Of a stretch of 64,000 bases of DNA, positions 1-64,000 are shown piece by piece. The notes beneath the pieces are model-generated. The model saw only the letters and a program-made list of their open reading frames with translations, ran no database searches and was not told where the DNA came from. The DNA is from an uncultured bacterium (GTDB lineage Bacteria > Hydrothermota > Tepidihabitantia > Tepidihabitantales > Tepidihabitantaceae): positions 75,656-139,655 of the forward strand of contig CAYPNB010000001.1 of NCBI GenBank assembly GCA_964412225.1. Reading direction: 5' to 3'. Numbering within the stretch: the stretch's first letter is position 1; each line of letters opens with the position of its first letter. The position numbers and the translations under genes were made by a program.

Positions 1-1025
1 ACCGAAATCACCCCGCGCACTTTCGTCAGCACCTCGGTTTTAAACCGCTCAACCCGGTTGTAACTGGCACTTTCGGCCCGGACTTGGGTGATGTTCAAAC
101 GGCGTTGCCAGCCGGCAAGAATCCGGGAGATTAACACCGTGCTGGCAGAATCTACCGCCCGCTGCAGTGCCTGGTCTTCACGGAACGGCAATTCGGTTAA
201 AATGGTGGTGGCAGCGAGTACCTCGCTGGTGTTGGAGTTTATCGCCTTGAGGTTTAACCGGACCCGATAGAAGTTTACCTCATCGTTGCTGTAACCGAGC
301 CGTTTGCGCAGGGATGTCCGGCTCATCGTGCCGACAACCCCGATTTCCGCCCCACTTCCCAGCCCGACGAGCATCGCCGCCTGTTCGTCTCCTTCAAGGA
401 TTTTTTTTAGCCGTTCCCGGTCAAGATTTCTCGCCACCGTTGCCCGGTCGACAACGGGAAACCCTTTTTCCTGAAATTTACCGACCAGCATCGTCTCCAC
501 CACCTCCTCCCCCATCGTAATATCGGGTATCCGGATTGCCGCCCCTTCTGGCACCTCCTTGACAATCACCATCAGGCGCGGGCGTGCCTGTTCTGCCAGC
601 AGGATACCAATTGCCCGCAGGTCCTCCGCCAGTTTTTCGTTTTTTACTTTTGCCCGGATCGTCACCCGGTACAGGTCCGCCTCCCGGCTTTCGTTTATCA
701 CCCGATAGGAAGAGACATAACCGTTGGCCTGAGAGTAGATACGGTCGGAAAGGAGTTGAAAGTTTTGCACCCGGGTTTCGGAGTTGACAAAACTGCCCAC
801 CCCCTGCTCCACCGCCTTGCGCAGGGCGTCCTTGAGCGCCTGGTCCCGGCTGATGTCGGCGCTGCCGCTAATCGTCGCCACCCCTTCGGCAAGGAGCTCT
901 ACCCCCTCCCCACCCGCCAGCACTACCGGTGCCGTGCCGTGCTCCTGAGGTGGCGGGGTGTAGGCCGGGTTCCAGCAACCGACAAGGAGAAGCAGGACGG
1001 CAAAAAGGTAAAGGGTTTTTTTCAT
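1..1025 (-). CDS. Lipoprotein with tandem LpoB/CsgG-like modules (partial, 3' end beyond window start)
   Basis: Absent from the ORF track because it is open at the window edge. The reverse complement from the ATG at 1025 reads MKKTLYLFAVLLLLVGCWNPAY... (signal peptide plus lipobox LVGC) and stays open to nt 1. It contains an internal duplicated module ...DRATVARNLDRERLKKILEGDEQAAMLVG.... Its start sits 10 nt downstream of the next gene's stop. Confidence 0.55.
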   Translation of the reverse strand, partial: MKKTLYLFAVLLLLVGCWNPAYTPPPQEHGTAPVVLAGGEGVELLAEGVATISGSADISRDQALKDALRKAVEQGVGSFVNSETRVQNFQLLSDRIYSQANGYVSSYRVINESREADLYRVTIRAKVKNEKLAEDLRAIGILLAEQARPRLMVIVKEVPEGAAIRIPDITMGEEVVETMLVGKFQEKGFPVVDRATVARNLDRERLKKILEGDEQAAMLVGLGSGAEIGVVGTMSRTSLRKRLGYSNDEVNFYRVRLNLKAINSNTSEVLAATTILTELPFREDQALQRAVDSASTVLISRILAGWQRRLNITQVRAESASYNRVERFKTEVLTKVRGVIS

Positions 1026-1034
1026 CGCCGCCCC

Positions 1035-2018
1035 TTACAGAAGCAGTTTGACGATAAACCGTCCCGCCTCAAATAGAAACCGGGCGCCTTCCTTCAGCCA
1101 TTTAAGTTTATCGGCATCTTCTTTTTTCAGGATGATATCCGAGCCCAGTTTACCCCGCGCCTGTTTTATCTTTAGAACCAGGGGTTGATTGGCGAACTCC
1201 GGTCGGGCGAGGATTTCATCCAGCCGGTTGATATACTGGACTACCTTCTGGCCGGTGGCACCGGTGTACTGATAGTACTCTTTTGTATCCAGAAGCAGGT
1301 TGCCCTGATCGTCGTAGATTTTCGGAAAGAGCGCCGGCTGCAAGCCGGTATTGCCCGCGTCCAGAACAATTCCGGAATACTGCCGGAAAAACTCCCGTAC
1401 CGCCGGGGAGATATTTGTCGCTTCGGACCGAGCCCCGGTTTCCGATAGTGCCGGAGAAAGTGCCTCCGCCACACTCTGCGGACCGGTCAGGTTGACCTCC
1501 AGTTCCACCGCCACCACCCCGGTGGCAGAATCAAATTTTGCCGGGCCGACCTGGCGGGCACCTTTTACCACCCCTTCAACATGGGAATAAATGACATCAA
1601 AGCGGGTAACAAAGTTTTCCACCTTGGTGTCGGAGTCCACCCGTACCCCTTTGATGATTTCCAGCAGATTGCGCTGGGCAACAACCACCGCTGCCCTTTC
1701 TGCCATCAGTCGCGCCCGGGCATGATTCGGGTCACCCGGGTCAACTACACCAGAACCCCGGGCTCGGACCACACCGGTACCCCAGTCAATTAAGCCACCG
1801 GGTACCGGCTCGGCAATCTCACCGGGGGCGGCGATTGGACCAAGCGGTACCGGGGCAACAAACCCGGTATCCCGGGGTATCGGGGGCATCGCGATCGGTT
1901 CAGTCACCGGCGCCCGAGGTGGAATGCCGGTTTCCCCTGTCCCTCGTACGCCAGCGGTCGGGCTGACACAGCCGACAAAAAACAGCGTCGCGCGCAAAAC
2001 TGCGAGAAAAGGTTTCAT
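1035..2018 (-). CDS. Hypothetical secreted protein/lipoprotein
   Basis: 327-aa ORF with an N-terminal signal peptide (MKPFLAVLRATLFFVGCVSP). Its start overlaps the stop of the upstream gene by 4 nt (2015-2018), and it is co-oriented with two other lipoprotein genes. Confidence 0.5.
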   Translation of the reverse strand: MKPFLAVLRATLFFVGCVSPTAGVRGTGETGIPPRAPVTEPIAMPPIPRDTGFVAPVPLGPIAAPGEIAEPVPGGLIDWGTGVVRARGSGVVDPGDPNHARARLMAERAAVVVAQRNLLEIIKGVRVDSDTKVENFVTRFDVIYSHVEGVVKGARQVGPAKFDSATGVVAVELEVNLTGPQSVAEALSPALSETGARSEATNISPAVREFFRQYSGIVLDAGNTGLQPALFPKIYDDQGNLLLDTKEYYQYTGATGQKVVQYINRLDEILARPEFANQPLVLKIKQARGKLGSDIILKKEDADKLKWLKEGARFLFEAGRFIVKLLL

Positions 2019-2602
2019 TGTGCCCCTCCCCTTTCTAATAGCGGTAATAACGCCACGTCTAGGGCCGAGGCCAGCGCGGGTTCCGCACCCTCAAAGCTTG
2101 ACCCCTGCCCCTGGGCAGAGTAAAGCACCTCCCCGGTTTCTACGGCAATAATGCGAACGGTCAGTTCGGCATCCCGTTGCTCCGGCGAGTCGGAGAAAAA
2201 CGGGTCGTGCTTGACCGATCCGATTCTGATTATCATCACCGCGGAGGCCCCGAGCAGTTTTCCCAGCCGGGCGGCGCTTTCCGGATCAACAACGCCGGAA
2301 TAGGAAAACTCCTGTTCCTGCAAAATCCGGCTTACCGTTGCCCGGTCAATAACCGAAAAGGTGAGGATTTTCATTAACTGCATCTCGGCCCTTTCCATTA
2401 GTGCGCTCCCTGGGTCAACAGCGGAACTCGGACCACTCGCCACCGGCAGAACCGCGATCCGCCAGGGTTGGGCGAGGTCAAACTTGGGCGAAATTGAGTA
2501 CGGCTGCACCGCCCGAATCATTCCCGGGGTTGGTGCGCACGCGCTACCCAAAACAAGCAATAGGCCAATTGTGCCCATCGCAATGCAGTTAATCTTTGTC
2601 AA
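2015..2602 (-). CDS. CsgG/LpoB-like lipoprotein
   Basis: 195 aa. A TTG start is preceded by AAGGAG, followed by a signal peptide plus lipobox (LGSAC). The motif DRATVSRILQEQEFSYSGVVDPESAARLGKLLGASAVMIIRIG is typical of the CsgG / PBP-activator LpoB fold. Confidence 0.5.
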   Translation of the reverse strand: MTKINCIAMGTIGLLLVLGSACAPTPGMIRAVQPYSISPKFDLAQPWRIAVLPVASGPSSAVDPGSALMERAEMQLMKILTFSVIDRATVSRILQEQEFSYSGVVDPESAARLGKLLGASAVMIIRIGSVKHDPFFSDSPEQRDAELTVRIIAVETGEVLYSAQGQGSSFEGAEPALASALDVALLPLLERGGAQ

Positions 2603-2919
2603 AGGCAGCTCCTTTCTTTGCTTGATTATTTAAGACAAATAATTGTCCGGTGTCAACAAATTGCGTAAGAGCAGGTGCTGGCCCGGTTGAAGATAGCCGC
2701 TGGTGGCAAACAGAAACAGAGGCGATACCTTTCCGGTTTTCTGTTAACTTACCGAGATTGACCCCAAACAGGCTTTTTTCTTCGTCAGTTTTGTTTATCT
2801 TTCGCAAAATCAAGTTCTTGGGTAGTTTTATCCACTATTAGGGGGGTATACCCCCCCACCGTTCCCGGGGTTGTTGGTGAGTGAGGCGATTGTTAAAAGA
2901 ACGGGTTAATTTCAATTGT

Positions 2920-3615
2920 TCAGGCGGTGAGAATAGAGATTAACTGGCGGGCGTTTTTGAGCATATTCTGGTCGTTGTTAAAGAACACATAGGCCTTTTT
3001 CGGCTTTGCCGCCCGGATTTTTGCTGCCTGTTCTTTCAGTTCTGCCAGGGAGTAGTGGTATTGATACCACCTGGTCCGGCCGTGCATCCGGAGGTAGACC
3101 AGGCCCGTGGTGTTGAACACTTCCTGACTGAATCCGGGGGCGTCAATGGAGACAAGGGTGATGCCCAGTTTTTTTGCCCAGTCAACGGTTGTGGCGCTGA
3201 ACCAGTCCGGGTGCCGGCACTCCAGGGCGAATCTTTTTCCCAGACCGGTGCTGGCGGCAAATTCTGCCAGGTCGGGCATTGCCGCAGGCAGGGTTTTTGG
3301 GTGGAGCTGAAATAGGTAGAAGTCAATCAGTTTATCAAGAGGTGTGAACAGTTCGGCAAACCTCTGCCAGACCGCAAACGCCGCCGGGTTGAAGCGGTGG
3401 ATGTGGGTGATAAGACGGGAGGCCTTTATCGCCCAGCGCAGCGTTTTGCCCTTCTGCGCCCAGGATTTTATCTGGTTTGGGAAGGGGAAACGGTAAAAAG
3501 AGGCGTTGAGTTCCACCGTGTTGAGGCGGGAGTTTTTAACAAACCAGTCTAGGTTGCGGTCCGGGTTCCAGTTGTAGAACCAGCCCGAGGTGCCGACATA
3601 CACCTTCATCGCCAT
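2920..3615 (-). CDS. DUF72 (UPF0759) family protein
   Basis: VYVGTSGWFYNWNP...YVFFNND motifs are characteristic of DUF72. The start was chosen at the internal ATG (MAMKVYVG). Confidence 0.75.
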   Translation of the reverse strand: MAMKVYVGTSGWFYNWNPDRNLDWFVKNSRLNTVELNASFYRFPFPNQIKSWAQKGKTLRWAIKASRLITHIHRFNPAAFAVWQRFAELFTPLDKLIDFYLFQLHPKTLPAAMPDLAEFAASTGLGKRFALECRHPDWFSATTVDWAKKLGITLVSIDAPGFSQEVFNTTGLVYLRMHGRTRWYQYHYSLAELKEQAAKIRAAKPKKAYVFFNNDQNMLKNARQLISILTA

Positions 3616-3702
3616 TAATATAGAAAGGGAAAATTTTCTGTCAAAAGCGACAAAGAAAAACTGGACAGATAACATCAGGGGGGGTATAATTTTGACTTCA
3701 CA

Positions 3703-4137
3703 ATGGCGGATACGCAGGAGTTTCAGCCCAAGATTGTGGCGTTTCTCTGTAACTGGTGTTCTTATGCTGGTGCCGATCTGGCGGGAATTTCAAGAATGCA
3801 GTACCCACCGACAATTCGGGTGATCCGGGTACCCTGTTCGGGCCGGGTGGACCCGTTTTTTATTTTACAGGCGCTCCAGATGGGAGCGGATGGGGTGCTG
3901 GTGTCCGGGTGTCATCCCGGAGACTGTCATTATCTCACTGGTAATTTTGTTGCCCGGCGGCGGTTCGCGGTGCTCAATGACCTGCTGGAGTTCTGTGGGA
4001 TTGAGCCCGGGCGGGTGACCTTTGCCTGGGTGTCGGCAGCAGAGGGCGAGCGGTTTGCCCAGCTGGTGCGGGAGGTGACCGAAAAGGTGCGTCAACTGGG
4101 ACCCAGCCGGAGGCTGGTGAAAAGGGAGCCGGTTTGA
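3703..4137 (+). CDS. mvhD: MvhD/FlxD-like methyl-viologen-reducing hydrogenase delta-subunit homolog
   Basis: 144 aa with conserved cysteines (FLCNWCSYAGADLAG, VPCSGRVD, GCHPGDCHY) diagnostic of the MvhD 2Fe-2S protein. It is the first gene of the hdr/flx cluster. Confidence 0.85.
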   Translation: MADTQEFQPKIVAFLCNWCSYAGADLAGISRMQYPPTIRVIRVPCSGRVDPFFILQALQMGADGVLVSGCHPGDCHYLTGNFVARRRFAVLNDLLEFCGIEPGRVTFAWVSAAEGERFAQLVREVTEKVRQLGPSRRLVKREPV

Positions 4138-4967
4138 GCCAAATTGAGAGGTTGCGGGGGCGGGCAAAAGAGTTGCTTGCCAGCAAAACGGTTGCCTTTG
4201 TGCTTGGTTTTCAGGCCGGGTGCCGTTCTGAAGAAGCCGAGGTGGCTTTTATTACCGAGCCCGCAGAGGCCGGGCGATTGATAGTTGACGGCACCTGTTC
4301 GCTGAACATCGCCAACTTTCTTCTCCGGGTGAAGGGGGCGGGTCGGGGTGCGGTGGTGGCGCGGGGCTGTGAGTCCCGGTCAATTGTGGTTCTCCTCCAG
4401 GAGCGGCAGGTGGTGCGGGAAAACCTCTACATTCTCGGGGTGGGATGTGAAGGGGTGGTGGTAAACGGGGAGAAGTCGGTTGCCTGCGTCAGTTGTCGGT
4501 GTCCTAATCCGGTGATTTACGACGAGATGATTGGTGAGCCGGTGCCGGTTTCGCCGGAGCCGGTGCCGGATGATTTTGAGCGGTTGAGCCCGGATGAGCG
4601 GTGGCAGGTTTTGCAGGAGGATATCCAGAGGTGCATTCGCTGTTACGCCTGCCGGCAGGTATGTCCGAACTGCTACTGTCCGGTCTGTTTTGTTGACAAC
4701 ACCATGCCCCAGGTGGTGGGCAGGACCCATAACCTTTCGGACAATATGGTTTTTCACATCGGTCGGGCGCTGCATATGGCGGGCAGGTGTGTTGAGTGTG
4801 GGGCGTGCCACCGTGCCTGTCCGATGGGGATTGACTTAATGCGTTTCAATCGGCGGGTGGCAAAGACGGTGAAGGAGCGGTTTGGTGCGGTAGCGGGGAT
4901 GGACCTGAAGGAGGCGCCGGCGCTGACCGTTTTTAAACCGGATGACCCCCAGGAGTTTATCTACTGA
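4134..4967 (+). CDS. FlxC-like iron-sulfur protein (FrhB/FdhB-family N-terminus plus 2x[4Fe-4S] ferredoxin)
   Basis: The TTG start overlaps the mvhD stop (TTGA). CIRCYACRQVCPNCYCP and CVECGACHRACPMG ferredoxin motifs. Paralogous to 15018-16148. Confidence 0.7.
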   Translation: MSQIERLRGRAKELLASKTVAFVLGFQAGCRSEEAEVAFITEPAEAGRLIVDGTCSLNIANFLLRVKGAGRGAVVARGCESRSIVVLLQERQVVRENLYILGVGCEGVVVNGEKSVACVSCRCPNPVIYDEMIGEPVPVSPEPVPDDFERLSPDERWQVLQEDIQRCIRCYACRQVCPNCYCPVCFVDNTMPQVVGRTHNLSDNMVFHIGRALHMAGRCVECGACHRACPMGIDLMRFNRRVAKTVKERFGAVAGMDLKEAPALTVFKPDDPQEFIY

Positions 4968-4968
4968 T

Positions 4969-5985
4969 ATGGGTAAACCAAGGCAGGTTAAGAAAGAGGA
5001 ACTCCGGCAGCGGCTTAACTCCTTAGCCGGTGAGGGGAAGTTGTTTGCGCCGGTGCGGGATAAAACGGGTTCGGTCTGGCGCCGGGTGGCAAGTGCTGAA
5101 GAGATCTGTTTGGAGGAGATAAACGTTCGGGAGCCGGCAAAGGTTTTTGTTTTTCCCCGCACTGAGGTGATGATGCGGTTTGATGAAAAAGGGTTACCGG
5201 AGGTGCCGGCAGATGTGCCAGAGCAGGTGGTTTTTGGTTTGCGCCCCTGTGACGGGAGCGCCGGTGCCTTTCTGGAACAGTTTTTTACCGGCGGGGACCG
5301 GGTTGACCCGTATGTGAAACGGCGCCGGGAGCGGACAGTTCTGGTTGGCGTTGCCTGTAATCGCGCCGAGCCTTCCTGTTTCTGTATGGCGGTGGGCGGT
5401 AGTCCCCAGGGAACACGGGGGCTGGATTTACTGCTTACCGATCTGGGCGAATTGTGGGTGGCGGAGCCGGTGACCGCGGCGGGGGAAAAACTGGTGGCGG
5501 AGATGCCCGAAGCGGAGGCGGCGGTGCTGAAAAAGAAAGAGGAGATTCGCCATCAGGTTGAGGCGCAGATGGAGTTTAAGGAGTTGCCCAAAGGGTTGGC
5601 GGAAAAACTGGCGCGGTGTTTTGAGCATCGGGTGTGGGACATTTTGGCGGCGAAGTGTGTAAACTGTGGCGTCTGCACCTTTCTCTGTCCGACCTGTCAC
5701 TGCTTTGATGTTACCGATGAGACGGTACAGGGTAGGACCAGCCGGTGTCGGGTGTGGGACTCCTGTCAGTTTACCCTTTACTCCCAGCACGCCTCTGGGC
5801 ACAACCCGCGGTTTCAGCCGGGGTCCCGGTACCGGAACCGGGTGATGGACAAGTTTAAGTACACGGTAGAACAGGTGGGCGCGATTTCCTGTGTTGGCTG
5901 CGGGCGGTGTATCCGGTTCTGTCCGGCCGGAATTGACATCCGGCAGACGGTGCTGCGGGTGAGTCAGGCGATTGCGGAGGAGTAG
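4969..5985 (+). CDS. FlxB / AsrA / HydB-like 4Fe-4S subunit
   Basis: CFCMAVGG, CVNCGVCTFLCPTCHCFD and CVGCGRCIRFCPAG motifs match the anaerobic sulfite reductase subunit A / sulfhydrogenase beta family. The start was placed at ATG 4969 (MGKPRQ) just after the upstream stop; the longer ORF begins at 4942. Confidence 0.7.
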   Translation: MGKPRQVKKEELRQRLNSLAGEGKLFAPVRDKTGSVWRRVASAEEICLEEINVREPAKVFVFPRTEVMMRFDEKGLPEVPADVPEQVVFGLRPCDGSAGAFLEQFFTGGDRVDPYVKRRRERTVLVGVACNRAEPSCFCMAVGGSPQGTRGLDLLLTDLGELWVAEPVTAAGEKLVAEMPEAEAAVLKKKEEIRHQVEAQMEFKELPKGLAEKLARCFEHRVWDILAAKCVNCGVCTFLCPTCHCFDVTDETVQGRTSRCRVWDSCQFTLYSQHASGHNPRFQPGSRYRNRVMDKFKYTVEQVGAISCVGCGRCIRFCPAGIDIRQTVLRVSQAIAEE

Positions 5986-5988
5986 ACG

Positions 5989-6828
5989 GTGATGAACCCC
6001 TATCTGCCGATTCCGGTGCGGATTGAGCGGGTGACGGTTGAAAACGACGCCCAGGACCTGAAGACATTTGACCTGGCGTTTGTTGAGGAGGCGCTGCGGG
6101 CGAACTGGCGTTTTGTACCGGGGCAGTTTGGTTTTCTGTCAATCGCCGGGGTGGGTGAGGCGCCGTTTGGGATCGCCTCGGCACCCCATGAGCGGCTTTT
6201 GAAGTTTACGGTTAAACGGGTGGGTTCTTTTACCACCGCTCTTCACGAACTGACAGAAGGGGCGGTAATCGGTTTACGGGGGCCGTTTGGCAACTGGTAT
6301 CCGTTTGATTTGATGAAGGGCCGGGATGTGGTGATTGTTTCCGGCGGGTTTTCCTTCACCACTTTGCGGGCGACGATTGCCCATCTGCTTTTGCCGGAGA
6401 ATCGTGGTGATGTTGGGGAAATTACCGTTGTCTATGGCGCCCGTTCACCCGGAGAGCTGCTCTACAAAGAGGAGTTGAAAGTGTGGGAGGGCCGTTCGGA
6501 CATAAAGCTGGTTCTGTGTGTTGACCGGAAGAACGGTGCCGACTGGCCCCGAATTGAGGGGCTGGTACCCAATGTGCTTCAGGATGTGGCGCCGGCAGCG
6601 AACAACGCGGTGGCGTTGGTGTGCGGACCGCCGATAATGCTAAAGTTTACCCATCCGGTCCTGGAGAAACTGGGATTTCTCCCGGAGCGGGTGTTCCTTT
6701 CCCTTGAGAATCGGATGAAGTGTGGCATCGGCAAGTGTGGCCACTGTAACGTAGGACCGAAGTACGTGTGCAAGGACGGGCCGGTTTTCGCCTATGCCGA
6801 ATTGCGCCAGTTGCCCAGGGAGTATTGA
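5989..6828 (+). CDS. FlxA / AsrB / HydG-like FAD- and NAD(P)H-binding 2Fe-2S oxidoreductase
   Basis: FAD/NAD-binding ferredoxin-reductase fold (PGQFGFLSI, VVIVSGGFSFTTLRATIAHL) with a C-terminal CGIGKCGHCNVGPKYVCKDGPVF 2Fe-2S motif, as in the PyrK/AsrB/HydG family. Confidence 0.75.
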   Translation: MMNPYLPIPVRIERVTVENDAQDLKTFDLAFVEEALRANWRFVPGQFGFLSIAGVGEAPFGIASAPHERLLKFTVKRVGSFTTALHELTEGAVIGLRGPFGNWYPFDLMKGRDVVIVSGGFSFTTLRATIAHLLLPENRGDVGEITVVYGARSPGELLYKEELKVWEGRSDIKLVLCVDRKNGADWPRIEGLVPNVLQDVAPAANNAVALVCGPPIMLKFTHPVLEKLGFLPERVFLSLENRMKCGIGKCGHCNVGPKYVCKDGPVFAYAELRQLPREY

Positions 6829-6863
6829 AAAGTGAGTCCGATTTGTTATCATTTGTGTCTTTT

Positions 6864-7253
6864 ATGAGCGGTGCACCAGATAAACTTCTTGCCCAGATTG
6901 AACAGTTAAGCGGTCAGCGGGTTTCTGACTGCTATCAGTGCGGTTGCTGCACCGCCGGGTGTCCGATTGGCGAGTGGATGGACCCGCCACCGAGTAAGGC
7001 GATCCGGATTTTACAATTGGGGCGGGCAGAGGAACTGCTGGCGAGTGAAGGGATATGGCTCTGCGCCAGTTGTCTTGTCTGCGGTACCCGCTGTCCAAGG
7101 AATGTTGATTATGCCCGAATCGCCGAGGCGTGCCGGTTGATTGTTTTGCGCGGCAAGCGCAGTGTGGTTGACCCGGACAGTGTTACCGAATCCGACCTGG
7201 AGGATGTGCCGCAGCAGGCGTTTATTGCCAGTTTCCGGAAGTTTTCGGTATGA
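6864..7253 (+). CDS. hdrC: Heterodisulfide reductase subunit C
   Basis: CYQCGCCTAGCP and CASCLVCGTRCP two-cluster ferredoxin typical of HdrC. The ATG at 6864 follows the flxA-like stop. Confidence 0.8.
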   Translation: MSGAPDKLLAQIEQLSGQRVSDCYQCGCCTAGCPIGEWMDPPPSKAIRILQLGRAEELLASEGIWLCASCLVCGTRCPRNVDYARIAEACRLIVLRGKRSVVDPDSVTESDLEDVPQQAFIASFRKFSV

Positions 7254-8107
7254 GATACCCTTATTATCCCGGATGTACTCTTTATTCCAAGGCCCGGAAT
7301 CTTGACCGGTGTGGGCGCCGGGCGATGGCGACGCTCGGGGTGGAACTGGCAGAGATGTCTTCCTGGAACTGCTGCGGGGCGATTTACAACACCGGCAGCG
7401 ACGACCTGGCCGGCCAGGTCGGTCCAATCCGGAATCTGGCCAAGGCCAGTCAGGAGGGAGAAAAACTGGTTACGCTGTGCGCCGCCTGCCACAACGTGCT
7501 GAAACGGGCACAGGAGCGGTTTTTTGCCCAGGGGAATGAACAGGAGCGACAGCGGCTGATTGATTTTCTTGATGAACCTTTTACCCGGCCGGTGACGGTT
7601 GTTCACTACCTTGAGGTCCTGAAGGAGGATTTAGGCTGGGCGGCGATTAAGGAGCGGGTGCAGCAGCCTTTGGGTTTGAAGGTTGCCTCTTATTACGGTT
7701 GTTTGATGGTCCGGCCCCGGGAGGTTTTGAAGTTTGACGATCCGGATAACCCGCAGGTGATGGACGAACTGATGGGGGTTCTTGGTGCCGAGCCGGTGCG
7801 GTTTGATTTTAAGACCGAGTGTTGTGGTGGTTATCTGGTGGTGAACCGGCGGGCGGTGGCGGTTGAGTGCTCGCGGCGGATTTTAGACAATGCCCGTTCG
7901 TGGGGGGCGGAGGTAATTGTCACCACCTGTCCGTTGTGTCAGTACAACCTGGAAATTGCTCAGCGGGGGCAGGGCCCGGTTATGCCGGTATTTTATTTTA
8001 CCCAGTTATTGGGTCTGGCACTGGGTTTGGCACCGGTTGAACTGGGGTTTGAGGACAATAAACTTGACCCGGTGCCGTTTCTGAAGGAGAAAGGGTTAAT
8101 TAAATGA
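7250..8107 (+). CDS. hdrB: Heterodisulfide reductase subunit B (two CCG domains)
   Basis: ATGA overlap with hdrC. N-terminal YYPGC...NCCG and C-terminal YYGCLMV...CCGG...TTCPLCQYNL Cys-rich CCG domains. Confidence 0.85.
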   Translation: MRYPYYPGCTLYSKARNLDRCGRRAMATLGVELAEMSSWNCCGAIYNTGSDDLAGQVGPIRNLAKASQEGEKLVTLCAACHNVLKRAQERFFAQGNEQERQRLIDFLDEPFTRPVTVVHYLEVLKEDLGWAAIKERVQQPLGLKVASYYGCLMVRPREVLKFDDPDNPQVMDELMGVLGAEPVRFDFKTECCGGYLVVNRRAVAVECSRRILDNARSWGAEVIVTTCPLCQYNLEIAQRGQGPVMPVFYFTQLLGLALGLAPVELGFEDNKLDPVPFLKEKGLIK

Positions 8108-10098
8108 GCGCGGAGAATCCAGTTCTGGTTAACGAAGAGCGGCGGGCGGCGGGCGGTAAGCGGAAACTGGGTGTTTTTATCTGCCACTGCGGAATAAACA
8201 TTGCCGGTGTGGTTAAGGTTCCCGAACTGGTGGAAAGGGTAAAGAAGATTTCCGGGGTGGCGAGCGTTAAGGATTATGTTTACTGCTGTTCCGATCCCGG
8301 GCAGAAGATTATTCGCGATACAATTAAGTCGGAAGGGCTGGAGGGGGTGGTTGTAGCCTGCTGTTCCCCCACTCTCCACGAGGCGACATTCCGGCGGGCA
8401 GCGACTGAGGCGGGGCTGAACCCATATCTCTGTGAAATTGCCAATATTCGGGAGCAGTGCTCCTGGGTTACCGCGGACCGGGACGCGGCAACCGCCAAGG
8501 CAGAGGGCATTATTGCCACCATGCTTGCCAAGGTTGCCCGGGACCAGCCGCTGGAACGGTTGCGGGTTCCGATTGTGAAGCGGTGTCTGGTGGTGGGGGC
8601 GGGGATTGCCGGTATTCAGGCGGCTCTGGATGTGGCAAATGCGGGTTATGAGGTGGTGCTGGTGGAGAAGGAGCCGTCAATTGGCGGGCACATGGCACAA
8701 CTGTCCGAGACTTTCCCGACGCTTGATTGTTCGCAGTGTATTCTGACACCCAGGACGGTTGAGGCGGGTCGCCATCCGAGAATTAAACTTTTGACCTACT
8801 CAGAGGTGGCGGAGGTCAGCGGTTTTGTTGGCAATTTCCGGGTGAAGATAAAACAGAAACCCCGGTACGTTGACATTGACGCCTGCACCGGATGCGGGAT
8901 CTGTCTGGAGAAATGCCCGGTGCGGGTAGCGTCGGGTTTTGACCGGCAGCTGACCAGGCGCCGGGCGATCTACCGGTTGTTTCCCCAGGCGGTGCCGAAT
9001 AAGGTGGTGATTGATGCCGAGAGCTGCCGCCAGTTACAGGGTAAGAAGTGCGGGGTCTGTGCCAAGGTCTGTCCGGCGAATGCGATCCGTTATGATGACC
9101 AGGAGCGTTTTATTGAGGAGGAGGTGGGTGCAATTGTGCTCGCCACCGGTTATGAACTGTTTGACATCAGTCGGGTTGGCGCTTACGGTGCCGGCGTTGT
9201 TCCCGACGTGATTGATGGGCTGGCGTTTGAGCGAATTCTCTCGGCATCAGGTCCTTTTGCCGGTGAGGTGCGGCGGCCCTCGGACGGCAAGGTGCCGAAG
9301 CGGGTGGTGTTTGTTCAGTGCGCGGGTTCTCGGGACAGCAATCAAGGGGTGCCGTACTGTTCCAAGATTTGCTGTATGTATACCGCCAAACACGCGTTGC
9401 TGTACAAGCACCGGGTGCACGACGGCGAGGCGATTGTTTGCTATATTGATGTGCGGACACCGGGGAAGGGGTTTGAGGAGTTTTATCGGCGGGCAACTGA
9501 CGAAGGGGTGCAGTATCTTCGCGGTAAGGTGTCTAAAATTTTCCGCCGGGGGGATCGGGTGGTGGTTTGGGCAGCGGACACCCTGGCGGGCAAAAAACTG
9601 GAGATTGAAGCGGATATGGTGGTGCTGGCGAGTGCGGTTATCCCCAATCCCAGGGGGATAGAACTGGCACGACGGTTAAAAGTCGGCGTTGACGCCAACG
9701 GGTTCCAGTCCGAGGCACATCCGAAACTGCGACCGGTGGAGACGCTTACCGCCGGGTTTTTCCTCGCGGGATGCGGTCAGGGACCAAAGGACATTCCTGA
9801 AACGGTGGCGCAGGCTTCCGGGGCGGCGGCGAAGGTGCTGGCTTTGTTTGGAAATGAAGAGATGGAGCATGAACCGGTAATCGCTCAGGTTGATGAGGAT
9901 GTTTGTGTCGGTTGTGGCAACTGCGAGCGGACCTGTGCCTATGAGGCGGTAAAGGTTGACCCCCGGCGGGGTAAGGCGATAGTGCAAAAGGCGATGTGTG
10001 AAGGGTGCGGGGCGTGTGCGGTTGCCTGTCCTTCCGGGGCGATGAATCTGACCAACTTTACCAAAAAGGCACTTGTTGAAATGGTGGATGTGGATTGA
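8104..10098 (+). CDS. hdrA: Heterodisulfide reductase subunit A (FAD, multiple FeS)
   Basis: 664 aa with an ATGA overlap to hdrB. It has the VFICHCGINIAG thioredoxin-like/MvhD-binding module, a GAGIAGIQAALD FAD motif, an inserted CTGCGICLEKCP ferredoxin, a CAGSRD...YCSKICC stretch, and a C-terminal CVGCGNCERTCAY...CEGCGACAVACP 2x[4Fe-4S]. Confidence 0.9.
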   Translation: MSAENPVLVNEERRAAGGKRKLGVFICHCGINIAGVVKVPELVERVKKISGVASVKDYVYCCSDPGQKIIRDTIKSEGLEGVVVACCSPTLHEATFRRAATEAGLNPYLCEIANIREQCSWVTADRDAATAKAEGIIATMLAKVARDQPLERLRVPIVKRCLVVGAGIAGIQAALDVANAGYEVVLVEKEPSIGGHMAQLSETFPTLDCSQCILTPRTVEAGRHPRIKLLTYSEVAEVSGFVGNFRVKIKQKPRYVDIDACTGCGICLEKCPVRVASGFDRQLTRRRAIYRLFPQAVPNKVVIDAESCRQLQGKKCGVCAKVCPANAIRYDDQERFIEEEVGAIVLATGYELFDISRVGAYGAGVVPDVIDGLAFERILSASGPFAGEVRRPSDGKVPKRVVFVQCAGSRDSNQGVPYCSKICCMYTAKHALLYKHRVHDGEAIVCYIDVRTPGKGFEEFYRRATDEGVQYLRGKVSKIFRRGDRVVVWAADTLAGKKLEIEADMVVLASAVIPNPRGIELARRLKVGVDANGFQSEAHPKLRPVETLTAGFFLAGCGQGPKDIPETVAQASGAAAKVLALFGNEEMEHEPVIAQVDEDVCVGCGNCERTCAYEAVKVDPRRGKAIVQKAMCEGCGACAVACPSGAMNLTNFTKKALVEMVDVD

Positions 10099-13000
10099 GT
10101 ATGGCGCCGAATCAGGGAAGCAACAACAATAACAAAGTTGGGGCGGTTTTAGTTGTCGGAGCGGGGATCGCCGGCATTCAGGCGTCACTGGAGATGGCAG
10201 AGGCGGGGTTTAAGGTCTACCTGGTGGACAGGTCGCCGGCAATTGGTGGGGTAATGGCGATGCTGGACAAAACATTTCCCACCAATGACTGTTCAATGTG
10301 CATCCTGGCGCCGAAACTGGTGGGCACGGGGCGGCATCCGAACATTGAAATTATAAACGGTGCTGAACTGACCGGACTGGAGGGAGAACCGGGTAATTTT
10401 ACAGTCCGCATCCGGCGTCAGCCGCGCTATGTATTGCTGGATAAATGCACCGGCTGTCTTGATTGCACCAAGGTATGCCCGGTGGCGGTGCCCGATACCT
10501 ATAATCAGGGGCTTTCGTCCCGCCGGGCGGTTTACAAACTGTTTGCTCAGGCGATTCCGAATGCGGTGGCGATTGACAAAAACGAACACCGGGCACCCTG
10601 CCGGCTTGCCTGTCCGGCGGGTGTTAACGCCCAGGGTTATGTGGCGCTGATCCGGGAGCGGAAGTTTAAGGAGGGGTATGAACTGGTCCGCCAGCGGTTG
10701 CCGTTTGTGGGTGTCTGCGGTCGGGTTTGTCATCATCCCTGCGAGCAACAGTGTAACCGTAAGGATGTGGATGAACCGGTGGCGATTCGGACCCTGAAGC
10801 GGTTTCTTGCCGACTGGGTTCAGGAAAACGGGCCGTTGCCATACCCGGCGCCAGCGCCGGAAAACGGGAGGCGGGTGGCGGTGATAGGAGCCGGTCCGGC
10901 CGGGTTAACCTGTGCCCTTGATTTGCGGCTTAAGGGGTACTCGGTGACGGTGTTTGAAGCCGGCGAGGCGCCCGGTGGGATGATGCGCTGGGGTATACCG
11001 GCTTACCGTCTGCCCCGGAAGGTACTGGATGAGGAAATTAAGGCGATTCTTGATACTGGTGTGGAGTTGAAGTTAAACAGCCCGGTTACCAGCACCGCCG
11101 ATTTGAAGCAATTACTGGCGGGTGGATATCAGGCGGTGTTTGTGGCGGTGGGCTGTTCCCGGAGCCGGCGGCTGGAGGTTCCAGGGGTGGAACTGGCCGG
11201 TGTTTTGCCCGGGATTGAATTTCTCCGGCGGGTGAACGGCGGCGAGCAGGGAATTTTAACCGGTCAGCGGGTGGTGGTGATCGGCGGTGGCAATGTGGCG
11301 GTGGATTGCGCCCTTTGTGCCCGGCGGTCTGGTGCGGTTGAGGTAACAATGGTCTGTCTGGAGCGCCGGGAGGAGATGCCGGCGCACGAGTGGGAGATTG
11401 CCGAGGCGCTGGCAGAAGGGGTTAAGATTATGCCCTCCTGGGGGCCGAAGGTGATTACCGGGGATAACGGTCGGGTTACCGGTCTGGAGACCGTTTTCTG
11501 CGTTCGGGTATTTGACGAAAGCGGCCGGTTTAATCCTCAGTTTGACCAGGGGAAAACCGGTTTTGTGCCGGCGGATGCGGTCATTATTGCCATCGGGCAG
11601 GAGGTGGCGGGCGATGGTTTTGACGGCGTTGAGCGGGGCCGGCTGGGGACATTTAAAGTTGACCCGGTAACCCTGGCGGTACCGGGGATGCCCGGGATTT
11701 TTGCCGGCGGTGATGGCGTGCGGGGTCCGGCATCGGTGATTGAGGCGGTGGCGGATGGGCATGAGGCGGCGCTATCAATTGACCGATTTCTCAGGGGTGA
11801 GAACCTGGCTACGGCAAGGCCAGAGCCGAAGCCGGAGCCGGCAAGGTTAGAAGAAAGCGCGCGCGCCCGGAGTGGTATCGGCAAAGAGGCCCGCCGGCCC
11901 GAGCCGGTTCTGGCGGTGGAAAAACGGCAGGATAATTTTGCTGAGATCAATTTGGGTTTTGACGAAGAAACCGCGGTCAGTGAAGCCCGCCGTTGTCTGG
12001 ACTGCGGGGTGTGTTCGGAGTGTTTTCAGTGTGTTGCGGCGTGCGAAGCCAGGGCGATTGACCACAGCGAGACCCCCCGGGAACTGAACCTGCAGGTGGG
12101 AGCGGTTGTGCTGGCAGGCGGTTTCCGGGAGTATAAGCCGATAGATTCCGAATGGGGCTATCGTGATTCGCCGAATGTGGTTACCAGTTTGGAGTTTGAA
12201 CGGATTTTGTCGGCGACCGGTCCTTATGAGGGTCATGTGCGCCGACCCGGGGATGGGAAACAGCCGAAAAAGATTGCCTGGGTGCAGTGTGTTGGTTCCC
12301 GGAGCCAGGAGCACTACTACTGCTCGTCGGTGTGCTGTATGTTTGCCACCAAAGAGGCGGTGATCGCCAAGGAGCATTGTGCCGGCGACCTGGAGTGCCA
12401 CGTTTACTATATGGACATGCGCTGTTTTGGCAAGGGGTTTGAGCGGTATTACGAACGGGCAAGGGATGAATACGGCGTGGTCTTCCGGCGGTGCCGGGTG
12501 GCCAAGATTGTACCGGAGAATGGGGGTTGCGAAAACCCGTCCGGTAACCTGGTGGTCAGTTACGAAAACGAGAACGGCGAACTCCAGGAAGAGGTTTATG
12601 ATATGGTGGTGCTTTCCAGCGCCCTGACCGCTGACCCGGATTACGCCCGGCTATGCGCTTCCATCAAGGTGGATGTTGACGAACAGGGTTTTGTCCGCAC
12701 CGACCAGTTTTATCCGGTGGCGACATCGCGGCCCGGGGTGTTTGCCTGCGGTGCCTTAGTGGAACCCAAGGACATTCCGGAAACAGTGACCGAGGCGACC
12801 GGTTGTGCGGGTGCAGTGGCGAGTCTACTTGCCGAAGCCCGTAACACGCTGGTGAAGAAAAAGGAGTACCCACCAGAACGGGACGTCAGTGCTGAGGAGC
12901 CCCGGGTTGGTGTCTTTGTCTGTAATTGCGGGATAAATATCGGCGGGGTTGTCACCGTCCCGTCAGTAGTGGAGTTCGCCCGGACCCTGCCCGGTGTGGT

Positions 13001-14576
13001 TTATGCCGAGGAGAACCTTTTCACCTGTTCTCAGGACACCCAGGAGAAAATCCGCCGGGTGATTGTGGAGCAGAAACTCAACCGGGTGGTGGTTGCCTCC
13101 TGTACCCCCCGGACCCATGAGCCGCTTTTCCAGGAGACAATGCGGGAGGCGGGGCTCAACCCCTATCTGTTCACGATGGCGAATATCCGGGACCAGTGTT
13201 CCTGGGTTCATATGCAGTTGCCGAATGAGGCGACCGAAAAGGCAAAGGAGCTGGTACGGATGGCGGTGGCAAATGCCTGTCGGTTAAAACCGCTTTCCTG
13301 TTCGTCCCAACCCATTGTTCAGAAGGCGCTGGTTATCGGCGGTGGGCTTGCTGGTATGACCACCGCACTTGCCATTGCCGACCAGGGTTTTGAGGTGTTC
13401 CTGGTGGAAAAGGCAGCGGAACTGGGCGGAAAGTTGCGTCGGGTCCGATACAATCAGCGGGGTGAACGGATTGATGAGTTTCTGTCCGCTTTGGAACGGC
13501 GGGTTCGTACCCATTCCAACATTAGGGTTTTCACGGGTAGTGAGGTGAGGGCGGTATCGGGTTATGTCGGGAACTATCTGAGCCGGGTGGAAAGGGTTGA
13601 TGGTAGTGATGTTCAGGATATCAAACACGGGGTTTTTGTGGTGGCGGTTGGGGCCGAGGAGTATCGCCCGAAAGATTTCTTCTACGGCGAAGACGAAAGG
13701 GTAATGACCCAGTTGGAACTGGAACAGATACTTACCACTCAGCCCGAACGGTTAGCCGGGGTGAAGAGTGTGGCAATGATTCAGTGCGTTGGTTCCCGGG
13801 ATGCCGAACATCCGTACTGTTCCAGAATCTGCTGTACCGAGGCGATAAAAAATGCCTTGCACCTGAAAAAAGAGAATCCGAAACGGCAGGTTTATGTTTT
13901 CTACCGGGACATTCGCACCTACGGGTTTAAAGAGGCGCTGTATCAGGAGGCAAGACAGGCGGGGGTGATATTTATCCGGTTTGACCCGGATGTGCCGGAG
14001 CGGGCTTTAAGCTGGGAGAGGCGTAATGGTAAACTCCACGTCGCCACATTTGACCCGGTGCTTGGCAGACGGGTAGGGGTGGATGCTGACCTTCTGGTGC
14101 TTTCCGCGGGTGTGGTGCCAACGCCAGCACACCGGGAACTGGCACAGCTGTTAAAGGTGCCATTAAATGAAGACGGTTTCTTCCTTGAGGCGCATATGAA
14201 ACTCCGGCCGGTTGATTTCAATACCGCCGGGGTGTTTATGGCGGGGCTTTGTCACAGCCCCCGGTTGATGGATGAAACGATTGCCCAGGCGTTAGCAGCG
14301 GCGGCTCGTGCCGGTGCGGTGATCAGTCAAACTGAGATTATGACCCAGGCGGTGGTGGCGCGAGTTAACCAGCGCTGGTGCGCGGGTTGCGGGGTATGTG
14401 AAAACGTCTGTCAGTATGAGGCGGTGCATCTAAACCCGGCGACCGGGAAAAGTGAGGTTACCGCGGTGCTCTGCCAGGGGTGCGGTGCCTGTGCCGCTGC
14501 CTGTCCCGCCAGTGCGATTGAACTGCAGGGGTTTGAGTCAAAACAGTTATTGGCAATGATAGAAGCGGCACTATGA
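10095..14576 (+). CDS. HdrL-like giant HdrA-family protein with an inserted GltD-like NAD(P)H oxidoreductase domain and a second HdrA-like FAD domain
   Basis: 1493 aa. An HdrA-type N-terminal FAD half (VVGAGIAGIQASL, CTGCLDCTKVCP) is followed by a GltD-like segment (CPAGVNAQGY...VAVIGAGPAGLTCALDL...VVVIGGGNVAVDCA). Then come the remainder of the HdrA fold (CVGSRSQEHYYCSSVCC), a CNCGINIGG module, a second FAD domain (LVIGGGLAGMTTALA) and a C-terminal 2x[4Fe-4S]. It overlaps the hdrA stop. Confidence 0.85.
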   Translation: MSMAPNQGSNNNNKVGAVLVVGAGIAGIQASLEMAEAGFKVYLVDRSPAIGGVMAMLDKTFPTNDCSMCILAPKLVGTGRHPNIEIINGAELTGLEGEPGNFTVRIRRQPRYVLLDKCTGCLDCTKVCPVAVPDTYNQGLSSRRAVYKLFAQAIPNAVAIDKNEHRAPCRLACPAGVNAQGYVALIRERKFKEGYELVRQRLPFVGVCGRVCHHPCEQQCNRKDVDEPVAIRTLKRFLADWVQENGPLPYPAPAPENGRRVAVIGAGPAGLTCALDLRLKGYSVTVFEAGEAPGGMMRWGIPAYRLPRKVLDEEIKAILDTGVELKLNSPVTSTADLKQLLAGGYQAVFVAVGCSRSRRLEVPGVELAGVLPGIEFLRRVNGGEQGILTGQRVVVIGGGNVAVDCALCARRSGAVEVTMVCLERREEMPAHEWEIAEALAEGVKIMPSWGPKVITGDNGRVTGLETVFCVRVFDESGRFNPQFDQGKTGFVPADAVIIAIGQEVAGDGFDGVERGRLGTFKVDPVTLAVPGMPGIFAGGDGVRGPASVIEAVADGHEAALSIDRFLRGENLATARPEPKPEPARLEESARARSGIGKEARRPEPVLAVEKRQDNFAEINLGFDEETAVSEARRCLDCGVCSECFQCVAACEARAIDHSETPRELNLQVGAVVLAGGFREYKPIDSEWGYRDSPNVVTSLEFERILSATGPYEGHVRRPGDGKQPKKIAWVQCVGSRSQEHYYCSSVCCMFATKEAVIAKEHCAGDLECHVYYMDMRCFGKGFERYYERARDEYGVVFRRCRVAKIVPENGGCENPSGNLVVSYENENGELQEEVYDMVVLSSALTADPDYARLCASIKVDVDEQGFVRTDQFYPVATSRPGVFACGALVEPKDIPETVTEATGCAGAVASLLAEARNTLVKKKEYPPERDVSAEEPRVGVFVCNCGINIGGVVTVPSVVEFARTLPGVVYAEENLFTCSQDTQEKIRRVIVEQKLNRVVVASCTPRTHEPLFQETMREAGLNPYLFTMANIRDQCSWVHMQLPNEATEKAKELVRMAVANACRLKPLSCSSQPIVQKALVIGGGLAGMTTALAIADQGFEVFLVEKAAELGGKLRRVRYNQRGERIDEFLSALERRVRTHSNIRVFTGSEVRAVSGYVGNYLSRVERVDGSDVQDIKHGVFVVAVGAEEYRPKDFFYGEDERVMTQLELEQILTTQPERLAGVKSVAMIQCVGSRDAEHPYCSRICCTEAIKNALHLKKENPKRQVYVFYRDIRTYGFKEALYQEARQAGVIFIRFDPDVPERALSWERRNGKLHVATFDPVLGRRVGVDADLLVLSAGVVPTPAHRELAQLLKVPLNEDGFFLEAHMKLRPVDFNTAGVFMAGLCHSPRLMDETIAQALAAAARAGAVISQTEIMTQAVVARVNQRWCAGCGVCENVCQYEAVHLNPATGKSEVTAVLCQGCGACAAACPASAIELQGFESKQLLAMIEAAL

Positions 14577-14596
14577 GTGGAAAGTGAGGTGTCATT

Positions 14597-15016
14597 ATGA
14601 ACTACGAGCCCCGGATAGTCGGATTTTTATGTAACTGGTGTACCTATGCCGGTGCGGATCTTGCCGGTACTTCCCGAATTCAGTATCCCCCGAATATGCG
14701 GCCAATCAGAGTTATGTGTTCGGGTGCGGTGGACTCGGTTTATATCCTGCGGGCATTGCTGGAGGGGGCGGACGGGGTGTTTATCGGTGGCTGTCATCCG
14801 GGTGATTGTCATTATGTCTCGGGGAATTACAAAACCCGGCGGCGGATGGTGCTGTTCAATGCGATCATGCGGTCGTTGGGACTTGATGACGGACGGGTGT
14901 TGCTGCGCTGGATTTCGGCGGCGGAAGGCAAAAAGTTTGCCGAGACGATAACCACAATGACCGAGGAGCTCCGCCAGAAAGGCCCGAGTCCGTTCCGCAG
15001 TCTCTGGGAGGTGTAG
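14597..15016 (+). CDS. mvhD: MvhD-like protein (second copy)
   Basis: FLCNWCTYAGADLAG, MCSGAVD and GCHPGDCHY motifs, paralogous to 3703-4137. A GAGGTG RBS lies 8 nt upstream. Confidence 0.85.
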   Translation: MNYEPRIVGFLCNWCTYAGADLAGTSRIQYPPNMRPIRVMCSGAVDSVYILRALLEGADGVFIGGCHPGDCHYVSGNYKTRRRMVLFNAIMRSLGLDDGRVLLRWISAAEGKKFAETITTMTEELRQKGPSPFRSLWEV

Positions 15017-15017
15017 G

Positions 15018-16148
15018 GTGGCAAAGATGGGAGTGTTCAAAGTTGACGACCACAATCCGGAACAGACGCTCCGGGATGTTTGCGCTCGCTGGCTCAAAGA
15101 AGAAAAACTTTCGGCGATTTTAGTTCCGGCGGTCTCCCCGCTCGGGGTTGTTGCTCCAGCGCTCGTCACCACACCGGAAGCGGTTAAACGGATCGCCCCT
15201 CTTTGTCCGGCGATGTCGGTAAACGGTGCCAATATTTTAATGGAAATTGCCCAGCATCCGGCGGCACCGGAAACCAGGGTCGGGCTGATGCTCCGACCGT
15301 GCGAACTCCGGGCGGTGGTGGAACTGGTGAAACTGAAACAGATAGCGCTGGACAATTTGATTTTAATCGGCATTGATTGTCCCGGGACTTATAAGGTGTC
15401 AGTATACAATCAGTTAAGCCAGAGTGATCCGGAGTTTAACAGCCGGTTTGTCAAAAGTCAGGGAGGGTATTTAAATGACGAGCGTTTACGGAGCGCCTGC
15501 CAGATGTGTGAGTTTCCCACACCGTTAGTGGCGGACCTGGCGATCGGCTTTTTGGGAATGGATCCAGCAAAGGAGATTTTCTTTGAAGCGGCAACCGCTA
15601 AAGGTGAGACACTTTTAGACGGGTTTGCCTTAGATTCCGTTGGTGAGGTACCGGCGGCGCGCCGGGAGTACCTGGCGGCGTTTCGCCGGGGACGGGAGGA
15701 GAAGGCGGCACAGCTCATCGCCCAGTTTGAACAGGTGGCGCTGGGACCGGAAAATTTATTGCGCTATTTTGCCAACTGCCTCAACTGCCACAACTGTATG
15801 CATGTCTGCCCGGTTTGCTACTGCCGGGAGTGTTTTTTTGAGTCGGAGGCGCTCAAGCGGGAGATGGATGAGACGGTGCGGCTGGCAAGACGCAAGGGTA
15901 TTTCCCGGATGCCCGCGGGGACGATGCTGTTTCATCTGACGAGGATGAATCACATGATGACGTCCTGTGTTCAGTGCGGGATCTGCGAGGAGTCCTGCCC
16001 GGTTCAGATCGGTTTGAGTGTACTCTTCAAGAAGGTATCTCGTGCTGCCCAGGCAGAATTTGCCTATCTATCCGGTCGGTCGCTGGAGGAGCCGCTGCCG
16101 CTGACCACCTTCCGTGAGGATGAGTTCCGGACTGTTGGTGAAGGGTAA
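15018..16148 (+). CDS. FlxC-like / FrhB-FdhB-family iron-sulfur protein (second copy)
   Basis: CLNCHNCMHVCPVCYCREC and CVQCGICEESCP ferredoxin motifs after an FrhB-like N-terminal domain. Paralog of 4134-4967. Confidence 0.7.
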   Translation: MAKMGVFKVDDHNPEQTLRDVCARWLKEEKLSAILVPAVSPLGVVAPALVTTPEAVKRIAPLCPAMSVNGANILMEIAQHPAAPETRVGLMLRPCELRAVVELVKLKQIALDNLILIGIDCPGTYKVSVYNQLSQSDPEFNSRFVKSQGGYLNDERLRSACQMCEFPTPLVADLAIGFLGMDPAKEIFFEAATAKGETLLDGFALDSVGEVPAARREYLAAFRRGREEKAAQLIAQFEQVALGPENLLRYFANCLNCHNCMHVCPVCYCRECFFESEALKREMDETVRLARRKGISRMPAGTMLFHLTRMNHMMTSCVQCGICEESCPVQIGLSVLFKKVSRAAQAEFAYLSGRSLEEPLPLTTFREDEFRTVGEG

Positions 16149-16150
16149 AA

Positions 16151-16828
16151 ATGGAAGAGATTTTACTTAACGAACTGGACGGCGATTTCAAGTATCGGAT
16201 CGCGGAGCGGATGGGTGACGCCAGTTTTCTCAACTGTTTTGCCTGCGGTTCCTGCACCGCTGCCTGCCCGGTGCGCCGTTTAGAGGAGAAATACAATCCC
16301 CGGCGGTTGGTGCGAATGGCAATTCTGGGGATGAAGGAGGAAGTTTACCGGTCGGAGTTTGTCTGGCTCTGTTCTTATCATTCTACCTGTCTTTACCGAT
16401 GCCCGCAGGGCGTTAACATCGGTGAGGTGTGTGCAACGGTGGTGAAGTTGAGTGCCGGTTGTCCGGCGCCCCAAAAGGAGAATGAGGCAAAGGTGGACCC
16501 GGCTTTTCGGCAGGAGGTTTTGAAACGGGTTCCCGGGGTTTCGGCCTGTTTTGTCTGTGGTAGTTGTACCGCCGTCTGTCCGGAGGCGCTGGTGGACACC
16601 GAGAAGGACCCCCGACGGTTTATCCGAAAGGTGAATTTAGGGTTGCGGGAGGCGGCGTTTGCCGATCAGTTCAAGGACGTCTGCGCTACCCATTTTAAGT
16701 GCGAGAGCCGGTGTCCCCAAGGGGTCAAAATCAGCCGGATAATGCAGGTGCTGAAAGAACTGGCGATGGAAGACGGCTATACCTATCCCGAGTCGCTCAA
16801 AATGCTGGAAAGGCGGGCGGATGAGTGA
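16151..16828 (+). CDS. Tandem-duplicated HdrC-like ferredoxin
   Basis: Two consecutive HdrC-like modules (CFACGSCTAACP...CLYRCPQGV and CFVCGSCTAVCP...CESRCPQGV) in 225 aa. No HdrB-like gene follows. Confidence 0.75.
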   Translation: MEEILLNELDGDFKYRIAERMGDASFLNCFACGSCTAACPVRRLEEKYNPRRLVRMAILGMKEEVYRSEFVWLCSYHSTCLYRCPQGVNIGEVCATVVKLSAGCPAPQKENEAKVDPAFRQEVLKRVPGVSACFVCGSCTAVCPEALVDTEKDPRRFIRKVNLGLREAAFADQFKDVCATHFKCESRCPQGVKISRIMQVLKELAMEDGYTYPESLKMLERRADE

Positions 16829-19800
16829 GGTGGGTTCGGTGAATGCGGCGCTGGTGGTTGGTGGTGGTGTTGGTGGGGTACAGGTGGCGCTGGACCTGGC
16901 GGATGCGGGGTTGAAGGTGTATCTGGTGGAGCGGGCGCCGGCGATCGGCGGGTATATGGCGATGCTGGACAAAACATTTCCCACCAATGACTGTTCAATG
17001 TGCATCCTATCACCGAAACTGGTTTCCTGTGCCCGGCATCCGAATGTTGAACTACTGACTTTGAGCGAGGTTCTTGAGGTCACTGGTGAGCCGGGTAACT
17101 TTCAGGTCCGGGTCCGGCGTTATGCCCGCTCGGTGGACATTGACCGTTGCACTGGTTGCGGCAGCTGTTTGGAAAAGTGTCCGGTTAAACTGCCCAACGA
17201 GTTTGAGGGCGGGCTTTCCCAGCGCCGGGCGATTTACCGGCTCTATGCACAAGCAGTACCCAATGCGCCGACAATTGACCGTAAGGTATGTCTCAAGTTC
17301 ACCAAAAACCGGTGCGGTAACTGCGAAAAGGTCTGTAAGGCAGGGGCGATTAATTACGCCGAAGAGGACCAGGAGATGGTACTCAATGTGGCGGCGGTTG
17401 TGCTGGCTACCGGCAGTGAGATCGTCAGCCCCCGGGTGCGGCAGGAGTTTGGTTATGGCCGGTTTCCCAATGTGGTAACCAGTCTGGAGTTTGAACGGAT
17501 TCTCTCGGCATCTGGTCCATTCGGGGGGCACATCCAACGCCCTGGTGACCGCAAGGAGCCAAAGAAAATTGCCTGGTTACAGTGTTTTGGTTCCCGGGAC
17601 GAGACGGTAAACAGGGGTTACTGTTCTTCGGTTTGCTGTATGTATGCGGTCAAGGAGGCGGTGATTGCCAAGGAGCATAGTCCAGAAGTTCAGCCGACCA
17701 TTTTTTATATGGACCTCCGTGCCTTTGGCAAGGACTTTGACCGTTATATTGAGCGGGCGGAAAAGCAGTACGGGGTGCGGCTGGTACCGGCAAGGGTGGC
17801 CGAGATTCGCGAAATACCCGAGACAAAAGATTTGGTTGTTCGCTATGCCACAGAAAAGGGACAGAGGACAGAGCGGTTTGATATGGTGGTATTGTCCGGC
17901 GGTTTTATTCCTCCAGAAGCGGTTCAACTTTTAGACCAGCGTCTGGGGGTCCAACTTAATCAATTTTCCTATCCACTTGTTGACGTCTTCGCCCCGGTCA
18001 ATACCACAAGGGCGGGTGTTTTTCTTGCCGGGAGCGATCAGGGACCAAAGGATATACCGGAGACGGTAACCCAGGCATCGGCGGCGGCGGCACAGGTTCT
18101 TTCCTGTTCCGGTGTTCCTGGTGCTGTGGCTAAAAAGGGTGATGGGTTCCGCAACGTTATCGGTGAGCCGCCGCGCATCGGTGTTTTTGTCTGTCACTGC
18201 GGAATAAACATCGGTGGGGTTGTCCGGGTGCCAGAGGTGGTGGAGTTTGCCCGTCAGTTACCTGGGGTGGTTTATGCTGAGGAAAACCTTTACTCCTGTT
18301 CCGCGGACAGCCTGGAGAAATTGAAATCCCGGATTGTGGAACAGAAACTTAACCGGGTGGTGGTTGCCTCCTGTTCACCCCGGACGCATGAACCGCTTTT
18401 CCAGGAGACGGTTGCGCAGGCGGGGCTGAACCCCCATCTCTTTGCGATGACCAACATCCGGGACCAGTGTTCCTGGGTGCACATGCAGCTGCCGGATGAG
18501 GCAACTGAAAAGGCGAAGGATCTGGTGGGGATGGCGGTCGCGCGGGTCCGGCGGCAGGAACCGCTGGCGCCAGTTAAACTGCCGGTGACCAAGGCGGGTC
18601 TGGTGATCGGCGGCGGGATTAGCGGGATGAGCGCGGCATTGGCTTTAGCCGATGCGGGGTTTGAGGTGTTCCTGGTGGAACGGGAAAATGAATTGGGCGG
18701 CATGGCAAGGAAAATCTGGCGGACAGTTGAGGGCGAGGATGTGCCGAAACGACTCGCCGGGTTGATTGAACGGGTAAGCACCCATCCCCGAGTTCGGGTG
18801 TTCACCGGGGCACGCATCGCCAGAATTGAAGGGTTTGTGGGTTCATTTACCACCACGGTGCGTCATAACACCGACCGCGGTGAGGAGGAAACAGAACTCC
18901 GGCACGGGGTGGTGGTTCTTGCCACCGGCGCCCGTTATCGTCAGCCCACTGAGTACCATTACGGTGCCAGTCCCCGGGTGAAGACCCAACAGGAGCTGGA
19001 GGAGATTATCGCCCGTCAGCCAGAGGGTTTAGACGACGCCCGGCTGGTGGTGATGATTCAGTGTGTTGGTTCAAGGGAGGAGGAGCGTCCGTATTGTTCA
19101 AGAATTTGCTGTGTTGAGGCGTTGAAAAACGCCATCGCCATCAAGGAGAGAAACCCACAGACTGAGGTGTTTATTCTCTACCGTGATATTCGCGCCTACG
19201 GGTTGAAGGAAAAATTTTATCGCCGGGCGCGAGAGATGGGGGTTAATTTCATCCGCTACACGCCGGACCGCAAGCCCGCAGTGAGTGCGACAAAAGAGGG
19301 GGTGCAGGTCCGGGTTTATGAGCCGGTTATCGGCGAGGAACTGGAACTGGTTCCCGACCTTCTGGTTCTTTCCAGCGGGGTGGTGGCGAACCCGGATGCC
19401 GCCGAACTGGCACAGATGCTCAAAGTGCCATTGCATCAGGACGGCTTTTTCCTTGAGGCGCACGCCAAACTCCGGCCGGTTGACTTTGCCACCGAAGGGG
19501 TGTTTCTATGCGGGCTCTGCCACTATCCCAAATTCATTGATGAGGCTATCGCCTCGGCGCAGGCGGCGGCGGGACGGGCGGTAACGGTCCTCGCCCGGGA
19601 GTTTATTGAGGGTGAACCCTATCAGGCGGTGGTTAACCCGCAACGTTGCTCTGCCTGCCGGATGTGTGAAACCCTCTGTGCCTACCGGGCGATTGAGGTA
19701 AAACTGATTGATGAACGTCAGGGCAGGTTTGCGGCGGTAGTTAACGCGGCGTTGTGCAAAGGGTGCGGTGCCTGTGCGGCGAACTGTCGGTCCCAGGCAA

Positions 19801-19910
19801 TAGATATTAAGGGGTTTGCCAGCGACAATATTGTCCGGGAACTCAACTCCCTTCTTAACCTGCCGTCCGCTGCCAGCGGTGCCGAACGCAAGGCCGCGGT
19901 GGGCGGATAG
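16821..19910 (+). CDS. Double HdrA-like fusion protein (HdrL paralog lacking the GltD insertion)
   Basis: 1029 aa. An N-terminal HdrA FAD domain with a ferredoxin insert (VVGGGVGGVQVAL, CTGCGSCLEKCP, CFGSRDE...YCSSVCC) is followed by a CHCGINIGG module, a second FAD domain (LVIGGGISGMSAALA) and a C-terminal ferredoxin. Long stretches are near-identical in protein sequence to the 12900-14576 part of the 1493-aa gene. Confidence 0.85.
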   Translation: MSEVGSVNAALVVGGGVGGVQVALDLADAGLKVYLVERAPAIGGYMAMLDKTFPTNDCSMCILSPKLVSCARHPNVELLTLSEVLEVTGEPGNFQVRVRRYARSVDIDRCTGCGSCLEKCPVKLPNEFEGGLSQRRAIYRLYAQAVPNAPTIDRKVCLKFTKNRCGNCEKVCKAGAINYAEEDQEMVLNVAAVVLATGSEIVSPRVRQEFGYGRFPNVVTSLEFERILSASGPFGGHIQRPGDRKEPKKIAWLQCFGSRDETVNRGYCSSVCCMYAVKEAVIAKEHSPEVQPTIFYMDLRAFGKDFDRYIERAEKQYGVRLVPARVAEIREIPETKDLVVRYATEKGQRTERFDMVVLSGGFIPPEAVQLLDQRLGVQLNQFSYPLVDVFAPVNTTRAGVFLAGSDQGPKDIPETVTQASAAAAQVLSCSGVPGAVAKKGDGFRNVIGEPPRIGVFVCHCGINIGGVVRVPEVVEFARQLPGVVYAEENLYSCSADSLEKLKSRIVEQKLNRVVVASCSPRTHEPLFQETVAQAGLNPHLFAMTNIRDQCSWVHMQLPDEATEKAKDLVGMAVARVRRQEPLAPVKLPVTKAGLVIGGGISGMSAALALADAGFEVFLVERENELGGMARKIWRTVEGEDVPKRLAGLIERVSTHPRVRVFTGARIARIEGFVGSFTTTVRHNTDRGEEETELRHGVVVLATGARYRQPTEYHYGASPRVKTQQELEEIIARQPEGLDDARLVVMIQCVGSREEERPYCSRICCVEALKNAIAIKERNPQTEVFILYRDIRAYGLKEKFYRRAREMGVNFIRYTPDRKPAVSATKEGVQVRVYEPVIGEELELVPDLLVLSSGVVANPDAAELAQMLKVPLHQDGFFLEAHAKLRPVDFATEGVFLCGLCHYPKFIDEAIASAQAAAGRAVTVLAREFIEGEPYQAVVNPQRCSACRMCETLCAYRAIEVKLIDERQGRFAAVVNAALCKGCGACAANCRSQAIDIKGFASDNIVRELNSLLNLPSAASGAERKAAVGG

Positions 19911-19928
19911 CGGTCGGTCAGTAGCACC

Positions 19929-20354
19929 ATGTCTTTCCGTTATCAACTGCTTGAGCACACCGCTGACCTGAAGGTGGCGATTTACGGCAAGGACCTACCT
20001 GAACTTTTTGTCAACGCTGCCCAGGCGATTTTTGACATCATGGTGGATCTGAACCGGGTTGAGGAGAAAACCAGCGAAGAGGTTTCGCTTAACTCGGGCA
20101 GTCTGGAGGAACTGTTTCTGGACTGGTTACGGGAATTGCTCTTCCGCTTCGCCACCCGGGGTTTGGTTTGCGCCCGGGTAGAGATGCAGAGTCTGGATCC
20201 GGAAAGGGGAGGTTTAACCGCCCGGCTCTATGGCGAATCCTACCAGATGGAGAAGCACGGTTTGAAGATAGAGATTAAAACCCCAACCTATCATCAATTC
20301 AGTTTGGTCTCAGGCGAGGCTGGTTTTGTCGCTACGGTGGTCTTTGACGTTTAG
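19929..20354 (+). CDS. Archease
   Basis: 141 aa. The N-terminal YQLLEHTADLKVAIYGKDLPELF and the overall length match the archease family, an RtcB activator. Confidence 0.75.
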   Translation: MSFRYQLLEHTADLKVAIYGKDLPELFVNAAQAIFDIMVDLNRVEEKTSEEVSLNSGSLEELFLDWLRELLFRFATRGLVCARVEMQSLDPERGGLTARLYGESYQMEKHGLKIEIKTPTYHQFSLVSGEAGFVATVVFDV

Positions 20355-21526
20355 ACCGGACGCTGGGGCGAAAGAGGCGAAATTTCCCGGAGCCGCTGGA
20401 CCACAGTGGCAAAGGCATCTACCGCGTAGTCAATTTCTTCTTCGGTATTGTCCTCGCCAAGAGAGAACCTGACCACCGAGTTTCGGAACTGTGGTGGGAG
20501 GTTGAGCGCTTTGACCGTTGGTGATGGTTCGCTTTCGCCCGAAGCACAGGCCGATCCCGATGCCACCGCCACCCCTTCCAGGTCCAGACTGACGAGCAAC
20601 GCCTCGCCTTCCACATAGGCAACGCTGAAGTGGCTGGTATTGGGCAGACGTTTTTCGGGGTGACCGTTTAACCGGACATCCGGGATGCGTTTCAGCACCG
20701 CCTGTTCCAGACGTTGGCGCAGGGCAAGCATTTTCCGGGCGTGTGCGGGCCACTCGGCTTTGAGGAGTTCGCAGGCGCTACCCATACCAACGATGCCGGT
20801 AATGTTTTCGGTTCCGGCGCGGAGGCCACCCTGATGATGGCCGCCGTGAATCAGGGGGTGAATTGGTGTTCCTTCCCGGATATAAAGCACCCCCACCCCT
20901 TTGGGGGCGTGAATTTTGTGGCCGGAGATGGTCAAGAGGTCAATACCCAGTTCATTTACATTCAGGTTCATCTTGCCGGCGGCGGAGACCGCATCGGTAT
21001 GACACACCACCCCCTGTTCTTTACAGATTGCGGCAATTTCCTGGAGCGGCTCAATTGTGCCGATTTCGTTGTTGGCGAGCATTACACTGACCAGGGCGGT
21101 GTGTTTGGTAATTGCCCGCCGGACATCATCCGGGTCAACAACTCCGTAGGAGTCAACCGGTAGATAGGTTACCTCCCAGCCGTTGTCCTCAAGGTACTTG
21201 GCACTGCCCAGAATTGAAGCGTGCTCAATTGGGGTAGTGATGATATGCCGCCCCCGTTCCAGCATCCGGGCAACCGCCACGCCTTTTATCGCCCAGTTGT
21301 TCGCTTCGGTACCGCCGCTGGTGAAGAAAATCTCCTCGGGTCGGGCACCGAGAAAACCGGCTACCTGCTCCCGGGCCCGGGCGATTCCCTCTGCCGCCTC
21401 CCGGCCAAAGTAATGAAGATTGGACGGGTTGCCGAAAACGGTGGTGAGGTATGGTTCCATTGCCTTCCTGACTCGGGGGTCAATCGGGGTTGTGGAGTTG
21501 TTGTCCAGATAAACTCGGCGCTTCAT
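20351..21526 (-). CDS. Cysteine desulfurase (NifS/IscS family, PLP-dependent)
   Basis: 391 aa class-V aminotransferase with SGHKIHAPKGVGVLYIREG (PLP lysine) and the catalytic Cys region ...SGSACASGES.... Confidence 0.9.
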   Translation of the reverse strand: MKRRVYLDNNSTTPIDPRVRKAMEPYLTTVFGNPSNLHYFGREAAEGIARAREQVAGFLGARPEEIFFTSGGTEANNWAIKGVAVARMLERGRHIITTPIEHASILGSAKYLEDNGWEVTYLPVDSYGVVDPDDVRRAITKHTALVSVMLANNEIGTIEPLQEIAAICKEQGVVCHTDAVSAAGKMNLNVNELGIDLLTISGHKIHAPKGVGVLYIREGTPIHPLIHGGHHQGGLRAGTENITGIVGMGSACELLKAEWPAHARKMLALRQRLEQAVLKRIPDVRLNGHPEKRLPNTSHFSVAYVEGEALLVSLDLEGVAVASGSACASGESEPSPTVKALNLPPQFRNSVVRFSLGEDNTEEEIDYAVDAFATVVQRLREISPLSPQRPV

Positions 21527-22101
21527 TTTGCTTCTCCTTTTGTTCCTTTATTGTTTAACGGTGAATTTTCCAATGGCAAAAGGGGAGAACCTTTGCCATC
21601 GGGCGTCACGGAGGGGTGTTTTTTAAAAATCCCACCCCTGAATTCATAGATAAATATCATTATCGCCCCGATTACAACAAAGGCATCGGCAAGGTTGAAT
21701 GTGAACCAGCGCAAGCGGAGGGAGCGCAGTTCAAAGTCAATAAAATCTATTACATAGCCCAGCCGCAGCCGGTCAACGAGATTGCCAAATGCTCCACCCA
21801 GCACCAGACCGTAAGCCCAGTCCAGCCAGGTGCTGCGGTTTTTTACCGCCAGAAATAGCACTACCACGACGCCGACGCACTGGAGGAGAAAATGCACCCA
21901 GGGCGGGCCAAAGGTAAGCCCGAAAACGCCCCGCGGATTGGTGGTGAATGATAACCGCAGGATATCGCCAAGCACCCGGACCGGGGCTTCACTCTCCCGG
22001 CCCGCGAACATACCGTATACCAGCATCTTGGTTAACTGGTCAAGAAACAGGGTGATGATGGCGGTCCAGACAAACGAGCGGCGCAGGACTGCCTTCATCA
22101 A
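21523..22101 (-). CDS. lspA: Lipoprotein signal peptidase (signal peptidase II)
   Basis: Four TM segments with conserved LspA motifs (FLDQLTK, NPRGVFG, GGAFGNLVDR, FNLADAFV). Confidence 0.85.
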   Translation of the reverse strand: MMKAVLRRSFVWTAIITLFLDQLTKMLVYGMFAGRESEAPVRVLGDILRLSFTTNPRGVFGLTFGPPWVHFLLQCVGVVVVLFLAVKNRSTWLDWAYGLVLGGAFGNLVDRLRLGYVIDFIDFELRSLRLRWFTFNLADAFVVIGAIMIFIYEFRGGIFKKHPSVTPDGKGSPLLPLENSPLNNKGTKGEAK

Positions 22102-23048
22102 ACCCGGCGCTCGGTGTCCGCCACCAAACGATCAAGGGCGTCCGAGTTGTAAACCCGGATGTGGTAATGCTGGGCGAACTGTTCGGCGTCTTCCGAAAGA
22201 CGAGGGGTGGCGATGAGGATGATGTCCTGGGCATTGACATCGTAAGCCTTGGCGTAAAGTTTTATTACCTCTTCCGAGTCTACCCGATTGTCACCGGCAA
22301 CGAAGCCGACGACAATCCGGTGTTCCAGGGGCCCGGTGCGTTTTGTAGCAAGCATGTCCACGGTGTGTTCGGCGCCAGACCGGCCGCTGATTTTTACCAT
22401 CTCCTGGACGTCATAACCCTCGCGGGCGAGTAGTTCTTTGACCCGGGCCCGGGGAATCTGCTCCTGGTGGAGTTTGCTCACCTCGGCCGGATTGAGCAGA
22501 TAGCGGTAGAGAATTAGTTCCCGGACATCCCCTTTTTCATAGGTGTGGGAGCAGGAACGGCAGAGCCAGCGTTCAATTGGTGTCCGGGTCAATTCCCGGC
22601 AATCCTCGCATCGGTAAGGCCTCCCGAGGTCGTCATAATCACTGCCGAGCAGGGTGAGTTCATTCCGGCATTTCGGGCAGATGCGGGTGCCGCTGCGGTT
22701 GAAATCCTCAGCCGGCGCGGTCCAGTTGCAGGTCCGGTGGCGTAACAGTCGGATGCGGACCAGGTGCTGGGAGCCGCACTTCGGGCAGACAACGGTAAAC
22801 TGCAACTCACGGGAGTTGCAGGCAGGGCAAAAGAGAATTCTTTCGTGGAACTGACGCTCCAGATAGCCTAGCCGGCACAGGTCTTCAAGCAGGCGCTGGC
22901 TGTAGTCCGGGTCAACACCCAGGTGGTTCTCCACCAGCGGATAACTCACCCAGCTCACCTGGCGCGGGGAGAAAATCGGGTCCAGGCTGGCAATGTCTTT
23001 ATTGATGAGCATTTCAAAAAGGCTTAAGACCTTCGGGTCATTTATCAC
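22098..23048 (-). CDS. Multi-zinc-ribbon protein with C-terminal restriction-endonuclease-like (Mrr/PD-(D/E)xK-like) domain
   Basis: 316 aa. Three CxxC...CxxC pairs (CPACN...CPKCG; CPKCR...CEDC; CRSC) follow a wHTH-like N-terminus. The C-terminus (...GAEHTVDMLATKRTGPLEHRIVVGFVAG...IILIAT) resembles the Mrr_cat nuclease fold. Its stop overlaps the lspA start by 4 nt. Confidence 0.55.
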   Translation of the reverse strand: MINDPKVLSLFEMLINKDIASLDPIFSPRQVSWVSYPLVENHLGVDPDYSQRLLEDLCRLGYLERQFHERILFCPACNSRELQFTVVCPKCGSQHLVRIRLLRHRTCNWTAPAEDFNRSGTRICPKCRNELTLLGSDYDDLGRPYRCEDCRELTRTPIERWLCRSCSHTYEKGDVRELILYRYLLNPAEVSKLHQEQIPRARVKELLAREGYDVQEMVKISGRSGAEHTVDMLATKRTGPLEHRIVVGFVAGDNRVDSEEVIKLYAKAYDVNAQDIILIATPRLSEDAEQFAQHYHIRVYNSDALDRLVADTERRV

Positions 23049-23150
23049 TTAGCCTCCTTTGCCTAACAAATAAATTATATAAGAAAATCGCACACTCGTC
23101 AAACAATAGGCGCGGGGTAATTTTTCCCCAGAGTTTGTTTTGGGGCGGTT

Positions 23151-23831
23151 TTAACGGCTGAAAAGGCGGGCGAGCAGGGGTGCGATCAGAAGTGCGGGGA
23201 GCATGTTGAGGATTTTAAAGCGTTTTATCTCCAAAAGATTGATGCCGAGTCCGATCAGGACAAGGCCGCCAGCAGCGGTCATTTCCGCAGTCATTGTGTC
23301 GGTAAGAAGGGGCTGGAGCAGGCGGGCGAGGAGGGTGAGTCCACCCTGGTAGATAAGGAGCGGAATGGCCGAGAAGAGGACGCCGATACCCAGACCGGCG
23401 GCGAGGGCAATAGAGGCAAATCCATCCAGGAGCGATTTGGTAAAGTAGAGGGTTGGGGTTTTACCAAACCCTTCTTCAATTGCGCCCAGGACGGTCATCG
23501 CGCCCATACAGAAGATAAGGAATGCGGTTGCCATACCTTCACTGAACCTTTCGCCGCCGAGGCGGAGTTTTTCTTTAATCCGTTCACCGAGGTGGTTGAG
23601 ATGGCGGTCAATGTCAATTAATTCGCCGATGAGCGCGCCGGCGACGACGGCAAAGATGAGGATGAGGACCCGCTGGGTTTTGAGTGCCATGGCAACGCCA
23701 AGGGAAACGGTGAAGATGCCGATTGCCTGAAAGGTGATTTTGGTGAGCCGTTCCGGCAGGCGGGTGTGGAGAAAAATGCCGATGAGACTGCCGATGATTA
23801 CCGCTGCGGTGTTAACCAGTGTGCCCAGCAC
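23151..23831 (-). CDS. DUF554 family membrane protein
   Basis: 226-aa polytopic membrane protein whose N-terminal MLGTLVNTAAVIIGSLIG matches the YqgA/DUF554 family. Confidence 0.7.
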   Translation of the reverse strand: MLGTLVNTAAVIIGSLIGIFLHTRLPERLTKITFQAIGIFTVSLGVAMALKTQRVLILIFAVVAGALIGELIDIDRHLNHLGERIKEKLRLGGERFSEGMATAFLIFCMGAMTVLGAIEEGFGKTPTLYFTKSLLDGFASIALAAGLGIGVLFSAIPLLIYQGGLTLLARLLQPLLTDTMTAEMTAAGGLVLIGLGINLLEIKRFKILNMLPALLIAPLLARLFSR

Positions 23832-23972
23832 AGAAACATATTAACATCTGACGCTTAGGTTGGCAAGGGCGATTTTAGAGTTGACATTGTGTTGAACTGT
23901 AGTAAAATGGCATTGGCAGGTTGAGGGAAACCGAGTAATAGGGCTCGTTTTTCCCCTGCTAAAGGAGTTATT

Positions 23973-25661
23973 ATGAGACTGTTGATGATGAAGGTAGGGA
24001 CGGCGTTAATTTTATTTCTTTTTGGAGCGGCTTTTGCCGTCCAGGATGACGCCTCCTCCATGCCGGCGGTGCGGGGTACGGCGCACCCGGTGATTTCGGC
24101 ACCCGGAGCGATGCCAGCGAATGACTACGAGGCAAGGGAACAGGAGCGTAAGGTTCAGGCTTGGTATCTTCAGCAGCAGATGCCGGTTCAGGTACCGGTT
24201 GAATCCAGAATAATTCATGAGATTGTGAACGAACCCGGTGGTGTTTTAATGAACGATGGACCGGATGTTGTGATTGACGCGGGGTATGTGGCTGCCACTG
24301 CTGCAGACTATGAGATGGACGGCACAATGTGGGTGGCGGTGTCCGCTTTTCGGGACAGTGCGGTGTGGGTTTACAAGTCAACCAATCACGGTGTTTCCTG
24401 GAGCCTAGTTTCTCGTTTTTACCGCTCGACACCGTATCTTTTCACCCAGCTGCAACTGGTTGTAGGTCAGGCTGAATCGGCGTTTGTTTTCTGTTATTTT
24501 ATTATGCCGGATAACAACGGCGATCTGTGGCAGGCCAGGTTTAAACGAGATGGTAGCAGTTTCTGGGCGCGGCCAATTCTCGCCGGTCCGGATACGATTA
24601 ACCGGGTTATTGTCTGTCGGGATTACTATTATGATTACTGGCTTTATGCCTGTGCTGGGGATGTTGATGCTACACCAGAATTTGACGACTTTATGATGCG
24701 TTCAACCGATTTTGGGAAAACCTGGGCGGTTCTGAATACATTTCGCTTTGTCAGTGCTGGCAGTTATTCGGCTGGTGCCGGTAAATACCTTTATCTCGCC
24801 GGCTGTCCTTCTTTAGTAGCTCCAGGTCAGATGAACCTTTTGGTGAACACCAGTTTTGGCAATCCGGATTCCTGGTATGAGACTTCTGTGCGGCCGGACA
24901 CATTTGATGTTAGGTATCCAATAATTGGTGCGGCGTTCACCCGGCCCGAGTCAACCGCAGTGATCTGGACGGTTTATTCCCATAACTATCGGAACTCTGG
25001 AGACTGGGATGTGAAATATGTCTATTCTACGGACAGGGGGAGAACCTGGAGCAGCAGTTACTATCTGGCGGGTTCTTCCGCCGCTGACGAACACTATGCT
25101 GACCTGAAAAACTACACTTCTCTGGGCAATGATTATATGAACGCCTCCTATATTTCAGAACAGGGTTATCGCACTGTTTACCGGCACTGGGTTTCTGCAT
25201 CCAATCCGACCGGTTGGTCAGATACTTTGCGGATTAATACCAATAGTGCCGGTACCGGTGAAGAGATCAAACCGCTTCTGGTTTATTCACCGGGTGCTTC
25301 TGGAACCGGGGCTGGCTGTGCGTTTGTTGGTGCCGCTCTATATCGCTGCTACTGGAATGCTCCTTGGACGGTCGGAATCGCCGAGGAACGGGTGGTTCCC
25401 AAGGGGAAAACTACGGCGGCTTTCGTTTTTCCCAATCCGGCAAGTAGAACGGTACGGTTTGTCTCGCCGATAAGGGGTGATGTCCGGGTGGCGGTCTACG
25501 ACGCACTAGGCAGGCTGGTTTATTCTCTGTCTGATGCCGGGGGCGATAACGTCGTGTGGAATCTCGTCAACCGCGACGGGGAAAGGGTAAGTCCGGGCGT
25601 CTATTTTGTCCGGCTGACCGGTGCCGAGGCCGAATTCACCGAACAGCTGGTGGTGGAATAG
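23973..25661 (+). CDS. BNR-repeat (sialidase-like) secreted protein with T9SS C-terminal sorting domain
   Basis: Signal peptide; several SxDxGxTW BNR motifs (STNHGVSW, STDFGKTW, STDRGRTW). The C-terminal ~80 aa (...VYDALGRLVYSL...GVYFVRL...) is a Por_Secre_tail-like CTD. Confidence 0.75.
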   Translation: MRLLMMKVGTALILFLFGAAFAVQDDASSMPAVRGTAHPVISAPGAMPANDYEAREQERKVQAWYLQQQMPVQVPVESRIIHEIVNEPGGVLMNDGPDVVIDAGYVAATAADYEMDGTMWVAVSAFRDSAVWVYKSTNHGVSWSLVSRFYRSTPYLFTQLQLVVGQAESAFVFCYFIMPDNNGDLWQARFKRDGSSFWARPILAGPDTINRVIVCRDYYYDYWLYACAGDVDATPEFDDFMMRSTDFGKTWAVLNTFRFVSAGSYSAGAGKYLYLAGCPSLVAPGQMNLLVNTSFGNPDSWYETSVRPDTFDVRYPIIGAAFTRPESTAVIWTVYSHNYRNSGDWDVKYVYSTDRGRTWSSSYYLAGSSAADEHYADLKNYTSLGNDYMNASYISEQGYRTVYRHWVSASNPTGWSDTLRINTNSAGTGEEIKPLLVYSPGASGTGAGCAFVGAALYRCYWNAPWTVGIAEERVVPKGKTTAAFVFPNPASRTVRFVSPIRGDVRVAVYDALGRLVYSLSDAGGDNVVWNLVNRDGERVSPGVYFVRLTGAEAEFTEQLVVE

Positions 25662-25686
25662 GCACAACCGCTTTGGATATGGTTCA

Positions 25687-25719
25687 GGCGCCCGCAGGAA
25701 CGCGGGCGCTTGACTTTTA
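25687..25719 (+). terminator. Rho-independent terminator (GC hairpin GCGCCCGC-aggaa-GCGGGCGC plus T-rich tail) after the BNR gene, overlapping the tRNA promoter
   Basis: Perfect 8-bp GC stem followed by TTGACTTTT. Confidence 0.55.
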
Positions 25720-25737
25720 GGGCGGTTTGGTTAAATT
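25710..25737 (+). promoter_or_regulatory. Sigma70-like promoter for tRNA-Arg (-35 TTGACT, 16-nt spacer, -10 TAAATT)
   Basis: TTGACTtttagggcggtttggtTAAATT ends 8 nt before the tRNA 5' end. Confidence 0.5.
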
Positions 25738-25745
25738 AGTGTAAA

Positions 25746-25819
25746 GCGCCCGTAGCTCAGATGGATAGAGCGGCAGACTCCGGATCTGCAGGCCACGCGT
25801 TCGAATCGCGTCGGGCGCT
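25746..25819 (+). tRNA. tRNA-Arg (anticodon CCG)
   Basis: Cloverleaf folded by hand: acceptor GCGCCCG/CGGGCGC, D arm GCTC-AGATGGATA-GAGC, anticodon stem GCAGA/TCTGC with loop CTCCGGA (CCG), T arm ACGCG-TTCGAAT-CGCGT, discriminator T. CCA is not encoded. Confidence 0.9.
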
Positions 25820-25838
25820 TTTGGAAAGGGGGTAAAAT

Positions 25839-26357
25839 ATGGATTTTTATGAAGTGGTGCGTCGCCGGTTGAGTGTTCGGGCATACAAATCGGACCCGGT
25901 ACCAGAGGAGGTTTTGCAGCGAATTCTGGAGGCGGGTAGACTGGCGCCCTCGGCAAAGAACTATCAGCCCTGGAAGTTTATCGTGGTGAAAGACCCGGCG
26001 CTGCGGGCGGCACTTGTTCCCGCCTGCCGGAATCAGCGGTTTGTGGGCGAGGCACCGGTGGTGGTCTGTGCCTGTGCCATTTTGGACCGGGCGTGGCAGG
26101 GAATGGGTGGTTACTGGTCAAGTGCCGAGGTGGATGTGACCATCGCTTTAGAGCACATCATCCTGGCAGCGGCAAATGAGGGGCTGGGGACCTGCTGGAT
26201 CGGGGCTTTTATTGAAGAGGAGGTAAGAAAGGTTCTGGGAATTCCAGCGGCGGTGAAGCCGGTGGCGTTGACCCCGATTGGTTATCCGGCACAGGAGGCA
26301 AAACCCCGCGACCGGAAGCCACTTAGCGAGATTGTCTGCTTTGACCGGTTCAGTTAA
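25839..26357 (+). CDS. Nitroreductase family protein
   Basis: 172 aa; LSVRAYKSDPVPEEVLQRILEAGRLAPSAKNYQPWKFIVV is the nitroreductase (NADH oxidase/flavin reductase) signature. Confidence 0.8.
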   Translation: MDFYEVVRRRLSVRAYKSDPVPEEVLQRILEAGRLAPSAKNYQPWKFIVVKDPALRAALVPACRNQRFVGEAPVVVCACAILDRAWQGMGGYWSSAEVDVTIALEHIILAAANEGLGTCWIGAFIEEEVRKVLGIPAAVKPVALTPIGYPAQEAKPRDRKPLSEIVCFDRFS

Positions 26358-26437
26358 CGGACCGCCCAAGAGCGGTTAAACTTTTCTTTATTTTCTCCCG
26401 GACCGAAGTGAAGAACCGCTTTTAACCGCGGGGCGAA

Positions 26438-26902
26438 TCAGGCTTTCTGACCGGTGTCAATGACCAGTTCCATCACAATGGCATCCTCGCCGTTTTCGTA
26501 ATACCCTTTACGCAGGTAGGTGGGAACAAAGCCGAAGCGCTGGTAGAAGCGCTGGGCGCCGATGTTGGAGAACCGGACCTCAAGGTAGACCCCGGCCGCC
26601 TTTTGTTTCCGGGCAAACGCCAGCACCTGTTGCATCAGCGCGGTTCCGACGCCGGATCGCCGGGACTCGGGGGCGACGGCGATATTGGCGATGTGCACCT
26701 CCTGTGTGCCCCAGGCGATGAGATAGCCAATTATTTTCCCGCCTTCTTCGGCAACAACACAGAGTGCATCCGGGCGAGAAATGTCCGACAGGAAGAAGGA
26801 GCGGCGCCAGGGGTTGGGGAAAGAGCGGATTTCAATTTTCATCACATTGTCAATGTCCGCCTCGGTCATTTTGCGGATGGTAATGTTCTGGTACCCGCTC
26901 AC
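26438..26902 (-). CDS. GNAT family N-acetyltransferase (RimI-like)
   Basis: 154 aa with the acetyl-CoA binding motif (ARKQKAAGVYLEVRFSNIGAQRFYQRFGF) and RimI-like length. Confidence 0.8.
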   Translation of the reverse strand: MSGYQNITIRKMTEADIDNVMKIEIRSFPNPWRRSFFLSDISRPDALCVVAEEGGKIIGYLIAWGTQEVHIANIAVAPESRRSGVGTALMQQVLAFARKQKAAGVYLEVRFSNIGAQRFYQRFGFVPTYLRKGYYENGEDAIVMELVIDTGQKA

Positions 26903-27019
26903 CGGTTGATATTAACCCGCCCCCGGTAGGAGTCAAGGAAAATTCTTGACAGGCCGGGGCGGGAAAATACAATTTGGTTGCAGGAAAATCAGGAGTGGCA
27001 GCGGTAGACCGGTAGCCGG

Positions 27020-27230
27020 TGAGTGCCGGTAAGCCGGTTGTCCGGCGATTATCGCGCCGGGCACAGGGAACGCCGTGAAAATCGGCGGCGGTCTCGCCCA
27101 CTGTGAGCGGCGGTAATTTCTGCTTCTAACTGAGCAGGGTCGCCCGTGATTGCCACTGGTCTGAGCCGGGAAGGCCACGGGCAGGAGATAGCCGCAAGCC
27201 AGGAGACCTTGCCGTTGCCGGTGCTGGATA
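27020..27230 (+). ncRNA. Cobalamin (B12) riboswitch
   Basis: Conserved elements in the 5' leader of the TonB-dependent receptor: AGGGAAcgccGTGAAAATCggcg, GCCCACTGTGAGCGG, and a B12 box AGCCAGGAGACCTTGCC at about 27199-27215. Confidence 0.7.
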
Positions 27231-27264
27231 AACGGTAAACCTTGCGCAGAAAGGAGAGCCGAGA

Positions 27265-29385
27265 ATGAGCGCAATATTTTTTCTGCTCTTGACCCCGGTC
27301 GGGGTGTTTCAGGGGAAAATCTTTGATTCTTTCAGCCGGGAGCCGGTGCCCTATGCCGAGGTTCGGGTGGTGCCGCCGGATGTGGTGGTGTGGACCGACT
27401 CCACGGGCAGGTTTGTGGTTGCCGGCGTAGTGCCAGAAGAGGTGTCGGTAAAAGCGGAGCGGGTTGGCTATGAGCCAGGGTTCTGGAGTCGGTTGTCCAC
27501 GAGTGGTGAGGCGAGGCTGTTTCTGGTTCCGAGGTCAATACCGGTGGCGGGCGTTACCATCACCGCGAGCCGGTTGGGGAAAAGGGTCTGCCCAGCCCAG
27601 CCGGTTACGGTGATTGAAAATCGCAGCGGTGCCTTGCGGGGGACTGTTGATGTGAGCGGCGTACTTGGCGGAGCGGCCGGGGTCCAGGTTCAGGATTACA
27701 ATAACCTTGCCACCGTTTCCATTCGCGGCACCAGTGCGGAGCAAACTCTGGTGATGATGGACGGGGTTAAGTTAAATACGGCGTTAAACAATCAGGCAGA
27801 CCTTACGCTAATTACCACCGGGGTTGTCCAGCGGGTTGAGGTGGTCCGGGGCGGGGCATCGGCGCTTTACGGTGCCAATCCGATTGGCGGCGTGGTTAAT
27901 ATTATCACCCCGGAGCCGGAGCGATTCGGGATGGCGGCACAGGCGGGGTTGGGTTCTTTTGGCAGGCGGTACCTGCGGGCAGCGGTTTTTGGTCCAGGGC
28001 GGCTGAACTACTTTGTTGCCGGGGGGCTCATCCGGGCAGACAACCGTTGGACCTATCGGGATGAGTATGACTCAATTCACACCCGGGTTAACGCCGACAT
28101 CAGCCGGCAGGAACTGCTGCTGAAATGCGGGGCTGGATTGGGTGCGCCGGGCTACCTTTCTCTCCTGGGGTTGGTGGTTGCCGCCCAAAGGGGTTCGCCC
28201 GGACCGGTGATGTTTCCTTCTGACAGCGCGCGGTTAAAAGACTCCCGATTGTTGGCGGTCATCGGTTATGACCTAAAGGAAACCGATTATGCCCGGCTCA
28301 GCGCCCGTTTTTCCCATCAGCGGTTGTGGCAAAATTATTACAACCCCGATGAGTATTTCCCGGCAAATGACACCCATCTGGTCCATCAGACCGGTTTGAG
28401 TTTAAATCAGTGGGTTGAGCCGATGCCCTGGTGGCGCTCCAATATCGGCCTGGAACTGACTGCGGACCGGGCAGCAAGCACCGCGGTGGGCAGTCCCGAA
28501 AGGTTAAGCCGCGGGTTTTTCCTTGAGACCGGGTTCAACTGGCAGATTGTTCAGATTACCCCGGTCTTGCGCTATGACCTGATTGTTAACAACGCCACAC
28601 CTGCCGATTCGCAGCCGTTCCGTTCCACCTATGGTGCGTTCAGCCCCAGACTCGGGGTGGTGGTGAATCCGATTCCGGCGTTGAGCTGCTATTTCGGTGC
28701 GAACCAATCTTTTCGTTCGCCCACCTTTAACGAGTTGTGGTGGCCCCGGGATAACTGGACCGGTGGCAATCCCCGGCTCAAGCCAGAAAAAGGCACCGGT
28801 ATTGAGGCAGGGCTGGGGATGAAACTGGGGCGGGTTGGTGCCTGCCGGTTTAACCTCCACCGTTCCGATCTTGAGGATCTAATTCAATGGGTTGCGGATT
28901 CCAGTTTCTTTTATCAGCCGGTTAATATCGCCCGTGCCACAATTACCGGCCTGGAAACAGAGGCCGGATTTGACTTCCAGTTTTTTGGTCTGGACATAAG
29001 TGCCAACTATCAGGTGTGCCGTTCTGGCGAAAAGGATCTGCCCTACCGACCGAGGTTTTTGGCAAAGGCGGTGGCATGGGGCGCCTATCAGATTCCACCA
29101 TTGTCAGAAACGGGCGCAGAACCGGCTGAAATCTGCCGGTTGAGCCTGACCGGTTCGGCTGTTTCTTTTCGCTACACCGACAGTGAAAATACTGACACAC
29201 TGCCCGGATATCTGCTCCTGGACACCGAACTGGCGCTTAATCCGTTAGCAACTGTTCAGTCTTTTAGAGTTAAACCCAAATTTATCATTGGATGCAAAAA
29301 CATCCTCAACCGGCAATACGAAAGCATAAAAGGCTATCCGATAGCAGGCAGAAATGTCTATTTAGAAATAGATATTGGTTTATAA
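27265..29385 (+). CDS. TonB-dependent outer-membrane receptor (probable cobalamin/corrinoid transporter BtuB-like) with N-terminal CarboxypepD_reg-like domain
   Basis: 706 aa. Plug domain motifs (NLATVSIRGTSAEQTLVMMDGVKLN, VEVVRGGASALYGANPIGGVVNIIT) and C-terminal beta-barrel residues. Preceded by the B12 riboswitch and a GGAGAG RBS. Confidence 0.85.
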   Translation: MSAIFFLLLTPVGVFQGKIFDSFSREPVPYAEVRVVPPDVVVWTDSTGRFVVAGVVPEEVSVKAERVGYEPGFWSRLSTSGEARLFLVPRSIPVAGVTITASRLGKRVCPAQPVTVIENRSGALRGTVDVSGVLGGAAGVQVQDYNNLATVSIRGTSAEQTLVMMDGVKLNTALNNQADLTLITTGVVQRVEVVRGGASALYGANPIGGVVNIITPEPERFGMAAQAGLGSFGRRYLRAAVFGPGRLNYFVAGGLIRADNRWTYRDEYDSIHTRVNADISRQELLLKCGAGLGAPGYLSLLGLVVAAQRGSPGPVMFPSDSARLKDSRLLAVIGYDLKETDYARLSARFSHQRLWQNYYNPDEYFPANDTHLVHQTGLSLNQWVEPMPWWRSNIGLELTADRAASTAVGSPERLSRGFFLETGFNWQIVQITPVLRYDLIVNNATPADSQPFRSTYGAFSPRLGVVVNPIPALSCYFGANQSFRSPTFNELWWPRDNWTGGNPRLKPEKGTGIEAGLGMKLGRVGACRFNLHRSDLEDLIQWVADSSFFYQPVNIARATITGLETEAGFDFQFFGLDISANYQVCRSGEKDLPYRPRFLAKAVAWGAYQIPPLSETGAEPAEICRLSLTGSAVSFRYTDSENTDTLPGYLLLDTELALNPLATVQSFRVKPKFIIGCKNILNRQYESIKGYPIAGRNVYLEIDIGL

Positions 29386-30626
29386 TTATCTGTTATGTCT
29401 TGTTGCTGGTTATGGTTTTTAATTTCTTTTAGGTAAGACAGTTTTGTCTGTTCAAACAGGGGCAGGAATTTTTTGGCGACCGGTTCCGCTCTTGGCGGAA
29501 TAACTTTAAGCGGGTTTACCGGTTTTCCGTTCTGGCGGATTTCAAAATGGAGGTGGGGTCCGGTGGCAAGTCCGGTGGCGCCGACATAGCCGATGGTGGC
29601 GCCCTGGCGGACCATTTTCCCCGTCTTTATTCCTGGTCCGTAACCGGATAGATGGCCATAGCGGGAAACAAGGCCGCCGGCGTGTTTTATCTCCACCATT
29701 TTGCCGTACCCGCCCTGCCAGCGCGCCATTGTGACGACGCCGTCAGCAATTGCCGATACCGGTGTGCCCCGCGGTGCCACATAGTCAACACCGTTATGGG
29801 GACGGACAACGCGCAAGATGGGGTGGTGGCGCATTCCGAAATAGGAGGAGACCTTGGCAAATGACAGCGGCGAGCGCAGCACAGTCTTTCTCAGGGATTG
29901 CCCTTTTTCGTTGTAGTAGTCTATGTGGCCGGTGGGGTCACGGAAATAGAAGCCGTAGACGTTTTCCTGCCGGCTGCGGTAGTGAACCGCGTAGATCTGG
30001 CCGTAGCGATAGAGTTTGCCGTCAACCTGCAGTTTGTCCACGAGCAGTTCAAAGGTGTCGCCGTTGTTACATTCGGTGAAGAAGTCAATGTCGTAGCGCA
30101 GGATTTCGGCAAATTCAACCACCAGTTCCGGTGTGCCGCCCAGTTTCAGGAGCGAGTGCCAAAGCGAGTTTTCAATTGTGCCGGTGATGGCAACGCGGAC
30201 GGTGTCAACCGGCTTGGTGGTTTTGGTTGCGAGTGCCGTGCCGCTGGAGTCAAACCGGATCTGATAACTGGTGACCAGGTCCGGGTGGTAGTCAACACCG
30301 ATCAACTGGAGTCCCCGGTAATAAAACGATACCGAGTCTCCCGGTTTCATCCGGGTAAACGGGAATTGCACTGTGGCGAGGGCGGAGTAGATTGAGTTGA
30401 CCACATCAGTTGGGACACACCACCGGTTTAAAACCTCCTTGAGCACCTCCCCTTTCTGGAGAATGTCGCCACCCCAATAGGTTGATTCCGGGCTGGGGAG
30501 TTGTGGACCGCAAGGAATTCTTGGCTTTGGCTGCCGGATGAAAATAATTGCGACGCCGGCAAAAATAATTCCGATGATAACCGGTAGTACCCGGCGGACA
30601 GCCGACGCTGGCTGGTGTTCAATCAT
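29358..30626 (-). CDS. M23 family metallopeptidase (LytM-like) with N-terminal TM anchor
   Basis: C-terminal M23 motifs (HNGVDYVAPRGTPV..., GYGKMVEIKHAGGLVSRYGHLS, TGPHLHFEIRQNG). The start was set at ATG 30626 (MIEHQ..., TM helix VLPVIIGIIFAGVAIIF) immediately after the feoB stop; the longer ORF reaches 30923. Confidence 0.8.
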   Translation of the reverse strand: MIEHQPASAVRRVLPVIIGIIFAGVAIIFIRQPKPRIPCGPQLPSPESTYWGGDILQKGEVLKEVLNRWCVPTDVVNSIYSALATVQFPFTRMKPGDSVSFYYRGLQLIGVDYHPDLVTSYQIRFDSSGTALATKTTKPVDTVRVAITGTIENSLWHSLLKLGGTPELVVEFAEILRYDIDFFTECNNGDTFELLVDKLQVDGKLYRYGQIYAVHYRSRQENVYGFYFRDPTGHIDYYNEKGQSLRKTVLRSPLSFAKVSSYFGMRHHPILRVVRPHNGVDYVAPRGTPVSAIADGVVTMARWQGGYGKMVEIKHAGGLVSRYGHLSGYGPGIKTGKMVRQGATIGYVGATGLATGPHLHFEIRQNGKPVNPLKVIPPRAEPVAKKFLPLFEQTKLSYLKEIKNHNQQQDITDNYKPISISK

Positions 30627-32623
30627 AGAAAAACCCTCCCGATTTGATAGATTGCGGTTGCGGTTAGCCAGCCTAACATCAGTGTGTAGCCGGCGGTAAA
30701 GGTCGCCCAGCGCCAGCCCAGTTCCCGTCGAATTGCGGTGAATGTTGCGATACAGGGAAGATAAAGGAGAGACATCACCATAAATGCATAGGCGGATAGC
30801 GGGGTGAACTCGTGCCGGACAATCAGCGCCAAACCCTCCGGTCCGACCCCATGAATTGTTGCCATCGTGCCGACAACAACCTCTTTTGCCACCACACCGG
30901 CAAGGAGCGTCACCGCCGCCCACCAGTAGCCAAATCCGGCCGGTTTCAGAAGGGGGGCAAAGAGGCTGCCGATTTTCCCGAGAAGACTTTCTTGCGCGGC
31001 GTAAGGTACACCCCAGGGCAGGCGGGCGAAAAGCCAGATCACCACCACCGTCGGCGCAACCACCACCACTGCCCGGCGGATAAAGAGGAGGGTCCGGTGC
31101 CAGGTGGGACGCAAGACGGTGCGCACCGTTGGTGCGTGATAGGGCGGTAACTCCATTATCAACGGCGCCGTTTCGGCGCGGAAGAAGAGCCAGCGGAAAA
31201 GGCGGGCGCCAAGCACGGCAAGGAGGATGCCAAGAAGGTATAAAGAAAACACCACCATCCCGCGCTGGCGTGGGAAGAAGGCGGCGGTAAACAGAATGTA
31301 AATCGGTAGCCGGGCAGAGCAGGACATCAGCGGGGTCACCAAAATGGTCAGGATCCGGTCTTTGCGTGATTCCAGGGTGTGCGTTGCCAGAATCGCTGGA
31401 ACATTACAACCAAAGCCCATAATAATCGGGATAAAAGATTTGCCGTGCAGACCGAGGAGATGCATAAACCGGTCCATCACAAACGCCGCCCGTGCCATAT
31501 AGCCGGAGTCCTCAAGCAGGGAGATGATGATATAGAGGATGGCGATGTTCGGGACAAGACTTAAGACGGTCCCAACACCGTCAATCAGCGCATCGGCAAG
31601 AAAGGAACCCAGCCATTCCGGCGCCCGGAAAAGGGCAAGCCCGGTGTGGAGTTCCTTCCCCAGAAAGGCGAACAGCCGGGAGATAAGTTCCGCAAGGGGC
31701 GTGCCCAGCGCAAACACCAGGTAAAATGTCAATGCCATCAGAAGAAAGAAGAGCGGTACCCCCAGCCAGCGGTTGAGGACGATGCTGTCAATCGCTTCGG
31801 ACAACTCCGGTCCGCGGGCGATATCCGGGCGCTTGTGTACGCACTCCCTTATTACCCCCTTAATAAATCCGTAGCGCCGTTCCACTATTGCACTGCTGGC
31901 GTCGTGTTTGTGCCTTTGGGTTAGTTCGGCGCGAATTCCGGCCGCCACCCTTTCCGCTTCCGCCATTTCCGGAAGGGCGGTTTCACCTTCCAGAAGTTTC
32001 AGCGCCCACCACCGCCGTTCGTTATCCGGCACCTTTCGGGCTAAAGCGTTTGCCACACTTTCAATTCCCCGTTCAACTTCGGCGCCATAGTCAATCCGCA
32101 GTGGCGGAGCGGTTTTTTCTTCCCGTCCCAGGTTATGAATCACCTCCCGCAGCTGTTCAATGCCTTCCCCGGTTGTCGCAACCGTTGACACCACCTTTAC
32201 CCCGAGCGCAGCGGCAAGTTTGGCGGTGTCAATCTCAACCCCTTTCCCCCGGGCGATGTCAATCATATTCAGCACCACCACCACCCGCGCCCCCAGCTCA
32301 AGAAGTTGCACCACCAGATACAGATTCCGCTCTAAATTTGCCGCATCCACTACCGCTATTACGCCATCCGGCTTCTCTTTGATAAGAAAATCGCGGGCGA
32401 CGCGTTCGTCCAGTGTCCAGGCATCAAGCGCATAAGTGCCGGGCAGGTCAACAATTGTAACCTCATGCCCCCGATAGTTTGACCGGCCCTCGTGCCTTTC
32501 CACGGTTACACCGGGCCAGTTGCCCACCGCAACATTGGCGCCGGTCAATGCATTAAATATGGTGCTTTTTCCGGAGTTGGGATTGCCGGCGATGGCAATT
32601 TTAATCTGCCGCTTTGCCCGCAC
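30623..32623 (-). CDS. feoB: Ferrous iron transporter FeoB
   Basis: G-domain motifs (IAIAGNPNSGKSTIFNALTG, DLPGTYAL) followed by a polytopic membrane domain. Start chosen at GTG 32623 (VRAKRQIKIAIAG) 16 nt after the feoA stop; the longest ORF to 32698 would overlap feoA by 59 nt. Confidence 0.85.
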   Translation of the reverse strand: MRAKRQIKIAIAGNPNSGKSTIFNALTGANVAVGNWPGVTVERHEGRSNYRGHEVTIVDLPGTYALDAWTLDERVARDFLIKEKPDGVIAVVDAANLERNLYLVVQLLELGARVVVVLNMIDIARGKGVEIDTAKLAAALGVKVVSTVATTGEGIEQLREVIHNLGREEKTAPPLRIDYGAEVERGIESVANALARKVPDNERRWWALKLLEGETALPEMAEAERVAAGIRAELTQRHKHDASSAIVERRYGFIKGVIRECVHKRPDIARGPELSEAIDSIVLNRWLGVPLFFLLMALTFYLVFALGTPLAELISRLFAFLGKELHTGLALFRAPEWLGSFLADALIDGVGTVLSLVPNIAILYIIISLLEDSGYMARAAFVMDRFMHLLGLHGKSFIPIIMGFGCNVPAILATHTLESRKDRILTILVTPLMSCSARLPIYILFTAAFFPRQRGMVVFSLYLLGILLAVLGARLFRWLFFRAETAPLIMELPPYHAPTVRTVLRPTWHRTLLFIRRAVVVVAPTVVVIWLFARLPWGVPYAAQESLLGKIGSLFAPLLKPAGFGYWWAAVTLLAGVVAKEVVVGTMATIHGVGPEGLALIVRHEFTPLSAYAFMVMSLLYLPCIATFTAIRRELGWRWATFTAGYTLMLGWLTATAIYQIGRVFL

Positions 32624-32639
32624 CTGACACCTGGCGTCG

Positions 32640-33164
32640 TTACGAGGAGTCGGTCTTGAGCGAAGCACCCGAATCGGGCACTTCGGTCGGAATGGCATCG
32701 GGATTATCCTCTGTCGCCGCCATTACCATAATCCGACCCGCCATTCCCCAGCCGATCGGAAACTTCCTGCCTCCCGCCACCTCAACCACAACCGGTCCGG
32801 TTCCATCATCAGCCTGCCGGAAGACAACCGCTTCTTCAACAACGCCCAGCTGCGCCAGTTTTTCTCTTATACCTCTGCCGCCGTCAATATCTATTACCTT
32901 TAATCTGCCCGCCGGTGCCTGGTTTAACGGATAAACCTTCAAAGGTTCAACCATAACCAGTGCCGCCTCCATTTGGCGCAAGGAAAGGCAGTACCCCAAA
33001 AGTTCATAAGCCCGGGGGTCGCCCATCGGCGCACATCGCGTCACCCTCACTCGCACCCCCGGCACAAACCCCATCGTCTCCAGCCGGCGCTTCAGCGCTG
33101 GCGGACCTGCAACACCTTTTATTATCGCCCATTCACCAACATTGAGTTCACTTAACTTTTTCAT
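32640..33164 (-). CDS. feoA: FeoA (tandem FeoA-domain fusion)
   Basis: Two consecutive SH3-like FeoA modules (LSELNVGEWAIIKGVAG...GFVPGVRVRVTR and AGRLKVIDIDGGRGIREKLAQLGVVEEAVV) plus a Ser/Asp-rich tail. Start chosen at MKKLSELN; the upstream ATG is at 33185. Confidence 0.75.
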   Translation of the reverse strand: MKKLSELNVGEWAIIKGVAGPPALKRRLETMGFVPGVRVRVTRCAPMGDPRAYELLGYCLSLRQMEAALVMVEPLKVYPLNQAPAGRLKVIDIDGGRGIREKLAQLGVVEEAVVFRQADDGTGPVVVEVAGGRKFPIGWGMAGRIMVMAATEDNPDAIPTEVPDSGASLKTDSS

Positions 33165-33570
33165 GATTTTTCTTGCGCTGGACAAAATTTATTATCATTT
33201 TTATCGTTTCCCGCGAAAGGGTGTGTTCCATCCGGCAGGCATCCTCTGCCGCTACTCGCGGATTGACACCCAGGACCAGCTGGAGAAACTCGGTCAGGAG
33301 CAGGTGGCGCTGATAAATCGCTTCGGCGCGCATTTTTCCCCGCGGGGTCAGTTCCACCCCGCCGTAGTGCTCGTGCCGGACCAGCCCCTGGCGTTTCAGA
33401 CCGGTAAGGGCACCGACTATCGAGGGGCAGCTTACCCCGAGAAATCGGGCGAGTTCCTTCACTCGCACCGGATGCCGATTGGCGCCGAGAATCAGGATCG
33501 CCTCTAAATAGTCTTCCCGGCTTTCGCCCAGGGTACTGCGAAAACGATTGATTTTAGGTTTGCCTAACAT
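33148..33570 (-). CDS. DtxR/MntR-family iron-dependent transcriptional repressor
   Basis: 140 aa; HTH (VRVKELARFLGVSCPSIVGALTGLKRQGLV) plus a metal-binding dimerization region typical of the DtxR/IdeR family. First gene of the feo operon. Confidence 0.8.
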   Translation of the reverse strand: MLGKPKINRFRSTLGESREDYLEAILILGANRHPVRVKELARFLGVSCPSIVGALTGLKRQGLVRHEHYGGVELTPRGKMRAEAIYQRHLLLTEFLQLVLGVNPRVAAEDACRMEHTLSRETIKMIINFVQRKKNHEKVK

Positions 33571-33967
33571 TGTTAGCCAGATCTAATTTTAGCTACAATT
33601 ACCGGTTTGTCAACAAAAAGGCATCCGCTACCGGGTGGGGAAAGGGAGGCCATCCCCGGGACGGTGGAGGGGACAACCCCCTTAACGGCGGACAAAACTG
33701 GCTAACTGTCTGATTGTCATCAAAATACACAATCACAGCGTAATCGGCGCGTTAATCTTTGCCGGTTTCGGGGTCATAATCAATAGCAGAACCTGTCCAT
33801 CTAAAGCCGCCGGTCAGCAACTTTTTTGATCGGCTTTCGGGGATTGAAAACCGGTGCTGGTTTTGCCCGTTACCGTTCGGTTATTTGATTTGACTTTTAT
33901 TAAGTTGAGGATTATAATTTAATCTTGCCTCGAGCAAGGCAAGGAAGCAATTTAGAAAGGAGCGTTT

Positions 33968-34237
33968 ATGGCGCATAAAAAAGGCGGCGGAACAGCAAAG
34001 AACGGGCGTAACAGCCCGGGTCAGCGGCTGGGCGTTAAGGCTTTTGCCAGCGAGACGGTGCAAAAGGGCGATATCCTGGTGCGCCAGCGCGGAACGAGGT
34101 TTCTGCCTGGTAAAAATGTCGGGCGGGGAAAGGACGATACCCTTTACGCCCTTGCCAATGGCGTGGTGCGGTTTGAGTGGGCGAGTCGGACAAAAAAGCG
34201 GGTGTCGGTAGTTCCGGTGGTGAACGACAACAATTAA
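33968..34237 (+). CDS. rpmA: 50S ribosomal protein L27
   Basis: [24 protein letters not shown]...VRQRGTRF is the universal bL27 N-terminus. AGGAG RBS. Confidence 0.95.
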
Positions 34238-34240
34238 GAG

Positions 34241-34897
34241 ATGAAGATTAAATGGCTGGGACACGCGGCATTTCTCTTTACCGCCGCTGATGGGACAAAG
34301 GTGCTCACCGACCCGTATGTGCCGGGTGCCTATGACGGCGCGGTCGGTTACGGAAAAATTCAGGAGACCGTTGATGTGGTGACGGTAAGCCATAGCCACC
34401 CGGACCACAGTGGTGCGGGCGGTTTGCCCGGTAGCCCTTTGGTAATATCAGAGCCGGGCGAGCGTTCAGTAAAAGGGATAAAGGTTTTCGGATTGGCGAC
34501 ATTTCACGACCGGAGTCAGGGTAAGGAGCGGGGGAAAAACATTGTCTTTGTCTATGAGGTTGACGGGCTCCGCCTGGTCCATCTTGGTGACCTGGGGCAT
34601 ATTCCGGATCGGGCAACGGTTCAGGCGCTCGGTCAGGTGGATGTGCTGCTGGTGCCGGTGGGTGGCGTCTTTACAATTGATGCCCGGGAGGCGCAGGAGG
34701 TGGTCCGGCTGCTCAAGCCCAGGGTGGTGATTCCAATGCATTACAAAACCCAGCGCTTGGGTTTTCAGATTGCCGGTGTTGATGAGTTTCTGAAACTCTG
34801 CCCGGAAGTGAGGCGCATCGGTAGTTCCGAGGTGGAGGTTTTGCCGGCAACCCTGCCCACCGGGACCGCGACCTGGGTTTTGAATCCGGCGCGGTGA
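34241..34897 (+). CDS. MBL-fold metallo-hydrolase
   Basis: HSHPDHSG metal-binding motif and 218-aa lactamase_B-like length. Confidence 0.75.
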   Translation: MKIKWLGHAAFLFTAADGTKVLTDPYVPGAYDGAVGYGKIQETVDVVTVSHSHPDHSGAGGLPGSPLVISEPGERSVKGIKVFGLATFHDRSQGKERGKNIVFVYEVDGLRLVHLGDLGHIPDRATVQALGQVDVLLVPVGGVFTIDAREAQEVVRLLKPRVVIPMHYKTQRLGFQIAGVDEFLKLCPEVRRIGSSEVEVLPATLPTGTATWVLNPAR

Positions 34898-34910
34898 AAA
34901 TGGAGAACTG

Positions 34911-35768
34911 GTGATGTCCGGCTGCGGACGGGAGATCGGTTTTGAGGCGGTCCGGGAGACGGTTGCCCGGTTATGTGTGGAGGCGAACTGCATTCTTGGT
35001 GAGGATGTGGTCAAGGCGTTTGAGCGCGGACTGGCGGTTGAGGAGTCGCCAACCGGCAGGGAGATTTTAAAACAACTTCTGGAGAATCAGAAGATCGCCC
35101 GGGAAAAAATGATGCCTATCTGCCAGGACACCGGCTGGGCGGTGGTGTGGCTGGAACTGGGTTCCGGGGTGAGAATTACCGGCGGCGAGCTTTTTGATGC
35201 GGTTCAGCAGGGGGTGGCAAAGGGTTATACCGAAGGTTATCTGCGTAAGTCAATTGTGGCTGATCCGCTGCGCCGGAAAAACACCGGCAATAATACACCG
35301 GCGATAATCTACACCGAGATTGTTCCCGGGGACCGGCTGAAGATAACTGTTCAGCCCAAGGGTGGTGGTAGTGAAAATATGAGCGAGGTGAAGATGCTTT
35401 CCGCTGCCGACGGTGTCGAAGGAATCAGAAAATTTGTCGTTGACCGGGTCGCGCGCTCCCAGGCCAACCCCTGTCCGCCGGTTATCGTCGGGGTGGGCAT
35501 CGGCGGGACATTTGAGAAGTGCGCGATGCTGGCGAAACGGGCGCTTTTGCGCGCGGTCGGGTCGGTGCATCCGGACCCGTTTTATGCTGAACTGGAGCGG
35601 ACCCTGCTTGATGATATCAACAAACTGGGCATCGGACCGCAGGGGCTCGGCGGCCGGGTTACCGCGTTGGCGGTGTTCATTGAGGTGTTTCCCTGCCATA
35701 TCGCCATGATGCCCTGCGCGGTGAACATAAACTGCCATGCGGCAAGGCACAAGACAGCGGTTTTGTAG
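34911..35768 (+). CDS. Class I (Fe-S) fumarate hydratase / tartrate dehydratase alpha subunit
   Basis: 285 aa with the CQDTGWAVVWLELG motif and NPCPPVIVGVGIGGTFEK, as in FumA N-terminal / TtdA. Confidence 0.85.
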   Translation: MMSGCGREIGFEAVRETVARLCVEANCILGEDVVKAFERGLAVEESPTGREILKQLLENQKIAREKMMPICQDTGWAVVWLELGSGVRITGGELFDAVQQGVAKGYTEGYLRKSIVADPLRRKNTGNNTPAIIYTEIVPGDRLKITVQPKGGGSENMSEVKMLSAADGVEGIRKFVVDRVARSQANPCPPVIVGVGIGGTFEKCAMLAKRALLRAVGSVHPDPFYAELERTLLDDINKLGIGPQGLGGRVTALAVFIEVFPCHIAMMPCAVNINCHAARHKTAVL

Positions 35769-35776
35769 GAGGAAGA

Positions 35777-36355
35777 ATGGCGACCCCGGCAATTGCTGCG
35801 GAACCGAAGCGGGTGCAGACGCCACTGACTGACGAGGTGGTGCGCAGTTTACATGCGGGTGATACGGTTTTTCTGTCCGGGGTGATTTACACCGCCCGGG
35901 ATTTAGCCCACAAGCGATTGGTTGAAACACTGGACCGGGGTGAAAAACCGCCTTTTGAGTTAAAGGGGTCGGTTGTCTATTATGTCGGTCCGAGTCCGGC
36001 AAAACCGGGAATGGTTATCGGTGCCTGCGGTCCGACCACCTCCTATCGGATGGACCCCTATACCCCGCGTTTGCTGGAGAACGGGATGAAGGGGATGGTC
36101 GGCAAGGGCAATCGCAGCCCGGCGGTAATTGAGGCGCTGCAGCGCTTCTGCGCGGTGTATTTTGCCGCGGTGGGCGGTGCGGCGGCGCTCCTTGCCCAGC
36201 GGGTGAAGGCGGCGCGGGTTATCGCCTATGAGGAGCTCGGTCCGGAGGCAATCCAGGAGTTAACGGTTGAGGACCTGCCGGTAATTGTGGTCAACGACTG
36301 CCACGGTGCTGACCTTTACCAGGAAGGTGTTAAGCGATATAAAAAGGAAGGGTGA
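35777..36355 (+). CDS. Class I fumarate hydratase / tartrate dehydratase beta subunit
   Basis: 192 aa with SGVIYTARDLAHKRL...YYVGPSPAKPGMVIGACGPTTSYRMD, the Fe-S hydro-lyase beta motif. Confidence 0.85.
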   Translation: MATPAIAAEPKRVQTPLTDEVVRSLHAGDTVFLSGVIYTARDLAHKRLVETLDRGEKPPFELKGSVVYYVGPSPAKPGMVIGACGPTTSYRMDPYTPRLLENGMKGMVGKGNRSPAVIEALQRFCAVYFAAVGGAAALLAQRVKAARVIAYEELGPEAIQELTVEDLPVIVVNDCHGADLYQEGVKRYKKEG

Positions 36356-36358
36356 AGG

Positions 36359-37084
36359 ATGGCAAGAGCGGCAAAAAAACGGGCGCTGGAGAACGCGGCG
36401 CCAACCCAGGACCTGATTACCATCTATGTGATGGGTGAGGCATATCGGGTGCCCAAAGAGTTGACGATTATGAAGGCGATGGAGTTCGCCGGTTTTCGCT
36501 TTATCCGCGGCTGTGGTTGTCGGGGCGGATTCTGCGGTGCCTGCGGGACGGTCTATCGCACAAAGGACTCCTATAAACTCAAGGTTGGGCTCGCCTGCCA
36601 GACGGTGGTTGAGGAGGGGATGTTTCTTACCCAGATACCGTTTTACCCGGCCAACAAGAAAAACTACAACATTGAGGAACTGGTGCCGGATACCCAGGTG
36701 CTGGTGCGCCATTATCCGGAGATTATGCGGTGTATCGCCTGTAACTCCTGCACCAAAATCTGCCCCCAGGACATTGATGTGATGGGCTACATTCAGGCGG
36801 CGATCCGGGGTGACATCGCCCGGGTGGCAGATATGTCCTTTGACTGTATTATGTGCGGATTGTGTGCCAGCCGGTGTCCGGCCGAAATTGTCCATTACCA
36901 CGTTGCCCTCCTGGCGCGCCGGCTCTACGGGGCGAAAATCGCCCCCCGGGCGGCGCATTTACAGCAGCGGCTGGCCGAGATTACCGCGGGCAAGTTTGAG
37001 CCCGGGCTGGACCGGTTGACCAGGATGAGTGAAGCAGAACTTTCCCGTCTCTATTATCAGGAGCGGGATATTGAACCGGAGTAA
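36359..37084 (+). CDS. Succinate dehydrogenase/fumarate reductase iron-sulfur subunit-like protein (soluble)
   Basis: 2Fe-2S motif CGCRGGFCGACG plus two 4Fe-4S motifs (CIACNSCTKICP; CIMCGLCASRCP), with no membrane anchor. Sits immediately upstream of the flavoprotein. Confidence 0.75.
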   Translation: MARAAKKRALENAAPTQDLITIYVMGEAYRVPKELTIMKAMEFAGFRFIRGCGCRGGFCGACGTVYRTKDSYKLKVGLACQTVVEEGMFLTQIPFYPANKKNYNIEELVPDTQVLVRHYPEIMRCIACNSCTKICPQDIDVMGYIQAAIRGDIARVADMSFDCIMCGLCASRCPAEIVHYHVALLARRLYGAKIAPRAAHLQQRLAEITAGKFEPGLDRLTRMSEAELSRLYYQERDIEPE

Positions 37085-37087
37085 ACC

Positions 37088-38716
37088 ATGTACCCAGAAT
37101 CAATGCAGGAGTCAATTAAACGGCTGGAACAGACCCGGCAGGAGCGAATAAAACAGGGGAGGATCCCGCTCCTTGACGCCGAGGGCAAGAAGGCGCTGTT
37201 AAAGTCTTTTCATCCGGATTACATTGAGACCAGTATGCGGAGTTTGACGGTTGGGCCAAATCAGGGTGACCGCACTCCACACGAGATTGCCGATGTCCTG
37301 GAGGCATGGCCAGTTGTGGAGCCGAATCGGTTTGACCCGGATAATCCGAAGTTTGAAGTTGATGTACTGGTAATCGGCGGCGGCGGTGCCGGGGTGGCGG
37401 CGGCGCTTACCGCTGCTGAATTTGGGGCCCGGGTGCTCTTGACCACGAAACTCCGGCTCGGCGATGCCAACACGATGATGGCACAGGGGGGGATTCAGGC
37501 GGCGGACAAGGAGAACGATTCACCGGAAAGGCACTACCTTGATGTCCTGGGCGGTGGGCATTTCAAAAACATTCCAGAACTGGCGCGGGCACTGGTCACC
37601 GATGCCCCGGGAATAATCGCCTGGCTGGAAGGGCTGGGGGTGATGTTCGATAAACAGCCGGATGGCACAATGATAACAATTCACGGCGGGGGCACATCCC
37701 GAAAAAGGATGCACGCCTGCCGGGACTATACCGGTGCCGAGATCATGCGCACGCTCCGGGATGAGTTTCGCAACCGCGGGCTGGAGGTCCTGGAGTTCTG
37801 CGCCGCGGTGGAACTTTTAACCGATGGCAAGGGCGCCTGTACCGGTGCCGCATTTGTCAACCTGGATACAAATGAGCTGTTTACCATTCGGGCGAAGACT
37901 ACCATTCTGGCGACCGGTGGTTGTGGTCGACTGCACATCCAGGGGTTTCCCTGCACCAATCACTACGGTGCCACCGCGGACGGTCTGGTGCTGGCTTATC
38001 GTGCCGGTGCCAAACTGGTTTTCATTGATACCATCCAGTATCACCCAACCGGGGTTGCCTATCCGGAGCAGATCGTTGGTCTGTTGATTACCGAGAAGGT
38101 GCGCGGGCTTGGCGCTCACCTGGTGAACGTTGAGGGCAACCGGTTTATCTACGAACTGGAGAGTCGTGACATCACCGCATCGGCGATTATCCGGGAGTGC
38201 ACGGGTAGAAACAAAGGTATTAAAACACCTACCGGCAGGGTTGGTGTCTGGCTGGATACGCCACTGATTGAGGTTTTGAAGGGACCGGGTGCGGTAAAGG
38301 CAAACCTGCCGGCAATGTATCACCAGTTTGCCCGGTTTGGCATCTATATGGACAAAGAGCCGATACTCACCTACCCTACCCAGCACTACCAGAACGGCGG
38401 CGTTTTGATTAACGACCAGGGCGAAACCGGGGTGAAGAACCTGTATGCGGCTGGTGAGGTGGCGGGCGGTATTCACGGCCGAAACCGGTTGATGGGCAAC
38501 TCGCTTCTGGATATTCTGGTGTTCGGCAGGAGGGCGGGCAGGAGCGCGGCAGAAAAGGCACAGAGCATCGTGCCCGGTCCTGGGACGTTCCGCCACCTGG
38601 TTGCCTTTCAGGAAGAACTGAAAAAGGCGAAGGTCCCGCGCACGCGCCGGGCACCGATCCTTTTACCGGAATACCGGCAGCCAGAGCTACAGACGCCTTT
38701 TGCCTTTGTGAAATAA
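37088..38716 (+). CDS. Fumarate reductase/succinate dehydrogenase flavoprotein subunit (FrdA/SdhA/NadB family)
   Basis: 542 aa with an FAD dinucleotide motif (VDVLVIGGGGAGVAAALTAAEFGARV), the covalent-FAD region (MMAQGGIQAA), and active-site residues (HYGATADGLVLAYRAG...QYHPTG). Confidence 0.85.
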   Translation: MYPESMQESIKRLEQTRQERIKQGRIPLLDAEGKKALLKSFHPDYIETSMRSLTVGPNQGDRTPHEIADVLEAWPVVEPNRFDPDNPKFEVDVLVIGGGGAGVAAALTAAEFGARVLLTTKLRLGDANTMMAQGGIQAADKENDSPERHYLDVLGGGHFKNIPELARALVTDAPGIIAWLEGLGVMFDKQPDGTMITIHGGGTSRKRMHACRDYTGAEIMRTLRDEFRNRGLEVLEFCAAVELLTDGKGACTGAAFVNLDTNELFTIRAKTTILATGGCGRLHIQGFPCTNHYGATADGLVLAYRAGAKLVFIDTIQYHPTGVAYPEQIVGLLITEKVRGLGAHLVNVEGNRFIYELESRDITASAIIRECTGRNKGIKTPTGRVGVWLDTPLIEVLKGPGAVKANLPAMYHQFARFGIYMDKEPILTYPTQHYQNGGVLINDQGETGVKNLYAAGEVAGGIHGRNRLMGNSLLDILVFGRRAGRSAAEKAQSIVPGPGTFRHLVAFQEELKKAKVPRTRRAPILLPEYRQPELQTPFAFVK

Positions 38717-38719
38717 AAA

Positions 38720-38748
38720 GGGCGGCGAAAGCGCCGCCCTCAATTCCG
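38720..38748. terminator. Bidirectional rho-independent terminator (GGGCGGCG-aaag-CGCCGCCC flanked by A/T runs)
   Basis: Perfect 8-bp GC stem between convergent genes, with a T-run on the minus-strand side (TTTTTATTT). Confidence 0.6.
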
Positions 38749-38758
38749 GATATGAAAT

Positions 38759-39418
38759 TCAGTTAACGAGCAGTAGTTTTTCTTTTATCTCCAGATTTTC
38801 CGAGCGGATGCAGAGCAGATATACCCCTTTTGCCCGACCGGTAAGGTTGATGTTAATAGTGGCGGGGGTCAGGGCAGAGCCGGTGAGCAGTTCCTGTCCG
38901 GAGATGTCATAAATGCTGAATTTCACCATTTGACCGGGTTTCAGAGCAAGATTAAACTGCACCTGGTTGCCAGTTATCGGGTTGGGAATGCGCACCGATA
39001 ACGGCTCTGGTCCTGGTCGGGTTGGTGTGCTGATACCAACCAGGACGGTGTCTTCAAACCGCACCCGGCTTCCCTGCAGGTCATAACTGAACAGGTCGTA
39101 CCAGGTATCGGGCAGAATGGGATTAATTACCACCCTGTTTGGTATGCCGTTAACCTGATAAAATAGCTCTGCCCACTGGGGCCATTCGGGTTTCTGTTCT
39201 AACTGGACGGTATCGGTTGTCCCGGCAGGACCGCCCCAGCCCGGGGTGCTTTCCCTAACCGGTGCCGGGTTGGAAATCAGGTACCAAGTTATACTATCCA
39301 TCGTTACTTGGGCATTACCGGTTTCCAGAATCCCGGCAATGTCAACAAGGGCGAATCCGGGCGTCAAAAACAGCCCTGAAATCAGGATGATGCGGAAAAT
39401 GATATTTTTCGTTTTCAT
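38759..39418 (-). CDS. Small secreted protein with T9SS C-terminal domain
   Basis: Signal peptide; the C-terminus (...KFSIYDISGQELLTGSAL...GVYLLCIRSENLEIKEKLLLVN) matches the Por_Secre_tail pattern. Confidence 0.65.
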   Translation of the reverse strand: MKTKNIIFRIILISGLFLTPGFALVDIAGILETGNAQVTMDSITWYLISNPAPVRESTPGWGGPAGTTDTVQLEQKPEWPQWAELFYQVNGIPNRVVINPILPDTWYDLFSYDLQGSRVRFEDTVLVGISTPTRPGPEPLSVRIPNPITGNQVQFNLALKPGQMVKFSIYDISGQELLTGSALTPATININLTGRAKGVYLLCIRSENLEIKEKLLLVN

Positions 39419-39433
39419 ATTTTTCCCCCTGTT

Positions 39434-39913
39434 TTACAGTTCGTTATAGGTATGACAGATGACGATTACTGTCTTTTCCTCTTTTTTGGTTACATTGACC
39501 TGGACCACCTCTTTGTCGCCTTCGGCGACATAGGTTTCAAATTTATAATTCCACTCCTTTACTTCGTTGGAGTCAACCAGTTTCCAGCCAGCAAGAAGGT
39601 TGTGGTAGTATCGCCATATCGCATCCGGTTGATCCCGGGTTTCAAAGTTATAAGAACAGCCCCAGCGCGGTTTTTCGTATTTTCCGTAACGAGCAAGCGG
39701 TTTTGCTCCGGGATAAACCAGTTTTTTCGGCAGGCCGGTTAAGTCCACATCACCGACCTTACCCAGGAAAACTTCACCCAGAGCGCTGTTAAAAGTCGGC
39801 TCTTTCTTTTCCACTGTTGCTGGCGTTAGTTCGGGTTTTTTTGGTTTCGGACAACCGGTAAAAAGACAAAATATCAGCCCAATAGAGAAGAAAGTGGTTA
39901 TACGCCTTAACAT
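39434..39913 (-). CDS. Hypothetical lipoprotein
   Basis: 159 aa with signal peptide plus lipobox (LFTGC). No recognisable domain. Confidence 0.5.
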   Translation of the reverse strand: MLRRITTFFSIGLIFCLFTGCPKPKKPELTPATVEKKEPTFNSALGEVFLGKVGDVDLTGLPKKLVYPGAKPLARYGKYEKPRWGCSYNFETRDQPDAIWRYYHNLLAGWKLVDSNEVKEWNYKFETYVAEGDKEVVQVNVTKKEEKTVIVICHTYNEL

Positions 39914-40023
39914 ATTATAATTATAATTAATTTCAGGTTCCGGTCAACAGTTAATTTTCTTGACACCAATCGGTGGGAAAAGTATAATTTGCAGTTAATT
40001 AATTCAATTCAAAAGGAGGAAGA

Positions 40024-41625
40024 ATGAAAAAAGGCTGGCTGGTTCTTGCAATAATGTTAGTTATGGCGGACATTACCCTGGGTGTTCCGCTTTGGGTAAA
40101 AAAATATAACGGTCCGGCGAATAGTGATGAGGATGCCTGCGCGGTTTTTACCGATGGCGAAAGGAATGTGATTGTGGTCGGTTCCAGCCCGGGAACCGGA
40201 ACCGCCTATGACATTGTGGTGATAAAATACTCGCCGGCTGGGGATAGCCTTTGGTGTAAACGGATCGCCGGGTCCGGGATGTCCAATGATATGGCAAAAG
40301 CGGCAGCAGTTGATGCCAGTGGCGCGGTCTATGTTACTGGTACAACCGGCACCTTTCCGGATTACAACATTATTACCCTGAAAATCAACCCGGACGGCAG
40401 CGAAGCCTGGCAGACCATTTACCAAGGCAGCGCGGGCAAAGCGGATGAACCGGCAGATATGGTGATTGATGCCAGTGGCAATGTGTTTGTCACCGGCTAC
40501 GAGACCGATGCTGACGGCGTTACCAACTTTCTTACCATCAAATATAATGCCAGTGGCAGTCAGGGTTGGGTGGCAACCTATGATGGTGGCGGTTCTGACA
40601 ATGCGGTCGGAATTGCCCTGGCACCGGATGGCGGGGTTTACATTACCGGGGCAACGGTGCAGGGTTCATATCCTGATTTTGGGATAGTAAAATACACCGC
40701 TACCGGTGCGGAGGAATGGGTGAGGACGGTTAATGGTAGCGGCAATGCCGAAGACGTACCAACCGCAATCGGGGTTGATGCCAGCGGTGCGGTTTATGTT
40801 ACCGGCAGGAGCGCCACCGCGCCACCACCGGGTGGCCGTTACAACTATCTTACTGTGAAGTATAACGCCAGCGGTTCACAGGTCTGGTCAAAAGTTTATA
40901 CCGGTGCCAATCAGGGTGCCCAGGCATTGGGGCTGGTGGTTGGCACCGCCGCGGTTTATGTTACTGGTAATGCGACCCGAAGTGGCAACAGGGACTTTGC
41001 CACGGTTGCCTATAACCAGGGCACCGGAGAAACCCTCTGGGCGAGATTTTTCAATGCGCCCGCAAACCGGAATGATGAGCCCGCTTTTATTACCCTTGAC
41101 CCCCAGGGCAGGGTCCATATTGTCGGGATGACACAGGACACCCTGGGTCGTGCCGATTACTGCTGGTTGCGCTACTCCTCATCCGGAGTTCTGCAGGGTA
41201 GTTGTTTTTACAACGGCGCCTTTAATAATGATGACCGGGCGGTGGGTCTGGCGATTGACGCGATCGGAGAGGTGGTGATTACCGGCGTCAGTTATGGCGG
41301 TGTAAGCCCCTTCAATTATGACATCCTCACCGTTAAATATGACTCGGCGGCACCGGGTGTGGCAGAGATGCAACCCTTTGAGCAAAGGCGGGCCCGGATT
41401 CAACTTCAGCCCAATCCGGCGCGGAACCGGGTGAGCGTGAAATTGGACGGTCTGGGTGGAGCCATTAGAATCTGGGCGGTTAGCGGTGTGCTCTGTCAGG
41501 AAAAGGGTGTTGAGCCGGGTTTGCCGGAGTGCGGTTTGGATTTGCGCGGTCTGGTTCCGGGTGTGTACCTCATTGAGGTTCAGAAAAAGGACCGCCGGGA
41601 TGTGGCAAAGTTGATTGTGGAGTAG
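40024..41625 (+). CDS. SBBP (beta-propeller) repeat protein with T9SS C-terminal domain
   Basis: Repeated ~45-aa units containing GAVYVTG/GNVFVTG/GGVYITG (PF06739-like). The C-terminus (...VSGVLCQEKG...GVYLIEVQKKDRRDVAKLIVE) is a T9SS CTD. AAGGAGG RBS. Confidence 0.75.
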   Translation: MKKGWLVLAIMLVMADITLGVPLWVKKYNGPANSDEDACAVFTDGERNVIVVGSSPGTGTAYDIVVIKYSPAGDSLWCKRIAGSGMSNDMAKAAAVDASGAVYVTGTTGTFPDYNIITLKINPDGSEAWQTIYQGSAGKADEPADMVIDASGNVFVTGYETDADGVTNFLTIKYNASGSQGWVATYDGGGSDNAVGIALAPDGGVYITGATVQGSYPDFGIVKYTATGAEEWVRTVNGSGNAEDVPTAIGVDASGAVYVTGRSATAPPPGGRYNYLTVKYNASGSQVWSKVYTGANQGAQALGLVVGTAAVYVTGNATRSGNRDFATVAYNQGTGETLWARFFNAPANRNDEPAFITLDPQGRVHIVGMTQDTLGRADYCWLRYSSSGVLQGSCFYNGAFNNDDRAVGLAIDAIGEVVITGVSYGGVSPFNYDILTVKYDSAAPGVAEMQPFEQRRARIQLQPNPARNRVSVKLDGLGGAIRIWAVSGVLCQEKGVEPGLPECGLDLRGLVPGVYLIEVQKKDRRDVAKLIVE

Positions 41626-41636
41626 GTTAAATTTTG

Positions 41637-41666
41637 CTTGACAAAATCAGGTTGGCAGGCTATAAT
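41637..41666 (+). promoter_or_regulatory. Consensus sigma70 promoter (-35 TTGACA, 17 nt spacer, -10 TATAAT) for the 1222-aa T9SS cargo gene
   Basis: TTGACAaaatcaggttggcaggcTATAAT, followed by a ~125-nt leader that contains a hairpin CTGCCC-gag-GGGCAG and a TGTTTTTA run. Confidence 0.55.
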
Positions 41667-41795
41667 ATAATGCAGGGTTTAGCCTCTCACTTTAAACAGC
41701 GGTGCGGGTTACACTGCCCGAGGGGGCAGGGCTGTTTTTAAGGGGGGGCAAACCGCTGCAGTAATAATTAAGGTAAAAACAAAAAGGAGGCTAAG

Positions 41796-44700
41796 ATGAG
41801 TAAAAGCCACAAAGCAGCATGGCTGCTACTGGTGATGCTGGTAACATTCGGTTTTGCCGCATCACCGGTAATCTCTGCTGCCAAAGTTCACTACCACTGG
41901 GCGCCGACCGATTTGCACGCGACGCCCTGTACCAGAACCGACTGTGACCAGGCGACAATCTGGCGGGGCGGCGAGCCAACTCCACAGATTATCGGCGGCG
42001 GCACAGATGGAACCTGGGTGGCGATACCGGCGCCAACCACCGAACCTAACCGGATGTGTTCGGCAAACCCGTATGATATCGTGAATAACAAGGTATATAT
42101 GATTGGCGGTGACCCGGCAGGCTACTATGGTGTTGCCAACTGTCAGCGCTTTGATCCGGTCACCAACACCTGGACCGACCTGGCGAGTATGCCCGGCGCC
42201 CGCACCTGGCTGGACGGCGAGGGCTCCTATTGCCGGCACCTGGGCAAGATTTACATCGCGGGTGGCTACACCGGCAGTGCGAACAACAACATGTACGAAT
42301 ACGACATTGCCACCAACACCTGGACATCAAAGGCGACAATGCCCTCTGCTACGCTGGCGTATATGAGCGGTATCTGGAATGACTCCTTAATCTACATTAT
42401 CGGCGGTACCGGACCGTCGCTCGGCGGTTCAAACGTGGTCCAGATTTACAACGTTAACCGGAACACCTGGACAACCGGTACCTCACTGCCTGAGGCTGGT
42501 GATATGGGTTCGGGCACACTCGTTGGTGACACCATCTATATCACCAACGCCTATAACCGGACATCTGGCGCGCTCTGGGCTAACGCGCGCAAGGGTGCGA
42601 TTAACCCGGCCAACCCGACCCAGATAACCTGGTCAACCTGGACCGCGGTTCCGACCCTTGGCTTCAACGGCGCTACCACTCAGTGTCAGGGCTGGATCTA
42701 CCGGCTGGGCGGATTCGGCACTCTTTATGTGGGCTCTCAACACAAGCGGGGCTGGCGTTATCAAATCGCCACTGGCGCTTTTGAGACCCTACCTTGGTTG
42801 CCCAGCCCACCTACTACTGGCGTTGCCCGCTGCAACTTCCTCTCCCATGCTGATGCCACCAATGAAATCTTCAAGATTGCCGGAGATGACGAAGGTGACT
42901 GGAGTACCCCGAACAACACCTACTATCGCAATCAGTTCACACCACCGCATGATGTTGGCGTGTCCAAGATTCTGGTTCCGTCTTCACCGAAACTGCAGAT
43001 CGGCGTTCCAATCTATCCGAAGGTTGAGGTGAGAAACTACGGTCTTAACCATGAGTACAACTTCCCGGTTACCTTCCGGATTGACTCGGCAGGCACGATT
43101 ATCTATGAAGAGGCGAAGTTGATTGACACCCTCCGGGCCGGGACAGCGAGAGAGGTGGAGTTCGATAGTCCGTGGACACCGAACTGCGAACTCTGGGGCG
43201 GCTATTTCCTCTACTCGTTTACCGTTCTCTCCGGGGACCCGCTACCCGGCAACGACACCGCCAAGATGTACACTGTGCACAGCGTTGATACCATCTATTC
43301 CTACCGCTCCAGCAACCCGCCTTCAATTGACGGTTACATTGCACCAGGTGAGTGGAATGATGCCTACTTAGTGAATGTGGGCAATGTCGGTGGCTGGCAA
43401 GGGGCTCCTTATCCAGTTACCGCGGCAAAGGCGTGGTTCAAGCATGACGGCAACTATCTGTACGCCGCCTATGCGATGCCACTTGCAACCACCCGTGACC
43501 CCGGCGACCAGATTGGTTTCTACTGCGACGAGAACGACGATGGTCAGTGGGCAACTGACAACTCCGAAGGTAACTACTGGTACTGGGTGAGTGGCGCGGG
43601 TGCTGACGAGGTTCTGTACCGGCCGATTACCCCGAGCGGTCCCGGAACACCGGGCGTGGCGCCGGGTGCCCAGGCGGTGACCGGCACCTTCAACGGCTAT
43701 CTGGTGTTTGAGACCAGGACGCCGTTCGGTGTTCTGCCTTATCAGTTGAACCTGAACCCGGCAAACGACACCTGTGGTCTCTGGCTGTTTGAACTGGACG
43801 GCAGTAAGTTCTACGGCTGGTGGCCGGTGGATATGCCGAGCGACTCCTGGCTGGTTCCGAGAATGTACGGAACGCTGATTCTCAAGACCCTGCAGACCGG
43901 TGATGTCGGTGTGAAGTCAATTGACGCGCCGCGAAACGCCCGTCCGGGTGATGCGGTAGAGCCGAAGGCGACCTGGAAGAATTACGGCACGACGCCAATG
44001 ACCTTCACCGCCTACTATCTGATGAATGACCCGACCGGCGCCAGGGTCTACTCCCAGTCGCAGAACGCTAACCTTGCTGGTGGTGCGGAAATCCAGCTCA
44101 CCTTCCCGTCCTACACCGTGAATGTAGAGGGTGATTGGGCGGTGAAGTGCTCAACTGTGGCTGGTGGTGATGTTAACCCGGCAAACGACATCAAGACCGG
44201 TTCGTTCCGGGTGAGCACCGCTCCGCCCTGGCCGTATGGCTGGGCAGAGGTCAAGTCAATCCCGGCTGAGGCAAAGGATGGCGCATTCCTTGCCACCAAT
44301 CCGGAGAACGGCTTGATTTATGCCGCGCGCGGCAACAAGGCGGGCGACTTCTACTCCTATGACCCGAGTACCGATACGATGGGCAGCTGGACCGCTTTGA
44401 CCTCCTGGCCCAACGGCACCGAGGGCAAACCGCCTTCCAAGGGCGCGAACGGTTGCTATGGCGGTGGCTATATCTGGGCGGTCAAGGGCAATAACACCCT
44501 GGGCTTCTGGCGTTACTCCATTGATGGCAACAGCTGGGAGCAACTGACTGATGTGCCAATGGGCGCCAGCGGCAAGAAGATCAAGGGTGGTAGCGATATG
44601 GTGTATGTGGTGGAGGATGATGTTCCTTATGTCTACCTCTTAAAGGGCTACAAGCAGGACTTCTTCCGCTATAACATCGCGACCGCTGCCTGGGAGTCTC

Positions 44701-45464
44701 TGCCCGCAGCACCAGCAGGAACCAGGCCGAAGTGGGACAAGGGCTCCTGGCTGGTTTATGACGGTCAGAACACCCTGTATGCCCATAAGGCAAAGGTCCA
44801 CGAGTTGTGGACATTTGACCTGCTCACCGACCAGTGGGGAGCGAGCCCCCTGCCCGGTATGCCGGTGGCAAGCGGCAAGACCGGCAAGAACAAGAAGTCC
44901 AAGGACGGTTCCGATGCTGCCTACTGTCTGGGCTACATCTATGCGCTCAAGGGTGGTAACACCTGTGAGTGGTGGCGCTATGATGTTGCCGGTAACGCCT
45001 GGATCGAACTTGACCCGATGCCTGAGGTCGGTTCTACCGGCAAGAACAAACGGGTCAAGGGCGGTGGTGCGCTTGCTGGGTACGGCGAGTGGGCGTTCTT
45101 TGCCCTTAAGGGTGCCAAGACCATGGAGTTCTGGCGGTATGTTGACTCGGCACCGGTGTTTGCCCAGGCGCCACCGCGCTCTGGCGTGACCGCGGAGAAG
45201 GTGGCGGCTGGCCGGTTCGGGTTCACCCTGACGCCGAACCCGGTGGTCAGAGGCTACGGGCTGCTGTCCTACAGCGTGCCGCAGAAATCAGAGGCACAGG
45301 TGAAGGTCTACGATGTGACCGGCAGAGATGTTATGCATCTCAGCTTTGTTGCATCTGGGACCGGCACCCGGAGCCTTGACCTGCGGCAGCTGGCAGCGGG
45401 TGTGTATCTGGTGCGGTTTGAGAGCGCCGGCTACAGCGCCAGCCAGAAGCTGATCGTCCGGTAA
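41796..45464 (+). CDS. Large secreted beta-propeller repeat protein with T9SS C-terminal domain
   Basis: 1222 aa with a signal peptide. N-terminal Kelch-like blades (NKVYMIGGD, GKIYIAGGY, SLIYIIGGTG). The C-terminal half is built from ~6 repeats of a ~50-aa unit (...YALKGGNTCEWWRYD...W..L.P.P..GSTGKNKRVKGG...). Terminal CTD ...GVYLVRFESAGYSASQKLIVR. Confidence 0.8.
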   Translation: MSKSHKAAWLLLVMLVTFGFAASPVISAAKVHYHWAPTDLHATPCTRTDCDQATIWRGGEPTPQIIGGGTDGTWVAIPAPTTEPNRMCSANPYDIVNNKVYMIGGDPAGYYGVANCQRFDPVTNTWTDLASMPGARTWLDGEGSYCRHLGKIYIAGGYTGSANNNMYEYDIATNTWTSKATMPSATLAYMSGIWNDSLIYIIGGTGPSLGGSNVVQIYNVNRNTWTTGTSLPEAGDMGSGTLVGDTIYITNAYNRTSGALWANARKGAINPANPTQITWSTWTAVPTLGFNGATTQCQGWIYRLGGFGTLYVGSQHKRGWRYQIATGAFETLPWLPSPPTTGVARCNFLSHADATNEIFKIAGDDEGDWSTPNNTYYRNQFTPPHDVGVSKILVPSSPKLQIGVPIYPKVEVRNYGLNHEYNFPVTFRIDSAGTIIYEEAKLIDTLRAGTAREVEFDSPWTPNCELWGGYFLYSFTVLSGDPLPGNDTAKMYTVHSVDTIYSYRSSNPPSIDGYIAPGEWNDAYLVNVGNVGGWQGAPYPVTAAKAWFKHDGNYLYAAYAMPLATTRDPGDQIGFYCDENDDGQWATDNSEGNYWYWVSGAGADEVLYRPITPSGPGTPGVAPGAQAVTGTFNGYLVFETRTPFGVLPYQLNLNPANDTCGLWLFELDGSKFYGWWPVDMPSDSWLVPRMYGTLILKTLQTGDVGVKSIDAPRNARPGDAVEPKATWKNYGTTPMTFTAYYLMNDPTGARVYSQSQNANLAGGAEIQLTFPSYTVNVEGDWAVKCSTVAGGDVNPANDIKTGSFRVSTAPPWPYGWAEVKSIPAEAKDGAFLATNPENGLIYAARGNKAGDFYSYDPSTDTMGSWTALTSWPNGTEGKPPSKGANGCYGGGYIWAVKGNNTLGFWRYSIDGNSWEQLTDVPMGASGKKIKGGSDMVYVVEDDVPYVYLLKGYKQDFFRYNIATAAWESLPAAPAGTRPKWDKGSWLVYDGQNTLYAHKAKVHELWTFDLLTDQWGASPLPGMPVASGKTGKNKKSKDGSDAAYCLGYIYALKGGNTCEWWRYDVAGNAWIELDPMPEVGSTGKNKRVKGGGALAGYGEWAFFALKGAKTMEFWRYVDSAPVFAQAPPRSGVTAEKVAAGRFGFTLTPNPVVRGYGLLSYSVPQKSEAQVKVYDVTGRDVMHLSFVASGTGTRSLDLRQLAAGVYLVRFESAGYSASQKLIVR

Positions 45465-45482
45465 CCTTAACCGGAAAAAAGT

Positions 45483-45515
45483 AAGGGGCGGTCAATTGAC
45501 CGCCCCTTTTTATTA
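45483..45515. terminator. Bidirectional rho-independent terminator (AAGGGGCGGTC-aatt-GACCGCCCCTT plus T-run)
   Basis: 11-bp perfect stem between convergent genes, with T-runs on both flanks. Confidence 0.65.
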
Positions 45516-45525
45516 TCCGGGTTAT

Positions 45526-46071
45526 TTATCGGACAACAATAACCGGCTGAACCGAGTTGTCTTTAAGGTGCCGGCAGAAGTACACGCCCGGGGTTAAAGG
45601 CAGGGAACGAACCACCTGGCCAAGGGAGTTGCGCAGCTGGATGTTGCCCGTTTTTAACCAGTTGGCGATTAAGGTCGGGGTGGCAATTGTGCCCGGGAGA
45701 TGAACGGTGGGCGTTTCCTGAATTCCCACTTCACCGTGGAACATATAGCGGATCATATCGTTGGGAGGCGGGAATGAGTACCAGGAGTCGGGTGTCGGAC
45801 GGTAGATGCTGTCGGTGAGCGGCATCCCAGCCGCCAGCGCCACGATTTTGATTACCGCGGGCCAGCCTTCAAATTCCGGAAAGGCAAAACTGGCGGTTTC
45901 GCCGGGGTTGGCGTTCCAGCCCGGGGTGGTGAACCACTGCCGGGTTGAGCCGTATTCAAAATAGACCGAGTCAACTCCAATTGGCTCCATTTCGGTGAAG
46001 ATGTAACCGGTAATTCTCATCTGGGCGCGGGCAGAAGTTACCAGGGCCAGCAAGAGGAGAGCGAAAAACAT
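45526..46071 (-). CDS. Small secreted protein with T9SS C-terminal domain
   Basis: Start set at MFFALLLLALVTSARAQ (signal peptide); the longer ORF reaches 46134. The C-terminus (...NIQLRNSLGQVVRSLPLTPGVYFCRHL...) is CTD-like. Confidence 0.6.
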   Translation of the reverse strand: MFFALLLLALVTSARAQMRITGYIFTEMEPIGVDSVYFEYGSTRQWFTTPGWNANPGETASFAFPEFEGWPAVIKIVALAAGMPLTDSIYRPTPDSWYSFPPPNDMIRYMFHGEVGIQETPTVHLPGTIATPTLIANWLKTGNIQLRNSLGQVVRSLPLTPGVYFCRHLKDNSVQPVIVVR

Positions 46072-46187
46072 TTTTCTGTTCAAGGTATCCTCCTTTTTTA
46101 AAGAAGATTTTACCCCGCGGATTGTTGATGTCAAGAAATTTGCCCGACGATAATTGACAGAAGGAAAATGGAGTTTAAAATTTCTGT

Positions 46188-46856
46188 TTGGTAACGATGG
46201 GTATTGCCCGGTTTATTGACCACACCCTTTTGAAGCCAGAGGCAACGCCGGCGGATATTGCCCGGCTGTGCGCGGAGGCCGGGAAGTTTGGTTTTCTAAC
46301 CGTATGTGTTAATCCTGGTTATGTTTCGTTAGCCAGCCGGATTTTAGCCGGGACCGGGGTCGGGGTGTGTGCGGTGATCGGGTTTCCCCTGGGCGCAACC
46401 CTACCGGAAATTAAGGCGGCTGAGACCAGGGCGGTGGTGGCCAGGGGCGCCAGCGAAGTTGATATGGTGATGAATATCGGCTGGTTTAAGGCGGGTGAGG
46501 AACAGATGGTGGTTGAGGATATCCAGGGGGTGGTGAGGGCAGCGGCAGGGAGGCCGGTGAAGGTGATAATTGAAGCCGGGCTTCTGACCGAGGCGGAGAA
46601 GGTGCGCGCCACTGAAATGGTGGCCGGGTCCGGAGCAGGTTTTGTTAAGACCGCTACCGGTTTTCTCGGGAGCGGGGCAACGGTTGCGGATGTGGCGCTG
46701 CTTGCCCGGGTGGCGGGGGGCAGAATTGGCGTTAAGGCGGCGGGCGGCATCCGTACTTTAGTCCAGGCCCGGGCGCTTGTTGCTGCCGGTGCAACCCGTC
46801 TCGGCACCAGCGCCGGAGTCAGTATTGTGGCAGAGGAGTTAAAAGCACAAACTTAA
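46188..46856 (+). CDS. deoC: Deoxyribose-phosphate aldolase
   Basis: [11 protein letters not shown]...TVCVNP...DMVMNIG...VKTATGF...[10 protein letters not shown] are all DeoC signature blocks, with the Schiff-base Lys in VKTATGF. Confidence 0.85.
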
Positions 46857-46870
46857 TAAGGAGGATAGTC

Positions 46871-48130
46871 ATGGCTTACGGTAAAATGAAAGAGTTTCTT
46901 CAAAATGAACTGAATTCAGTTCGGGCGCAGGGGCTATATAAGGAGGAGCGTTACATCCACGGACCCCAGGGCGCCGGGATCAGGGTGGAGTTTCCCAGCG
47001 GGGCACCGCCGCGGGAGGTTTTGAATTTCTGCGCCAATAATTATCTGGGGCTGTCAAGCCATCCCGAGGTGATCAAGGCGGCGCACGAGGCGCTGGAAAA
47101 ATGGGGCTACGGGATGTCTTCGGTGCGGTTTATCTGCGGGACCCAGGACCTGCACCGGCAACTGGAGAAAAAGATCGCCGAGTTTCTGGGCACCGAGGAT
47201 GCGATTCTTTACTCTTCCTGCTTTGATGCGAATGGCGGGCTGTTTGAGGTGTTGCTGGGCGCCGAGGATGCGATTGTTACCGACCAGTTGAACCACGCCT
47301 CAATAATTGACGGCATCCGGTTGTGCAAGGTGCCCAAGGAGCGCCGGTTGATTTATAAGCACGCCGATATGGTGGACCTGGAGGCAAAGTTGCGGGAGGC
47401 GCGGGACAAGGGGGCGCGGTTTGTGATGGTTGCCACCGACGGCGCCTTTTCAATGGACGGCGATGTGGCAAAACTGGATGAGATTGTTGCGCTGGCCGAG
47501 AAGTACGACGCGCTGGTGATGATTGACGATTCCCACGCCACCGGTTTTATGGGGAAGACCGGCCGGGGAACCCATGAGCATTGCGGGGTGATGGGAAAGG
47601 TTGATATCATTACCACCACATTTGGCAAGGCGATGGGCGGGGCCTCGGGCGGGGTTACCGCAGCCCGGAAGGAGATTGTGGAAATCCTCCGTCAGCGGTC
47701 CCGACCGTATCTGTTTTCCAATTCGCTTTGTCCGGTGGTGGCGGCGGCAACCCTGCGGGTGATTGAGATTCTTTCCGAGACCACCGATCGCCGGGATAAA
47801 CTGGAGAGAAATACCCGCTACTTCCGGCAGCAGATGACCGCGGCGGGGTTTGACATCAAGCCGGGCGAGCATCCGATTGTGCCGATTATGCTCTATAACG
47901 CCAAACTGTCCCAGGATTTTGCCCGCGACCTGTACCACGAAGGCATTTATGTAATTGGCTTTTTCTATCCGGTGGTGCCGAAGGGGCAGGCGCGTATCCG
48001 GGTGCAACTTTCTGCCGGCCATGAGCAGGAGCATCTGGACAAGGCGATTGCCGCCTTTGTCAAAGTGGGGAAGAAGTACGATATTCTGGGCAAGAAGCGG
48101 GAAGAGATAATCGCCCGTTACGGGGAGTAA
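46871..48130 (+). CDS. kbl: Glycine C-acetyltransferase (2-amino-3-ketobutyrate CoA ligase) / 8-amino-7-oxononanoate synthase family
   Basis: 419-aa class-II aminotransferase with NNYLGL, the PLP-lysine region ([11 protein letters not shown]) and Kbl-like length. GGAGG RBS. Confidence 0.8.
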
Positions 48131-48220
48131 TATCGGATGAAGATGAGATTTGACAGCAGATTTCGGGGTTGATATGTAACTCCTTGTTAAGTCGTCTGTT
48201 ATATGACGACAAAGCGATCA

Positions 48221-48246
48221 GGGGGGTGACCCCGGGGGTCACCCCC
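48221..48246. terminator. GC-rich inverted repeat / putative bidirectional terminator (GGGGGTGAC-cccgggg-GTCACCCCC)
   Basis: 9-bp perfect stem with a self-complementary CCCGGGG loop, lying between kbl (+) and the convergent 920-aa gene (-). Confidence 0.5.
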
Positions 48247-48274
48247 TGAATTGTTTAGATTGGCGGTGATTTTA

Positions 48275-51037
48275 TTATTGAATTATCAGTTTTGCGGTTG
48301 CCCGGGCAAATCCGGATTGGGTTTTTGCCGTGATGAGATATACGCCCCGGCGGAGTTTCTGTAAGTTGAGCGATAGGCGATAGGCGTCGGTGATAAAACT
48401 TTGGCAGAGTCTGCCCGAGCGGTCGTAGATGTTGAGGATGGTTTTTTCTCGGCGCGGGGCAGAGATTTCCAGCAGGACCCGGTTTCTTGCCGGGTTGGGG
48501 TAGAGGTGTAAACTCATCGGTCTGACCGGGGCCAGGGGGTGGGAAGGTTCGGTTACACCCGGACCGGATTCCGGGCTTTTGTAGCACCAGAATTCGTTGG
48601 TTTTGTTGCCCTTGAGGGCAAAGAAGATGCCGTTGCCCAGGGAGACGATGGCACCACCCGCCTTGATTCTTTTCTTCTTTTCGGTTGAGCCATAGGCGGG
48701 GATGGTGTCCAGTTCCTCCCAGCGGTTTTCTGCCGGGAAGAAACGCCAGAATTCGCAGGTATTGCCCCCTTTCAGGCAGTACATCGCCCGGTGCCACCAG
48801 TCACCACCAGCGCCGTCTTTGACCTTTTTCTGTTTTCCCGAGCGCCCGGCAAGGGGGAATTTCTGGAAGGTGATGTTGAGCCACTGGTTGAGGTTGACGT
48901 CGTAGGCGAACACCTCGTTGTATTTTGCCTTGACCGCGTAGATGGTCTGGTTGCCATCAAAGACAATGAATGAGCCCTCGCCGTATTTGTTTTTGCCCGA
49001 TGGGCCGGCTGGTGCCGACGGCAGGGAGTCCCAGCGGTTGGCGACGGTGTTGTAGCGCCAGAATTCGTCTTTGTAGCCCTTGAGGAGGTAGACATAGCCG
49101 GTGTCATTGTGGACGATATAGACCATCCGGGTGCCGCCTTTGATTGGTTTGTTGGTCGGGCCCGGGGGTACCGGTTCCAGCGCTTGCCAGGTGTCAAGGG
49201 CAGCGTCAAAGCGGTACCAACTTGCCTGGGAGTTGCCAACCGTGGCATAGATATAGCGGTAGCGGTCGCTGGTCAGGGCGCCGCCTTTGTAAACCGGTTT
49301 GCCCTTTTCCCCGGGCGGGACCGGGTCAAGGACCGCCCAGGAGTCCTGGTCAATGTCATAGCGAAGGAAATCGCTGGTTTTGTTGCCGCGCAGGGCATAG
49401 ATGTGGTTGCCGAGATGGGCAAGGGCACCGCCTGCTTTTACCTCTTCCGCGCCGACGGGCAGGGAAGTCATCTCCTGCCAGCCGGGCTGGAGCGGTCGGC
49501 GGATAAGCACCGTTTTCTGGGCCCGGTCGTTGGTTGGGTCGTTGTCTTCAGCAAGGGCGGTGGAGCAGGAGACAAGGTAGGTGCCTTTCGCGGCGTTCCA
49601 GGCACGGAAGCTGAGGGCGATGGTTTCACCGGGAGAGATGGCGGTGACGGTTACCGAGTCCGAAAACTGGGGTACCCCGGCGCGATAGGCGGTGAAGTAG
49701 GTTTTGAAGTTGGCCTCGGCGAAGGTGCCGTAATTGACAATTGTTACCTGCGGGATTATCGGTCCCGGCGGTGTTGTGTCAAGGGGCGAGAGGAATTGGC
49801 CGGCACCAATGTCGTGGACCGGGGAACGGACGAGACAGGTGATGCTGACCGAGTTGTTTTCCGGGTTCAGGTCGCCGGCGATGTTCACCCGGAGGAAGAC
49901 GGTGTAGGTGCCCGGTGGGGTGGCAATCCAGGAGGTAAAACTGACGGTGTCGGTCTGGTTGACCAGCAGGTGGTGGGTGATGGAGTCGGAGTAAATCGGG
50001 CTGCCGAGGATGGTAATTTCCAGGTAAGCTTTGAGCGTTGCCGGCTGGTTGCCGTAGTTGGCGATAACGCCGCGGGGGATGACCAGAGAGTTTTCAATTA
50101 CCTCGCCGCGCGGGGCAAGGATCTCCCGGGCGGCGACGTCGTGATAGAGTGGCGGTTTGACAAACACCCGGCGGGAGACGGTATCGTTTTCCGGGTTCAG
50201 GTCGCCGGGCAGTTGGGTGGCACAGAAGGCGCTGACGATGCCCGCGGTATCGGCAATCCAGGTGCGGAAGTTGATGGTGGTGGTTTCGCCCGGGGCAAGG
50301 TTGGCGGTCCAGACGCTATCCTGGTAATCGGCGATGGTGAGAACCGTCCAGAATTCGGCAATTCCAATCCGGGAAAGGTTAGTAACCCGGCAACTGGGGG
50401 TGATCTGGGCGTTGGAGTCAACCGTGTCGCGCGGGGCGACGAGTTGGAGGAGCCCGACATCGGTAGCCCGGCGTTTGGCGGTGATGCTGAAGTTGTCAAT
50501 AACCCAGTGGGCGATGCCATCCGCCTGGGTGAGGAGAGAAAAGGCAAAGCGCACCCCGCGCTGATTTGTCGCCCAGGGCAGGTGATAGGTGATAAGCCCG
50601 GGTGCGATTGTCTGGCCCGAGAAGTTGGCAATTTCAATTGTGAATGGTCCCGAGTCCACCGCGGCGAGGATTTTTGCTTCGGCGTAGCCGGTGCCGGGGG
50701 TGAATCCGAGCGAGCAGCGCAGGACAACGCTGTCACAACCGATGAGGTTCAGATAGGGGGTGATGAGCCAGTCTTCGCCCTCTTCGCCCGGACCGACCAC
50801 GGCGTAGGGGGTGGGGTTTTCGGACCAGGGGTTGAACCCCAGGTCGGGTGCCCGGTGCCAGTCGTTAGTACTGGTGTCGTCGGTAAATATTATCTCCCAG
50901 CCCGCGGGCGGGTTGGCAGTTGACCAGGTGCCGTTGAAGTTTTCGGAGAGGATAACTGCCTGACCGTTGGTTTTTACCGGTGCCAGCAGGAATCCGATAC
51001 TCAAAATAAATATTAGCCCAGGACATAATCTTTTCAT
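48275..51037 (-). CDS. Large secreted repeat protein with T9SS C-terminal domain (paralog of 41796-45464)
   Basis: 920 aa with a signal peptide (MKRLCPGLIFILSIGFLLAPV). It has the same ~50-aa repeat family (...FALKGNKTNEFWCY.., YVYLLKGYKDEFWRYNTVANRWDSLPSAPAG) and a C-terminal CTD (...GVYLITAKTQSGFARATAKLIIQ). Confidence 0.8.
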   Translation of the reverse strand: MKRLCPGLIFILSIGFLLAPVKTNGQAVILSENFNGTWSTANPPAGWEIIFTDDTSTNDWHRAPDLGFNPWSENPTPYAVVGPGEEGEDWLITPYLNLIGCDSVVLRCSLGFTPGTGYAEAKILAAVDSGPFTIEIANFSGQTIAPGLITYHLPWATNQRGVRFAFSLLTQADGIAHWVIDNFSITAKRRATDVGLLQLVAPRDTVDSNAQITPSCRVTNLSRIGIAEFWTVLTIADYQDSVWTANLAPGETTTINFRTWIADTAGIVSAFCATQLPGDLNPENDTVSRRVFVKPPLYHDVAAREILAPRGEVIENSLVIPRGVIANYGNQPATLKAYLEITILGSPIYSDSITHHLLVNQTDTVSFTSWIATPPGTYTVFLRVNIAGDLNPENNSVSITCLVRSPVHDIGAGQFLSPLDTTPPGPIIPQVTIVNYGTFAEANFKTYFTAYRAGVPQFSDSVTVTAISPGETIALSFRAWNAAKGTYLVSCSTALAEDNDPTNDRAQKTVLIRRPLQPGWQEMTSLPVGAEEVKAGGALAHLGNHIYALRGNKTSDFLRYDIDQDSWAVLDPVPPGEKGKPVYKGGALTSDRYRYIYATVGNSQASWYRFDAALDTWQALEPVPPGPTNKPIKGGTRMVYIVHNDTGYVYLLKGYKDEFWRYNTVANRWDSLPSAPAGPSGKNKYGEGSFIVFDGNQTIYAVKAKYNEVFAYDVNLNQWLNITFQKFPLAGRSGKQKKVKDGAGGDWWHRAMYCLKGGNTCEFWRFFPAENRWEELDTIPAYGSTEKKKRIKAGGAIVSLGNGIFFALKGNKTNEFWCYKSPESGPGVTEPSHPLAPVRPMSLHLYPNPARNRVLLEISAPRREKTILNIYDRSGRLCQSFITDAYRLSLNLQKLRRGVYLITAKTQSGFARATAKLIIQ

Positions 51038-51127
51038 AAGGACCTCCTTTTAAATTCACCGGGCCGAAATCTCCACGCCGTTAGCTGTTTTGGACGCAGT
51101 TAATAATAACTCGGTTTTTCCCTGCTG

Positions 51128-52180
51128 TCAACAGCCATTGCTGCCCGGCGGGTGAAAGGTCAAACCCCGGCGTTGGTGCCAGTCGGCGGGGTTCTGAAAG
51201 TAGGTGCAGACCTCCTGGTATTCGGCATCGGTGAGGAAGCTGATCTCCCGGGGGATTTTTTCTGAGAGGGCGGCTTCCCGGTTGGTCAGGGAGTGGAGTT
51301 TGACCCCAAGTCGTGCCAGTTCGGTTTCCCCACCCTGCTGACGGTCAAAGAGTACAAAGCAGTGGTCAATCCTGCCCCCCCAGGAGCGGATTTTTTCAAT
51401 TACCTGGGTTTTGGTCCAGCCGTGGACCATGGTGTCGTCAACCAGGAGCACCCGTTTGCGAAACAGTTCGTGCGCCCGTACCCCTTCAAACGGACTGGCT
51501 TCCGGGTAGCGCCGCTGACGCCGGGCGAAAAACATCGGTCGGGCGAGTTTCTGCGCCAGTTGGGCGGCGATGGCGATGCTGCCCGCTTCAATGCCGCAGA
51601 TGGCATCAAAGCCGAGATTGCGGATCAGGAGGGCGCTGGTGCTCAGGACAAAGTCGTTCACCACCGGGTAGTAGGAGAGCCCTTTAACATCAATGTAAAT
51701 CGGGCTGTAGTTGCGGTTTTCGTCAACCTTGAACAGCGGGCGGAGGTCGCCGAGGCTGACTTTGATGGCACCAATCTGCCAGAAAATAGCCGCCACCGTC
51801 TCGGCAAGGTTGCCCGCCATCTTTTCCCGGATGACGCCGAGGTCCGGGGTGATGATGCGCTGTTCCCGTAAGAGGCGATAGACCTGCAGCGCCTGCGGTT
51901 CGGGTAGTTCCAGCGCGATGCGGGTTTCGTCAATGTCGTAGATGAAGTGGAGCCGGCCGATTTCGCCGGTTGGCCCGCGCAGGGGGTAGCTCTCGGCATT
52001 TTCCACCCGGACGCCGGGTCCCAGTTTCTCCGCTTCGGGGTTGATCAGTTCCCGGTAAACGGCAAAGAAGTCCTGGGCCAGGGCGGCGACTTCCGAGTAT
52101 TCCAGAATGTAGGGGGTTGACGCCCACACCACCCTGCCGGTGGTTTCCAGTTCGCGCAGGGGAACTTGACTCAGTTTCAC
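51128..52180 (-). CDS. Two-domain protein: unknown N-terminal domain fused to orotate-phosphoribosyltransferase-like (type I PRTase) domain
   Basis: C-terminal ~200 aa are PyrE-like (SPIYIDVKGLSYYP..., PRPP-binding loop RVLLVDDTMVHGWTKT). The N-terminal ~140 aa have no recognisable motif. Confidence 0.65.
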   Translation of the reverse strand: MKLSQVPLRELETTGRVVWASTPYILEYSEVAALAQDFFAVYRELINPEAEKLGPGVRVENAESYPLRGPTGEIGRLHFIYDIDETRIALELPEPQALQVYRLLREQRIITPDLGVIREKMAGNLAETVAAIFWQIGAIKVSLGDLRPLFKVDENRNYSPIYIDVKGLSYYPVVNDFVLSTSALLIRNLGFDAICGIEAGSIAIAAQLAQKLARPMFFARRQRRYPEASPFEGVRAHELFRKRVLLVDDTMVHGWTKTQVIEKIRSWGGRIDHCFVLFDRQQGGETELARLGVKLHSLTNREAALSEKIPREISFLTDAEYQEVCTYFQNPADWHQRRGLTFHPPGSNGC

Positions 52181-52824
52181 GCGCCGGCCTTTTTCGCCTT
52201 GAGTTGTTCCAGCCGGTTACTGTAAAGGTAGTTCCAGAGCGCCCGGGTTTTCCGTTTCAGTTCTGCGAGCGATCCGTTGTTTTCCAGGACAAAGTCGGCG
52301 CGGGACCAGAACCGGGCGTCTGAACCCTGAAGTTTCAGGCGCTGCGCCACCTCCTCTTCACCTAAACCGAGTTTGACCATCCGTTTGATCCGGATTTTGT
52401 CCGGGGCGGTAACAAGGACGGCGATGTCCACCTTCTTGTCCAACCCCCAGGCGAAGAGCAGTGCCGCATCCACCACGACCAGCCCTTCTTTTATCCGGGC
52501 GATTTCCTCATCCAGTCGTTGCAGCAGCGGCGGGTGCATAATTGCATTCAGTTTCTTCAGGCTGGCCGCCGATTTGAACGCCAAGCGGGCGAGCGCCGGG
52601 CGGTCAATTTCCCCCTTTTTAGTAAGGATCTCCCGGCCGAAGGTGGCAACCAGTTTTTTGAACTGTTGAGTGCCGGGCTGGAGCAGGGTTTTGCCAATCT
52701 GGTCGGCGTCAATGACCTTTGCCCCGTAGCGCCGCAATTCGTTGGCAACGGTGGTTTTGCCCGAACCGATGTTGCCGCCGATGCCGATGACCAGTTTCGC
52801 CTGGGCGAGTTTGCGGTCAAACAT
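52177..52824 (-). CDS. coaE: Dephospho-CoA kinase
   Basis: P-loop VIGIGGNIGSGKTTVANEL at the N-terminus and CoaE-like length. Overlaps the downstream PRTase gene by 4 nt. Confidence 0.85.
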   Translation of the reverse strand: MFDRKLAQAKLVIGIGGNIGSGKTTVANELRRYGAKVIDADQIGKTLLQPGTQQFKKLVATFGREILTKKGEIDRPALARLAFKSAASLKKLNAIMHPPLLQRLDEEIARIKEGLVVVDAALLFAWGLDKKVDIAVLVTAPDKIRIKRMVKLGLGEEEVAQRLKLQGSDARFWSRADFVLENNGSLAELKRKTRALWNYLYSNRLEQLKAKKAGA

Positions 52825-52825
52825 T

Positions 52826-53614
52826 TCAGATTACCTTGGCCTCTTCGCGCAGGAGCCGGACCAGTTCCGGGACCACCTGGTGTAATTCGCCTTCCAGAAC
52901 CCGACCCGCCTTGCGTTCGGGCGGCAGACGGTGGCCTACCTGGATAACTCGGCGGCTAAGCGTTGCCGGGTCAACTTGCAGTTCGGCGGCGTTCCAGACC
53001 GGGATTGCTTTTTTCTTTGCCGCCATCATCAGTTTCAAGGTCGGATAGCGGGGCTGGTATTTGCCCTTCTGGATGGTGAACAGGCAAGGGAGTTGGGCGT
53101 TGACAATCTCGGTGGCGCCTTCCACCTCACGGTGGGCGATTACCTCCCGGGCGTCCGGTGCCGGGACCTCAATTTCGGGCACCACCGCGACATGGGGAAT
53201 GCCGAGGTAATGGGCGATCGCCTGCGGAACCCAGGCCATGTCGTCGTCAATCGCCTGCTTGCCGCAGAGGACGATTTTGAAGTCCAGCCGGCTGACCGCC
53301 GCGGCGAGGGCCCGACCCAGTCCGAGGCCATCCAGGCCTTCAAAAGCGGGGTCCATTAGATGGATTGCGTCGTCCACCCCCATGGCCAGGGCGGTGCGCA
53401 GCGCCATCTTCACCCGTTCTGGTCCAAGGCTGACCGCGGTAACCTTGCCCTGCCCCAGTTTTTCTTTGATGCGCAGGGCGGTCTCAATTGCATATTCATC
53501 GTAGGGGTTGATGACCCATTCCACTTCACCCGTGTCAACGAATCCGGTCTGGGAGTTAATCCGGATTTTTGTTTCGGTTGATGGGACCTGTTTTATACAA
53601 CAAACGATATGCAT
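52826..53614 (-). CDS. Electron transfer flavoprotein beta subunit (orphan EtfB-like)
   Basis: MHIVCCIKQVPSTETKIRIN...VEWVINPYDEYAIETALRIKE is the canonical EtfB N-terminus. No etfA is adjacent. Confidence 0.8.
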   Translation of the reverse strand: MHIVCCIKQVPSTETKIRINSQTGFVDTGEVEWVINPYDEYAIETALRIKEKLGQGKVTAVSLGPERVKMALRTALAMGVDDAIHLMDPAFEGLDGLGLGRALAAAVSRLDFKIVLCGKQAIDDDMAWVPQAIAHYLGIPHVAVVPEIEVPAPDAREVIAHREVEGATEIVNAQLPCLFTIQKGKYQPRYPTLKLMMAAKKKAIPVWNAAELQVDPATLSRRVIQVGHRLPPERKAGRVLEGELHQVVPELVRLLREEAKVI

Positions 53615-53617
53615 TGG

Positions 53618-54868
53618 CTACTCCTCAAATTTTTTCACACATAACGAGCAGTTATGCCCGCCGAATCCAAACGAGTTGGAAAGGGCGTTGCGGATTTCCA
53701 TCGCCCGGGGGCCCGTTGGAACAAAGTCCAGATTGACCCCTTCATCTGGCTGGACAAAGTTGAGCGTCTGGTGGATCCGTCCCTCTTTTACGCTCAGGAC
53801 CATAGCGATAAACTCCATCGCACCGGCGGCACCCAGGCCGTGGCCGATCATTGATTTGGTGGAGTTGATCGCCAGGCGCCGGGCATGGTCACCGAATACG
53901 TCAATAATTGCCTTTACCTCGGCCGCATCGTTGAGCGGAGTGGAGGTACCGTGGGCGTTGATGTAGTCAACCTCTTCTGGCGTCAGTCCGGCATCCTGGA
54001 GCGCCAGTTGCATCGCCATTGCCGCGCCTTTGGCTTCCGGGTCCGGGGCGGTGATGTGGTAACCGTCAGCGGTGGCACCGTAGCCGGCGATTTCGCAGTA
54101 AATCTTTGCCCCGCGCCGCCGGGCATGCTCAAGTTCTTCCAGAACATAGATACCGCAACCTTCGGCAATCACAAAGCCGTCCCGTTCCCGGTCAAATGGT
54201 CTTGAGGCCTGTTCCGGCTGGTCATTCCGTTTCGACAGGGCGCCCATATTGGCAAAGGCGGCGACGGTAAATTTGGTTATCGGCGCTTCGGTGCCACCGG
54301 TGATTATAATGTCGGCGTCGCCGTGCTGGATGTGGCGCAGGGCAACACCGGTGGCGTGGGCACCGGAGGCGCAGGCAGATACCGAGCAGTAGTTCGGTCC
54401 GCGTAGACCGTAAAGGATGGCAATCTGACCGGATGCCATGTCTGGAATCATCATCGGGATGAGCAGGGGGGAGACCGGTCGGGGACCCCGGGAGATGAAG
54501 ATACTGTGCTGTTGTTCCCAGGTGGCGATACCACCCATACCGGAGCCAACTACAACGCCCACCCGGTCTTTGTTTTCTTTTTCCAGGTCCAGTCCGGCGT
54601 CCTTAATGGCTTCAATTGCCGCGTAGAGGGCAAACTGGGTGAACCGGTCGGCACGCTTTGCCAGTTTGGCATCCAGTCGCGTCAAGGGGTCAAACCCTTT
54701 TATCTCGGCACCAATCTGGACCGCGAGGTCGGAGGTGTCAAAGGCACTGATTTTGGCGACACCGCTTTTGCCCGTTAGAAGGTTCTGCCAGTAGGTGGGG
54801 ACGTCGTTTCCCAGTGGGGTAACCGCGCCCAGTCCGGTTACCACCACCCGGCGTTTATTGCCATTCAT
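53618..54868 (-). CDS. fabF: 3-oxoacyl-[acyl-carrier-protein] synthase II
   Basis: RRVVVTGLGAVTPLGN N-terminus, active-site Cys (NYCSVSACASGAHA), His-His residues (HGTSTPLND, GHGLGAAG). Confidence 0.9.
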   Translation of the reverse strand: MNGNKRRVVVTGLGAVTPLGNDVPTYWQNLLTGKSGVAKISAFDTSDLAVQIGAEIKGFDPLTRLDAKLAKRADRFTQFALYAAIEAIKDAGLDLEKENKDRVGVVVGSGMGGIATWEQQHSIFISRGPRPVSPLLIPMMIPDMASGQIAILYGLRGPNYCSVSACASGAHATGVALRHIQHGDADIIITGGTEAPITKFTVAAFANMGALSKRNDQPEQASRPFDRERDGFVIAEGCGIYVLEELEHARRRGAKIYCEIAGYGATADGYHITAPDPEAKGAAMAMQLALQDAGLTPEEVDYINAHGTSTPLNDAAEVKAIIDVFGDHARRLAINSTKSMIGHGLGAAGAMEFIAMVLSVKEGRIHQTLNFVQPDEGVNLDFVPTGPRAMEIRNALSNSFGFGGHNCSLCVKKFEE

Positions 54869-54898
54869 AGCCGAATTATCGGTCGGGTTTTGGGCTCG

Positions 54899-55165
54899 TT
54901 ACTGAACCGATTCGCCGGCCGCGGCTTTCTTTTCCGCCAGTTTTCTTTCCAGGTATTCAACCGCCTTGCCGACGGTGGTTAATTGCTGGGAGTCCTCGTC
55001 CGGGATTTTGATGCCGAACTTGTCCTCAAAAGCCAGGACCAGTTCCACAATGTCCAGCGAATCGGCGCCCAGGTCTTCCTGGAAACGGGCGTCAGGGGTT
55101 AGTTTTCCTGCCGCGTCGGGCAGCTTTTCCGTGATAATCGCCTTCACTTCATCAATTAACGCCAT
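54899..55165 (-). CDS. acpP: Acyl carrier protein
   Basis: Start at MALIDEVKAI with an AAGGAGG RBS. The phosphopantetheine site is LGADSLDIVELV. Confidence 0.9.
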   Translation of the reverse strand: MALIDEVKAIITEKLPDAAGKLTPDARFQEDLGADSLDIVELVLAFEDKFGIKIPDEDSQQLTTVGKAVEYLERKLAEKKAAAGESVQ

Positions 55166-55283
55166 AAAAGCCTCCTTGGGGTTAAAATATACAAATAATT
55201 TTAACCGTTCTTCTGAGAATGTCAAGAATACCATATGGTTTTAAGGTTTAACTTGACAGAAAGCGATTAAGGTTTAAGTTTAT

Positions 55284-56180
55284 TTGATGGCTCTGGCATT
55301 GGTTTTATCGCTGGTTGTCTTTTATCCGGGTGCGGGCACCGCCGGATTTGATTTCCTCCGGATTACCCCCACCGCCCGGGAGGCGGCTCTCGGCGGCGCG
55401 CCGGCAGTGGGCGCGGGAAACGGTTTCAACTTTTATTATAACCCGGCTGGTATCGCCACCGGTAGCGCGGCGCATATCGGTTATATCAATTATCCGGCGG
55501 GAATTCATGCCGGGTCAGCCGGTTATAGCCAGCCGGTGACAGACAACTACGGCGTGGGGGTGGGTGTTTTTTATCTCAACTCCGGCCGGATGAAACGGAC
55601 AAACGAACAGGGTGAAGAGTTGGGGACATTTGGGGTCTCCTATGCCAATCTGAACCTTTCCGGCGGCATCCGGCTTCCCTATGACCTGGCGTTCGGGCTT
55701 GGGCTCAACGGCCTTTACGGCGGAATTGATTCCTTTTTCTCGCTGGCGGTTGCGGCCAATATCGGGATCAGCTATCAGCCATCGGTCCTGCCGTTGAAAC
55801 TGGGGTTTGTGGTCCAGAATCTGGGGGGTGAGTTAAAGCCATTTGGCAGTACCCGGGACCCGCTGCCCCTGGAGTTTCGGCTCGGCGGCTACTGGGAGCC
55901 GATCCCGGCGCTGAATCTGAATCTGGCACTGGCAAAGCCGATTGATAACCGGTTCAATTTCCGCGCCGGTATCGAGGGCTGGGTGACCAAAGAGCTGGCG
56001 TTACGCGCCGGGTACAGTTCGCTGGGTGCGGACCTGACCGGCGGCACCGGCTGGGACCCGCTGGCCGGGTTCAGCATCGGGCTGGGCATTCGGTACCAGC
56101 GGTATCAACTTGATTACTGTTTTGTGCCGATGGTTGTGCTCGGTTCTGCCCACCGGATATCCCTGGGTTTTGCCCTCTGA
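55284..56180 (+). CDS. Putative outer-membrane beta-barrel protein
   Basis: Signal peptide, alternating hydrophobic beta-strand pattern, Gly/aromatic-rich sequence, and a C-terminal aromatic residue pattern (LGFAL). The family is not confidently assigned (PorP/SprF- or PorV-like is possible). Confidence 0.5.
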   Translation: MMALALVLSLVVFYPGAGTAGFDFLRITPTAREAALGGAPAVGAGNGFNFYYNPAGIATGSAAHIGYINYPAGIHAGSAGYSQPVTDNYGVGVGVFYLNSGRMKRTNEQGEELGTFGVSYANLNLSGGIRLPYDLAFGLGLNGLYGGIDSFFSLAVAANIGISYQPSVLPLKLGFVVQNLGGELKPFGSTRDPLPLEFRLGGYWEPIPALNLNLALAKPIDNRFNFRAGIEGWVTKELALRAGYSSLGADLTGGTGWDPLAGFSIGLGIRYQRYQLDYCFVPMVVLGSAHRISLGFAL

Positions 56181-56194
56181 AGCAAAGTTTTCCA

Positions 56195-57163
56195 ATGAAG
56201 CGGCAGTTTGTTAAGGACCTGAAGCCGGGTACCCTGGTTAACGATGTGTTCTTCTGTTCCCACCGGGATATTAAGGAGCGCCGGGATGGTAGCCAGTTTC
56301 TGACTTTTGAGATGTGCGACCGCACCGGTTCCATAGCGGCGATAATGTGGGACAACATTGAGGATGGCATTAACTACATTGCCGAAGGTTCATTCTGTCA
56401 CATTCAGGGTCGGGTTACCGATTATCAGGGGCGGCCGCAGGTGACGGTCAATGCGGTTTTCCCAGTTGAACCGGTCCAGGTGTCCCGGACCGATTTTCTG
56501 GCGGTGAGTCCGTTTGACCGGGGTGAACTGCTCGCCGAGCTACAGGGATATATCAAACAGGTCGGCAACCGATTTCTGCGCGGTCTCCTGGACAGTTTTT
56601 TCGGTGACCCGGGGTTTGCCGAGCAGTTTGCCCTGGCGCCGGCAGCGGTGCGGGTTCACCACGCCTATATCGGTGGACTCTTGGAGCATACGGTGATGAT
56701 GTGCCGGCAGGTCCGGCAGGTCGCCGAGGTCTATCCTAACCTGGACCGGGACTTACTCCTTACCGGCGTCATCCTCCACGACATCGGTAAGGTCCAGGAG
56801 TACGCCTTTGAGACCGCGATTGACCACACCGACGACGGCAAACTAATCGGTCATATTGTCCTCGGTTATGAGATGGTGCGCGAGCGGATTGCCCGGATTG
56901 AGGGTTTTCCGTCCGATCTCGCCCGGATGGTTTTGCACATCATCCTTGCCCATCATGGCGAAAATCGGTTTGGCTCGCCCAAGACACCAAAATTTCCCGA
57001 GGCGTTTGTGGTGTTTTTCCTTGATTATCTGGACTCCCGGCTGGCGATTTTCCGGACCGCGATGGAGAAAAATAAAGGGGTCAGGTGGACCGAGTTCAAC
57101 GACTATCTGGAGACCGACGTTTACATAAAGGAACCAGCCGACAGGGACCAAACTGATACCTGA
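56195..57163 (+). CDS. OB-fold plus HD-domain phosphohydrolase (YhaM-like 3'-5' exoribonuclease family)
   Basis: N-terminal OB fold (FLTFEMCDRTGSIAAIMWDN...GRVTDYQGRPQVTV) plus an HD motif (HHAYIGGLLEHT...GVILHDIGK). Confidence 0.75.
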   Translation: MKRQFVKDLKPGTLVNDVFFCSHRDIKERRDGSQFLTFEMCDRTGSIAAIMWDNIEDGINYIAEGSFCHIQGRVTDYQGRPQVTVNAVFPVEPVQVSRTDFLAVSPFDRGELLAELQGYIKQVGNRFLRGLLDSFFGDPGFAEQFALAPAAVRVHHAYIGGLLEHTVMMCRQVRQVAEVYPNLDRDLLLTGVILHDIGKVQEYAFETAIDHTDDGKLIGHIVLGYEMVRERIARIEGFPSDLARMVLHIILAHHGENRFGSPKTPKFPEAFVVFFLDYLDSRLAIFRTAMEKNKGVRWTEFNDYLETDVYIKEPADRDQTDT

Positions 57164-57788
57164 TTTTTCCACCGTTGCCGCCAGCGGCACCGCGCTGGGT
57201 ATTACCATCAGCACAACCCATTATCAACAGCTCTGCCAGTACGCCGGGCTGGTTCAGGAATGGAACAAAAAAATCAATCTGATTTCCCGCCGGGATATTG
57301 CCCGCATTTTCACCTATCACATTATTGATGCCCTTGCCGTGGCACGGTTCATTCCCGAAAATGCCCGCTGCTGTGATATCGGGACCGGTGCGGGTCTGCC
57401 GGGAATTCCCCTGGCGATTGTCCGCTCCGACCTGACGATGAACCTGGTGGAGGCAACAAAGAAAAAGTGCCGTTTTCTCAACCACGCGGTTCAGGAACTG
57501 GGGTTGACTAACTGTTTTGTGTTCGGGGAGCGGTCGGAGGCGCTCTTGCCCTTAAATTGCGATGTGGTTCTGAGCCGGTTGACCGGTCCGGTGGCAAAGG
57601 TTTTGCCGGAGTTTGTTCATCATCTTAAGACCGATGGGGTGGTGGTGCTTTATAAAAGTCCTGCCGGAAAAGAGGGGCTTCCGGCCAGTTTATTAAAGCG
57701 ATTGCACCTGGTAGTGAGCGGGACCGCGGACCTGGCTTTGCCCATTTCCGGAGTCCCCCGGCGGTTTGTTTTTCTGCGCCGGGGATAA
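57153..57788 (+). CDS. rsmG: 16S rRNA (guanine527-N7)-methyltransferase RsmG; start uncertain
   Basis: The SAM-binding motif CDIGTGAGLPGIPLAIV and the whole RsmG fold are clear. The canonical-start ORF (GTG 57339) would remove ~60 conserved N-terminal residues (..QQLCQYAGLVQEWNKKINLISRRD...HIIDAL.) that are in frame upstream with no ATG/GTG/TTG. The frame opens after the TAA at 57126-57128, and the CTG at 57153 (after AGGGA) is the best candidate start. Confidence 0.6.
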   Translation: MIPDFSTVAASGTALGITISTTHYQQLCQYAGLVQEWNKKINLISRRDIARIFTYHIIDALAVARFIPENARCCDIGTGAGLPGIPLAIVRSDLTMNLVEATKKKCRFLNHAVQELGLTNCFVFGERSEALLPLNCDVVLSRLTGPVAKVLPEFVHHLKTDGVVVLYKSPAGKEGLPASLLKRLHLVVSGTADLALPISGVPRRFVFLRRG

Positions 57789-57791
57789 AAC

Positions 57792-57830
57792 CAAAAAAAT
57801 AAGAAGGCCTACACCCCGAGGCCTTCCTAA
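57792..57830 (-). terminator. Rho-independent terminator directly downstream of the 16S rRNA (GAAGGCC-loop-GGCCTTC plus TTATTTTTTTGG on minus strand)
   Basis: 7-bp stem with a 7-T run on the minus strand about 60 nt past the 16S 3' end. It also serves the rsmG 3' end on the plus strand. Confidence 0.6.
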
Positions 57831-57890
57831 TTTAACCACTGATTGAGGATGTAACACTTTAAAGCGTGCCCGGGTCGTGCAAAACTCGTA

Positions 57891-59425
<1,535 letters not shown>

Positions 59426-59514
59426 AAAAAGCTTAGAAGGAAATGACTTGGCACAACCCGAGCACGCTTTTGGGTTACATCCGAATTATCAAAGAGCGAC
59501 ATCTCTGTAACTTT

Positions 59515-59543
59515 AGAATACACAAAAAAATTGCCATTGTCAA
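59515..59543 (-). promoter_or_regulatory. rRNA promoter (-35 TTGACA, 17 nt spacer, -10 TATTCT) about 90 nt upstream of the 16S 5' end
   Basis: The minus strand reads TTGACAatggcaatttttttgtgTATTCT in an AT-rich block (UP-element-like) within an otherwise ~60% GC context. Confidence 0.55.
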
Positions 59544-59652
59544 GCAGGTTTTTCATGAGCAATAATTGTTTCTATCTTATTATTTTTCAGATTGTTATGG
59601 TTTAAACCGAAAAAATATTTCAACTGTTCTTTCCCGGGGTGGGGAACCACTT

Positions 59653-59907
59653 TTATTTTTGCTCTTTGTCTGTGGTATCCCCGGAGTTTTTTTTCTCTTT
59701 TTCGGCTCTGGGACTGGTTTTGTTTTTGTAGTCGGTGATGTAGAAGCCGGAGCCCTTGAAGATTAATCCGGCACCGCCGGAAATCAGCCGCTGGACGCAG
59801 TTTTTCTTTTTGCACTTCGGGCAGTCTTTGAGCGCCGGTGCGGTAATTGACTGAAACTGACTGAACTTATGGCCGCATTTGTTGCAGCGATAGTCGTAGG
59901 TAGGCAT
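59653..59907 (-). CDS. FmdB-family zinc-ribbon protein
   Basis: MPTYDYRCNKCGHKF...CPKCKKKN CxxC...CxxC ribbon with an N-terminal pattern typical of the FmdB family, and a Lys/Glu-rich tail. Confidence 0.75.
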   Translation of the reverse strand: MPTYDYRCNKCGHKFSQFQSITAPALKDCPKCKKKNCVQRLISGGAGLIFKGSGFYITDYKNKTSPRAEKEKKNSGDTTDKEQK

Positions 59908-59956
59908 GTTATTTCAGGACCAGGGGCGGGGACATCCCCGCCCCTGTTTTTCGTTT

Positions 59957-61600
<1,644 letters not shown>

Positions 61601-61615
61601 TTTTAAACCTCCCTT

Positions 61616-61909
61616 TTACTTTTCCTTCTCAATTATACCGAGGACATCGTCCTCACGCATAATCAGATACTCTTTGTCGTCAATCCGGATTTCGTTGCCG
61701 GAGTACTTCCCGAACAGGATATAGTCTCCCTTCTTCACTTCCATCGGAATCCGGTTTCCCTTGTCGTCAATCCGACCTGGTCCAACCGCAATAACCTTTC
61801 CCTGTTGCGGTTTCTCGCGAGCGGTATCCGGGATAATAATACCGCCCTTTTTTACCTCTTCTTCTACTCTTTCTATCAGGATACGGTCCTGTAAGGGTTT
61901 AATTTTCAT
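61616..61909 (-). CDS. groS: Co-chaperonin GroES (Cpn10)
   Basis: 97 aa: [45 protein letters not shown]... Lies 15 nt upstream of groL. Confidence 0.95.
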
Positions 61910-62030
61910 CGTTCCTCCTTTTTATACCTCTGATATAACCTTGTAAAATCCCTGCACTTCCAAATCCCAGCTTCCCATCCCGACCCCCTGATTTTATTAG
62001 ACAACAGCGACCAGCAGGGAGATTCAGGAA

Positions 62031-62104
62031 TGGGCGATACCTGAATTGAACAGGTGACCTCCTCCTTGTAAGGGAGGCGCTCTCGCCAACTGAGCTAATC
62101 GCCC
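62031..62104 (-). tRNA. tRNA-Val (anticodon UAC)
   Basis: The reverse complement folds as acceptor GGGCGAT/ATCGCCC, D arm GCTC-AGTTGGCGA-GAGC, anticodon stem CCTCC/GGAGG with loop CTTACAA (UAC), T arm ACCTG-TTCAATT-CAGGT, discriminator A. It lies ~120 nt upstream of groES on the same strand. Confidence 0.85.
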
Positions 62105-62302
62105 ATTTTAGAAATTATAACCCCATTTCAATACCCTGTCAAACAGACCCTGGGGCGGTCCCCCCCACCGTTACCCTGGTTGCCGGTTTATTGAACTTTT
62201 AATTTATAAATATTTAGAAAGCAAAGACTTAATTACTTACCCCTGGTTTGCGGGAAAACTCCGGCGTGAATTTTTCCCGGACCCGGGGTCTTAAAGGTCA
62301 GA

Positions 62303-62677
62303 ATGAAAAACAGGAAAATTATGGGCAATTGTGAAAGGGCGATTGAGCGCTACCGGAAAAAGGTGCTCCGGAACCGGGGCAAAACCCTGATACCGGAAAT
62401 TGCCGGTTTGATGGTGGACAACTATGCGGCTGCCCGGCAGATCCAGGAGATGGTGGACCGGGCAACCCGGGCCGCACTTATCGGCCGGGATGTATCGGTT
62501 ATCAACCGGGTTGCCTATCTCAGCTTTGGGCGTCAGGTGTGGGGCAGGGCAAAGCGGTTTACCGGCAAAACTCTGGCAAAGGAACTCCAGCTGATCCGGC
62601 AGCGCTGGCAAGAGCGGGGCCTGGACCCGGAGATTATGCGGGAAGTTGAGGAGCATGTGCGGCGGGTTATATCTTGA
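62303..62677 (+). CDS. Hypothetical protein (basic, Arg-rich)
   Basis: 124-aa ORF upstream of the ECF sigma gene with no recognisable motif and no TM segment. Coding status is supported only by ORF length and operon position. Confidence 0.4.
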   Translation: MKNRKIMGNCERAIERYRKKVLRNRGKTLIPEIAGLMVDNYAAARQIQEMVDRATRAALIGRDVSVINRVAYLSFGRQVWGRAKRFTGKTLAKELQLIRQRWQERGLDPEIMREVEEHVRRVIS

Positions 62678-62689
62678 CCGGAGCCCAAG

Positions 62690-63268
62690 GTGTCATATCC
62701 TGATTCTGTTGTGGACCCGGAAGCGGACCTGGTTGCCGAGCTCAAGGCGGAAAAACCCGGCGCACTGGAAAAACTCTTTCACACCTACTGGCGACCGGTT
62801 ATGGCTCTTGCCTTAAGCCACCTGCCGGACTCGGCAGAAGCGGAAGACTGTGCGATTGAGACCTTTACCGACATCGCCCGGGGGATAAAAAACTTCCGGG
62901 GCGAGGCGAAGCTTTCTACCTATATTTATCGGATTGCGCTCAACCGCATCCGTAAACACCAGCGCGCCAATGCCCGGCGCATCCAAACGGTGCCCCTGAA
63001 CAACGGTGCCGAAAATATCGCCACCACCCGGACATTGGAGCAGGAGCAGGAACTAAAAGGCGAAGTTGTCTGGCTGTTAAAAGCGGTCAACAGCTTGCCC
63101 CGGCTTCAGCGCGAGGCGATAATCCTGCGCCACATAATTGACCTGCCCCTTGTCCGGGTGGCAGAAGTTCTCGGTGTCGGCACCGGTGTGGCGGCGATGC
63201 GCATCAACCGGGGGCTCAAGCGGCTCCGGCGAATGCGCGACCGGCGCCGAAAAAAGGAGGCAAGATGA
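62690..63268 (+). CDS. ECF-type RNA polymerase sigma-70 factor
   Basis: Region 2 (FHTYWRPVMALALSHLPDSAEAEDCAIETFTDIARGIKNFRGEAKLSTYIYRIALNRI) and region 4 (LPRLQREAIILRHIIDLPLVRVAEVLGVGTGVAAMRINRGLKRLR) are both present. Confidence 0.8.
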   Translation: MSYPDSVVDPEADLVAELKAEKPGALEKLFHTYWRPVMALALSHLPDSAEAEDCAIETFTDIARGIKNFRGEAKLSTYIYRIALNRIRKHQRANARRIQTVPLNNGAENIATTRTLEQEQELKGEVVWLLKAVNSLPRLQREAIILRHIIDLPLVRVAEVLGVGTGVAAMRINRGLKRLRRMRDRRRKKEAR

Positions 63269-64000
63269 AACCGACCGCGATCAACCGGCTGTTCCAGAAC
63301 GCAAAGACGGCAATCGCAGAAAAAGTTCAGCGCACTGACCCGCAACAACTCTGGCACCGGCTCAACCAAAACTTAAGACAAAAGGACCTTAACCGGATCC
63401 TCCTCCGGTTAAACAACTGGGAGAAACAGCCGACGCGGCTCCGGTTTACCGACCGCAAAGACCTCCTCCTCCTCCTTCTCTATGTCCGGGGCAGAACCGG
63501 CAAAACCGCGGAACCGCTTCTGGGAATGACCCGGATAATGAAACTGGTTTTCATTGCGGTTCAGGAACTTTTCCTTGCCCCGCTGGTGCGCAACCCCTAC
63601 CGCTTTGTCCCTTACAAACTCGGACCCTGGGCGCCCGAACTCTATTCTGACCTTGAGACATTAATTGAGGCCGGGCTCATCCGGGCGATGAAACTTGACC
63701 CGGAAGGTGTTCCGGTGATTGCGCTGGACTCGGCAACCGCGGGCGACATCAGCCGGCTCAACTCGGGCATCAGCGCTGCGGAACGGCTGGACTCGTTAAC
63801 CCTTGCCTTCAAACTCACCCCCCGAGGCAGACGCTTTGCCCGTGCCCTTATGCAGGCGGCGACAAAGCGCCAGAAAAACATCCTCCCCGGACTGGAGATT
63901 GTCAAAACCCAGTTTGGCGCCCTGCCCCTCACCCAACTCCTCCGCTATGTCTACACCCGCTACCCGGAATACACCAGCAAATCGGAGATAATATCAAAAC
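63265..64000 (+). CDS. Panacea (DUF4065/SocA-like) domain protein, partial (continues past window end)
   Basis: Not in the ORF track because it is open at the window end. Its ATG overlaps the sigma-factor stop (ATGA). The product MKPTAINRLF... includes ...MTRIMKLVFIAVQELFLAPLVRNPYRFVPYKLGPWAPELYSDLETLIEAGLI..., which resembles the Panacea antitoxin-like domain. Confidence 0.5.
   Translation, partial: MKPTAINRLFQNAKTAIAEKVQRTDPQQLWHRLNQNLRQKDLNRILLRLNNWEKQPTRLRFTDRKDLLLLLLYVRGRTGKTAEPLLGMTRIMKLVFIAVQELFLAPLVRNPYRFVPYKLGPWAPELYSDLETLIEAGLIRAMKLDPEGVPVIALDSATAGDISRLNSGISAAERLDSLTLAFKLTPRGRRFARALMQAATKRQKNILPGLEIVKTQFGALPLTQLLRYVYTRYPEYTSKSEIISK

Follow-up and report, generated by a model that had tools for sequence, protein, structure and literature searches.

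A conserved Hdr/Flx-like gene cluster with fused HdrA proteins as a candidate NAD(P)H-linked bifurcating or confurcating system

We analyzed a 64-kb stretch of DNA (hereafter the window) from an uncultured bacterium that probably belongs to the WOR-3 group. In the window, 12 plus-strand open reading frames, two of them encoding giant proteins of 1493 and 1029 aa, fill positions 3703–19910, exactly where a first-pass annotation had put 12 co-oriented genes (Table 1). Based on the sequences of these genes and of their homologs, we propose with moderate confidence that they specify an unusually large, soluble system of the Hdr type, located in the cytoplasm, built on flavins and iron-sulfur clusters, and either bifurcating or confurcating, that would consist of a flx arm and an 8-gene core. 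All parts of the cluster come from known families (publications exist for Flx-Hdr, HdrL, fused HdrA, and Elp proteins), and their combination is undescribed.

Table 1. Features of the cluster and its flanks (positions within the window)
Feature	Position	Strand	Assignment	Evidence
P_flx	3662..3690	+	promoter-like, TGGACA-N17-TATAAT	11/12 consensus matches; ends 12 nt before g1 ATG
g1 flxD	3703..4137	+	MvhD-type [2Fe-2S] connector, 144 aa	PF02662 FlpD, 3.8e-56
g2 flxC	4134..4967	+	shortened FdhB/ElpB-family iron-sulfur adaptor, 277 aa	PDB homology
g3 flxB	4942..5985	+	AsrA/sulfhydrogenase-beta-like iron-sulfur protein	PF17179 Fer4_22, 3.6e-31
g4 flxA	5989..6828	+	AsrB/HydG/PyrK-type, FAD + NAD(P)H site + [2Fe-2S]	Pfam, NCBIfam
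P_hdr	6825..6852	+	internal promoter-like, TTGAAA-N16-(TG)TATCAT	ends 11 nt before hdrC ATG
g5 hdrC	6864..7253	+	HdrC, 129 aa	Fer4_17, Fer4_8; TIGR03290 and QmoC matches
g6 hdrB	7250..8107	+	HdrB	PF02754 CCG x2, 2e-21; TIGR03288, 2.1e-46
g7 hdrA	8104..10098	+	HdrA	NCBIfam HdrA2 model positions 1-638, 779 bits; Cys map, unit alignment
g8 hdrL	10095..14576	+	1493-aa fusion	HdrA parts + GltD/PRK12771 module; PDB matches
NfnB/GltD-like module of HdrL	10572..12044	+	aa 160-650 of HdrL	PRK12771, 1.9e-169, 565 bits, residues 161-670
g9 mvhD	14597..15016	+	second MvhD/ElpC-type [2Fe-2S] connector	PF02662, 2e-52
g10	15018..16148	+	full-length FdhB/ElpB/FrhB-family protein	FrhB_FdhB_C + Fer4; PDB matches
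g11 hdrCC	16151..16828	+	tandem HdrC-like protein	two stretches to TIGR03290, 8.5e-34
g12 hdrAA	16821..19910	+	1029-aa fusion	two HdrA-like units; alignment to 5ODC_A
archease gene	19929..20354	+	archease, not a redox component	PF01951, 5e-39; 18 nt downstream of g12

Gene content, packing, and promoter-like elements

Domain mapping with Pfam and NCBIfam profiles upheld all of the gene identities given in the first-pass annotation. The MvhD/FlpD match of g1, for example, has an E-value of 4e-56, and, as had been stated, some subunits of the cluster are duplicated and some are fused. Chance is ruled out by the E-values of the profile matches together with the fact that other genomes retain the entire arrangement.

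The first four genes make up a flxDCBA module. FlxD (g1) is 58% identical to the second connector, g9, and MvhD of the g1 type adjoins FlxC across genomes. FlxC (g2) is a 4Fe-4S dicluster protein by domain search, with two CX2CX2CX3C motifs followed by CxCxxC; its PDB matches are the FdhB subunits of Hdr-bound formate dehydrogenases (7bkb_E, 9t1s_M, and 8rvu_E, E 5e-20 to 4e-19), and it is 25% identical to g10 (E 6e-22). FlxB (g3), which starts at ATG 4942 or ATG 4969, matches the NCBIfam models ShyB (4.8e-50) and AsrA (5.3e-41). FlxA (g4), the predicted NAD(P)H entry site, contains PF00175 NAD_binding_1 (3.9e-11) and PF10418 DHODB_Fe-S_bind (5.4e-12) domains and matches PRK08345 (1.9e-66) and AsrB (3.6e-53); it is a member of the NfnA superfamily, although its best scores are to the AsrB/HydG type. 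In the hdrCBA genes that follow, HdrC (g5; orthologs of 129–131 aa) has two canonical CX2CX2CX3C motifs, and HdrB (g6) is the sole CCG-domain, and hence predicted disulfide-reducing, subunit of the cluster, with both CCG motifs intact (C9X31CCX34CXXC and C151X39CCX34CXXC).

The genes are tightly packed. Adjacent genes overlap by 4 nt at g1/g2, g5/g6, g6/g7, and g7/g8 and by 8 nt at g11/g12, and the remaining junctions are gaps of 1–35 nt when the likely starts are used (either ATG for g3 and ATG 6864 for g5), so the earlier statement that most junctions overlap was slightly overstated; overlaps are found at 5 of the 11 junctions. The flx and hdr genes are adjacent, and no terminator-like hairpin was found in the intergenic gaps of the cluster. 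However, the cluster is probably not one operon running from promoter to terminator, because a promoter-like element (P_hdr) lies 11 nt ahead of hdrC. The archease gene, the 13th co-oriented gene, is probably cotranscribed with the cluster; it occupies the same position in the homologous loci L001, L087, and L089 and is not found there in L088 or L003 (L-numbers, including L001, L003, and L087–L098, denote homologous loci in other genomes used for synteny).

The block AAAACTGGACAG-N17-TATAAT-N12-ATG, which contains P_flx, is kept in L001 and L087. No Shine-Dalgarno sequence is present between P_flx and the ATG of g1, and because of this and the 12-nt spacing, the g1 leader would be very short or absent. 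A Shine-Dalgarno sequence is also missing between P_hdr and the hdrC ATG. The P_hdr layout is that of the elements before hdrC in L088, L089, and L003, where hdrC opens the cluster; in L001 and L087, the P_hdr position is instead taken by a Shine-Dalgarno sequence. The region contains 7 promoter-like matches, compared with 7.5 expected in shuffled sequence (i.e. no excess), and it is position and conservation that support calling these two elements promoter-like.

Architecture of the fused HdrA proteins and their neighbors

Neither HdrL (g8) nor HdrAA (g12), the "double HdrA" of the first-pass annotation, holds two full HdrA copies; alignments reveal that each is made of two complementary partial units. 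In HdrL, unit 1 (aa 1–165 plus 651–930) contains a Cys pair (C66/C69) and an inserted ferredoxin domain and has neither the N- nor the C-terminal domain, and unit 2 (aa 931–1493) contains the N-domain and a C-terminal 2x[4Fe-4S] domain and has neither the Cys pair nor the inserted ferredoxin domain. PDB matches align aa 18–163 with HdrA 146–291, aa 668–911 with the HdrA-like protein 6tjr, and aa 934–1107 with HdrA 2–175, and no cluster cysteine varies among 11 homologs. Full-length homologs of HdrL (45–53% identity) occur in >600 species, including Desulfobacterota and other phyla.

HdrAA has the plan of HdrL minus the NfnB-like insertion, with unit 1 at aa 1–445 (nt 16821–18155) and unit 2 at aa 446–1029. 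When it is aligned with 5ODC_A, aa 3–342 correspond to HdrA 139–473 (C58/C61 being the equivalents of Cys194/197), aa 449–620 to HdrA 2–173, and aa 830–1009 to HdrA 471–647. The AlphaFold2 model of HdrAA (like that of g10, a single chain without cofactors) has a pTM of 0.82, and its top Foldseek matches are HdrA chains. Unit by unit, HdrAA and HdrL are 50–60% identical; in both, only unit 1 has equivalents of Cys194/197, and the N-domain is in unit 2. The GxGxxG and FAD-proximal C...C...CC cluster motifs are kept in all five HdrA units of the cluster and are invariant in homologs. From these alignments, we conclude that HdrL and HdrAA are paralogs, each predicted to be a pseudo-heterodimer in which a single chain joins two partial HdrA units that complement each other.

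Within the inserted ferredoxin domain of HdrL unit 1 sits the NfnB/GltD-like module, with 2x[4Fe-4S], FAD, and an NAD(P)H site as predicted cofactors. Its PDB matches include 9bov_A (1e-109), 9n5u_A (named "NfnA", 3e-98), and, among Nfn proteins, 4ylf_B (7e-73) and 5jca_L (2.5e-70), and it carries GxGxxG at residue 265 and an invariant GGGNVAxD at 397–404. The domain searches support both points of NAD(P)H entry named in the first-pass annotation, FlxA and the GltD/NfnB-like region of HdrL.

Downstream of hdrL, g9 starts 20 nt after the end of g8, and of the 68 HdrL loci identified in a set of 80 species loci, 48 have mvhD directly after hdrL. The g9-type MvhD is always paired with a g10-like gene, and the MvhD subtype co-varies with the FdhB-like neighbor. 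Over aa 45–361, g10 matches 9t1s_M (2.5e-31), 8rvu_E (4e-26), and 7bkb_E (1.4e-23), and its AlphaFold2 model (pLDDT 80, pTM 0.82) is closest in Foldseek to ElpB 8rvu_E and FdhB 7bkb_E (TM 0.62–0.68), followed by FrhB, Fsr, and HCAR. It has 15 invariant cysteines and probably binds flavin and up to four [4Fe-4S] clusters. Each half of HdrCC (g11) contains one CX2CX2CX3CP and one CX2HX2CX3CPQ motif, and identity is 35% both between the halves and with g5. The histidines of the latter motif, H77 and H181, are unchanged across 21 orthologs, among them those of a Clostridia metagenome-assembled genome (MAG) and an archaeal MAG, and HdrCC probably holds four clusters, two of them with a histidine ligand. 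Of the 80 species loci, 5 have g10-like genes and 2 have HdrCC.

Conserved gene order and the number of enzymes

In relatives, the conserved unit is an 8-gene core, hdrC-hdrB-hdrA-hdrL-mvhD-fdhB/elpB-like(g10)-hdrCC-hdrAA, which is kept in L088–L095, L097, and L098 and has flx attached in L001, L087, L093, L094, and L096. The flxDCBA module lies in front of the core in the window, L001, and L087, behind it in L096, and divergent from it in L003; it is missing from the locus in L088 and L089. In contrast, hdrCBA always accompanies hdrL-mvhD-g10-hdrCC-hdrAA in these relatives. The first-pass annotation's division of the cluster into flx-hdrCBA and a partial second set is only partly borne out.

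Genes g1–g7 supply 7 of 7 subunit types of FlxABCD-HdrABC, the NADH dehydrogenase/heterodisulfide reductase of Desulfovibrio (Nitratidesulfovibrio) vulgaris and Bilophila wadsworthia (PMC12125255), and the gene order inside each module is the same. The "inverted order" reported for flxDCBA-hdrCBA arose from the form of the published name; the Desulfovibrionaceae operon itself reads hdrCBA-flxDCBA (PMC12125255), and only the modules are swapped. Unlike in these bacteria, hdrCBA is joined in the window to five further genes, flx is detachable in relatives, and no DsrC or sulfate-reduction context is visible within 64 kb.

The locus could instead encode two independent enzymes, FlxABCD-HdrABC (g1–g7) and an HdrB-less HdrL-MvhD-g10-HdrCC-HdrAA with another acceptor, which is how the first-pass annotation had itself read it. 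The direct contact of flxDCBA with hdrCBA, comparable with the Desulfovibrionaceae operon, is in keeping with such a pair, as is the fact that the second set repeats an MvhD, an FdhB-like protein, an HdrC-like protein, and HdrA-like units. The Clostridia MAG locus L009 (MvhD-g10-HdrCC-HdrL-MvhD-FlxCBA) has no visible HdrB, but it starts at a contig end, and HdrB could lie upstream. We consider two enzymes unlikely, because hdrCBA stays joined to hdrL...hdrAA in relatives while flx moves or is missing, the internal promoter-like element precedes hdrC and not hdrL, hdrA and hdrL overlap by 4 nt, hdrB is located after hdrAA in L003, and HdrC-HdrB lie immediately ahead of HdrL in many phyla. Synteny argues for an HdrB that would be shared by both modules.

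Proposed electron flow and its alternatives

From the features described above, we infer how the subunits of a system composed of the flx arm and the 8-gene core would assemble, in which direction electrons would flow, and what the substrates would be. The NAD(P)H dehydrogenase arm would carry electrons from FlxA (FAD, [2Fe-2S]) through FlxB and the FdhB-like FlxC to FlxD, the MvhD connector. In HdrL and HdrAA, unit 1 would provide the Cys pair, the flavin, and the inserted ferredoxin domain, and unit 2 the N- and C-terminal "mobile arm" as docking place for an MvhD connector; because the units are complementary, each fusion would hold one complete bifurcation circuit. MvhD (g9) and g10 would form an Elp/Fdh-like donor arm on HdrL; elsewhere, MvhD/ElpC is the link between HdrA and donors of the FdhB/ElpB type, and it delivers electrons to the partner protomer's flavin (PMC12350162, PMC13580544). 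The low-potential exit of HdrL would be wired to its NfnB-like FAD/NAD(P)H module, and those of HdrA and HdrAA would be open to ferredoxin. HdrCC may be an iron-sulfur bridge, most plausibly towards HdrAA, and the high-potential branches would meet via HdrC and HdrCC at the single HdrB, where a disulfide would be reduced. The net reaction would couple oxidation of NADH and/or NADPH to the reduction of ferredoxin and a disulfide, or run in reverse. It counts against this proposal that two MvhD connectors and one HdrB would serve three HdrA-type proteins (five HdrA units) and that the one-circuit model gives no role to the flavin motif and proximal cluster retained in unit 2 of both fusions.

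It is distinctly unlikely that the 8-gene core, with or without Flx, forms one asymmetric megacomplex with cascade bifurcation. In such a complex, MvhD, the ElpB-like protein, and the His-ligated HdrCC would connect two or three HdrA-type bifurcating flavins in series, with the high-potential output of HdrAA feeding the input of HdrL, and NADH, NADPH, ferredoxin, and a disulfide would be joined in one machine. Multistage or "cascade" bifurcation of this kind is undescribed for any Hdr.

The fusions in the proposed flx-plus-core system have published counterparts. As in HdrL of Desulfobacterium autotrophicum and Syntrophobacter fumaroxidans, MvhD comes after a giant fusion of HdrA with GltD, and as in Sfum_0819–0824 of the latter, an FdhB-like iron-sulfur protein and HdrABC are part of the HdrL cluster; S. 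fumaroxidans co-produces HdrABC/HdrL with MvhD and the FdhB-like protein (PMC5947623). The window departs from these two species in having HdrCC and HdrAA as additions, in its gene order, and in a host that does not reduce sulfate. Descriptions exist both of fused HdrA in which Cys197 and the N-domain are complementary and of insertion of NfnB into the ferredoxin domain (Chadwick et al. 2022, PMC9012536). The complementarity in g8 and g12 is that of the fused HdrA of ANME-1 and of Moorella MetFV-HdrABC-MvhD, and the ∼500-aa insertion within the inserted ferredoxin domain of HdrL resembles the ANME-1 NfnB-inserted HdrA. However, the unit order is reversed relative to ANME HdrA3/4 (the Cys-pair unit is first here), both ANME-1 features are combined in one protein (HdrL), and, unlike in Moorella, MetF and MetV domains are absent from the window.

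The g9-g10 pair corresponds to the MvhD/ElpC plus FdhB/ElpB donor arm of methanogen Fdh-Hdr and Elp-Hdr (7BKB, 8RVU), and g1-g2 to a shortened version of it. Unlike in these complexes, no FdhA or ElpA homolog is found in the cluster or window, where HdrCC or FlxAB is present instead, and the host is bacterial with no sign of CoM-S-S-CoB metabolism. A donor such as H2, formate, or a deazaflavin-type hydride carrier, with g10 either oxidizing a diffusible cofactor or docking a catalytic subunit encoded elsewhere, would suit the full-length FdhB/ElpB/FrhB-family character of g10, since ElpB oxidizes F420H2 and FdhB docks FdhA (PMC12350162). Further points in its favor are the mvhADG and hdrABC genes of 34 MAGs in a WOR-3 MAG survey (PMC12542636) and the formate dehydrogenase or [NiFe]-hydrogenase genes at the distant HdrL loci L004–L006. 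We nevertheless regard such a donor as quite improbable. As the first-pass annotation had noted, the cluster has no mvhAG or formate dehydrogenase partner: domain searches found no hydrogenase or formate dehydrogenase in the cluster or in any ORF of the 64-kb window, MvhA/MvhG being absent from every window ORF, unlike in methanogen MvhAGD-HdrABC. No FdhA or F420-related gene was found within 64 kb, and no orthologous 8-gene locus contains a hydrogenase, FdhA, or F420-related gene. In addition, HdrCC always occupies the place beside g10, and the cluster itself encodes two dedicated NAD(P)H sites.

A mainly Nfn/Stn-like transhydrogenase (NADH + reduced ferredoxin + 2 NADP+ <-> NAD+ + oxidized ferredoxin + 2 NADPH), in which FlxA would act as NfnA, the HdrL insertion as NfnB, and HdrB in a minor or regulatory role, is suggested by the PyrK/AsrB/NfnA-type FAD-[2Fe-2S] family of FlxA, by the close relation of the insertion to NfnB/GltD (E 1e-70 to 1e-109), and by HdrL-MvhD-FlxCBA operons with no HdrB nearby in several phyla (L036, L051, L059, and L075), but it is highly improbable, because HdrB with both CCG motifs is intact and kept in every WOR-3 core and the many HdrA-type flavins would be superfluous for plain transhydrogenation. 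Unlike in NfnAB/Stn, FlxA and HdrL are not adjacent and have several iron-sulfur proteins and HdrA flavins between them.

It also counts against the proposed system that the disulfide carrier candidates DsrC, GcvH/LbpA-like protein, and TusA are not encoded within 64 kb. Unlike in sulfur-oxidizing sHdr-LbpA systems, the window contains no lipoate-binding GcvH-like protein, DsrE/TusA, or lipoate ligase. Genes for a GcvH-like protein, DsrE/TusA, and lipoate ligase adjoin the distant HdrL homologs in L004–L006.

Gene content of the cluster

As the first-pass annotation had claimed, g1-g12 are co-oriented on the + strand, and the ORF listing showed that they tile positions 3703-19910. The proposal that these are Hdr/Flx genes also withstood domain searches (Pfam, NCBIfam), in which the cluster genes obtained Hdr/Flx family identities; in a terminator scan, no terminator-like hairpin was found in any gap between cluster genes. 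Five junctions are overlaps of 4 or 8 nt (g1/g2, g5/g6, g6/g7, g7/g8, and g11/g12), and the others, given likely start codons, are gaps of 1-35 nt. The cluster is a real, well-conserved feature, built wholly from known families in an arrangement undescribed so far. Recent horizontal acquisition was considered and rejected, as the cluster (GC content 0.55-0.59) does not stand out from the remaining window in base composition. A thirteenth co-oriented gene, which encodes an archease, lies 18 nt past hdrAA and keeps its place relative to hdrAA in the relatives L001, L087, and L089; despite the presence of this gene, no RtcB ligase gene was seen within the window.

Features of the cluster, of the other window genes, and of compared loci (positions are those of the window unless an L-number names another locus)
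Feature	Position	Strand	Length (aa)	Assignment or content
Promoter-like element before g1	3662-3703			AAAACTGGACAG-N17-TATAAT-N12-ATG
g1 (flxD)		+	144	MvhD/FlpD, E 4e-56 (Pfam/NCBIfam)
g2 (flxC)		+	277	4Fe-4S dicluster protein (Pfam/NCBIfam)
g3 (flxB)		+	347	AsrA/sulfhydrogenase-beta type; Fer4_22, 4e-31
g4 (flxA)		+	279	AsrB/HydG/PyrK type: FAD, NAD site, [2Fe-2S] cluster
Promoter-like element before g5	6825-6866			TTGAAA-N16-TATCAT
g5 (hdrC)		+	161 (129 from likely start)	HdrC-like
g6 (hdrB)		+	285	HdrB, two CCG domains
g7 (hdrA)		+	664	Complete HdrA; HdrA2 model, 779 bits
g8 (hdrL)		+	1493	HdrA parts and GltD-type module (PRK12771, 565 bits, residues 161-670)
g9 (mvhD)		+	139	MvhD/FlpD, E 2e-52
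g10		+	376	FrhB_FdhB_C and Fer4
g11 (hdrCC)	16151-16828	+	225	Two HdrC-like halves
g12 (hdrAA)		+	1029	Two HdrA-like units
Archease gene	19929-20354	+
Type-9-sorted proteins	23973-25661, 38759-39418, 41796-45464, 48275-51037			Large, secreted; C-terminal type-9 secretion sorting domains
Cobalamin riboswitch	27016-27230	+
TonB-dependent receptor gene	27265-29385	+		Plug and beta-barrel
Ferrous iron uptake locus	30623-33570	-		FeoB, double FeoA-domain protein, DtxR-type iron-dependent repressor
Fumarate locus	34911-38716	+		Class I fumarate hydratase alpha and beta, FrdB-like iron-sulfur protein (241 aa), FrdA-like flavoprotein (542 aa), in this order
16S rRNA gene	57892-59426	-		Complete, bacterial, 1493 bits
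L003, NuoE/NuoF-like genes	21187-24449
L083, HdrL analogue	6420-12541			Three genes
L073, NuoF-NfnB fusion	7401-14790
L005, genes before HdrL	6387-9588			Response-regulator-GcvH fusions and HdrB
L006, genes before HdrL	6681-9927			Response-regulator-GcvH fusions and HdrB

The conserved core and the wider use of HdrL

Close WOR-3 relatives were collected by encoding-contig look-up and by a metagenome scan with HdrCC. All twelve genes are kept in L001/L002, L087, and L093/L094 (HdrL ∼71-74% identical where measured). In L088 and L089, the cluster opens with hdrC and the upstream genes are unrelated; an 8-gene core is found in L091, L092, and L095, loci that end at most ∼700 nt ahead of hdrC, with the upstream flank outside them. 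The flxDCBA genes are positioned past hdrAA in L096/L097, and in L003, a complete WOR-3 genome (CP070680.1), they are divergent, hdrB comes after hdrAA, and NuoE/NuoF-like genes follow the relocated hdrB. Depending on the genome, flxDCBA comes after hdrAA, hdrL, or hdrA, a variation that leaves several candidates for the HdrA-type partner of FlxD. Because the core stays while flx shifts or is absent in relatives, the conserved unit is hdrC-hdrB-hdrA-hdrL-mvhD-g10-hdrCC-hdrAA, and flx is an add-on. The earlier division of the cluster into two halves was correct as to the genes and misplaced as to the boundary, since synteny in relatives gives an 8-gene core and a movable flx module. The order of these modules had also been called inverted relative to Flx-Hdr, the genetically characterised NADH dehydrogenase/heterodisulfide reductase; because the published operon reads hdrCBA-flxDCBA (PMC12125255), the modules here are merely swapped.

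Promoter-like hits were not more numerous than in shuffled sequence, and just two elements were retained, each located where a module begins and kept in relatives; they are taken as promoter-like because of position and conservation, not hit count. The element upstream of g1 is kept in L001 and L087. The second lies in the 35-nt flxA-hdrC gap and ends 11 nt ahead of the hdrC ATG; TTGACT/TTGACA-N17-TATCAT/TAAGAT elements, 11-12 nt from the start codon, occur upstream of hdrC in L088, L089, and L003, and in the 12-gene relatives L001 and L087, a Shine-Dalgarno sequence takes the place of such an element before hdrC. In the window, neither flxD nor hdrC has a Shine-Dalgarno sequence, and in both the -10-like hexamer ends 11-12 nt before the ATG. 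This layout at module-first genes is kept in L001, L087, L088, L089, and L003, and the sequence suggests that the flxD and hdrC mRNAs may be leaderless or have a very short leader. The element before hdrC agrees with an hdrC-headed core to which flx was added.

A scan with an HdrL alignment found full-length HdrL at 44-53% identity in at least 600 species genomes of ∼20 bacterial and archaeal phyla. We surveyed, by ORF calling and BLASTP, 80 tied loci among the matches listed (44-53% identity), a set from which close WOR-3 relatives are absent. HdrL was called in 68 of the 80 and is directly followed by MvhD in 48; HdrB lies within the locus in 29, FlxA and FlxB are present in 17, HdrAA in 16, a g10-like gene in 5, and HdrCC in 2. 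The pairings that recur are HdrL-MvhD-FlxCBA, HdrAA-MvhD-FlxCBA, and HdrC-HdrB-HdrL, and distant HdrL loci adjoin formate dehydrogenase, [NiFe]-hydrogenase, or GcvH-HdrC fusions with DsrE/TusA. Because of these varied partners, HdrL is a widely reused module, elaborated in a lineage-specific way in the WOR-3 core.

In two of the distant loci, on Cloacimonadota-like contigs (L005 and L006), response-regulator-GcvH fusions and HdrB precede HdrL; one response-regulator-GcvH protein is also fused to HdrC, and DsrE and TusA are nearby in L005. This gene content suggests that a lipoyl or persulfide carrier may be the "heterodisulfide" at these loci.

Fused HdrA proteins, tandem HdrC, and donor arms

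HdrL was first defined in D. autotrophicum (PMC2702500), and an HdrABC/FeS/MvhD/HdrL cluster of S. fumaroxidans is co-produced under sulfate-reducing conditions (PMC5947623); no purified HdrL-containing complex was apparent in the literature searched. Alignment to M. thermolithotrophicus HdrA (5ODC_A) and to g7 showed that HdrL and HdrAA have one common plan of two partial HdrA units. Unit 1 begins at the FAD Rossmann fold, without the N-terminal cluster domain; it contains the FPTNDCSxC Cys pair (C66/C69 in g8 and C58/C61 in g12, the equivalent of Cys194/197) and the inserted ferredoxin domain, and its C-terminal ferredoxin domain is missing. Unit 2 contains what unit 1 lacks at its ends, an N-terminal cluster domain and a C-terminal 2x[4Fe-4S] domain, and has neither Cys pair nor inserted ferredoxin domain. 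Within the inserted ferredoxin domain of HdrL sits an NfnB/GltD-like module of ∼490 aa, whose top PDB relatives are GltD/NfnB-type modules (E 1e-70 to 1e-109). Because the unit plan is shared and the proteins are 50-60% identical when compared unit by unit, HdrL is HdrAA with an inserted NfnB/GltD-like module. All five HdrA units in the cluster carry GxGxxG and the FAD-proximal C...C...CC motif, and the cluster cysteines are invariant among 11 HdrL homologs and 24 HdrAA homologs.

Both the fusion of HdrAs with complementary Cys197/N-domain and the insertion of NfnB in the HdrA ferredoxin domain have already been described in ANME-1 and Moorella (PMC9012536); HdrL and HdrAA are alike in the first respect and HdrL in the second, whereas the unit order of ANME HdrA3/4 is opposite to theirs. 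Recent structures place MvhD on the N/C-terminal "mobile arm" of one HdrA, from where it supplies the flavin of the other protomer; the Cys pair is located between them (PMC12350162, PMC13580544). By analogy, unit 2 would be the arm and unit 1 the bifurcating half, so that each fusion would hold one complete circuit, a scheme that assigns no role to the unit 2 flavin. The AlphaFold2 model of HdrAA (pTM 0.82) matches HdrA chains. Single-chain models of HdrAA and g10 confirm the folds; because Foldseek compares single chains only, they are no proof of a pseudo-dimer.

The archaeal MAG locus L083 was examined as a bearer of the 8-gene core and ruled out by Pfam, because three genes stand in for its "HdrL": the first joins the N-part of an HdrA unit 1 to a NuoE-like domain, the second encodes a NuoF-like protein, and the third an HdrAA-like remainder. 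L083 is an analogue with another NADH module at the same insertion site, not an HdrL ortholog. In L083 and in L073, which contains a NuoF-NfnB fusion, NuoE/NuoF-like modules encoded as separate genes replace or join the NfnB-like module.

Each half of HdrCC (g11) contains one canonical CX2CX2CX3CP motif and one CX2HX2CX3CPQ motif, and H77 and H181 are conserved without exception in 21 orthologs, those of a Clostridia MAG and an archaeal MAG (39-45% identity) among them. The obvious reading of these motifs would be that each half binds either a [4Fe-4S] cluster with a His ligand or a 3Fe cluster; no prior description of an HdrCC protein was found in the literature searched. In HdrB, both CCG motifs are intact.

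Sequence search against solved structures identified both g10 and g2 as homologs of FdhB, the beta subunit of Hdr-bound F420-type formate dehydrogenases, of which ElpB is a paralog. The g10 match is nearly full length (residues 45-361 to 7bkb_E, 8rvu_E, and 9t1s_M; E 1e-23 to 2.5e-31), that of g2 covers the C-terminal half (E 4e-19 to 5e-20), and g10 and g2 share 25% identity (E 6e-22). When the AlphaFold2 model of g10 (pLDDT 80, pTM 0.82) was searched with Foldseek, the best matches were ElpB (8rvu_E) and FdhB (7bkb_E) at TM 0.62-0.68, followed by FrhB, Fsr, and HCAR, all FAD/[4Fe-4S] proteins; 15 cysteines of g10 are invariant among 25 homologs. Because ElpB/FdhB (FAD and four [4Fe-4S]) feeds ElpC/MvhD and then HdrA in the solved Elp-Hdr and Fdh-Hdr complexes (PMC12350162), g1+g2 and g9+g10 are, by analogy, copies of this structurally characterised connector and adaptor donor arm. 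In the genomes compared, each MvhD subtype tracks its downstream neighbour, g1-type with FlxC and g9-type with g10-like genes, which supports cognate pairing of MvhD subtype and adaptor. The architecture is instructive in its complementary fused HdrAs, two Elp-like arms, and His-motif tandem HdrC; mechanistic novelty is possible but unproven.

Proposed electron flow and the host

Flavin-based electron bifurcation of the Hdr type has a central place in low-energy anaerobic metabolism, and to our knowledge almost none of the many HdrA-containing clusters of non-methanogens has a known reaction. Here, one conserved unit combines a canonical HdrABC, an NADH arm, an NADPH module, an Elp-like arm, and two single-chain, putatively pseudo-heterodimeric HdrAs. 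With so many modules in one conserved unit, the cluster offers a compact system in which to ask how HdrA modules combine, what role asymmetric fused HdrAs have, and which compound is the "heterodisulfide" in bacteria without methanogenesis or sulfate reduction.

We infer a mechanism in which FlxA and the NfnB-like module of HdrL would be the entry sites of NAD(P)H, perhaps joined by a flavin in g10; the less likely rival at this step is an electron donor encoded elsewhere. From NAD(P)H, electrons would pass through the two MvhD connectors to HdrA-type flavins. The inserted ferredoxin domains would be the exit for low-potential electrons, which HdrA and HdrAA would deliver to ferredoxin and HdrL would exchange with NADP(H) via its NfnB-like module; in a less likely reading, the system would be a transhydrogenase. 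In the bifurcating scheme, HdrC and HdrCC would carry high-potential electrons to the single HdrB, a candidate reductase of a disulfide. Gene order suggests that g9-g10-HdrCC may be an Elp-like arm on HdrL, with HdrCC as the bridge to HdrAA, and the competing, less likely explanation is that two independent enzymes share one locus.

A survey of WOR-3 mentions only mvhADG-hdrABC and CoM-S-S-CoB reduction (PMC12542636). None of the window ORFs, small ones included, encodes DsrC, GcvH/LbpA, TusA, MetF, hydrogenase, or formate dehydrogenase, and the lack of a hydrogenase or formate dehydrogenase partner noted in the first-pass annotation thus extends across 64 kb; because of these absences, the published description misfits the locus. 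The cluster also bears on the published metabolic reconstruction of WOR-3, in which these genes are filed under that heading.

The closest relatives of HdrL (65-78% identity), HdrAA (60-77%), and g10 (55-72%) are nearly all labelled "candidate division WOR-3 bacterium," and because of these closest protein neighbours the host is probably a member of WOR-3. The window contains a 16S rRNA gene and no adjoining 23S rRNA gene; because protein-coding genes flank the former, the rRNA genes may be unlinked. Several large secreted proteins with type-9 sorting domains contain Kelch, beta-propeller, or BNR repeats, and they are consistent with a host of the Fibrobacterota-Chlorobiota-Bacteroidota (FCB) group.

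Directly 5' of the TonB-dependent receptor gene lies a cobalamin riboswitch, and the receptor is presumably a BtuB-like B12 importer. No membrane anchor for the FrdA/FrdB-like pair was found within the fumarate locus; the pair may form a soluble fumarate reductase, which could serve the same organism as an electron sink. The ferrous iron uptake locus is in keeping with the organism's heavy investment in iron-sulfur proteins.

Follow-up and report, generated by a model that had tools for sequence, protein, structure and literature searches.

The window analysed here, a stretch of 64,000 nucleotides from an uncultured bacterium of the Hydrothermota (contig CAYPNB010000001.1, positions 75,656 to 139,655), contains a gene, hdrL, whose product joins two HdrA modules and an NAD(P)H/FAD module in a single polypeptide, and raises the question of how electrons would enter, pass through and leave such a protein.

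The reading frame of hdrL is unbroken from 10095 to 14576 on the forward strand and comprises 1493 codons when counted from TTG 10095, which overlaps the stop of the upstream hdrA (TGA 10096-98). GGTGGATGTGGA precedes ATG 10101, which is likely to be the start, giving a protein of 1491 aa; the same protein is present in the public database as a 1491-aa product (P0001), as well as in the form of a 1493-aa cluster member. Residues are numbered from ATG 10101, except where TTG numbering is stated. All motifs quoted in a first-pass annotation of this DNA were found in the translation, and its description of one intact, HdrL-like ORF agrees with the ORF itself and with profile, sequence and fold matches. 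That the gene is instead an assembly chimera or a frameshift fusion of separate genes is hardly conceivable and is refuted by the homologue set, as the junctions are identical in 72 other collinear, full-length homologues from independent assemblies in many phyla. The identical database protein, a GC content without a break across the junctions and an AlphaFold model of aa 1-930 with a pLDDT of 88.4 and a pTM of 0.84 likewise speak against such an artefact, for which no support was found in the homologue set, the database, GC content or the model.

Table 1. Features of the hdrL locus (positions within the window)
Feature	Position	Strand	Remarks
Promoter-like site	3662-3690		ahead of the mvhD/flxD-like gene at 3703
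mvhD/flxD-like	3703-4137	+	operon start
FeS protein gene	4134-4967	+	operon start
HydB/AsrA/FlxB-like	4942-5985	+	operon start
HydG/AsrB/FlxA-like NAD(P)-binding protein	5989-6828	+	operon start
hdrC	6768-7253	+	upstream of hdrL
hdrB	7250-8107	+	two complete CCG motifs
hdrA, complete, canonical	8104-10098	+	directly upstream of hdrL
hdrL	10101-14576	+	1491 aa from ATG 10101; alternative start TTG 10095
Module 1 thioredoxin-reductase-like FAD domain, N-terminal part	10137-10427	+	aa 13-109
Inserted ferredoxin domain of HdrA, first half	10428-10583	+	aa 110-161; C116/C119/C122/C126
NAD(P)H/FAD/2x[4Fe-4S] cassette	10584-12008	+	aa 162-636, ~475 aa
Inserted ferredoxin domain, second half	12009-12080	+	aa 637-660; C638/C641/C644/C648
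Module 1 FAD domain, C-terminal part, and inter-module linker	12081-12890	+	aa 661-930
Module 2 HdrA N-terminal cluster domain	12894-13295	+	aa 932-1065; C941-N-C943, C976, C1001, C1033
Module 2 FAD domain	13296-14345	+	aa 1066-1415
C-terminal 2x[4Fe-4S] ferredoxin domain	14346-14573	+	aa 1416-1491; 8 conserved cysteines
mvhD (FlpD family)	14597-15016	+	directly 3' of hdrL; conserved partner gene
frhB-like	15018-16148	+	downstream of mvhD
Double hdrC-like	16151-16828	+	downstream of frhB-like
Tandem hdrA, 1029 aa	16821-19910	+	collinear with hdrL minus the cassette

HdrA/HdrA2 profile models match HdrL in four stretches, and HdrA of 5ODC aligns in four collinear pieces (1.4e-183); the model of aa 1-930 matches the HdrA core 8rwn_A with a TMt of 0.92, and the HdrL score lies below the NCBIfam HdrA cutoff (936.8 vs 1100). 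These profile and structure-sequence matches bear out the order first proposed: an HdrA module comes first, then an NAD(P)H/FAD module resembling GltD, and finally another HdrA module whose C-terminal end is a 2x[4Fe-4S] ferredoxin. The second module had been taken for a full HdrA and the first for one that is merely split; instead, their losses are complementary. The N-terminal FAD part of module 1 carries GAGIAG and TNDC64SMC67, the equivalent of HdrA Cys194/Cys197, and aa 661-930 hold the cluster cysteines C730/C741/C745/C746 and K751, the equivalent of HdrA K409. The FAD domain of module 2 contains GGGLAG, C1229/C1240/C1244/C1245 and K1250 (again a Lys409 equivalent), and this module lacks both the Cys194/197 motif and an inserted ferredoxin domain. 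The two are thus complementary halves of a single-chain pseudo-heterodimer, a pattern of loss in keeping with the heterodimer logic that has been set out for HdrA fusions. K751 is kept in 68 and K1250 in 62 of 73 aligned HdrL sequences (the window protein and 72 others, full-length, from independent assemblies, 45-70% identical), and the cluster-ligand cysteines are invariant across this alignment. From the conserved ligands we infer that HdrL would hold three FAD and nine [4Fe-4S] clusters.

The cassette is a real insertion, but it breaks the inserted ferredoxin domain and not merely the FAD domain, as had been thought: a cassette of the non-bifurcating type is spliced between both cysteine motifs of the sole inserted ferredoxin domain of HdrL, the second half of which begins two residues beyond the cassette's Cys635. 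Its length had been put at ~390 aa, which suits the GltD core (~400 aa) but not the whole insert, with its additional linker and relocated segment. The cassette begins with part 2 of Fer4_20 (aa 164-244, with C167, C171, C210, C214, C218 and K233), continues with an FAD Rossmann motif (GAGPAG at aa 263) and an NAD(P) Rossmann motif (GGGNVA at aa 395, then C419-L420-E421), and ends, after a linker (aa 568-608), with the relocated part 1 of Fer4_20 (aa 609-636, R-C632-LD-C635). In the profile alignment, Fer4_20 positions 29-112 precede the Rossmann body and positions 1-36 come after it; the NfnB N-terminus (residues 7-43) likewise aligns C-terminal to this body.

Fer4_20, Pyr_redox_2 and Pyr_redox all match within the insert. 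When it was checked against GltD/NfnB-family profiles, the cutoff of NF009410, the GltD-like PRK12771 model, was exceeded (aa 161-670 in TTG numbering; 564.9 bits vs 516), and the scores fell far under the TIGR01316/01317/01318 cutoffs. It is GltD-like, but not a complete GltD in the canonical sense, as its Fe-S domain is circularly permuted and Lys-ligated. Bfu-type NfnA and StnC (9bov_A, 8oh5_C, 9n5u_A) rank ahead of NfnB, GltD and DPD among its matches, with 9bov_A reaching 373 bits, 44% identity and an rmsd of 2.8 Å over 485 columns. The ligands C108/C147/C151/K170 of Csac NfnA align with C171/C210/C214/K233 of HdrL; the proximal-cluster ligand Lys233, conserved in 72 of the 73 sequences, also aligns with K170 of StnC, whereas NfnB has Glu. 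In StnC and Csac NfnA, K170 is a ligand of the cluster that comes first after a non-bifurcating FAD, and in both solved enzymes the module passes NADPH electrons linearly to a bifurcating core. The cassette is of this StnC/NfnA(Bfu)/PRK12771 type, and is neither canonical GltD nor NfnB.

With regard to the coenzyme, YRR, found also in the NADPH enzymes StnC, NfnA and NfnB, is present in 50 of the 73 HdrL sequences, and (C/A)LE in the other 23, the window protein among them. Because CLE stands where the NADPH-type YRR would be, which is the sole basis of the prediction, the coenzyme here is predicted to be NADH; counter to this, the Rossmann GxGxxA motif (GGGNVA) is the same as in NADPH-dependent relatives.

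The architecture is already in print, as HdrL (2009, 2018), as an ANME-1 HdrA-NfnB insertion (2022) and as type III HdrA (2025), yet the family is widespread in anaerobes rather than rare. Far from being known only from a few anaerobes, full-length collinear homologues were listed for at least 80 species representatives (600 matching stretches overall) in more than 12 phyla, Asgard archaea included, and among the top 150 cassette matches those as long as HdrL fall into ∼20 distinct clusters at 50% identity. The closest are 'candidate division WOR-3' proteins (66-78% identical), and others belong to Syntrophaceae, Syntrophorhabdaceae and the cultured Desulfotruncus arcticus. In some deltaproteobacterial homologues the C943 position is TGA; the window protein has no selenocysteine. 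The first-pass annotation called such proteins biochemically uncharacterised, and the accessible parts of the literature on HdrL and type III HdrA agree, containing no purified or characterised member.

MvhD is encoded directly downstream of hdrL at 56 of 70 evaluable loci, whilst directly upstream we found HdrB or a fused HdrCB at 27 of 65 and a small HdrC-like protein at a further 18. At roughly one locus in four HdrB is absent from the neighbourhood, which has just an HdrC-like protein and Flx-like genes, and thus disulfide reduction may not be universal in the family. As the canonical hdrA of the window sits between hdrB and hdrL, HdrBC may serve that HdrA and not HdrL.

In the reading that we propose, and to which we give an even chance, HdrL is the flavin/iron-sulfur core of a cytoplasmic, NAD(P)H-linked bifurcating complex associated with HdrBC and MvhD. 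NADH would reduce the cassette FAD, from which single electrons would pass via the proximal cluster (C171, C210, C214, K233) to the distal cluster (C167, C218, C632, C635) and on to the two inserted-ferredoxin clusters; with C635 and C638 two residues apart, the distal cluster and an inserted-ferredoxin cluster must be neighbours. The module 2 N-domain cluster, which would either lie close to Cys67 of module 1 or be completed by it, would then deliver electrons to an HdrA-type FAD for bifurcation. One branch would lead through the Cys-x-CC cluster, HdrC and HdrB to a disulfide; the other would reach a low-potential acceptor by way of the C-terminal ferredoxin domain and MvhD, and this acceptor may be ferredoxin or the FrhB-like and tandem-HdrA partners encoded by neighbouring genes. 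The first-pass annotation suggested that NAD(P)H oxidation, the bifurcating flavin and ferredoxin-reducing clusters would lie in one chain; ferredoxin reduction at the inserted-ferredoxin clusters is doubtful, since these are the exact splice site of the cassette. In S. fumaroxidans, HdrABC/HdrL proteins are abundant with sulfate present. Of all this, what the domains are, how their ligands are conserved, the topology and the surrounding genes are shown, and the cofactor content, the direction in which electrons flow, the choice of bifurcating FAD, the preferred coenzyme and the nature of the disulfide are inferred. Counter to the proposed route, it leaves the second FAD of HdrL without a role and runs opposite to the polarity of canonical Mvh-Hdr, in which the N-domain cluster and inserted ferredoxin form the low-potential exit, and MvhD together with the C-terminal ferredoxin the entry.

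The same wiring could instead follow the canonical polarity, with bifurcation at the HdrA flavin and a low-potential branch ending at the cassette, where NAD(P)+ rather than ferredoxin would be reduced; such a complex would be an Hdr that reduces NAD(P)+ and would amount to a transhydrogenase driven by a disulfide. The solved Mvh/Vhu-Hdr complexes use the exit and the MvhD entry just described, the cassette sits exactly at that exit, and a 2025 survey made the case that the ferredoxin site is blocked by the GltD domain. In addition, FlxCBA-like NAD(P)H modules lie immediately after MvhD at many hdrL loci and would constitute a second pyridine-nucleotide site, and the division into YRR and CLE subclasses would allow the two sites to use different coenzymes. 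We nevertheless consider this polarity unlikely, although deserving of serious weight, as donors at or below -320 mV can reduce NAD(P)+ without bifurcation, the cassette is the electron input module in both solved relatives, and no physiological requirement for this reaction is apparent in WOR-3.

Bifurcation could also be absent altogether, with the HdrA flavins and clusters acting only as a wire in a simple oxidoreductase that passes electrons from NAD(P)H to a disulfide or to a ferredoxin-like acceptor. Electron transfer from NAD(P)H to a disulfide is exergonic, the Lys ligand assigns the cassette FAD to the non-bifurcating type, and HdrB is missing from some loci; however, both HdrA flavin sites retain the Lys409 equivalent and adjacent clusters, and the conservation of three separate electron arms and the MvhD partner exceeds the needs of a wire, making this improbable. 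We find it very hard to credit that one chain contains two bifurcation sites, an NfnB-like cassette FAD and the HdrA flavin, a speculation made in print for ANME-1 HdrA-NfnB fusions. The NfnB arginine that contacts flavin N5 is indeed retained in the cassette (GIPAYR301LP), but StnC has the same Arg and does not bifurcate. Moreover, the proximal-cluster ligand is Lys where NfnB has Glu, in sequence and fold the cassette most closely matches the non-bifurcating StnC and NfnA modules, and it has no NfnA/[2Fe-2S] partner, the FlxA-like gene scoring as HydG/AsrB-like and not NfnA-like.

Compared by description, HdrL1-3 of Desulfobacterium autotrophicum HRM2 and Sfum_0824 of the Syntrophobacter fumaroxidans HdrABC/HdrL cluster are, as here, large, soluble HdrA/glutamate-synthase-type fusions that include an NAD(P)H-binding domain; their genes precede mvhD and are adjoined by hdrABC and an FeS protein. 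The host here, in contrast, is a WOR-3-like bacterium, and a complete set of flx-like genes and both a canonical and a tandem hdrA are further members of the operon. For HdrA9/10/11 of ANME-1 and the type III HdrA of methane-metabolising archaea, to which class A9-TRX-C belongs, the accessible parts of the papers likewise propose NAD(P)H as redox partner and assign an additional C-terminal thioredoxin-reductase domain to one class, and make no mention of the permuted Fe-S topology, the Lys ligand or the YRR/CLE split; they cover archaea only and few sequences (nine type III), whereas the protein here is bacterial and its family large and multi-phylum.

All cofactor-binding elements of HdrA in MvhAGD-HdrABC (5ODC, 8RVU, 7BKB) occur in HdrL, i.e. 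the FAD domain, Lys409, the C386/399/403/404 cluster, the N-domain cluster, Cys194/197 and the inserted and C-terminal ferredoxins, but they are split over two fused complementary modules rather than repeated in a symmetric homodimer, and the inserted ferredoxin bears the cassette. StnC (8OH5) and Bfu-type NfnA (9BOV, 9N5U) are collinear with the cassette, including the trailing helix and R-C-L-x-C segment, and are similarly modules inserted into a host Fe-S protein, to whose clusters electrons are handed; in HdrL, however, the host is HdrA and not a NuoG/FdhF-like subunit, CLE replaces YRR, and the bifurcating centre would be an HdrA FAD instead of the Bfu FMN site. NfnB/NfnL of NfnAB (4YLF, 5JCA) and GltD (6S6S, 2VDC) have the same two-Rossmann FAD/NAD(P)H fold and two [4Fe-4S] clusters, whereas the cassette has its N-terminal helix and CxxC at the C-terminal end, Lys for Glu, and no NfnA or GltB partner. 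Finally, the flx-like gene set in the hdrL operon is a reminder of FlxABCD-HdrABC of Desulfovibrio, which is reportedly NADH-dependent and is said to have been proposed as bifurcating. In both this system and the role proposed for HdrL, NADH would be the mid-potential donor, its electrons going to an HdrABC-type core, and an MvhD-like protein would serve as connector; Flx-Hdr, however, uses separate Flx subunits through an MvhD-like protein, whilst HdrL has its NAD(P)H dehydrogenase integrated in HdrA via the inserted ferredoxin.

The hdrL gene was found in the window sequence as a single unbroken ORF of 1493 codons read from a TTG that overlaps the stop codon of hdrA, the preceding gene; position 10101 offers an ATG with the purine-rich GGTGGATGTGGA just 5' of it, and residues are counted from this ATG unless stated otherwise. 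A public protein collection holds an identical 1491-aa product, from a 289,756-bp NCBI contig, as well as a 1493-aa cluster member. All of the motifs quoted in the first-pass annotation were recovered in the translated ORF, and Pfam and NCBIfam profiles confirmed the composition it had proposed, HdrA plus a GltD-like NAD(P)H module, with HdrA/HdrA2 matching in four stretches and Fer4_20, Pyr_redox_2 and Pyr_redox inside the insert. The features by which HdrL proteins are recognized are present: an HdrA-type FAD domain and a GltD-like NAD(P)H-binding domain lie in one chain, mvhD (FlpD family, 2e-52) is found directly 3' of the gene, and hdrB and hdrC are at hand as partners, although a canonical hdrA separates them from hdrL. 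The annotation had named a frameshift or assembly chimera as a possible flaw; this was ruled out by full-length collinear homologues with conserved ligands, a 73-sequence alignment, continuous GC content across the junctions and a confident AlphaFold model of aa 1–930. As such, the gene is a real, intact and correctly recognized hdrL.

Homologues were sought in one genome per GTDB species, and among 600 matching stretches we identified at least 80 hdrL loci, each covering residues ~10–1491 at 44–70 % identity. The named proteins HdrL1-3 (Db. autotrophicum) and Sfum_0824 were represented by proxies, for which we took the full-length homologues of Syntrophaceae, Syntrophorhabdaceae and Desulfotruncus. 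Hosts among the matches listed are WOR-3, Desulfobacterota (Syntrophaceae, Syntrophorhabdaceae), Chloroflexota, Acidobacteriota, Planctomycetota, Latescibacteria, TA06, Calditrichales, Spirochaetes, Synergistaceae, Asgard archaea and Bacillota, the last including cultured Desulfotruncus arcticus DSM 17038; the closest proteins (66–78 % identity) are labelled candidate division WOR-3. This breadth contradicts the earlier statement that HdrL-type proteins are known only from a few anaerobes. In the alignment of 73 sequences from the matches listed, all predicted cluster ligands are fully or almost fully conserved, from which we infer a complement of nine [4Fe-4S] clusters and three FAD. In two deltaproteobacterial loci (L055, ~5238–5240, and L058, ~3239–3241) an in-frame TGA stands at the position of window C943, the second Cys of the N-domain C-x-C (VFVCH*GINIGG), where it probably specifies selenocysteine; at a further locus, L068, the adjacent mvhD also has an in-frame TGA.

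Table. Coordinates of the hdrL operon, of HdrL segments and their counterparts, and of other genes in the window
Feature	Window position (strand)	HdrL residues	Content or counterpart
Promoter-like site upstream of operon	3662–3690		good site, 11/12 matches
hdrL operon	3703–20354 (+)		13 genes on the same strand
Genes 1–4			mvhD; FeS protein; HydB/AsrA/FlxB-like; HydG/AsrB/FlxA-like
Gene 5, hdrC	6768–7253 (+)		
Gene 6, hdrB	7250–8107 (+)		both CCG motifs
Gene 7, hdrA			complete
Gene 8, hdrL	10095–14576 (+)		
Gene 9, mvhD	14597–15016 (+)		
Genes 10 and 11			frhB-like; double hdrC-like
Gene 12, tandem hdrA	16821–19910 (+)		1029 aa, 'type II'
Gene 13, archease	19929–20354 (+)		
HdrL module 1		1–161 + 637–930	FAD domain; Cys194/Cys197 motif TNDC64SMC67; C386/399/403/404-type cluster; Lys409 equivalent
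HdrL module 2		931–1491	N-terminal domain (C941, C943, C976, C1001, C1033); FAD domain; C-terminal 2x[4Fe-4S] ferredoxin
5ODC HdrA piece 1		22–161	HdrA 152–291
5ODC HdrA piece 2		632–839	HdrA 287–492
5ODC HdrA piece 3		932–1105	HdrA 2–175
5ODC HdrA piece 4		1309–1489	HdrA 466–648
Tandem HdrA, before insert		13–161	tandem HdrA 7–155
Tandem HdrA, after insert		639–1491	tandem HdrA 163–1012
TackOD1/Mrr protein	22098–23048 (-)		
Por_Secre_tail protein	23973–25661 (+)		
Five same-strand genes	34241–38716 (+)		
FAD_binding_2 flavoprotein	37088–38716 (+)		542 aa; last of the five
Por_Secre_tail protein	41796–45464 (+)		
Por_Secre_tail protein	48275–51037 (-)		

In order to compare features, the 5ODC HdrA sequence of Methanothermococcus thermolithotrophicus (rebuilt from alignment output) was set beside both HdrA-type modules of HdrL, the canonical HdrA of the operon and the 1029-aa tandem HdrA. 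The 5ODC protein matches HdrL in four collinear pieces (E = 1.4e-183). Equivalents of the residues around the bifurcating FAD, which the first-pass annotation had proposed to check against Methanothermococcus HdrA, are found in both modules: K751 and K1250 for Lys409, and C730/741/745/746 and C1229/1240/1244/1245 for C386/C399/C403/C404, so numbered in HdrA. Module 1 additionally retains the inserted ferredoxin domain with its full set of eight cysteines, whilst module 2, having its own four-Cys cluster and Lys in the FAD domain, lacks Cys194/197 and the inserted ferredoxin in the alignment with 5ODC. A full set of HdrA elements was thus found in neither module; the N-domain, Cys194/197, the inserted ferredoxin and the C-terminal ferredoxin each occur once, split between the modules, and the NCBIfam HdrA/HdrA2 scores lie below their cutoffs. 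A complementary pattern of this kind in tandem or fused HdrAs was read by Chadwick et al. as an intramolecular heterodimer (PMC9012536). Because the losses are complementary, the supposed second full HdrA module in fact makes up a pseudo-dimer together with module 1, each being one half.

The downstream tandem HdrA is 51–60 % identical to HdrL on either side of the insert, and this collinearity places the insert bounds at about aa 162–638. The GltD-like NCBIfam model NF009410 (PRK12771) scored 564.9 bits against a curated cutoff of 516, spanning TTG-numbered aa 161–670 at model positions 42–544 of 566. The best solved relatives of this cassette are 'NfnB-like' modules embedded in Bfu-type enzymes, ahead of NfnB and GltD: Caldicellulosiruptor NfnA (9bov_A; 373 bits; Foldseek 44 % identity, rmsd 2.8 A, 485 columns), followed by Thermococcus sibiricus NfnA (9n5u_A) and Sporomusa StnC (8oh5_C), with lower scores for NfnB/NfnL (255 and 246 bits), GltD (~210) and DPD (124). 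After the Rossmann body a helix and an R-C-L-x-C segment abut the host cluster motifs, as in StnC and NfnA; the trailing segment RQDNFAEINLGFDEETAVSEARRC632LDC635 is collinear with both of these throughout, whereas in NfnB it matches residues 7–43, N-terminal of the PCxxxCP motif. Independently, Pfam Fer4_20 positions 29–112 correspond to aa 164–244 and positions 1–36 to aa 609–648. On these alignments the Fe-S domain of the cassette is circularly permuted relative to NfnB, GltD and DPD, and score ranking, topology and a Lys ligand place the cassette with the StnC/NfnA(Bfu)/PRK12771 group. The description 'complete GltD-like' therefore does not hold in the sense of a canonical GltD, given the permuted domain and scores of 202–249 bits against TIGR01317/TIGR01318 cutoffs of 448–483; nor does the operon contain a GltB-like gene. 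In an AlphaFold2 model of aa 1–930 (mean pLDDT 88.4, pTM 0.84) weak confidence is confined to the Cys64/67 loop and the linker at aa 570–600, and the model overlays the HdrA core on both sides of the insertion (TMt 0.92 against 8rwn_A).

The permuted cassette also occurs as stand-alone proteins of ~540–600 aa (P0123, P0143, P0171 and P0240), in some cases between the halves of a 2x[4Fe-4S] ferredoxin; P0171 (543 aa) runs from ferredoxin motif 1 through the cassette and RCMSC to ferredoxin motif 2. Among the best 150 cassette matches it is embedded at many positions in hosts of 450–1530 aa, and its behaviour, judged by this sequence record, is that of a mobile NAD(P)H input module. StnC likewise has the module as an insertion, there within a NuoG-like host subunit.

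The FAD-proximal cluster has a Glu ligand in NfnB and Lys170 in StnC and Csac (Caldicellulosiruptor) NfnA. K233 of HdrL aligns with this lysine and is kept in 72 of the 73 sequences aligned from the matches listed; Csac NfnA C108/C147/C151/K170 correspond to C171/C210/C214/K233, which leaves C167, C218, C632 and C635, invariant or nearly so in the same alignment, for the distal cluster. His163, at the position of StnC C100, was rejected as a ligand, being a gap in 69 of these 73 homologues. In NADPH-dependent relatives, beta-2 of the second Rossmann fold is followed by Y-R-R. The window cassette has C419-L420-E421 instead, and among the 73 HdrL sequences from the matches listed YRR is found in 50 and (C/A)LE in 23; CLE is present almost without exception in the WOR-3-like clade and often in stand-alone cassettes. 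When both arginines are lost and an acidic residue is gained where beta-2 ends, the change classically points to a preference for NAD(H), and we therefore predict, with moderate confidence, that the coenzyme of the window HdrL is NADH. A 2025 survey inferred NAD+ by a GxGxxG-versus-GxGxxA rule (PMC12054007); since this does not discriminate here (GGGNVA in the window, GxGNTA in NADPH enzymes), the residues at the beta-2 end were used.

Concerning gene neighbourhood, mvhD lies immediately 3' of hdrL at 56 of 70 evaluable loci among the 80 listed, often followed by FlxCBA-like genes; immediately 5' we found hdrB or fused hdrCB at 27 and a small hdrC-like gene at 18 of 65 evaluable loci. Gene order is as in the window in the WOR-3 relatives (L001, L012, L074 and L080). 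Ten loci from Chloroflexota, Bacillota, Spirochaetes and Synergistaceae (L009, L014, L015, L019, L063, L071, L073 and L077–L079) have no hdrB near hdrL and the order small hdrC-like, hdrL, mvhD, flxC/B/A-like, which suggests a disulfide-independent variant of the complex. The window operon holds three HdrA-type genes with five HdrA-type FAD domains and two mvhD but one hdrB, plus one flx-like set, one frhB-like gene and one double hdrC-like gene; an archease, an odd companion, closes it. Its tandem HdrA shows the same complementary domain losses as HdrL and looks like a cassette-free paralogue. Elsewhere in the window, three large secreted proteins with type IX secretion C-terminal sorting domains (Por_Secre_tail), two with Kelch and one with BNR repeats, fit an FCB-group/WOR-3 host; together with the closest homologues they are the basis of the WOR-3 assignment. 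Another protein joins TackOD1 (thaumarchaeal output domain 1) to an Mrr-type restriction endonuclease domain, and the FAD_binding_2 flavoprotein is fumarate reductase/aspartate oxidase-like with a ~90-aa N-terminal extension.

In solved Hdr complexes three arms surround the bifurcating FAD; the four-Cys cluster arm leads to HdrC and HdrB, and the N-domain cluster, with the partner's Cys/Sec197, leads through the inserted ferredoxin to ferredoxin. Each arm is present in HdrL exactly once, and the cassette is spliced into the N-domain/inserted-ferredoxin arm. Cassette Cys635 and ferredoxin-motif Cys638 are so close in sequence, with two residues between them, that the distal cluster of the cassette must lie next to one of the inserted-ferredoxin clusters. 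In StnC and NfnA the cassette likewise hands electrons on to the host cluster that follows it in sequence, and the module delivers NADPH electrons linearly to the bifurcating core, its flavin having been shown to be non-bifurcating in StnC. By this analogy NAD(P)H, here NADH, is favoured as the mid-potential donor. NADH would enter via the cassette and electrons would bifurcate at an HdrA flavin, one branch passing to HdrBC and a putative disulfide and the other to the C-terminal ferredoxin/MvhD arm; we give this predicted bifurcation scheme about an even chance.

The main rival is canonical polarity, with MvhD as the entry for electrons and NAD(P)+, instead of ferredoxin, reduced at the cassette; it would keep the cassette's arm as the exit it is in solved complexes and is possible, if doubtful, the StnC/NfnA analogy pointing to input. 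We consider quite improbable a plain reductase without bifurcation, both modules having the Lys409 and four-Cys equivalents. A second, NfnB-like bifurcation site within the cassette seems very improbable: Lys replaces Glu, the CxxC has moved ~465 aa downstream and no NfnA-like partner gene is present, the FlxA-like protein scoring 65.8 against a PRK06222 cutoff of 220. Beyond NADH input with bifurcation at an HdrA flavin, HdrL might even form a distinct bifurcating Hdr class with pyridine nucleotide, not ferredoxin, in the methanogen low-potential exit arm, either working as an NAD(P)+-reducing Hdr or a transhydrogenase from NADH to NADP+ driven by a disulfide, or running two coupled bifurcations on its two HdrA flavins, with YRR and CLE marking NADPH and NADH subtypes; this we regard as unlikely.

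Of the four known families of flavin-based electron-bifurcating enzymes, one comprises the HdrA-based complexes; to our knowledge, HdrL is a large, widespread branch of this family that nobody has purified. An understanding of the link between NAD(P)H and the HdrA core would shed light on how many uncultured anaerobes conserve energy. The permuted Lys-ligated cassette common to StnC/NfnA, the single complete electron path in a pseudo-heterodimer and the predicted NADH/NADPH subtype marker are testable details for which Desulfotruncus arcticus and S. fumaroxidans offer cultured hosts. HdrL has been described as a large HdrA/GltD fusion (Strittmatter 2009; Pereira 2011). In the portions available to us, published accounts also describe an 'Hdr/glutamate synthase fusion' always with mvhD next (PMC2702500), abundant HdrABC/HdrL proteins in sulfate-grown S. 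fumaroxidans (PMC5947623), a ~500-aa NfnB-like insertion breaking the inserted ferredoxin domain of ANME-1 HdrA9-11 (PMC9012536), 'type III HdrA' with AlphaFold models and the idea of NADH replacing ferredoxin (PMC12054007), and an HdrL-like protein invoked in Desulfurivibrio (PMC12142623); those portions report no purified HdrL-type enzyme, and the corresponding text of a 2025 WOR-3 survey mentions only mvhADG-hdrABC. Relative to what these texts contain, the permuted StnC/NfnA-type cassette, the Lys ligand, the YRR/CLE dichotomy and the breadth of distribution seem to be additions. The window HdrL is a useful experimental target that would not surprise a specialist: it is a WOR-3 addition to a known, biochemically uncharacterized family and no new kind of system.

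What the first reader, a model, noticed from the sequence alone, without database searches (positions are those of the whole stretch)
16821..19910. Double-HdrA fusion gene is a close paralog of the C-terminal two-thirds of HdrL (segmental duplication within the operon)
Long stretches are nearly identical at the protein level between the two genes. One example is ...GVFVCNCGINIGGVVTVPSVVEFARTLPGVVYAEENLFTCSQDTQEKIRRVIVEQKLNRVVVASCTPRTHEPLFQETMREAGLNPYLFTMANIRDQCSWVHMQLPNEATEKAKELV... against ...GVFVCHCGINIGGVVRVPEVVEFARQLPGVVYAEENLYSCSADSLEKLKSRIVEQKLNRVVVASCSPRTHEPLFQETVAQAGLNPHLFAMTNIRDQCSWVHMQLPDEATEKAKDLV.... The downstream FAD and ferredoxin domains match similarly. This indicates a relatively recent intra-operon duplication, with the GltD insert present in only one copy. 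Such repeats are also an assembly hazard.
Basis: seen in the sequence. Interest (0 to 1): 0.5.

Follow-up and report, generated by a model that had tools for sequence, protein, structure and literature searches.

The report
Ancient paralogous fused HdrA genes
The two big redox-enzyme genes in this operon are real relatives of each other, but they separated long ago and both are conserved side by side in related bacteria, so this is an ordinary old gene family and neither a recent duplication nor an assembly problem.

Summary
The ORF 16821-19910 (1029 aa) is a fused "double HdrA". It is collinear with the whole of HdrL (10101-14576), not only its C-terminal two-thirds. The one exception is a ~477-aa NfnB/GltD-like insert present in HdrL alone. 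The quoted peptides are correct: 81% identity over 116 aa.

The pair is not close. Overall identity is 53.6% at protein level and ~60% at nucleotide level, with 45% at third codon positions. More than 100 orthologue clusters of each gene (56-78% identity) are closer than the in-operon paralogue.

In trees, the WOR-3 HdrA2 and HdrL clades are each monophyletic (100/100). The window pair is never sister (0/100). The same gene order recurs in four other WOR-3 assemblies (three organisms), one a closed genome.

The conserved stretch is the HdrA N-terminal Fe-S domain, which is also 58-59% identical to an archaeal HdrA.

Each protein is a single-chain pseudo-heterodimer of two complementary HdrA halves. 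These are known "type II" and "HdrL/type III" HdrA forms.

The only recent exchange is a 53-nt exact tract at the Cys197 motif, probably a short gene conversion.

Interest is low: new members of known kinds.

The parts
16821..19910 (+). hdrA2: fused 'type II' double HdrA, 1029 aa. Half 1 is aa 1-445 and half 2 is aa 446-1029.
   Evidence: ORF. Pfam. PDB HdrA 5ODC_A E 6e-203 in three collinear pieces: query 3-342 = HdrA 139-473, 449-620 = 2-173, 830-1009 = 471-647. AF2 pLDDT 82.9, pTM 0.85. Foldseek top hits are all HdrA.
10101..14576 (+). hdrL: the same fused double-HdrA architecture plus an NfnB/GltD-like insert. 1491 aa from ATG 10101; the listed ORF starts at TTG 10095.
   Evidence: The NCBI product P0121 is 1491 aa.
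10584..12014 (+). NfnB/GltD-like NAD(P)H-FAD-2[4Fe-4S] module. It is inserted between the two cluster motifs of the inserted ferredoxin domain of half 1 and is absent from hdrA2.
   Evidence: Gap in BLASTP collinearity: L164-640 has no counterpart. Pfam Fer4_20 and Pyr_redox_2. NfnB 5JCA_L E 2.4e-70 and GltD 6S6S_G E 4e-60. Rossmann motifs GAGPAG at aa 263 and GGGNVA at aa 395.
18180..18527 (+).
   Evidence: 81% aa identity to the hdrL copy, 59% to M. thermolithotrophicus HdrA residues ~7-122, and 47% to the window's own HdrA. DNA is 82% identical over 234 nt, 18332-18565 against 13061-13294.
12909..13256 (+).
16956..17008 (+). 53-nt tract exactly identical to 10254-10306. It encodes MAMLDKTFPTNDCSMCI(L), the loop carrying Cys194 and Cys197. 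Probable short gene-conversion tract.
   Evidence: Exact identity. 0 of 2000 codon-resampling simulations reach 53 nt; simulated mean 17, maximum 36. It uses the rare codons ACA 13%, TCA 11% and CCC 23%; the product of codon homozygosities is 4e-6. Orthologues of the closest relative differ at 5-6 synonymous sites here.
10254..10306 (+). Partner copy of the 53-nt identical tract, in hdrL.
14597..15016 (+). mvhD2 (FlpD family). Belongs to the HdrL module.
   Evidence: Pfam FlpD E 2e-52. 83% and 72% identical to the mvhD that follows hdrL in L001 and L002.
15018..16148 (+). 376-aa FrhB/FdhB_C-like Fe-S protein. Belongs to the HdrL module.
   Evidence: Pfam. Orthologues follow hdrL-mvhD in L001 (56%) and L002 (46%).
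16151..16828 (+). 225-aa protein with two HdrC-like 4Fe-4S dicluster domains. It overlaps the hdrA2 start by 8 nt.
   Evidence: Pfam Fer4_17 and Fer4_8, two stretches. Orthologue in L002. Gaps.
3703..4137 (+). mvhD1 (FlxD-like). Paralogue of mvhD2 (58%). Assigned to the HdrA2 module.
   Evidence: Pfam FlpD. BLASTP. 76% and 71% identical to the mvhD that follows hdrA2 in Bathyarchaeota L003 and Aerophobetes L002.
4134..4967 (+). 277-aa Fe-S protein. Distant paralogue of the 376-aa protein (25%, E 2e-24). Assigned to the HdrA2 module.
   Evidence: 37-39% identical to the gene after hdrA2-mvhD in L003 and L002.
4942..5985 (+). 347-aa Fer4_22 Fe-S protein (sulfhydrogenase-beta, AsrA or FlxB/C-like).
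   Evidence: Pfam Fer4_22 E 4e-31. 37% identical to the L003 gene downstream of hdrA2.
5989..6828 (+). 279-aa PyrK, NfnA or FlxA-like NAD(P)H-flavin-[2Fe-2S] protein.
   Evidence: Pfam NAD_binding_1 and DHODB_Fe-S_bind. 54% identical to the L003 counterpart.
6768..10098 (+). Canonical hdrC (6768-7253; the true start is probably later), hdrB (7250-8107, two CCG domains) and hdrA (8104-10098, 664 aa, type I).
   Evidence: Pfam. Alignment to 5ODC HdrA with all cluster cysteines kept.

Best explanation
hdrA2 (16821-19910) and hdrL (10101-14576) are anciently diverged paralogues of one protein architecture, a fused 'type II' HdrA.

Architecture:
- Each polypeptide is a single-chain pseudo-heterodimer of two complementary HdrA units.
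- Half 1 has the FAD/thioredoxin-reductase-like domain, the Cys194/Cys197 loop and the inserted ferredoxin domain. [quoted passage not shown] It lacks Cys197 and the inserted ferredoxin domain.
- HdrL differs only by an NfnB/GltD-like NAD(P)H-FAD module spliced into the inserted ferredoxin domain.

Evolution:
- Each paralogue heads its own set of partner genes, and these partners are also paralogous. The HdrL set is mvhD2, a 376-aa FrhB_C-like protein and a 225-aa Fe-S protein. The HdrA2 set is mvhD1, a 277-aa Fe-S protein, a Fer4_22 protein and a PyrK/FlxA-like protein.
- So an old module-level duplication, or a merger of related modules, is real. It predates the radiation of the sampled WOR-3 lineage, and the arrangement is inherited.
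- The striking local protein identity is purifying selection on cofactor-binding domains.
- The one sign of recent exchange is a 53-nt identical tract at the Cys197 motif, best read as a short gene conversion.

Function (inferred, not shown): together with HdrABC, the 12 redox genes of the 13-gene operon (all but archease) encode soluble flavin-based electron-bifurcating or confurcating complexes of the Flx/HdrL-Hdr type. These would link NAD(P)H (entering through the HdrL insert and the FlxA-like protein), ferredoxin and a disulfide reduced at HdrB.
For: Divergence:
- 53.6% aa, 59.7% nt and 45.5% third-position identity over 1000 codons. blastn gives 63-68%, and megablast finds only one 144-nt hit.

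Orthologues closer than the paralogue:
- More than 110 clusters at 56-77% identity for A2, and about 55 at 65-78% for HdrL.
- Many A2 and HdrL hits report the same longest-contig length, suggesting they share contigs. Co-location was confirmed directly in six loci.

Phylogeny:
- NJ bootstrap gives WOR-3 A2 clade 100, WOR-3 L clade 100 and window pair sister 0.
- The result is the same in each of four protein regions, at 94-100.
- Paralogue identity is 52-53% in all four WOR-3 genomes.

Synteny: hdrC-hdrB-hdrA-hdrL-mvhD-376aa-225aa-hdrA2 is conserved in L004, L005, L006 and the closed genome L001. The core hdrL-mvhD-FeS-FeS-hdrA2 is also present in Aerophobetes L002.

Domain map:
- PDB 5ODC_A alignments and the cysteine table.
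- E356, K409 and Cys386/399/403/404 are kept in all four halves.
- Cys194/197 and the inserted-ferredoxin cysteines occur only in half 1. The N-domain cysteines and eight C-terminal ferredoxin cysteines occur only in half 2.

Structure: AF2 pTM 0.85 indicates one compact fold. Foldseek top hits are HdrA.

Module paralogy and orthology.

Conversion tract. Similar exact tracts between neighbouring fused hdrA genes occur in 13 other loci, four of them covering this motif.

Literature:
- Fused HdrA with Cys197/N-domain complementarity, and a ~500-aa NfnB insert in the ferredoxin domain: PMC9012536.
- Type II and type III HdrA classes: PMC12054007.
- HdrL: PMC2702500.
- HdrABC/HdrL in S. fumaroxidans: PMC5947623.
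Against: - The trees are neighbour-joining on simple distances, not maximum likelihood.
- At deeper levels, presence of the insert is not monophyletic. L_P0112 groups with Bathyarchaeota A2-type proteins (87/100), and the Aerophobetes pair are sisters (88/100, but that pair carries a 458-nt conversion tract). The number and place of duplication and insertion events is therefore unresolved.
- No reads were available, so the assembly was checked only by comparison with independent assemblies of relatives.
- The functional model rests on homology and gene order. No type II or type III HdrA complex of this kind has been characterised biochemically (PMC12054007), and the substrate of HdrB in WOR-3 is unknown.
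- The 53-nt tract could in principle reflect nucleotide-level selection rather than conversion.
Confidence: 0.85

Rival explanations
1. Recent intra-operon segmental duplication. Here hdrA2 arose lately from hdrL, or the reverse, followed by loss or gain of the GltD insert.
For: Local stretches of 80-82% aa identity and 82% nt identity over 234 nt. A 53-nt exact match.
Against: - Overall 60% nt identity and third positions at 45%, against 28% expected by chance.
- More than 100 orthologue clusters of each copy are closer than the paralogue.
- Reciprocal monophyly at 100/100 and window pair sister at 0/100, in every region.
- Paralogue identity is the same 52-53% in four WOR-3 genomes.
Confidence: 0.01
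2. Assembly artefact: one of the two copies is a duplicated, collapsed or chimeric product of assembling a repeat.
For: None specific. The contig is from a metagenome-assembled genome, and a 53-nt exact repeat exists.
Against: - The copies are only ~60% identical in DNA, and both are intact ORFs with all cofactor motifs.
- The same two genes in the same order occur in four other WOR-3 assemblies (three organisms), including a closed 3.26-Mb genome, and in an Aerophobetes assembly.
Confidence: 0.01
3. Not an in-situ duplication at all. Two already distinct modules, each of which exists separately elsewhere, were brought together by operon fusion or horizontal transfer in an ancestor of WOR-3 and Aerophobetes. 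One is an HdrA2-MvhD-Flx-like module as in Bathyarchaeia, Asgard archaea and Clostridia. The other is an HdrL-MvhD-FeS module as in Desulfobacterota.
For: - The HdrA2 module occurs alone in Bathyarchaeota L003, and with Flx-like genes in many Asgard, Clostridia and Archaeoglobus loci.
- In WOR-3 its partner genes sit at the opposite end of the operon from hdrA2.
- The WOR-3 A2 clade does not group with the WOR-3 L clade in the NJ tree.
Against: - The two modules are adjacent and collinear in Aerophobetes (hdrL-mvhD-FeS-FeS-hdrA2-mvhD-FeS). This looks like a tandem repeat of a unit.
- The deep topology is not resolved by the NJ tree.
- This rival differs from the best explanation only in where the old duplication happened.
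Confidence: 0.3
4. The 53-nt identical tract is not gene conversion. Instead it reflects selection on the nucleotide sequence itself, through codon choice at invariant residues or an mRNA feature.
For: - The tract encodes the longest run of invariant residues in the family.
- The longest exact tract between co-located paralogues covers this motif in four other loci from different lineages: L001, L041, L051 and L025.
- The Ser codon TCA is shared by all six genes of the three closest genomes.
Against: - The shared codons differ between genomes (AAA-ACA-TTT-CCC..TGT-TCA in the window; AAG-ACC-TTC-CCG..TGC-TCG in L001), so no single sequence is preferred.
- The window uses rare codons.
- TGT at the first Cys is shared by both paralogues in the window, whereas both copies in L004, L006 and L001 have TGC; one copy in the more distant Aerophobetes L002 also has TGT.
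- Much longer identical tracts of 112-746 nt elsewhere show that conversion does occur in this family.
- No Rfam family matches there.
Confidence: 0.25

Closest known systems
Type II (fused, two thioredoxin-reductase-domain) HdrA: HdrA3/HdrA4 of ANME archaea and the HdrA of the Moorella thermoacetica MetFV-HdrABC-MvhD complex (PMC9012536; PMC12054007; 2 FAD per HdrA in PMC5861303)
   Same: - Two HdrA units in one chain, with E356 and K409 kept in both.
- One unit supplies the N-terminal Fe-S domain and the other supplies Cys197, so the chain can act as its own heterodimeric partner.
- Associated with mvhD and an FdhB/FrhB-like protein.
   Different: - Here the Cys197-bearing unit comes first and the N-domain-bearing unit second. 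The text of PMC9012536 gives the opposite order for ANME HdrA3/4. The A6+A12 fusion described in PMC12054007 fits the order seen here.
- Bacterial (WOR-3) host, with no molybdopterin or MetFV partner in the operon.
- No solved structure of a fused HdrA was found.
HdrL of Desulfobacterium autotrophicum and Syntrophobacter fumaroxidans (HdrABC/HdrL, Sfum_0819-0824), equivalent to type III 'A9-TRX-C' HdrA and ANME-1 HdrA9-11 with an NfnB-like insert
   Same: - A large HdrA-like protein with a GltD/NfnB NAD(P)H-binding module, followed by mvhD and an Fe-S protein and next to hdrABC.
- The insert interrupts the inserted ferredoxin domain, as described for ANME-1.
   Different: - This applies to the 10101-14576 gene, not to the gene of the finding, which lacks the insert.
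- No selenocysteine.
- The second Rossmann motif is GxGxxA (GGGNVA), whereas the archaeal type III inserts were reported as GxGxxG.
- An additional insert-free paralogue sits in the same operon.
MvhADG-HdrABC of methanogens (PDB 5ODC; Elp-Hdr 8RVU/8RVY; Fdh-Hdr-Fmd 7BKB)
   Same: Same fold and cofactor motifs (phmmer E 6e-203; Foldseek E 4e-54, 38% identity). The window also encodes a canonical type I HdrABC.
   Different: The canonical HdrA is a homodimer of 650-aa chains, each with all four domains. Here the dimer is fused and the redundant domains have been lost. No hydrogenase is encoded in this window.
FlxABCD-HdrABC (Flox-Hdr) NADH dehydrogenase/heterodisulfide reductase of Desulfovibrio and many anaerobes (Ramos et al. 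2015, cited in PMC5861303)
   Same: Domain-level match of the first seven genes: MvhD-like, two Fe-S proteins and a PyrK-like NAD(P)H flavoprotein, followed by hdrCBA.
   Different: Orthology to D. vulgaris Flx proteins was not tested. The gene order is reversed, and the operon carries two extra fused HdrA modules.

Membership tests
HdrA (FAD-containing electron-bifurcating subunit of soluble heterodisulfide reductase) | Thioredoxin-reductase-like FAD domain with a GxGxxG dinucleotide-binding motif | tested here: met
   GGGVGG at aa 14 and GGGISG at aa 597 in HdrA2. GAGIAG at aa 20 and GGGLAG at aa 1080 in HdrL. Pfam Pyr_redox_2 and FAD_oxidored.
HdrA (FAD-containing electron-bifurcating subunit of soluble heterodisulfide reductase) | Residues E356 and K409 (M. 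thermolithotrophicus numbering), held to be needed for flavin-based bifurcation (PMC12054007) | tested here: met
   Both are conserved in all four halves of HdrA2 and HdrL and in the window's type I HdrA.
HdrA (FAD-containing electron-bifurcating subunit of soluble heterodisulfide reductase) | [4Fe-4S] cluster of the TrxR-like domain (Cys386, 399, 403, 404) | tested here: met
   All four cysteines are present in all four halves.
HdrA (FAD-containing electron-bifurcating subunit of soluble heterodisulfide reductase) | Overall fold like solved HdrA | tested here: met
   AF2 model with pLDDT 82.9 and pTM 0.85. The Foldseek top 11 hits are HdrA chains, E down to 1e-54.
Type II (fused double) HdrA | Two TrxR-like FAD domains in one polypeptide | tested here: met
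Type II (fused double) HdrA | Complementary loss: one unit keeps the N-terminal Fe-S domain and lacks Cys197, the other keeps Cys197 and lacks the N-terminal domain | tested here: met
   Half 1 has Cys194/197 present and no N-domain. Half 2 has N-domain Cys11, 13, 46, 71 and 103 present, with V/I or a gap at positions 194 and 197. The order of units is Cys197-unit first.
Type II (fused double) HdrA | Phylogenetic placement of each half with the archaeal type II_N and type II_C clades | not tested
   The reference sequences of PMC12054007 were not available here. Homologues of 48-57% identity over full length do occur in Bathyarchaeia, Promethearchaeia, Thermoplasmatota and Archaeoglobus.
HdrL / type III (GltD- or NfnB-inserted) HdrA | NAD(P)H-binding GltD/NfnB-like module within the HdrA chain | tested here: not met
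   This row concerns the gene of the finding (16821-19910), where the module is absent. It is met for the partner gene 10101-14576: Fer4_20 and Pyr_redox_2, NfnB E 2e-70.
HdrL / type III (GltD- or NfnB-inserted) HdrA | Gene followed by mvhD and next to hdrABC | tested here: met
   hdrCBA-hdrL-mvhD2, as in Sfum_0819-0824.
Recent segmental duplication / repeat that endangers assembly | High nucleotide identity (roughly 90% or more) over most of the gene | tested here: not met
   59.7% over 1000 codons. 63% by blastn. The best local segment is 82% over 234 nt. The longest exact match is 53 nt.
Recent segmental duplication / repeat that endangers assembly | The two copies are each other's closest relatives | tested here: not met
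   Sister in 0/100 bootstrap trees, both overall and per region. Orthologues at 77-78% identity exist for each.
Recent segmental duplication / repeat that endangers assembly | Read-level evidence of collapse or mis-join | not testable with these tools
   No reads were available. Indirect evidence: the same arrangement appears in five other independent assemblies.
FlxABCD-HdrABC | PyrK-like NAD(P)H flavoprotein, two Fe-S proteins and an MvhD-like protein adjacent to hdrABC | tested here: met
   Domain level only: 3703-6828 followed by hdrCBA.
FlxABCD-HdrABC | Orthology to the D. vulgaris Flx proteins, and NADH-dependent activity | not tested
   No reference sequences or biochemistry were available.

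The most novel reading that the evidence does not exclude
The conserved WOR-3 operon (3703-19910) may encode one supercomplex with three different HdrA-type bifurcating units: type I HdrA, the fused HdrA2 and the NfnB-bearing HdrL. That would give five HdrA-type flavin sites, the NfnB-type flavin of the HdrL insert, and probably a flavin in the FlxA-like subunit. They would be wired through two MvhD proteins and perform cascaded or switchable bifurcation and confurcation among NADPH, NADH, ferredoxin and a disulfide. Recurrent short gene conversion at the Cys197 loop would keep the inter-unit Fe-S ligand compatible between paralogous subunits.
Probability: 0.15. Interest if true: 0.6.

Novelty: new member of a known kind. 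Interest (0 to 1): 0.2.

Why it matters
As a finding it mostly clears up a misreading. The repeat is old, conserved and harmless for assembly, and the similarity marks cofactor-binding domains.

The useful residue is threefold:
1. An annotation of the WOR-3 hdr operon, which describes the two large 'FAD-dependent oxidoreductase' genes as a type II HdrA and an HdrL/type III HdrA, each with its own MvhD module.
2. A cysteine and domain map showing that each is a single-chain pseudo-heterodimer.
3. A pointer to a cultured organism, Desulfotruncus alcoholivorax DSM 16058 (locus L038), that carries both fused HdrA types and both partner-gene sets within one 18-kb stretch. Fused and NfnB-inserted HdrAs have no biochemistry yet (PMC12054007), and they could be studied there.

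Tried and rejected
- The look-up of the exact contig of P0001 found nothing on record. A second assembly of the same organism could therefore not be inspected. A 1493-aa variant of HdrL on a 20.6-kb contig does exist.
- Structure prediction and Foldseek only confirmed the HdrA fold. Coordinates are not returned, so the distance from Cys197 to the N-domain cluster could not be measured.
- I considered codon bias, including accuracy-driven use of optimal codons, as the cause of the 53-nt match. I rejected it because the tract uses rare codons and simulations never reach it.
- I considered an RNA element and found no Rfam match in 10-20 kb.
- I considered that the quoted N-domain region (81% aa) might be an older conversion tract. 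I rejected this for the WOR-3 time-scale, because the two clades stay reciprocally monophyletic in that region (97 and 94/100, window pair 0/100).
- The scan of one genome per species was limited by its patterns and returned only three WOR-3 loci. The co-occurrence count (49/80 loci with two or more hdrA-type genes, 18/80 with an insert) is therefore descriptive, not a census.

Full report
**1. The observation**

The region 16821-19910 (+) is a single 1029-aa ORF. The partner gene is 10095/10101-14576 (+), giving 1493 or 1491 aa. They are A2 residues 454-569 and HdrL residues 939-1054, and they are 81% identical over 116 aa.

BLASTP aligns the two proteins collinearly in two blocks. HdrL 15-163 aligns with A2 7-155 at 60% identity. 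HdrL 641-1493 aligns with A2 163-1012 at 51% identity over 865 columns, E = 0. The 1029-aa protein therefore corresponds to the whole of HdrL minus an internal block of about 477 aa, not to its C-terminal two-thirds.

That block is an NfnB/GltD-like module. Pfam finds Fer4_20 and Pyr_redox_2. Among solved structures, NfnB 5JCA_L matches at E 2.4e-70 and GltD 6S6S_G at E 4e-60.

**2. How close are the copies?**

- A codon alignment of 1000 shared codons gives 53.6% amino-acid identity and 59.7% nucleotide identity.
- Third-position identity is 45.5%, against 28% expected from base composition alone.
- blastn finds 63-68% identity. megablast finds a single 144-nt hit at 85%.
- The repeat finder reports nothing better than 82% over 234 nt, 13061-13294 against 18332-18565.
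- The downstream FAD and ferredoxin part (A2 576-1012) is only 48% identical at protein level, so it does not 'match similarly'.

**3. Age of the split**

A database search with the 1029-aa protein returns more than 110 clusters of about 1005-1060 aa at 56-77% identity. They come from candidate division WOR-3, Bathyarchaeota, Chloroflexi and Aerophobetes. All are closer than the in-operon paralogue, and the first HdrL-length hit ranks 112th.

HdrL has about 55 full-length orthologue clusters at 65-78% identity, mostly from WOR-3.

A neighbour-joining tree was built from 22 insert-free and 23 insert-bearing proteins on 988 shared columns.
- It recovers a WOR-3 HdrA2 clade and a WOR-3 HdrL clade, each with 100/100 bootstrap support and with parallel internal topology.
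- The window pair is sister in 0/100 replicates.
- The same holds for each of four regions analysed separately, including the quoted N-domain region (97 and 94/100).
- Paralogue identity is 52-53% in all four WOR-3 genomes examined. Orthologues range from 64 to 80%.

The duplication therefore predates the radiation of this WOR-3 group.

At deeper levels the tree is unresolved. One insert-bearing protein groups with insert-free Bathyarchaeota proteins (87/100), and the Aerophobetes pair are sisters (88/100). I do not claim how often the insert was gained or lost.

**4. Both copies in related genomes**

The order hdrC-hdrB-hdrA-hdrL-mvhD-(375 aa)-(225 aa)-hdrA2 recurs in two assemblies of the closest relative (L004 and L005, 77% identity), on a 504-kb JGI contig (L006) and in a closed 3.26-Mb WOR-3 genome (CP070680.1, L001, 63%). 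In L004, L005 and L006 it is followed by archease, as in the window.

An Aerophobetes contig (L002) has hdrL-mvhD-FeS-FeS-hdrA2-mvhD-FeS.

This rules out an assembly artefact as far as can be done without reads.

A scan of one genome per species shows full-length fused HdrAs of 48-56% identity in many groups. These include Bathyarchaeia, Promethearchaeia, Thermoplasmatota, Methanomassiliicoccales, Archaeoglobus, Clostridia, Desulfobacterota, Nitrospirota and Armatimonadota. Of the 80 loci, 49 carry two or more hdrA-type genes within 10 kb and 18 carry a GltD-like insert.

**5. What the proteins are**

Alignment to the solved HdrA of Methanothermococcus thermolithotrophicus (5ODC_A, E 6e-203) maps the protein in three pieces:
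- A2 3-342 onto HdrA 139-473, the FAD domain plus the inserted ferredoxin domain.
- A2 449-620 onto HdrA 2-173, the N-terminal Fe-S domain plus the start of a second FAD domain.
- A2 830-1009 onto HdrA 471-647, the end of the FAD domain plus the C-terminal ferredoxin domain.

A cysteine-by-cysteine table gives the following:
- In both HdrA2 and HdrL, half 1 keeps Cys194/Cys197 and the eight cysteines of the inserted ferredoxin domain. It has no N-terminal domain and no C-terminal ferredoxin domain.
- Half 2 keeps the N-domain cysteines (11, 13, 46, 71, 103) and the eight C-terminal ferredoxin cysteines. It lacks Cys194/197 and the inserted ferredoxin domain.
- All four halves keep the FAD motif, E356, K409 and the Cys386/399/403/404 cluster.

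In the canonical enzyme, Cys197 of one HdrA ligates the N-domain cluster of the other (PMC9012536). Each fused protein is therefore best read as a single-chain pseudo-heterodimer.

An AlphaFold2 model of HdrA2 is confident as one body (pLDDT 82.9, pTM 0.85). It matches only single HdrA chains in the PDB, so no fused HdrA structure was found.

In HdrL the NfnB-like module splits the inserted ferredoxin domain. It has the Rossmann motifs GAGPAG (FAD) and GGGNVA (a GxGxxA, NADPH-type motif).

These architectures are already described:
- Fused HdrA3/4 in ANME archaea and in Moorella, and a 500-aa NfnB insert in ANME-1 HdrA9-11 (PMC9012536).
- 'Type II' HdrA and 'type III, A9-TRX-C' HdrA (PMC12054007).
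- HdrL (PMC2702500; PMC5947623).

**6. The operon and the real 'segmental' element**

Thirteen + strand genes from 3703 to 20354 are packed with gaps of -61 to +20 nt. In order they are mvhD1, a 277-aa Fe-S protein, a Fer4_22 protein, a PyrK/FlxA-like NAD(P)H flavoprotein, hdrC, hdrB, hdrA, hdrL, mvhD2, a 376-aa FrhB_C-like protein, a 225-aa double-HdrC-like protein, hdrA2 and archease.

The two MvhD proteins are 58% identical. The 277- and 376-aa proteins are distant paralogues (25%, E 2e-24).

Orthology places these genes in two groups:
- mvhD1, the 277-aa protein, Fer4_22 and the PyrK-like protein group with the genes that directly follow hdrA2 in Bathyarchaeota (L003) and Aerophobetes (L002).
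- mvhD2, the 376-aa protein and the 225-aa protein group with the genes that follow hdrL.

A module-level duplication of fused HdrA, MvhD and an FrhB_C-like protein therefore exists, but it is ancient. Whether it arose in place or by merging two related modules cannot be decided here.

**7. The only trace of recent exchange**

Positions 10254-10306 and 16956-17008 are identical over 53 nt. The tract encodes MAMLDKTFPTNDCSMCI(L), the Cys194/Cys197 loop.
- Resampling synonymous codons at identical residues never reaches 53 nt. The count is 0 of 2000, with a simulated mean of 17 and a maximum of 36.
- The tract uses rare codons: ACA 13%, TCA 11% and CCC 23%. The product of codon homozygosities is 4e-6.
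- Each gene differs from its orthologue in the closest relative at 5-6 synonymous sites here, yet the two paralogues do not differ from each other. At the first cysteine both window copies have TGT, whereas both copies in L004, L006 and L001 have TGC.

I infer a short gene-conversion tract.

The phenomenon is general. The same motif carries the longest exact match in L001 (49 nt), L041 (38 nt) and L051 (51 nt). Much longer identical tracts occur in L002 (458 nt), L025 (536 nt), L057 (746 nt), L042 (116 nt) and L058 (112 nt). Some of these may be assembly chimeras in metagenome-assembled genomes, which I could not check.

**8. How it most likely works (inferred)**

By homology with MvhADG-HdrABC and with the proposed Flx-Hdr and HdrABC/HdrL systems, the operon should encode soluble flavin-based electron-bifurcating or confurcating complexes.
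- NAD(P)H would enter through the NfnB-like insert of HdrL and through the FlxA-like protein.
- MvhD would pass electrons to the C-terminal ferredoxin domain of half 2.
- The HdrA flavins would split electron pairs between a low-potential branch and a high-potential branch.
- The low-potential branch runs through the N-domain cluster and the inserted ferredoxin domain to ferredoxin.
- The high-potential branch runs through the TrxR-domain cluster and HdrC to the HdrB CCG clusters, ending at a disulfide of unknown identity.

What is shown: the domain and ligand inventory, and the conserved gene order. What is not shown: subunit composition, substrates and direction.

**9. Verdict**

The paralogy, the fusion and the single-copy insert are right. 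The claims of a recent duplication, a match limited to the C-terminal two-thirds and an assembly hazard are wrong.

The genes are new members of known kinds, so interest is low. The points of some value are the module-level view of a conserved WOR-3 operon, the evidence for short gene conversion between old paralogues, and a cultured organism (Desulfotruncus alcoholivorax, L038) in which these uncharacterised HdrA types could be studied.

Noticed in passing
L002:1806-6266 and L002:8710-11742 (Aerophobetes JACUUP010000033.1); also L025, L057, L042, L058: Neighbouring fused hdrA paralogues share long exactly identical DNA tracts: 458 nt in L002, 536 nt in L025, 746 nt in L057, 116 nt in L042 and 112 nt in L058. 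The rest of each gene pair is ~55-60% identical. This is either real gene conversion or a chimeric MAG assembly.
   Followed up: partly
window 3703-4137 vs 14597-15016; 4134-4967 vs 15018-16148: The operon holds two further paralogous pairs. The MvhD proteins are 58% identical, and the 277-aa and 376-aa Fe-S proteins are 25% identical (E 2e-24). The duplicated unit was therefore a whole module (fused HdrA, MvhD and an Fe-S protein). The partners of hdrA2 sit at the far 5' end of the operon rather than after it, unlike in Bathyarchaeota and Aerophobetes.
   Followed up: yes
L001:13194-22430 (closed WOR-3 genome CP070680.1): In this relative hdrA2 is not followed by archease. It is followed by a second hdrC-hdrB, NuoE/NuoF/NuoG-like genes (2Fe-2S_thioredx, Complex1_51K, Fer2_4), a third mvhD and a [NiFe] hydrogenase small and large subunit. 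This links the module to H2 and NADH metabolism there.
   Followed up: no
L001:22495-23129 and L003:3057-3527, 16459-16869: GcvH-like (PF01597, lipoyl-carrier type) genes lie next to the hdr clusters in a WOR-3 and a Bathyarchaeota genome. This recalls the lipoate-binding proteins of sulfur-oxidiser sHdr systems. No such gene was seen among the window ORFs scanned with Pfam (most ORFs between 1 and 26 kb plus ten larger ones; the window was not scanned exhaustively).
   Followed up: no
window 57892-59426 (-): A complete 16S rRNA gene (Rfam 1493 bits) with no 23S rRNA match anywhere in the window. It is flanked by protein-coding ORFs, with GroEL at 59957-61600, so the rRNA genes appear to be unlinked.
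   Followed up: no
window 27016-27230 (+): A cobalamin riboswitch (77.8 bits) immediately upstream of a TonB-dependent receptor gene (27265-29385). This is the usual BtuB-type arrangement.
   Followed up: no
window 22098-23048 (-): A 315-aa protein combining a TackOD1 domain ('Thaumarchaeal output domain 1') with an Mrr-type restriction endonuclease domain. This is an unusual pairing in a bacterium and possibly defence-related.
   Followed up: no
window 10095-10101 and 6768-6866: Start-codon uncertainties. hdrL is listed from TTG 10095, but the NCBI product starts at ATG 10101 (1491 aa), and a 1493-aa variant exists in another assembly. The hdrC ORF as listed overlaps the preceding gene by 61 nt, so it probably starts later, at the Met of MSGAPDK.
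   Followed up: partly
L038 (Desulfotruncus alcoholivorax DSM 16058, NZ_AUMW01000036.1): A cultured Firmicute carries, within 18 kb, both fused HdrA types (one with the GltD-like insert), two mvhD genes and homologues of the 376-aa, 277-aa, Fer4_22 and PyrK-like proteins. It is a tractable organism for biochemistry of this system.
   Followed up: partly
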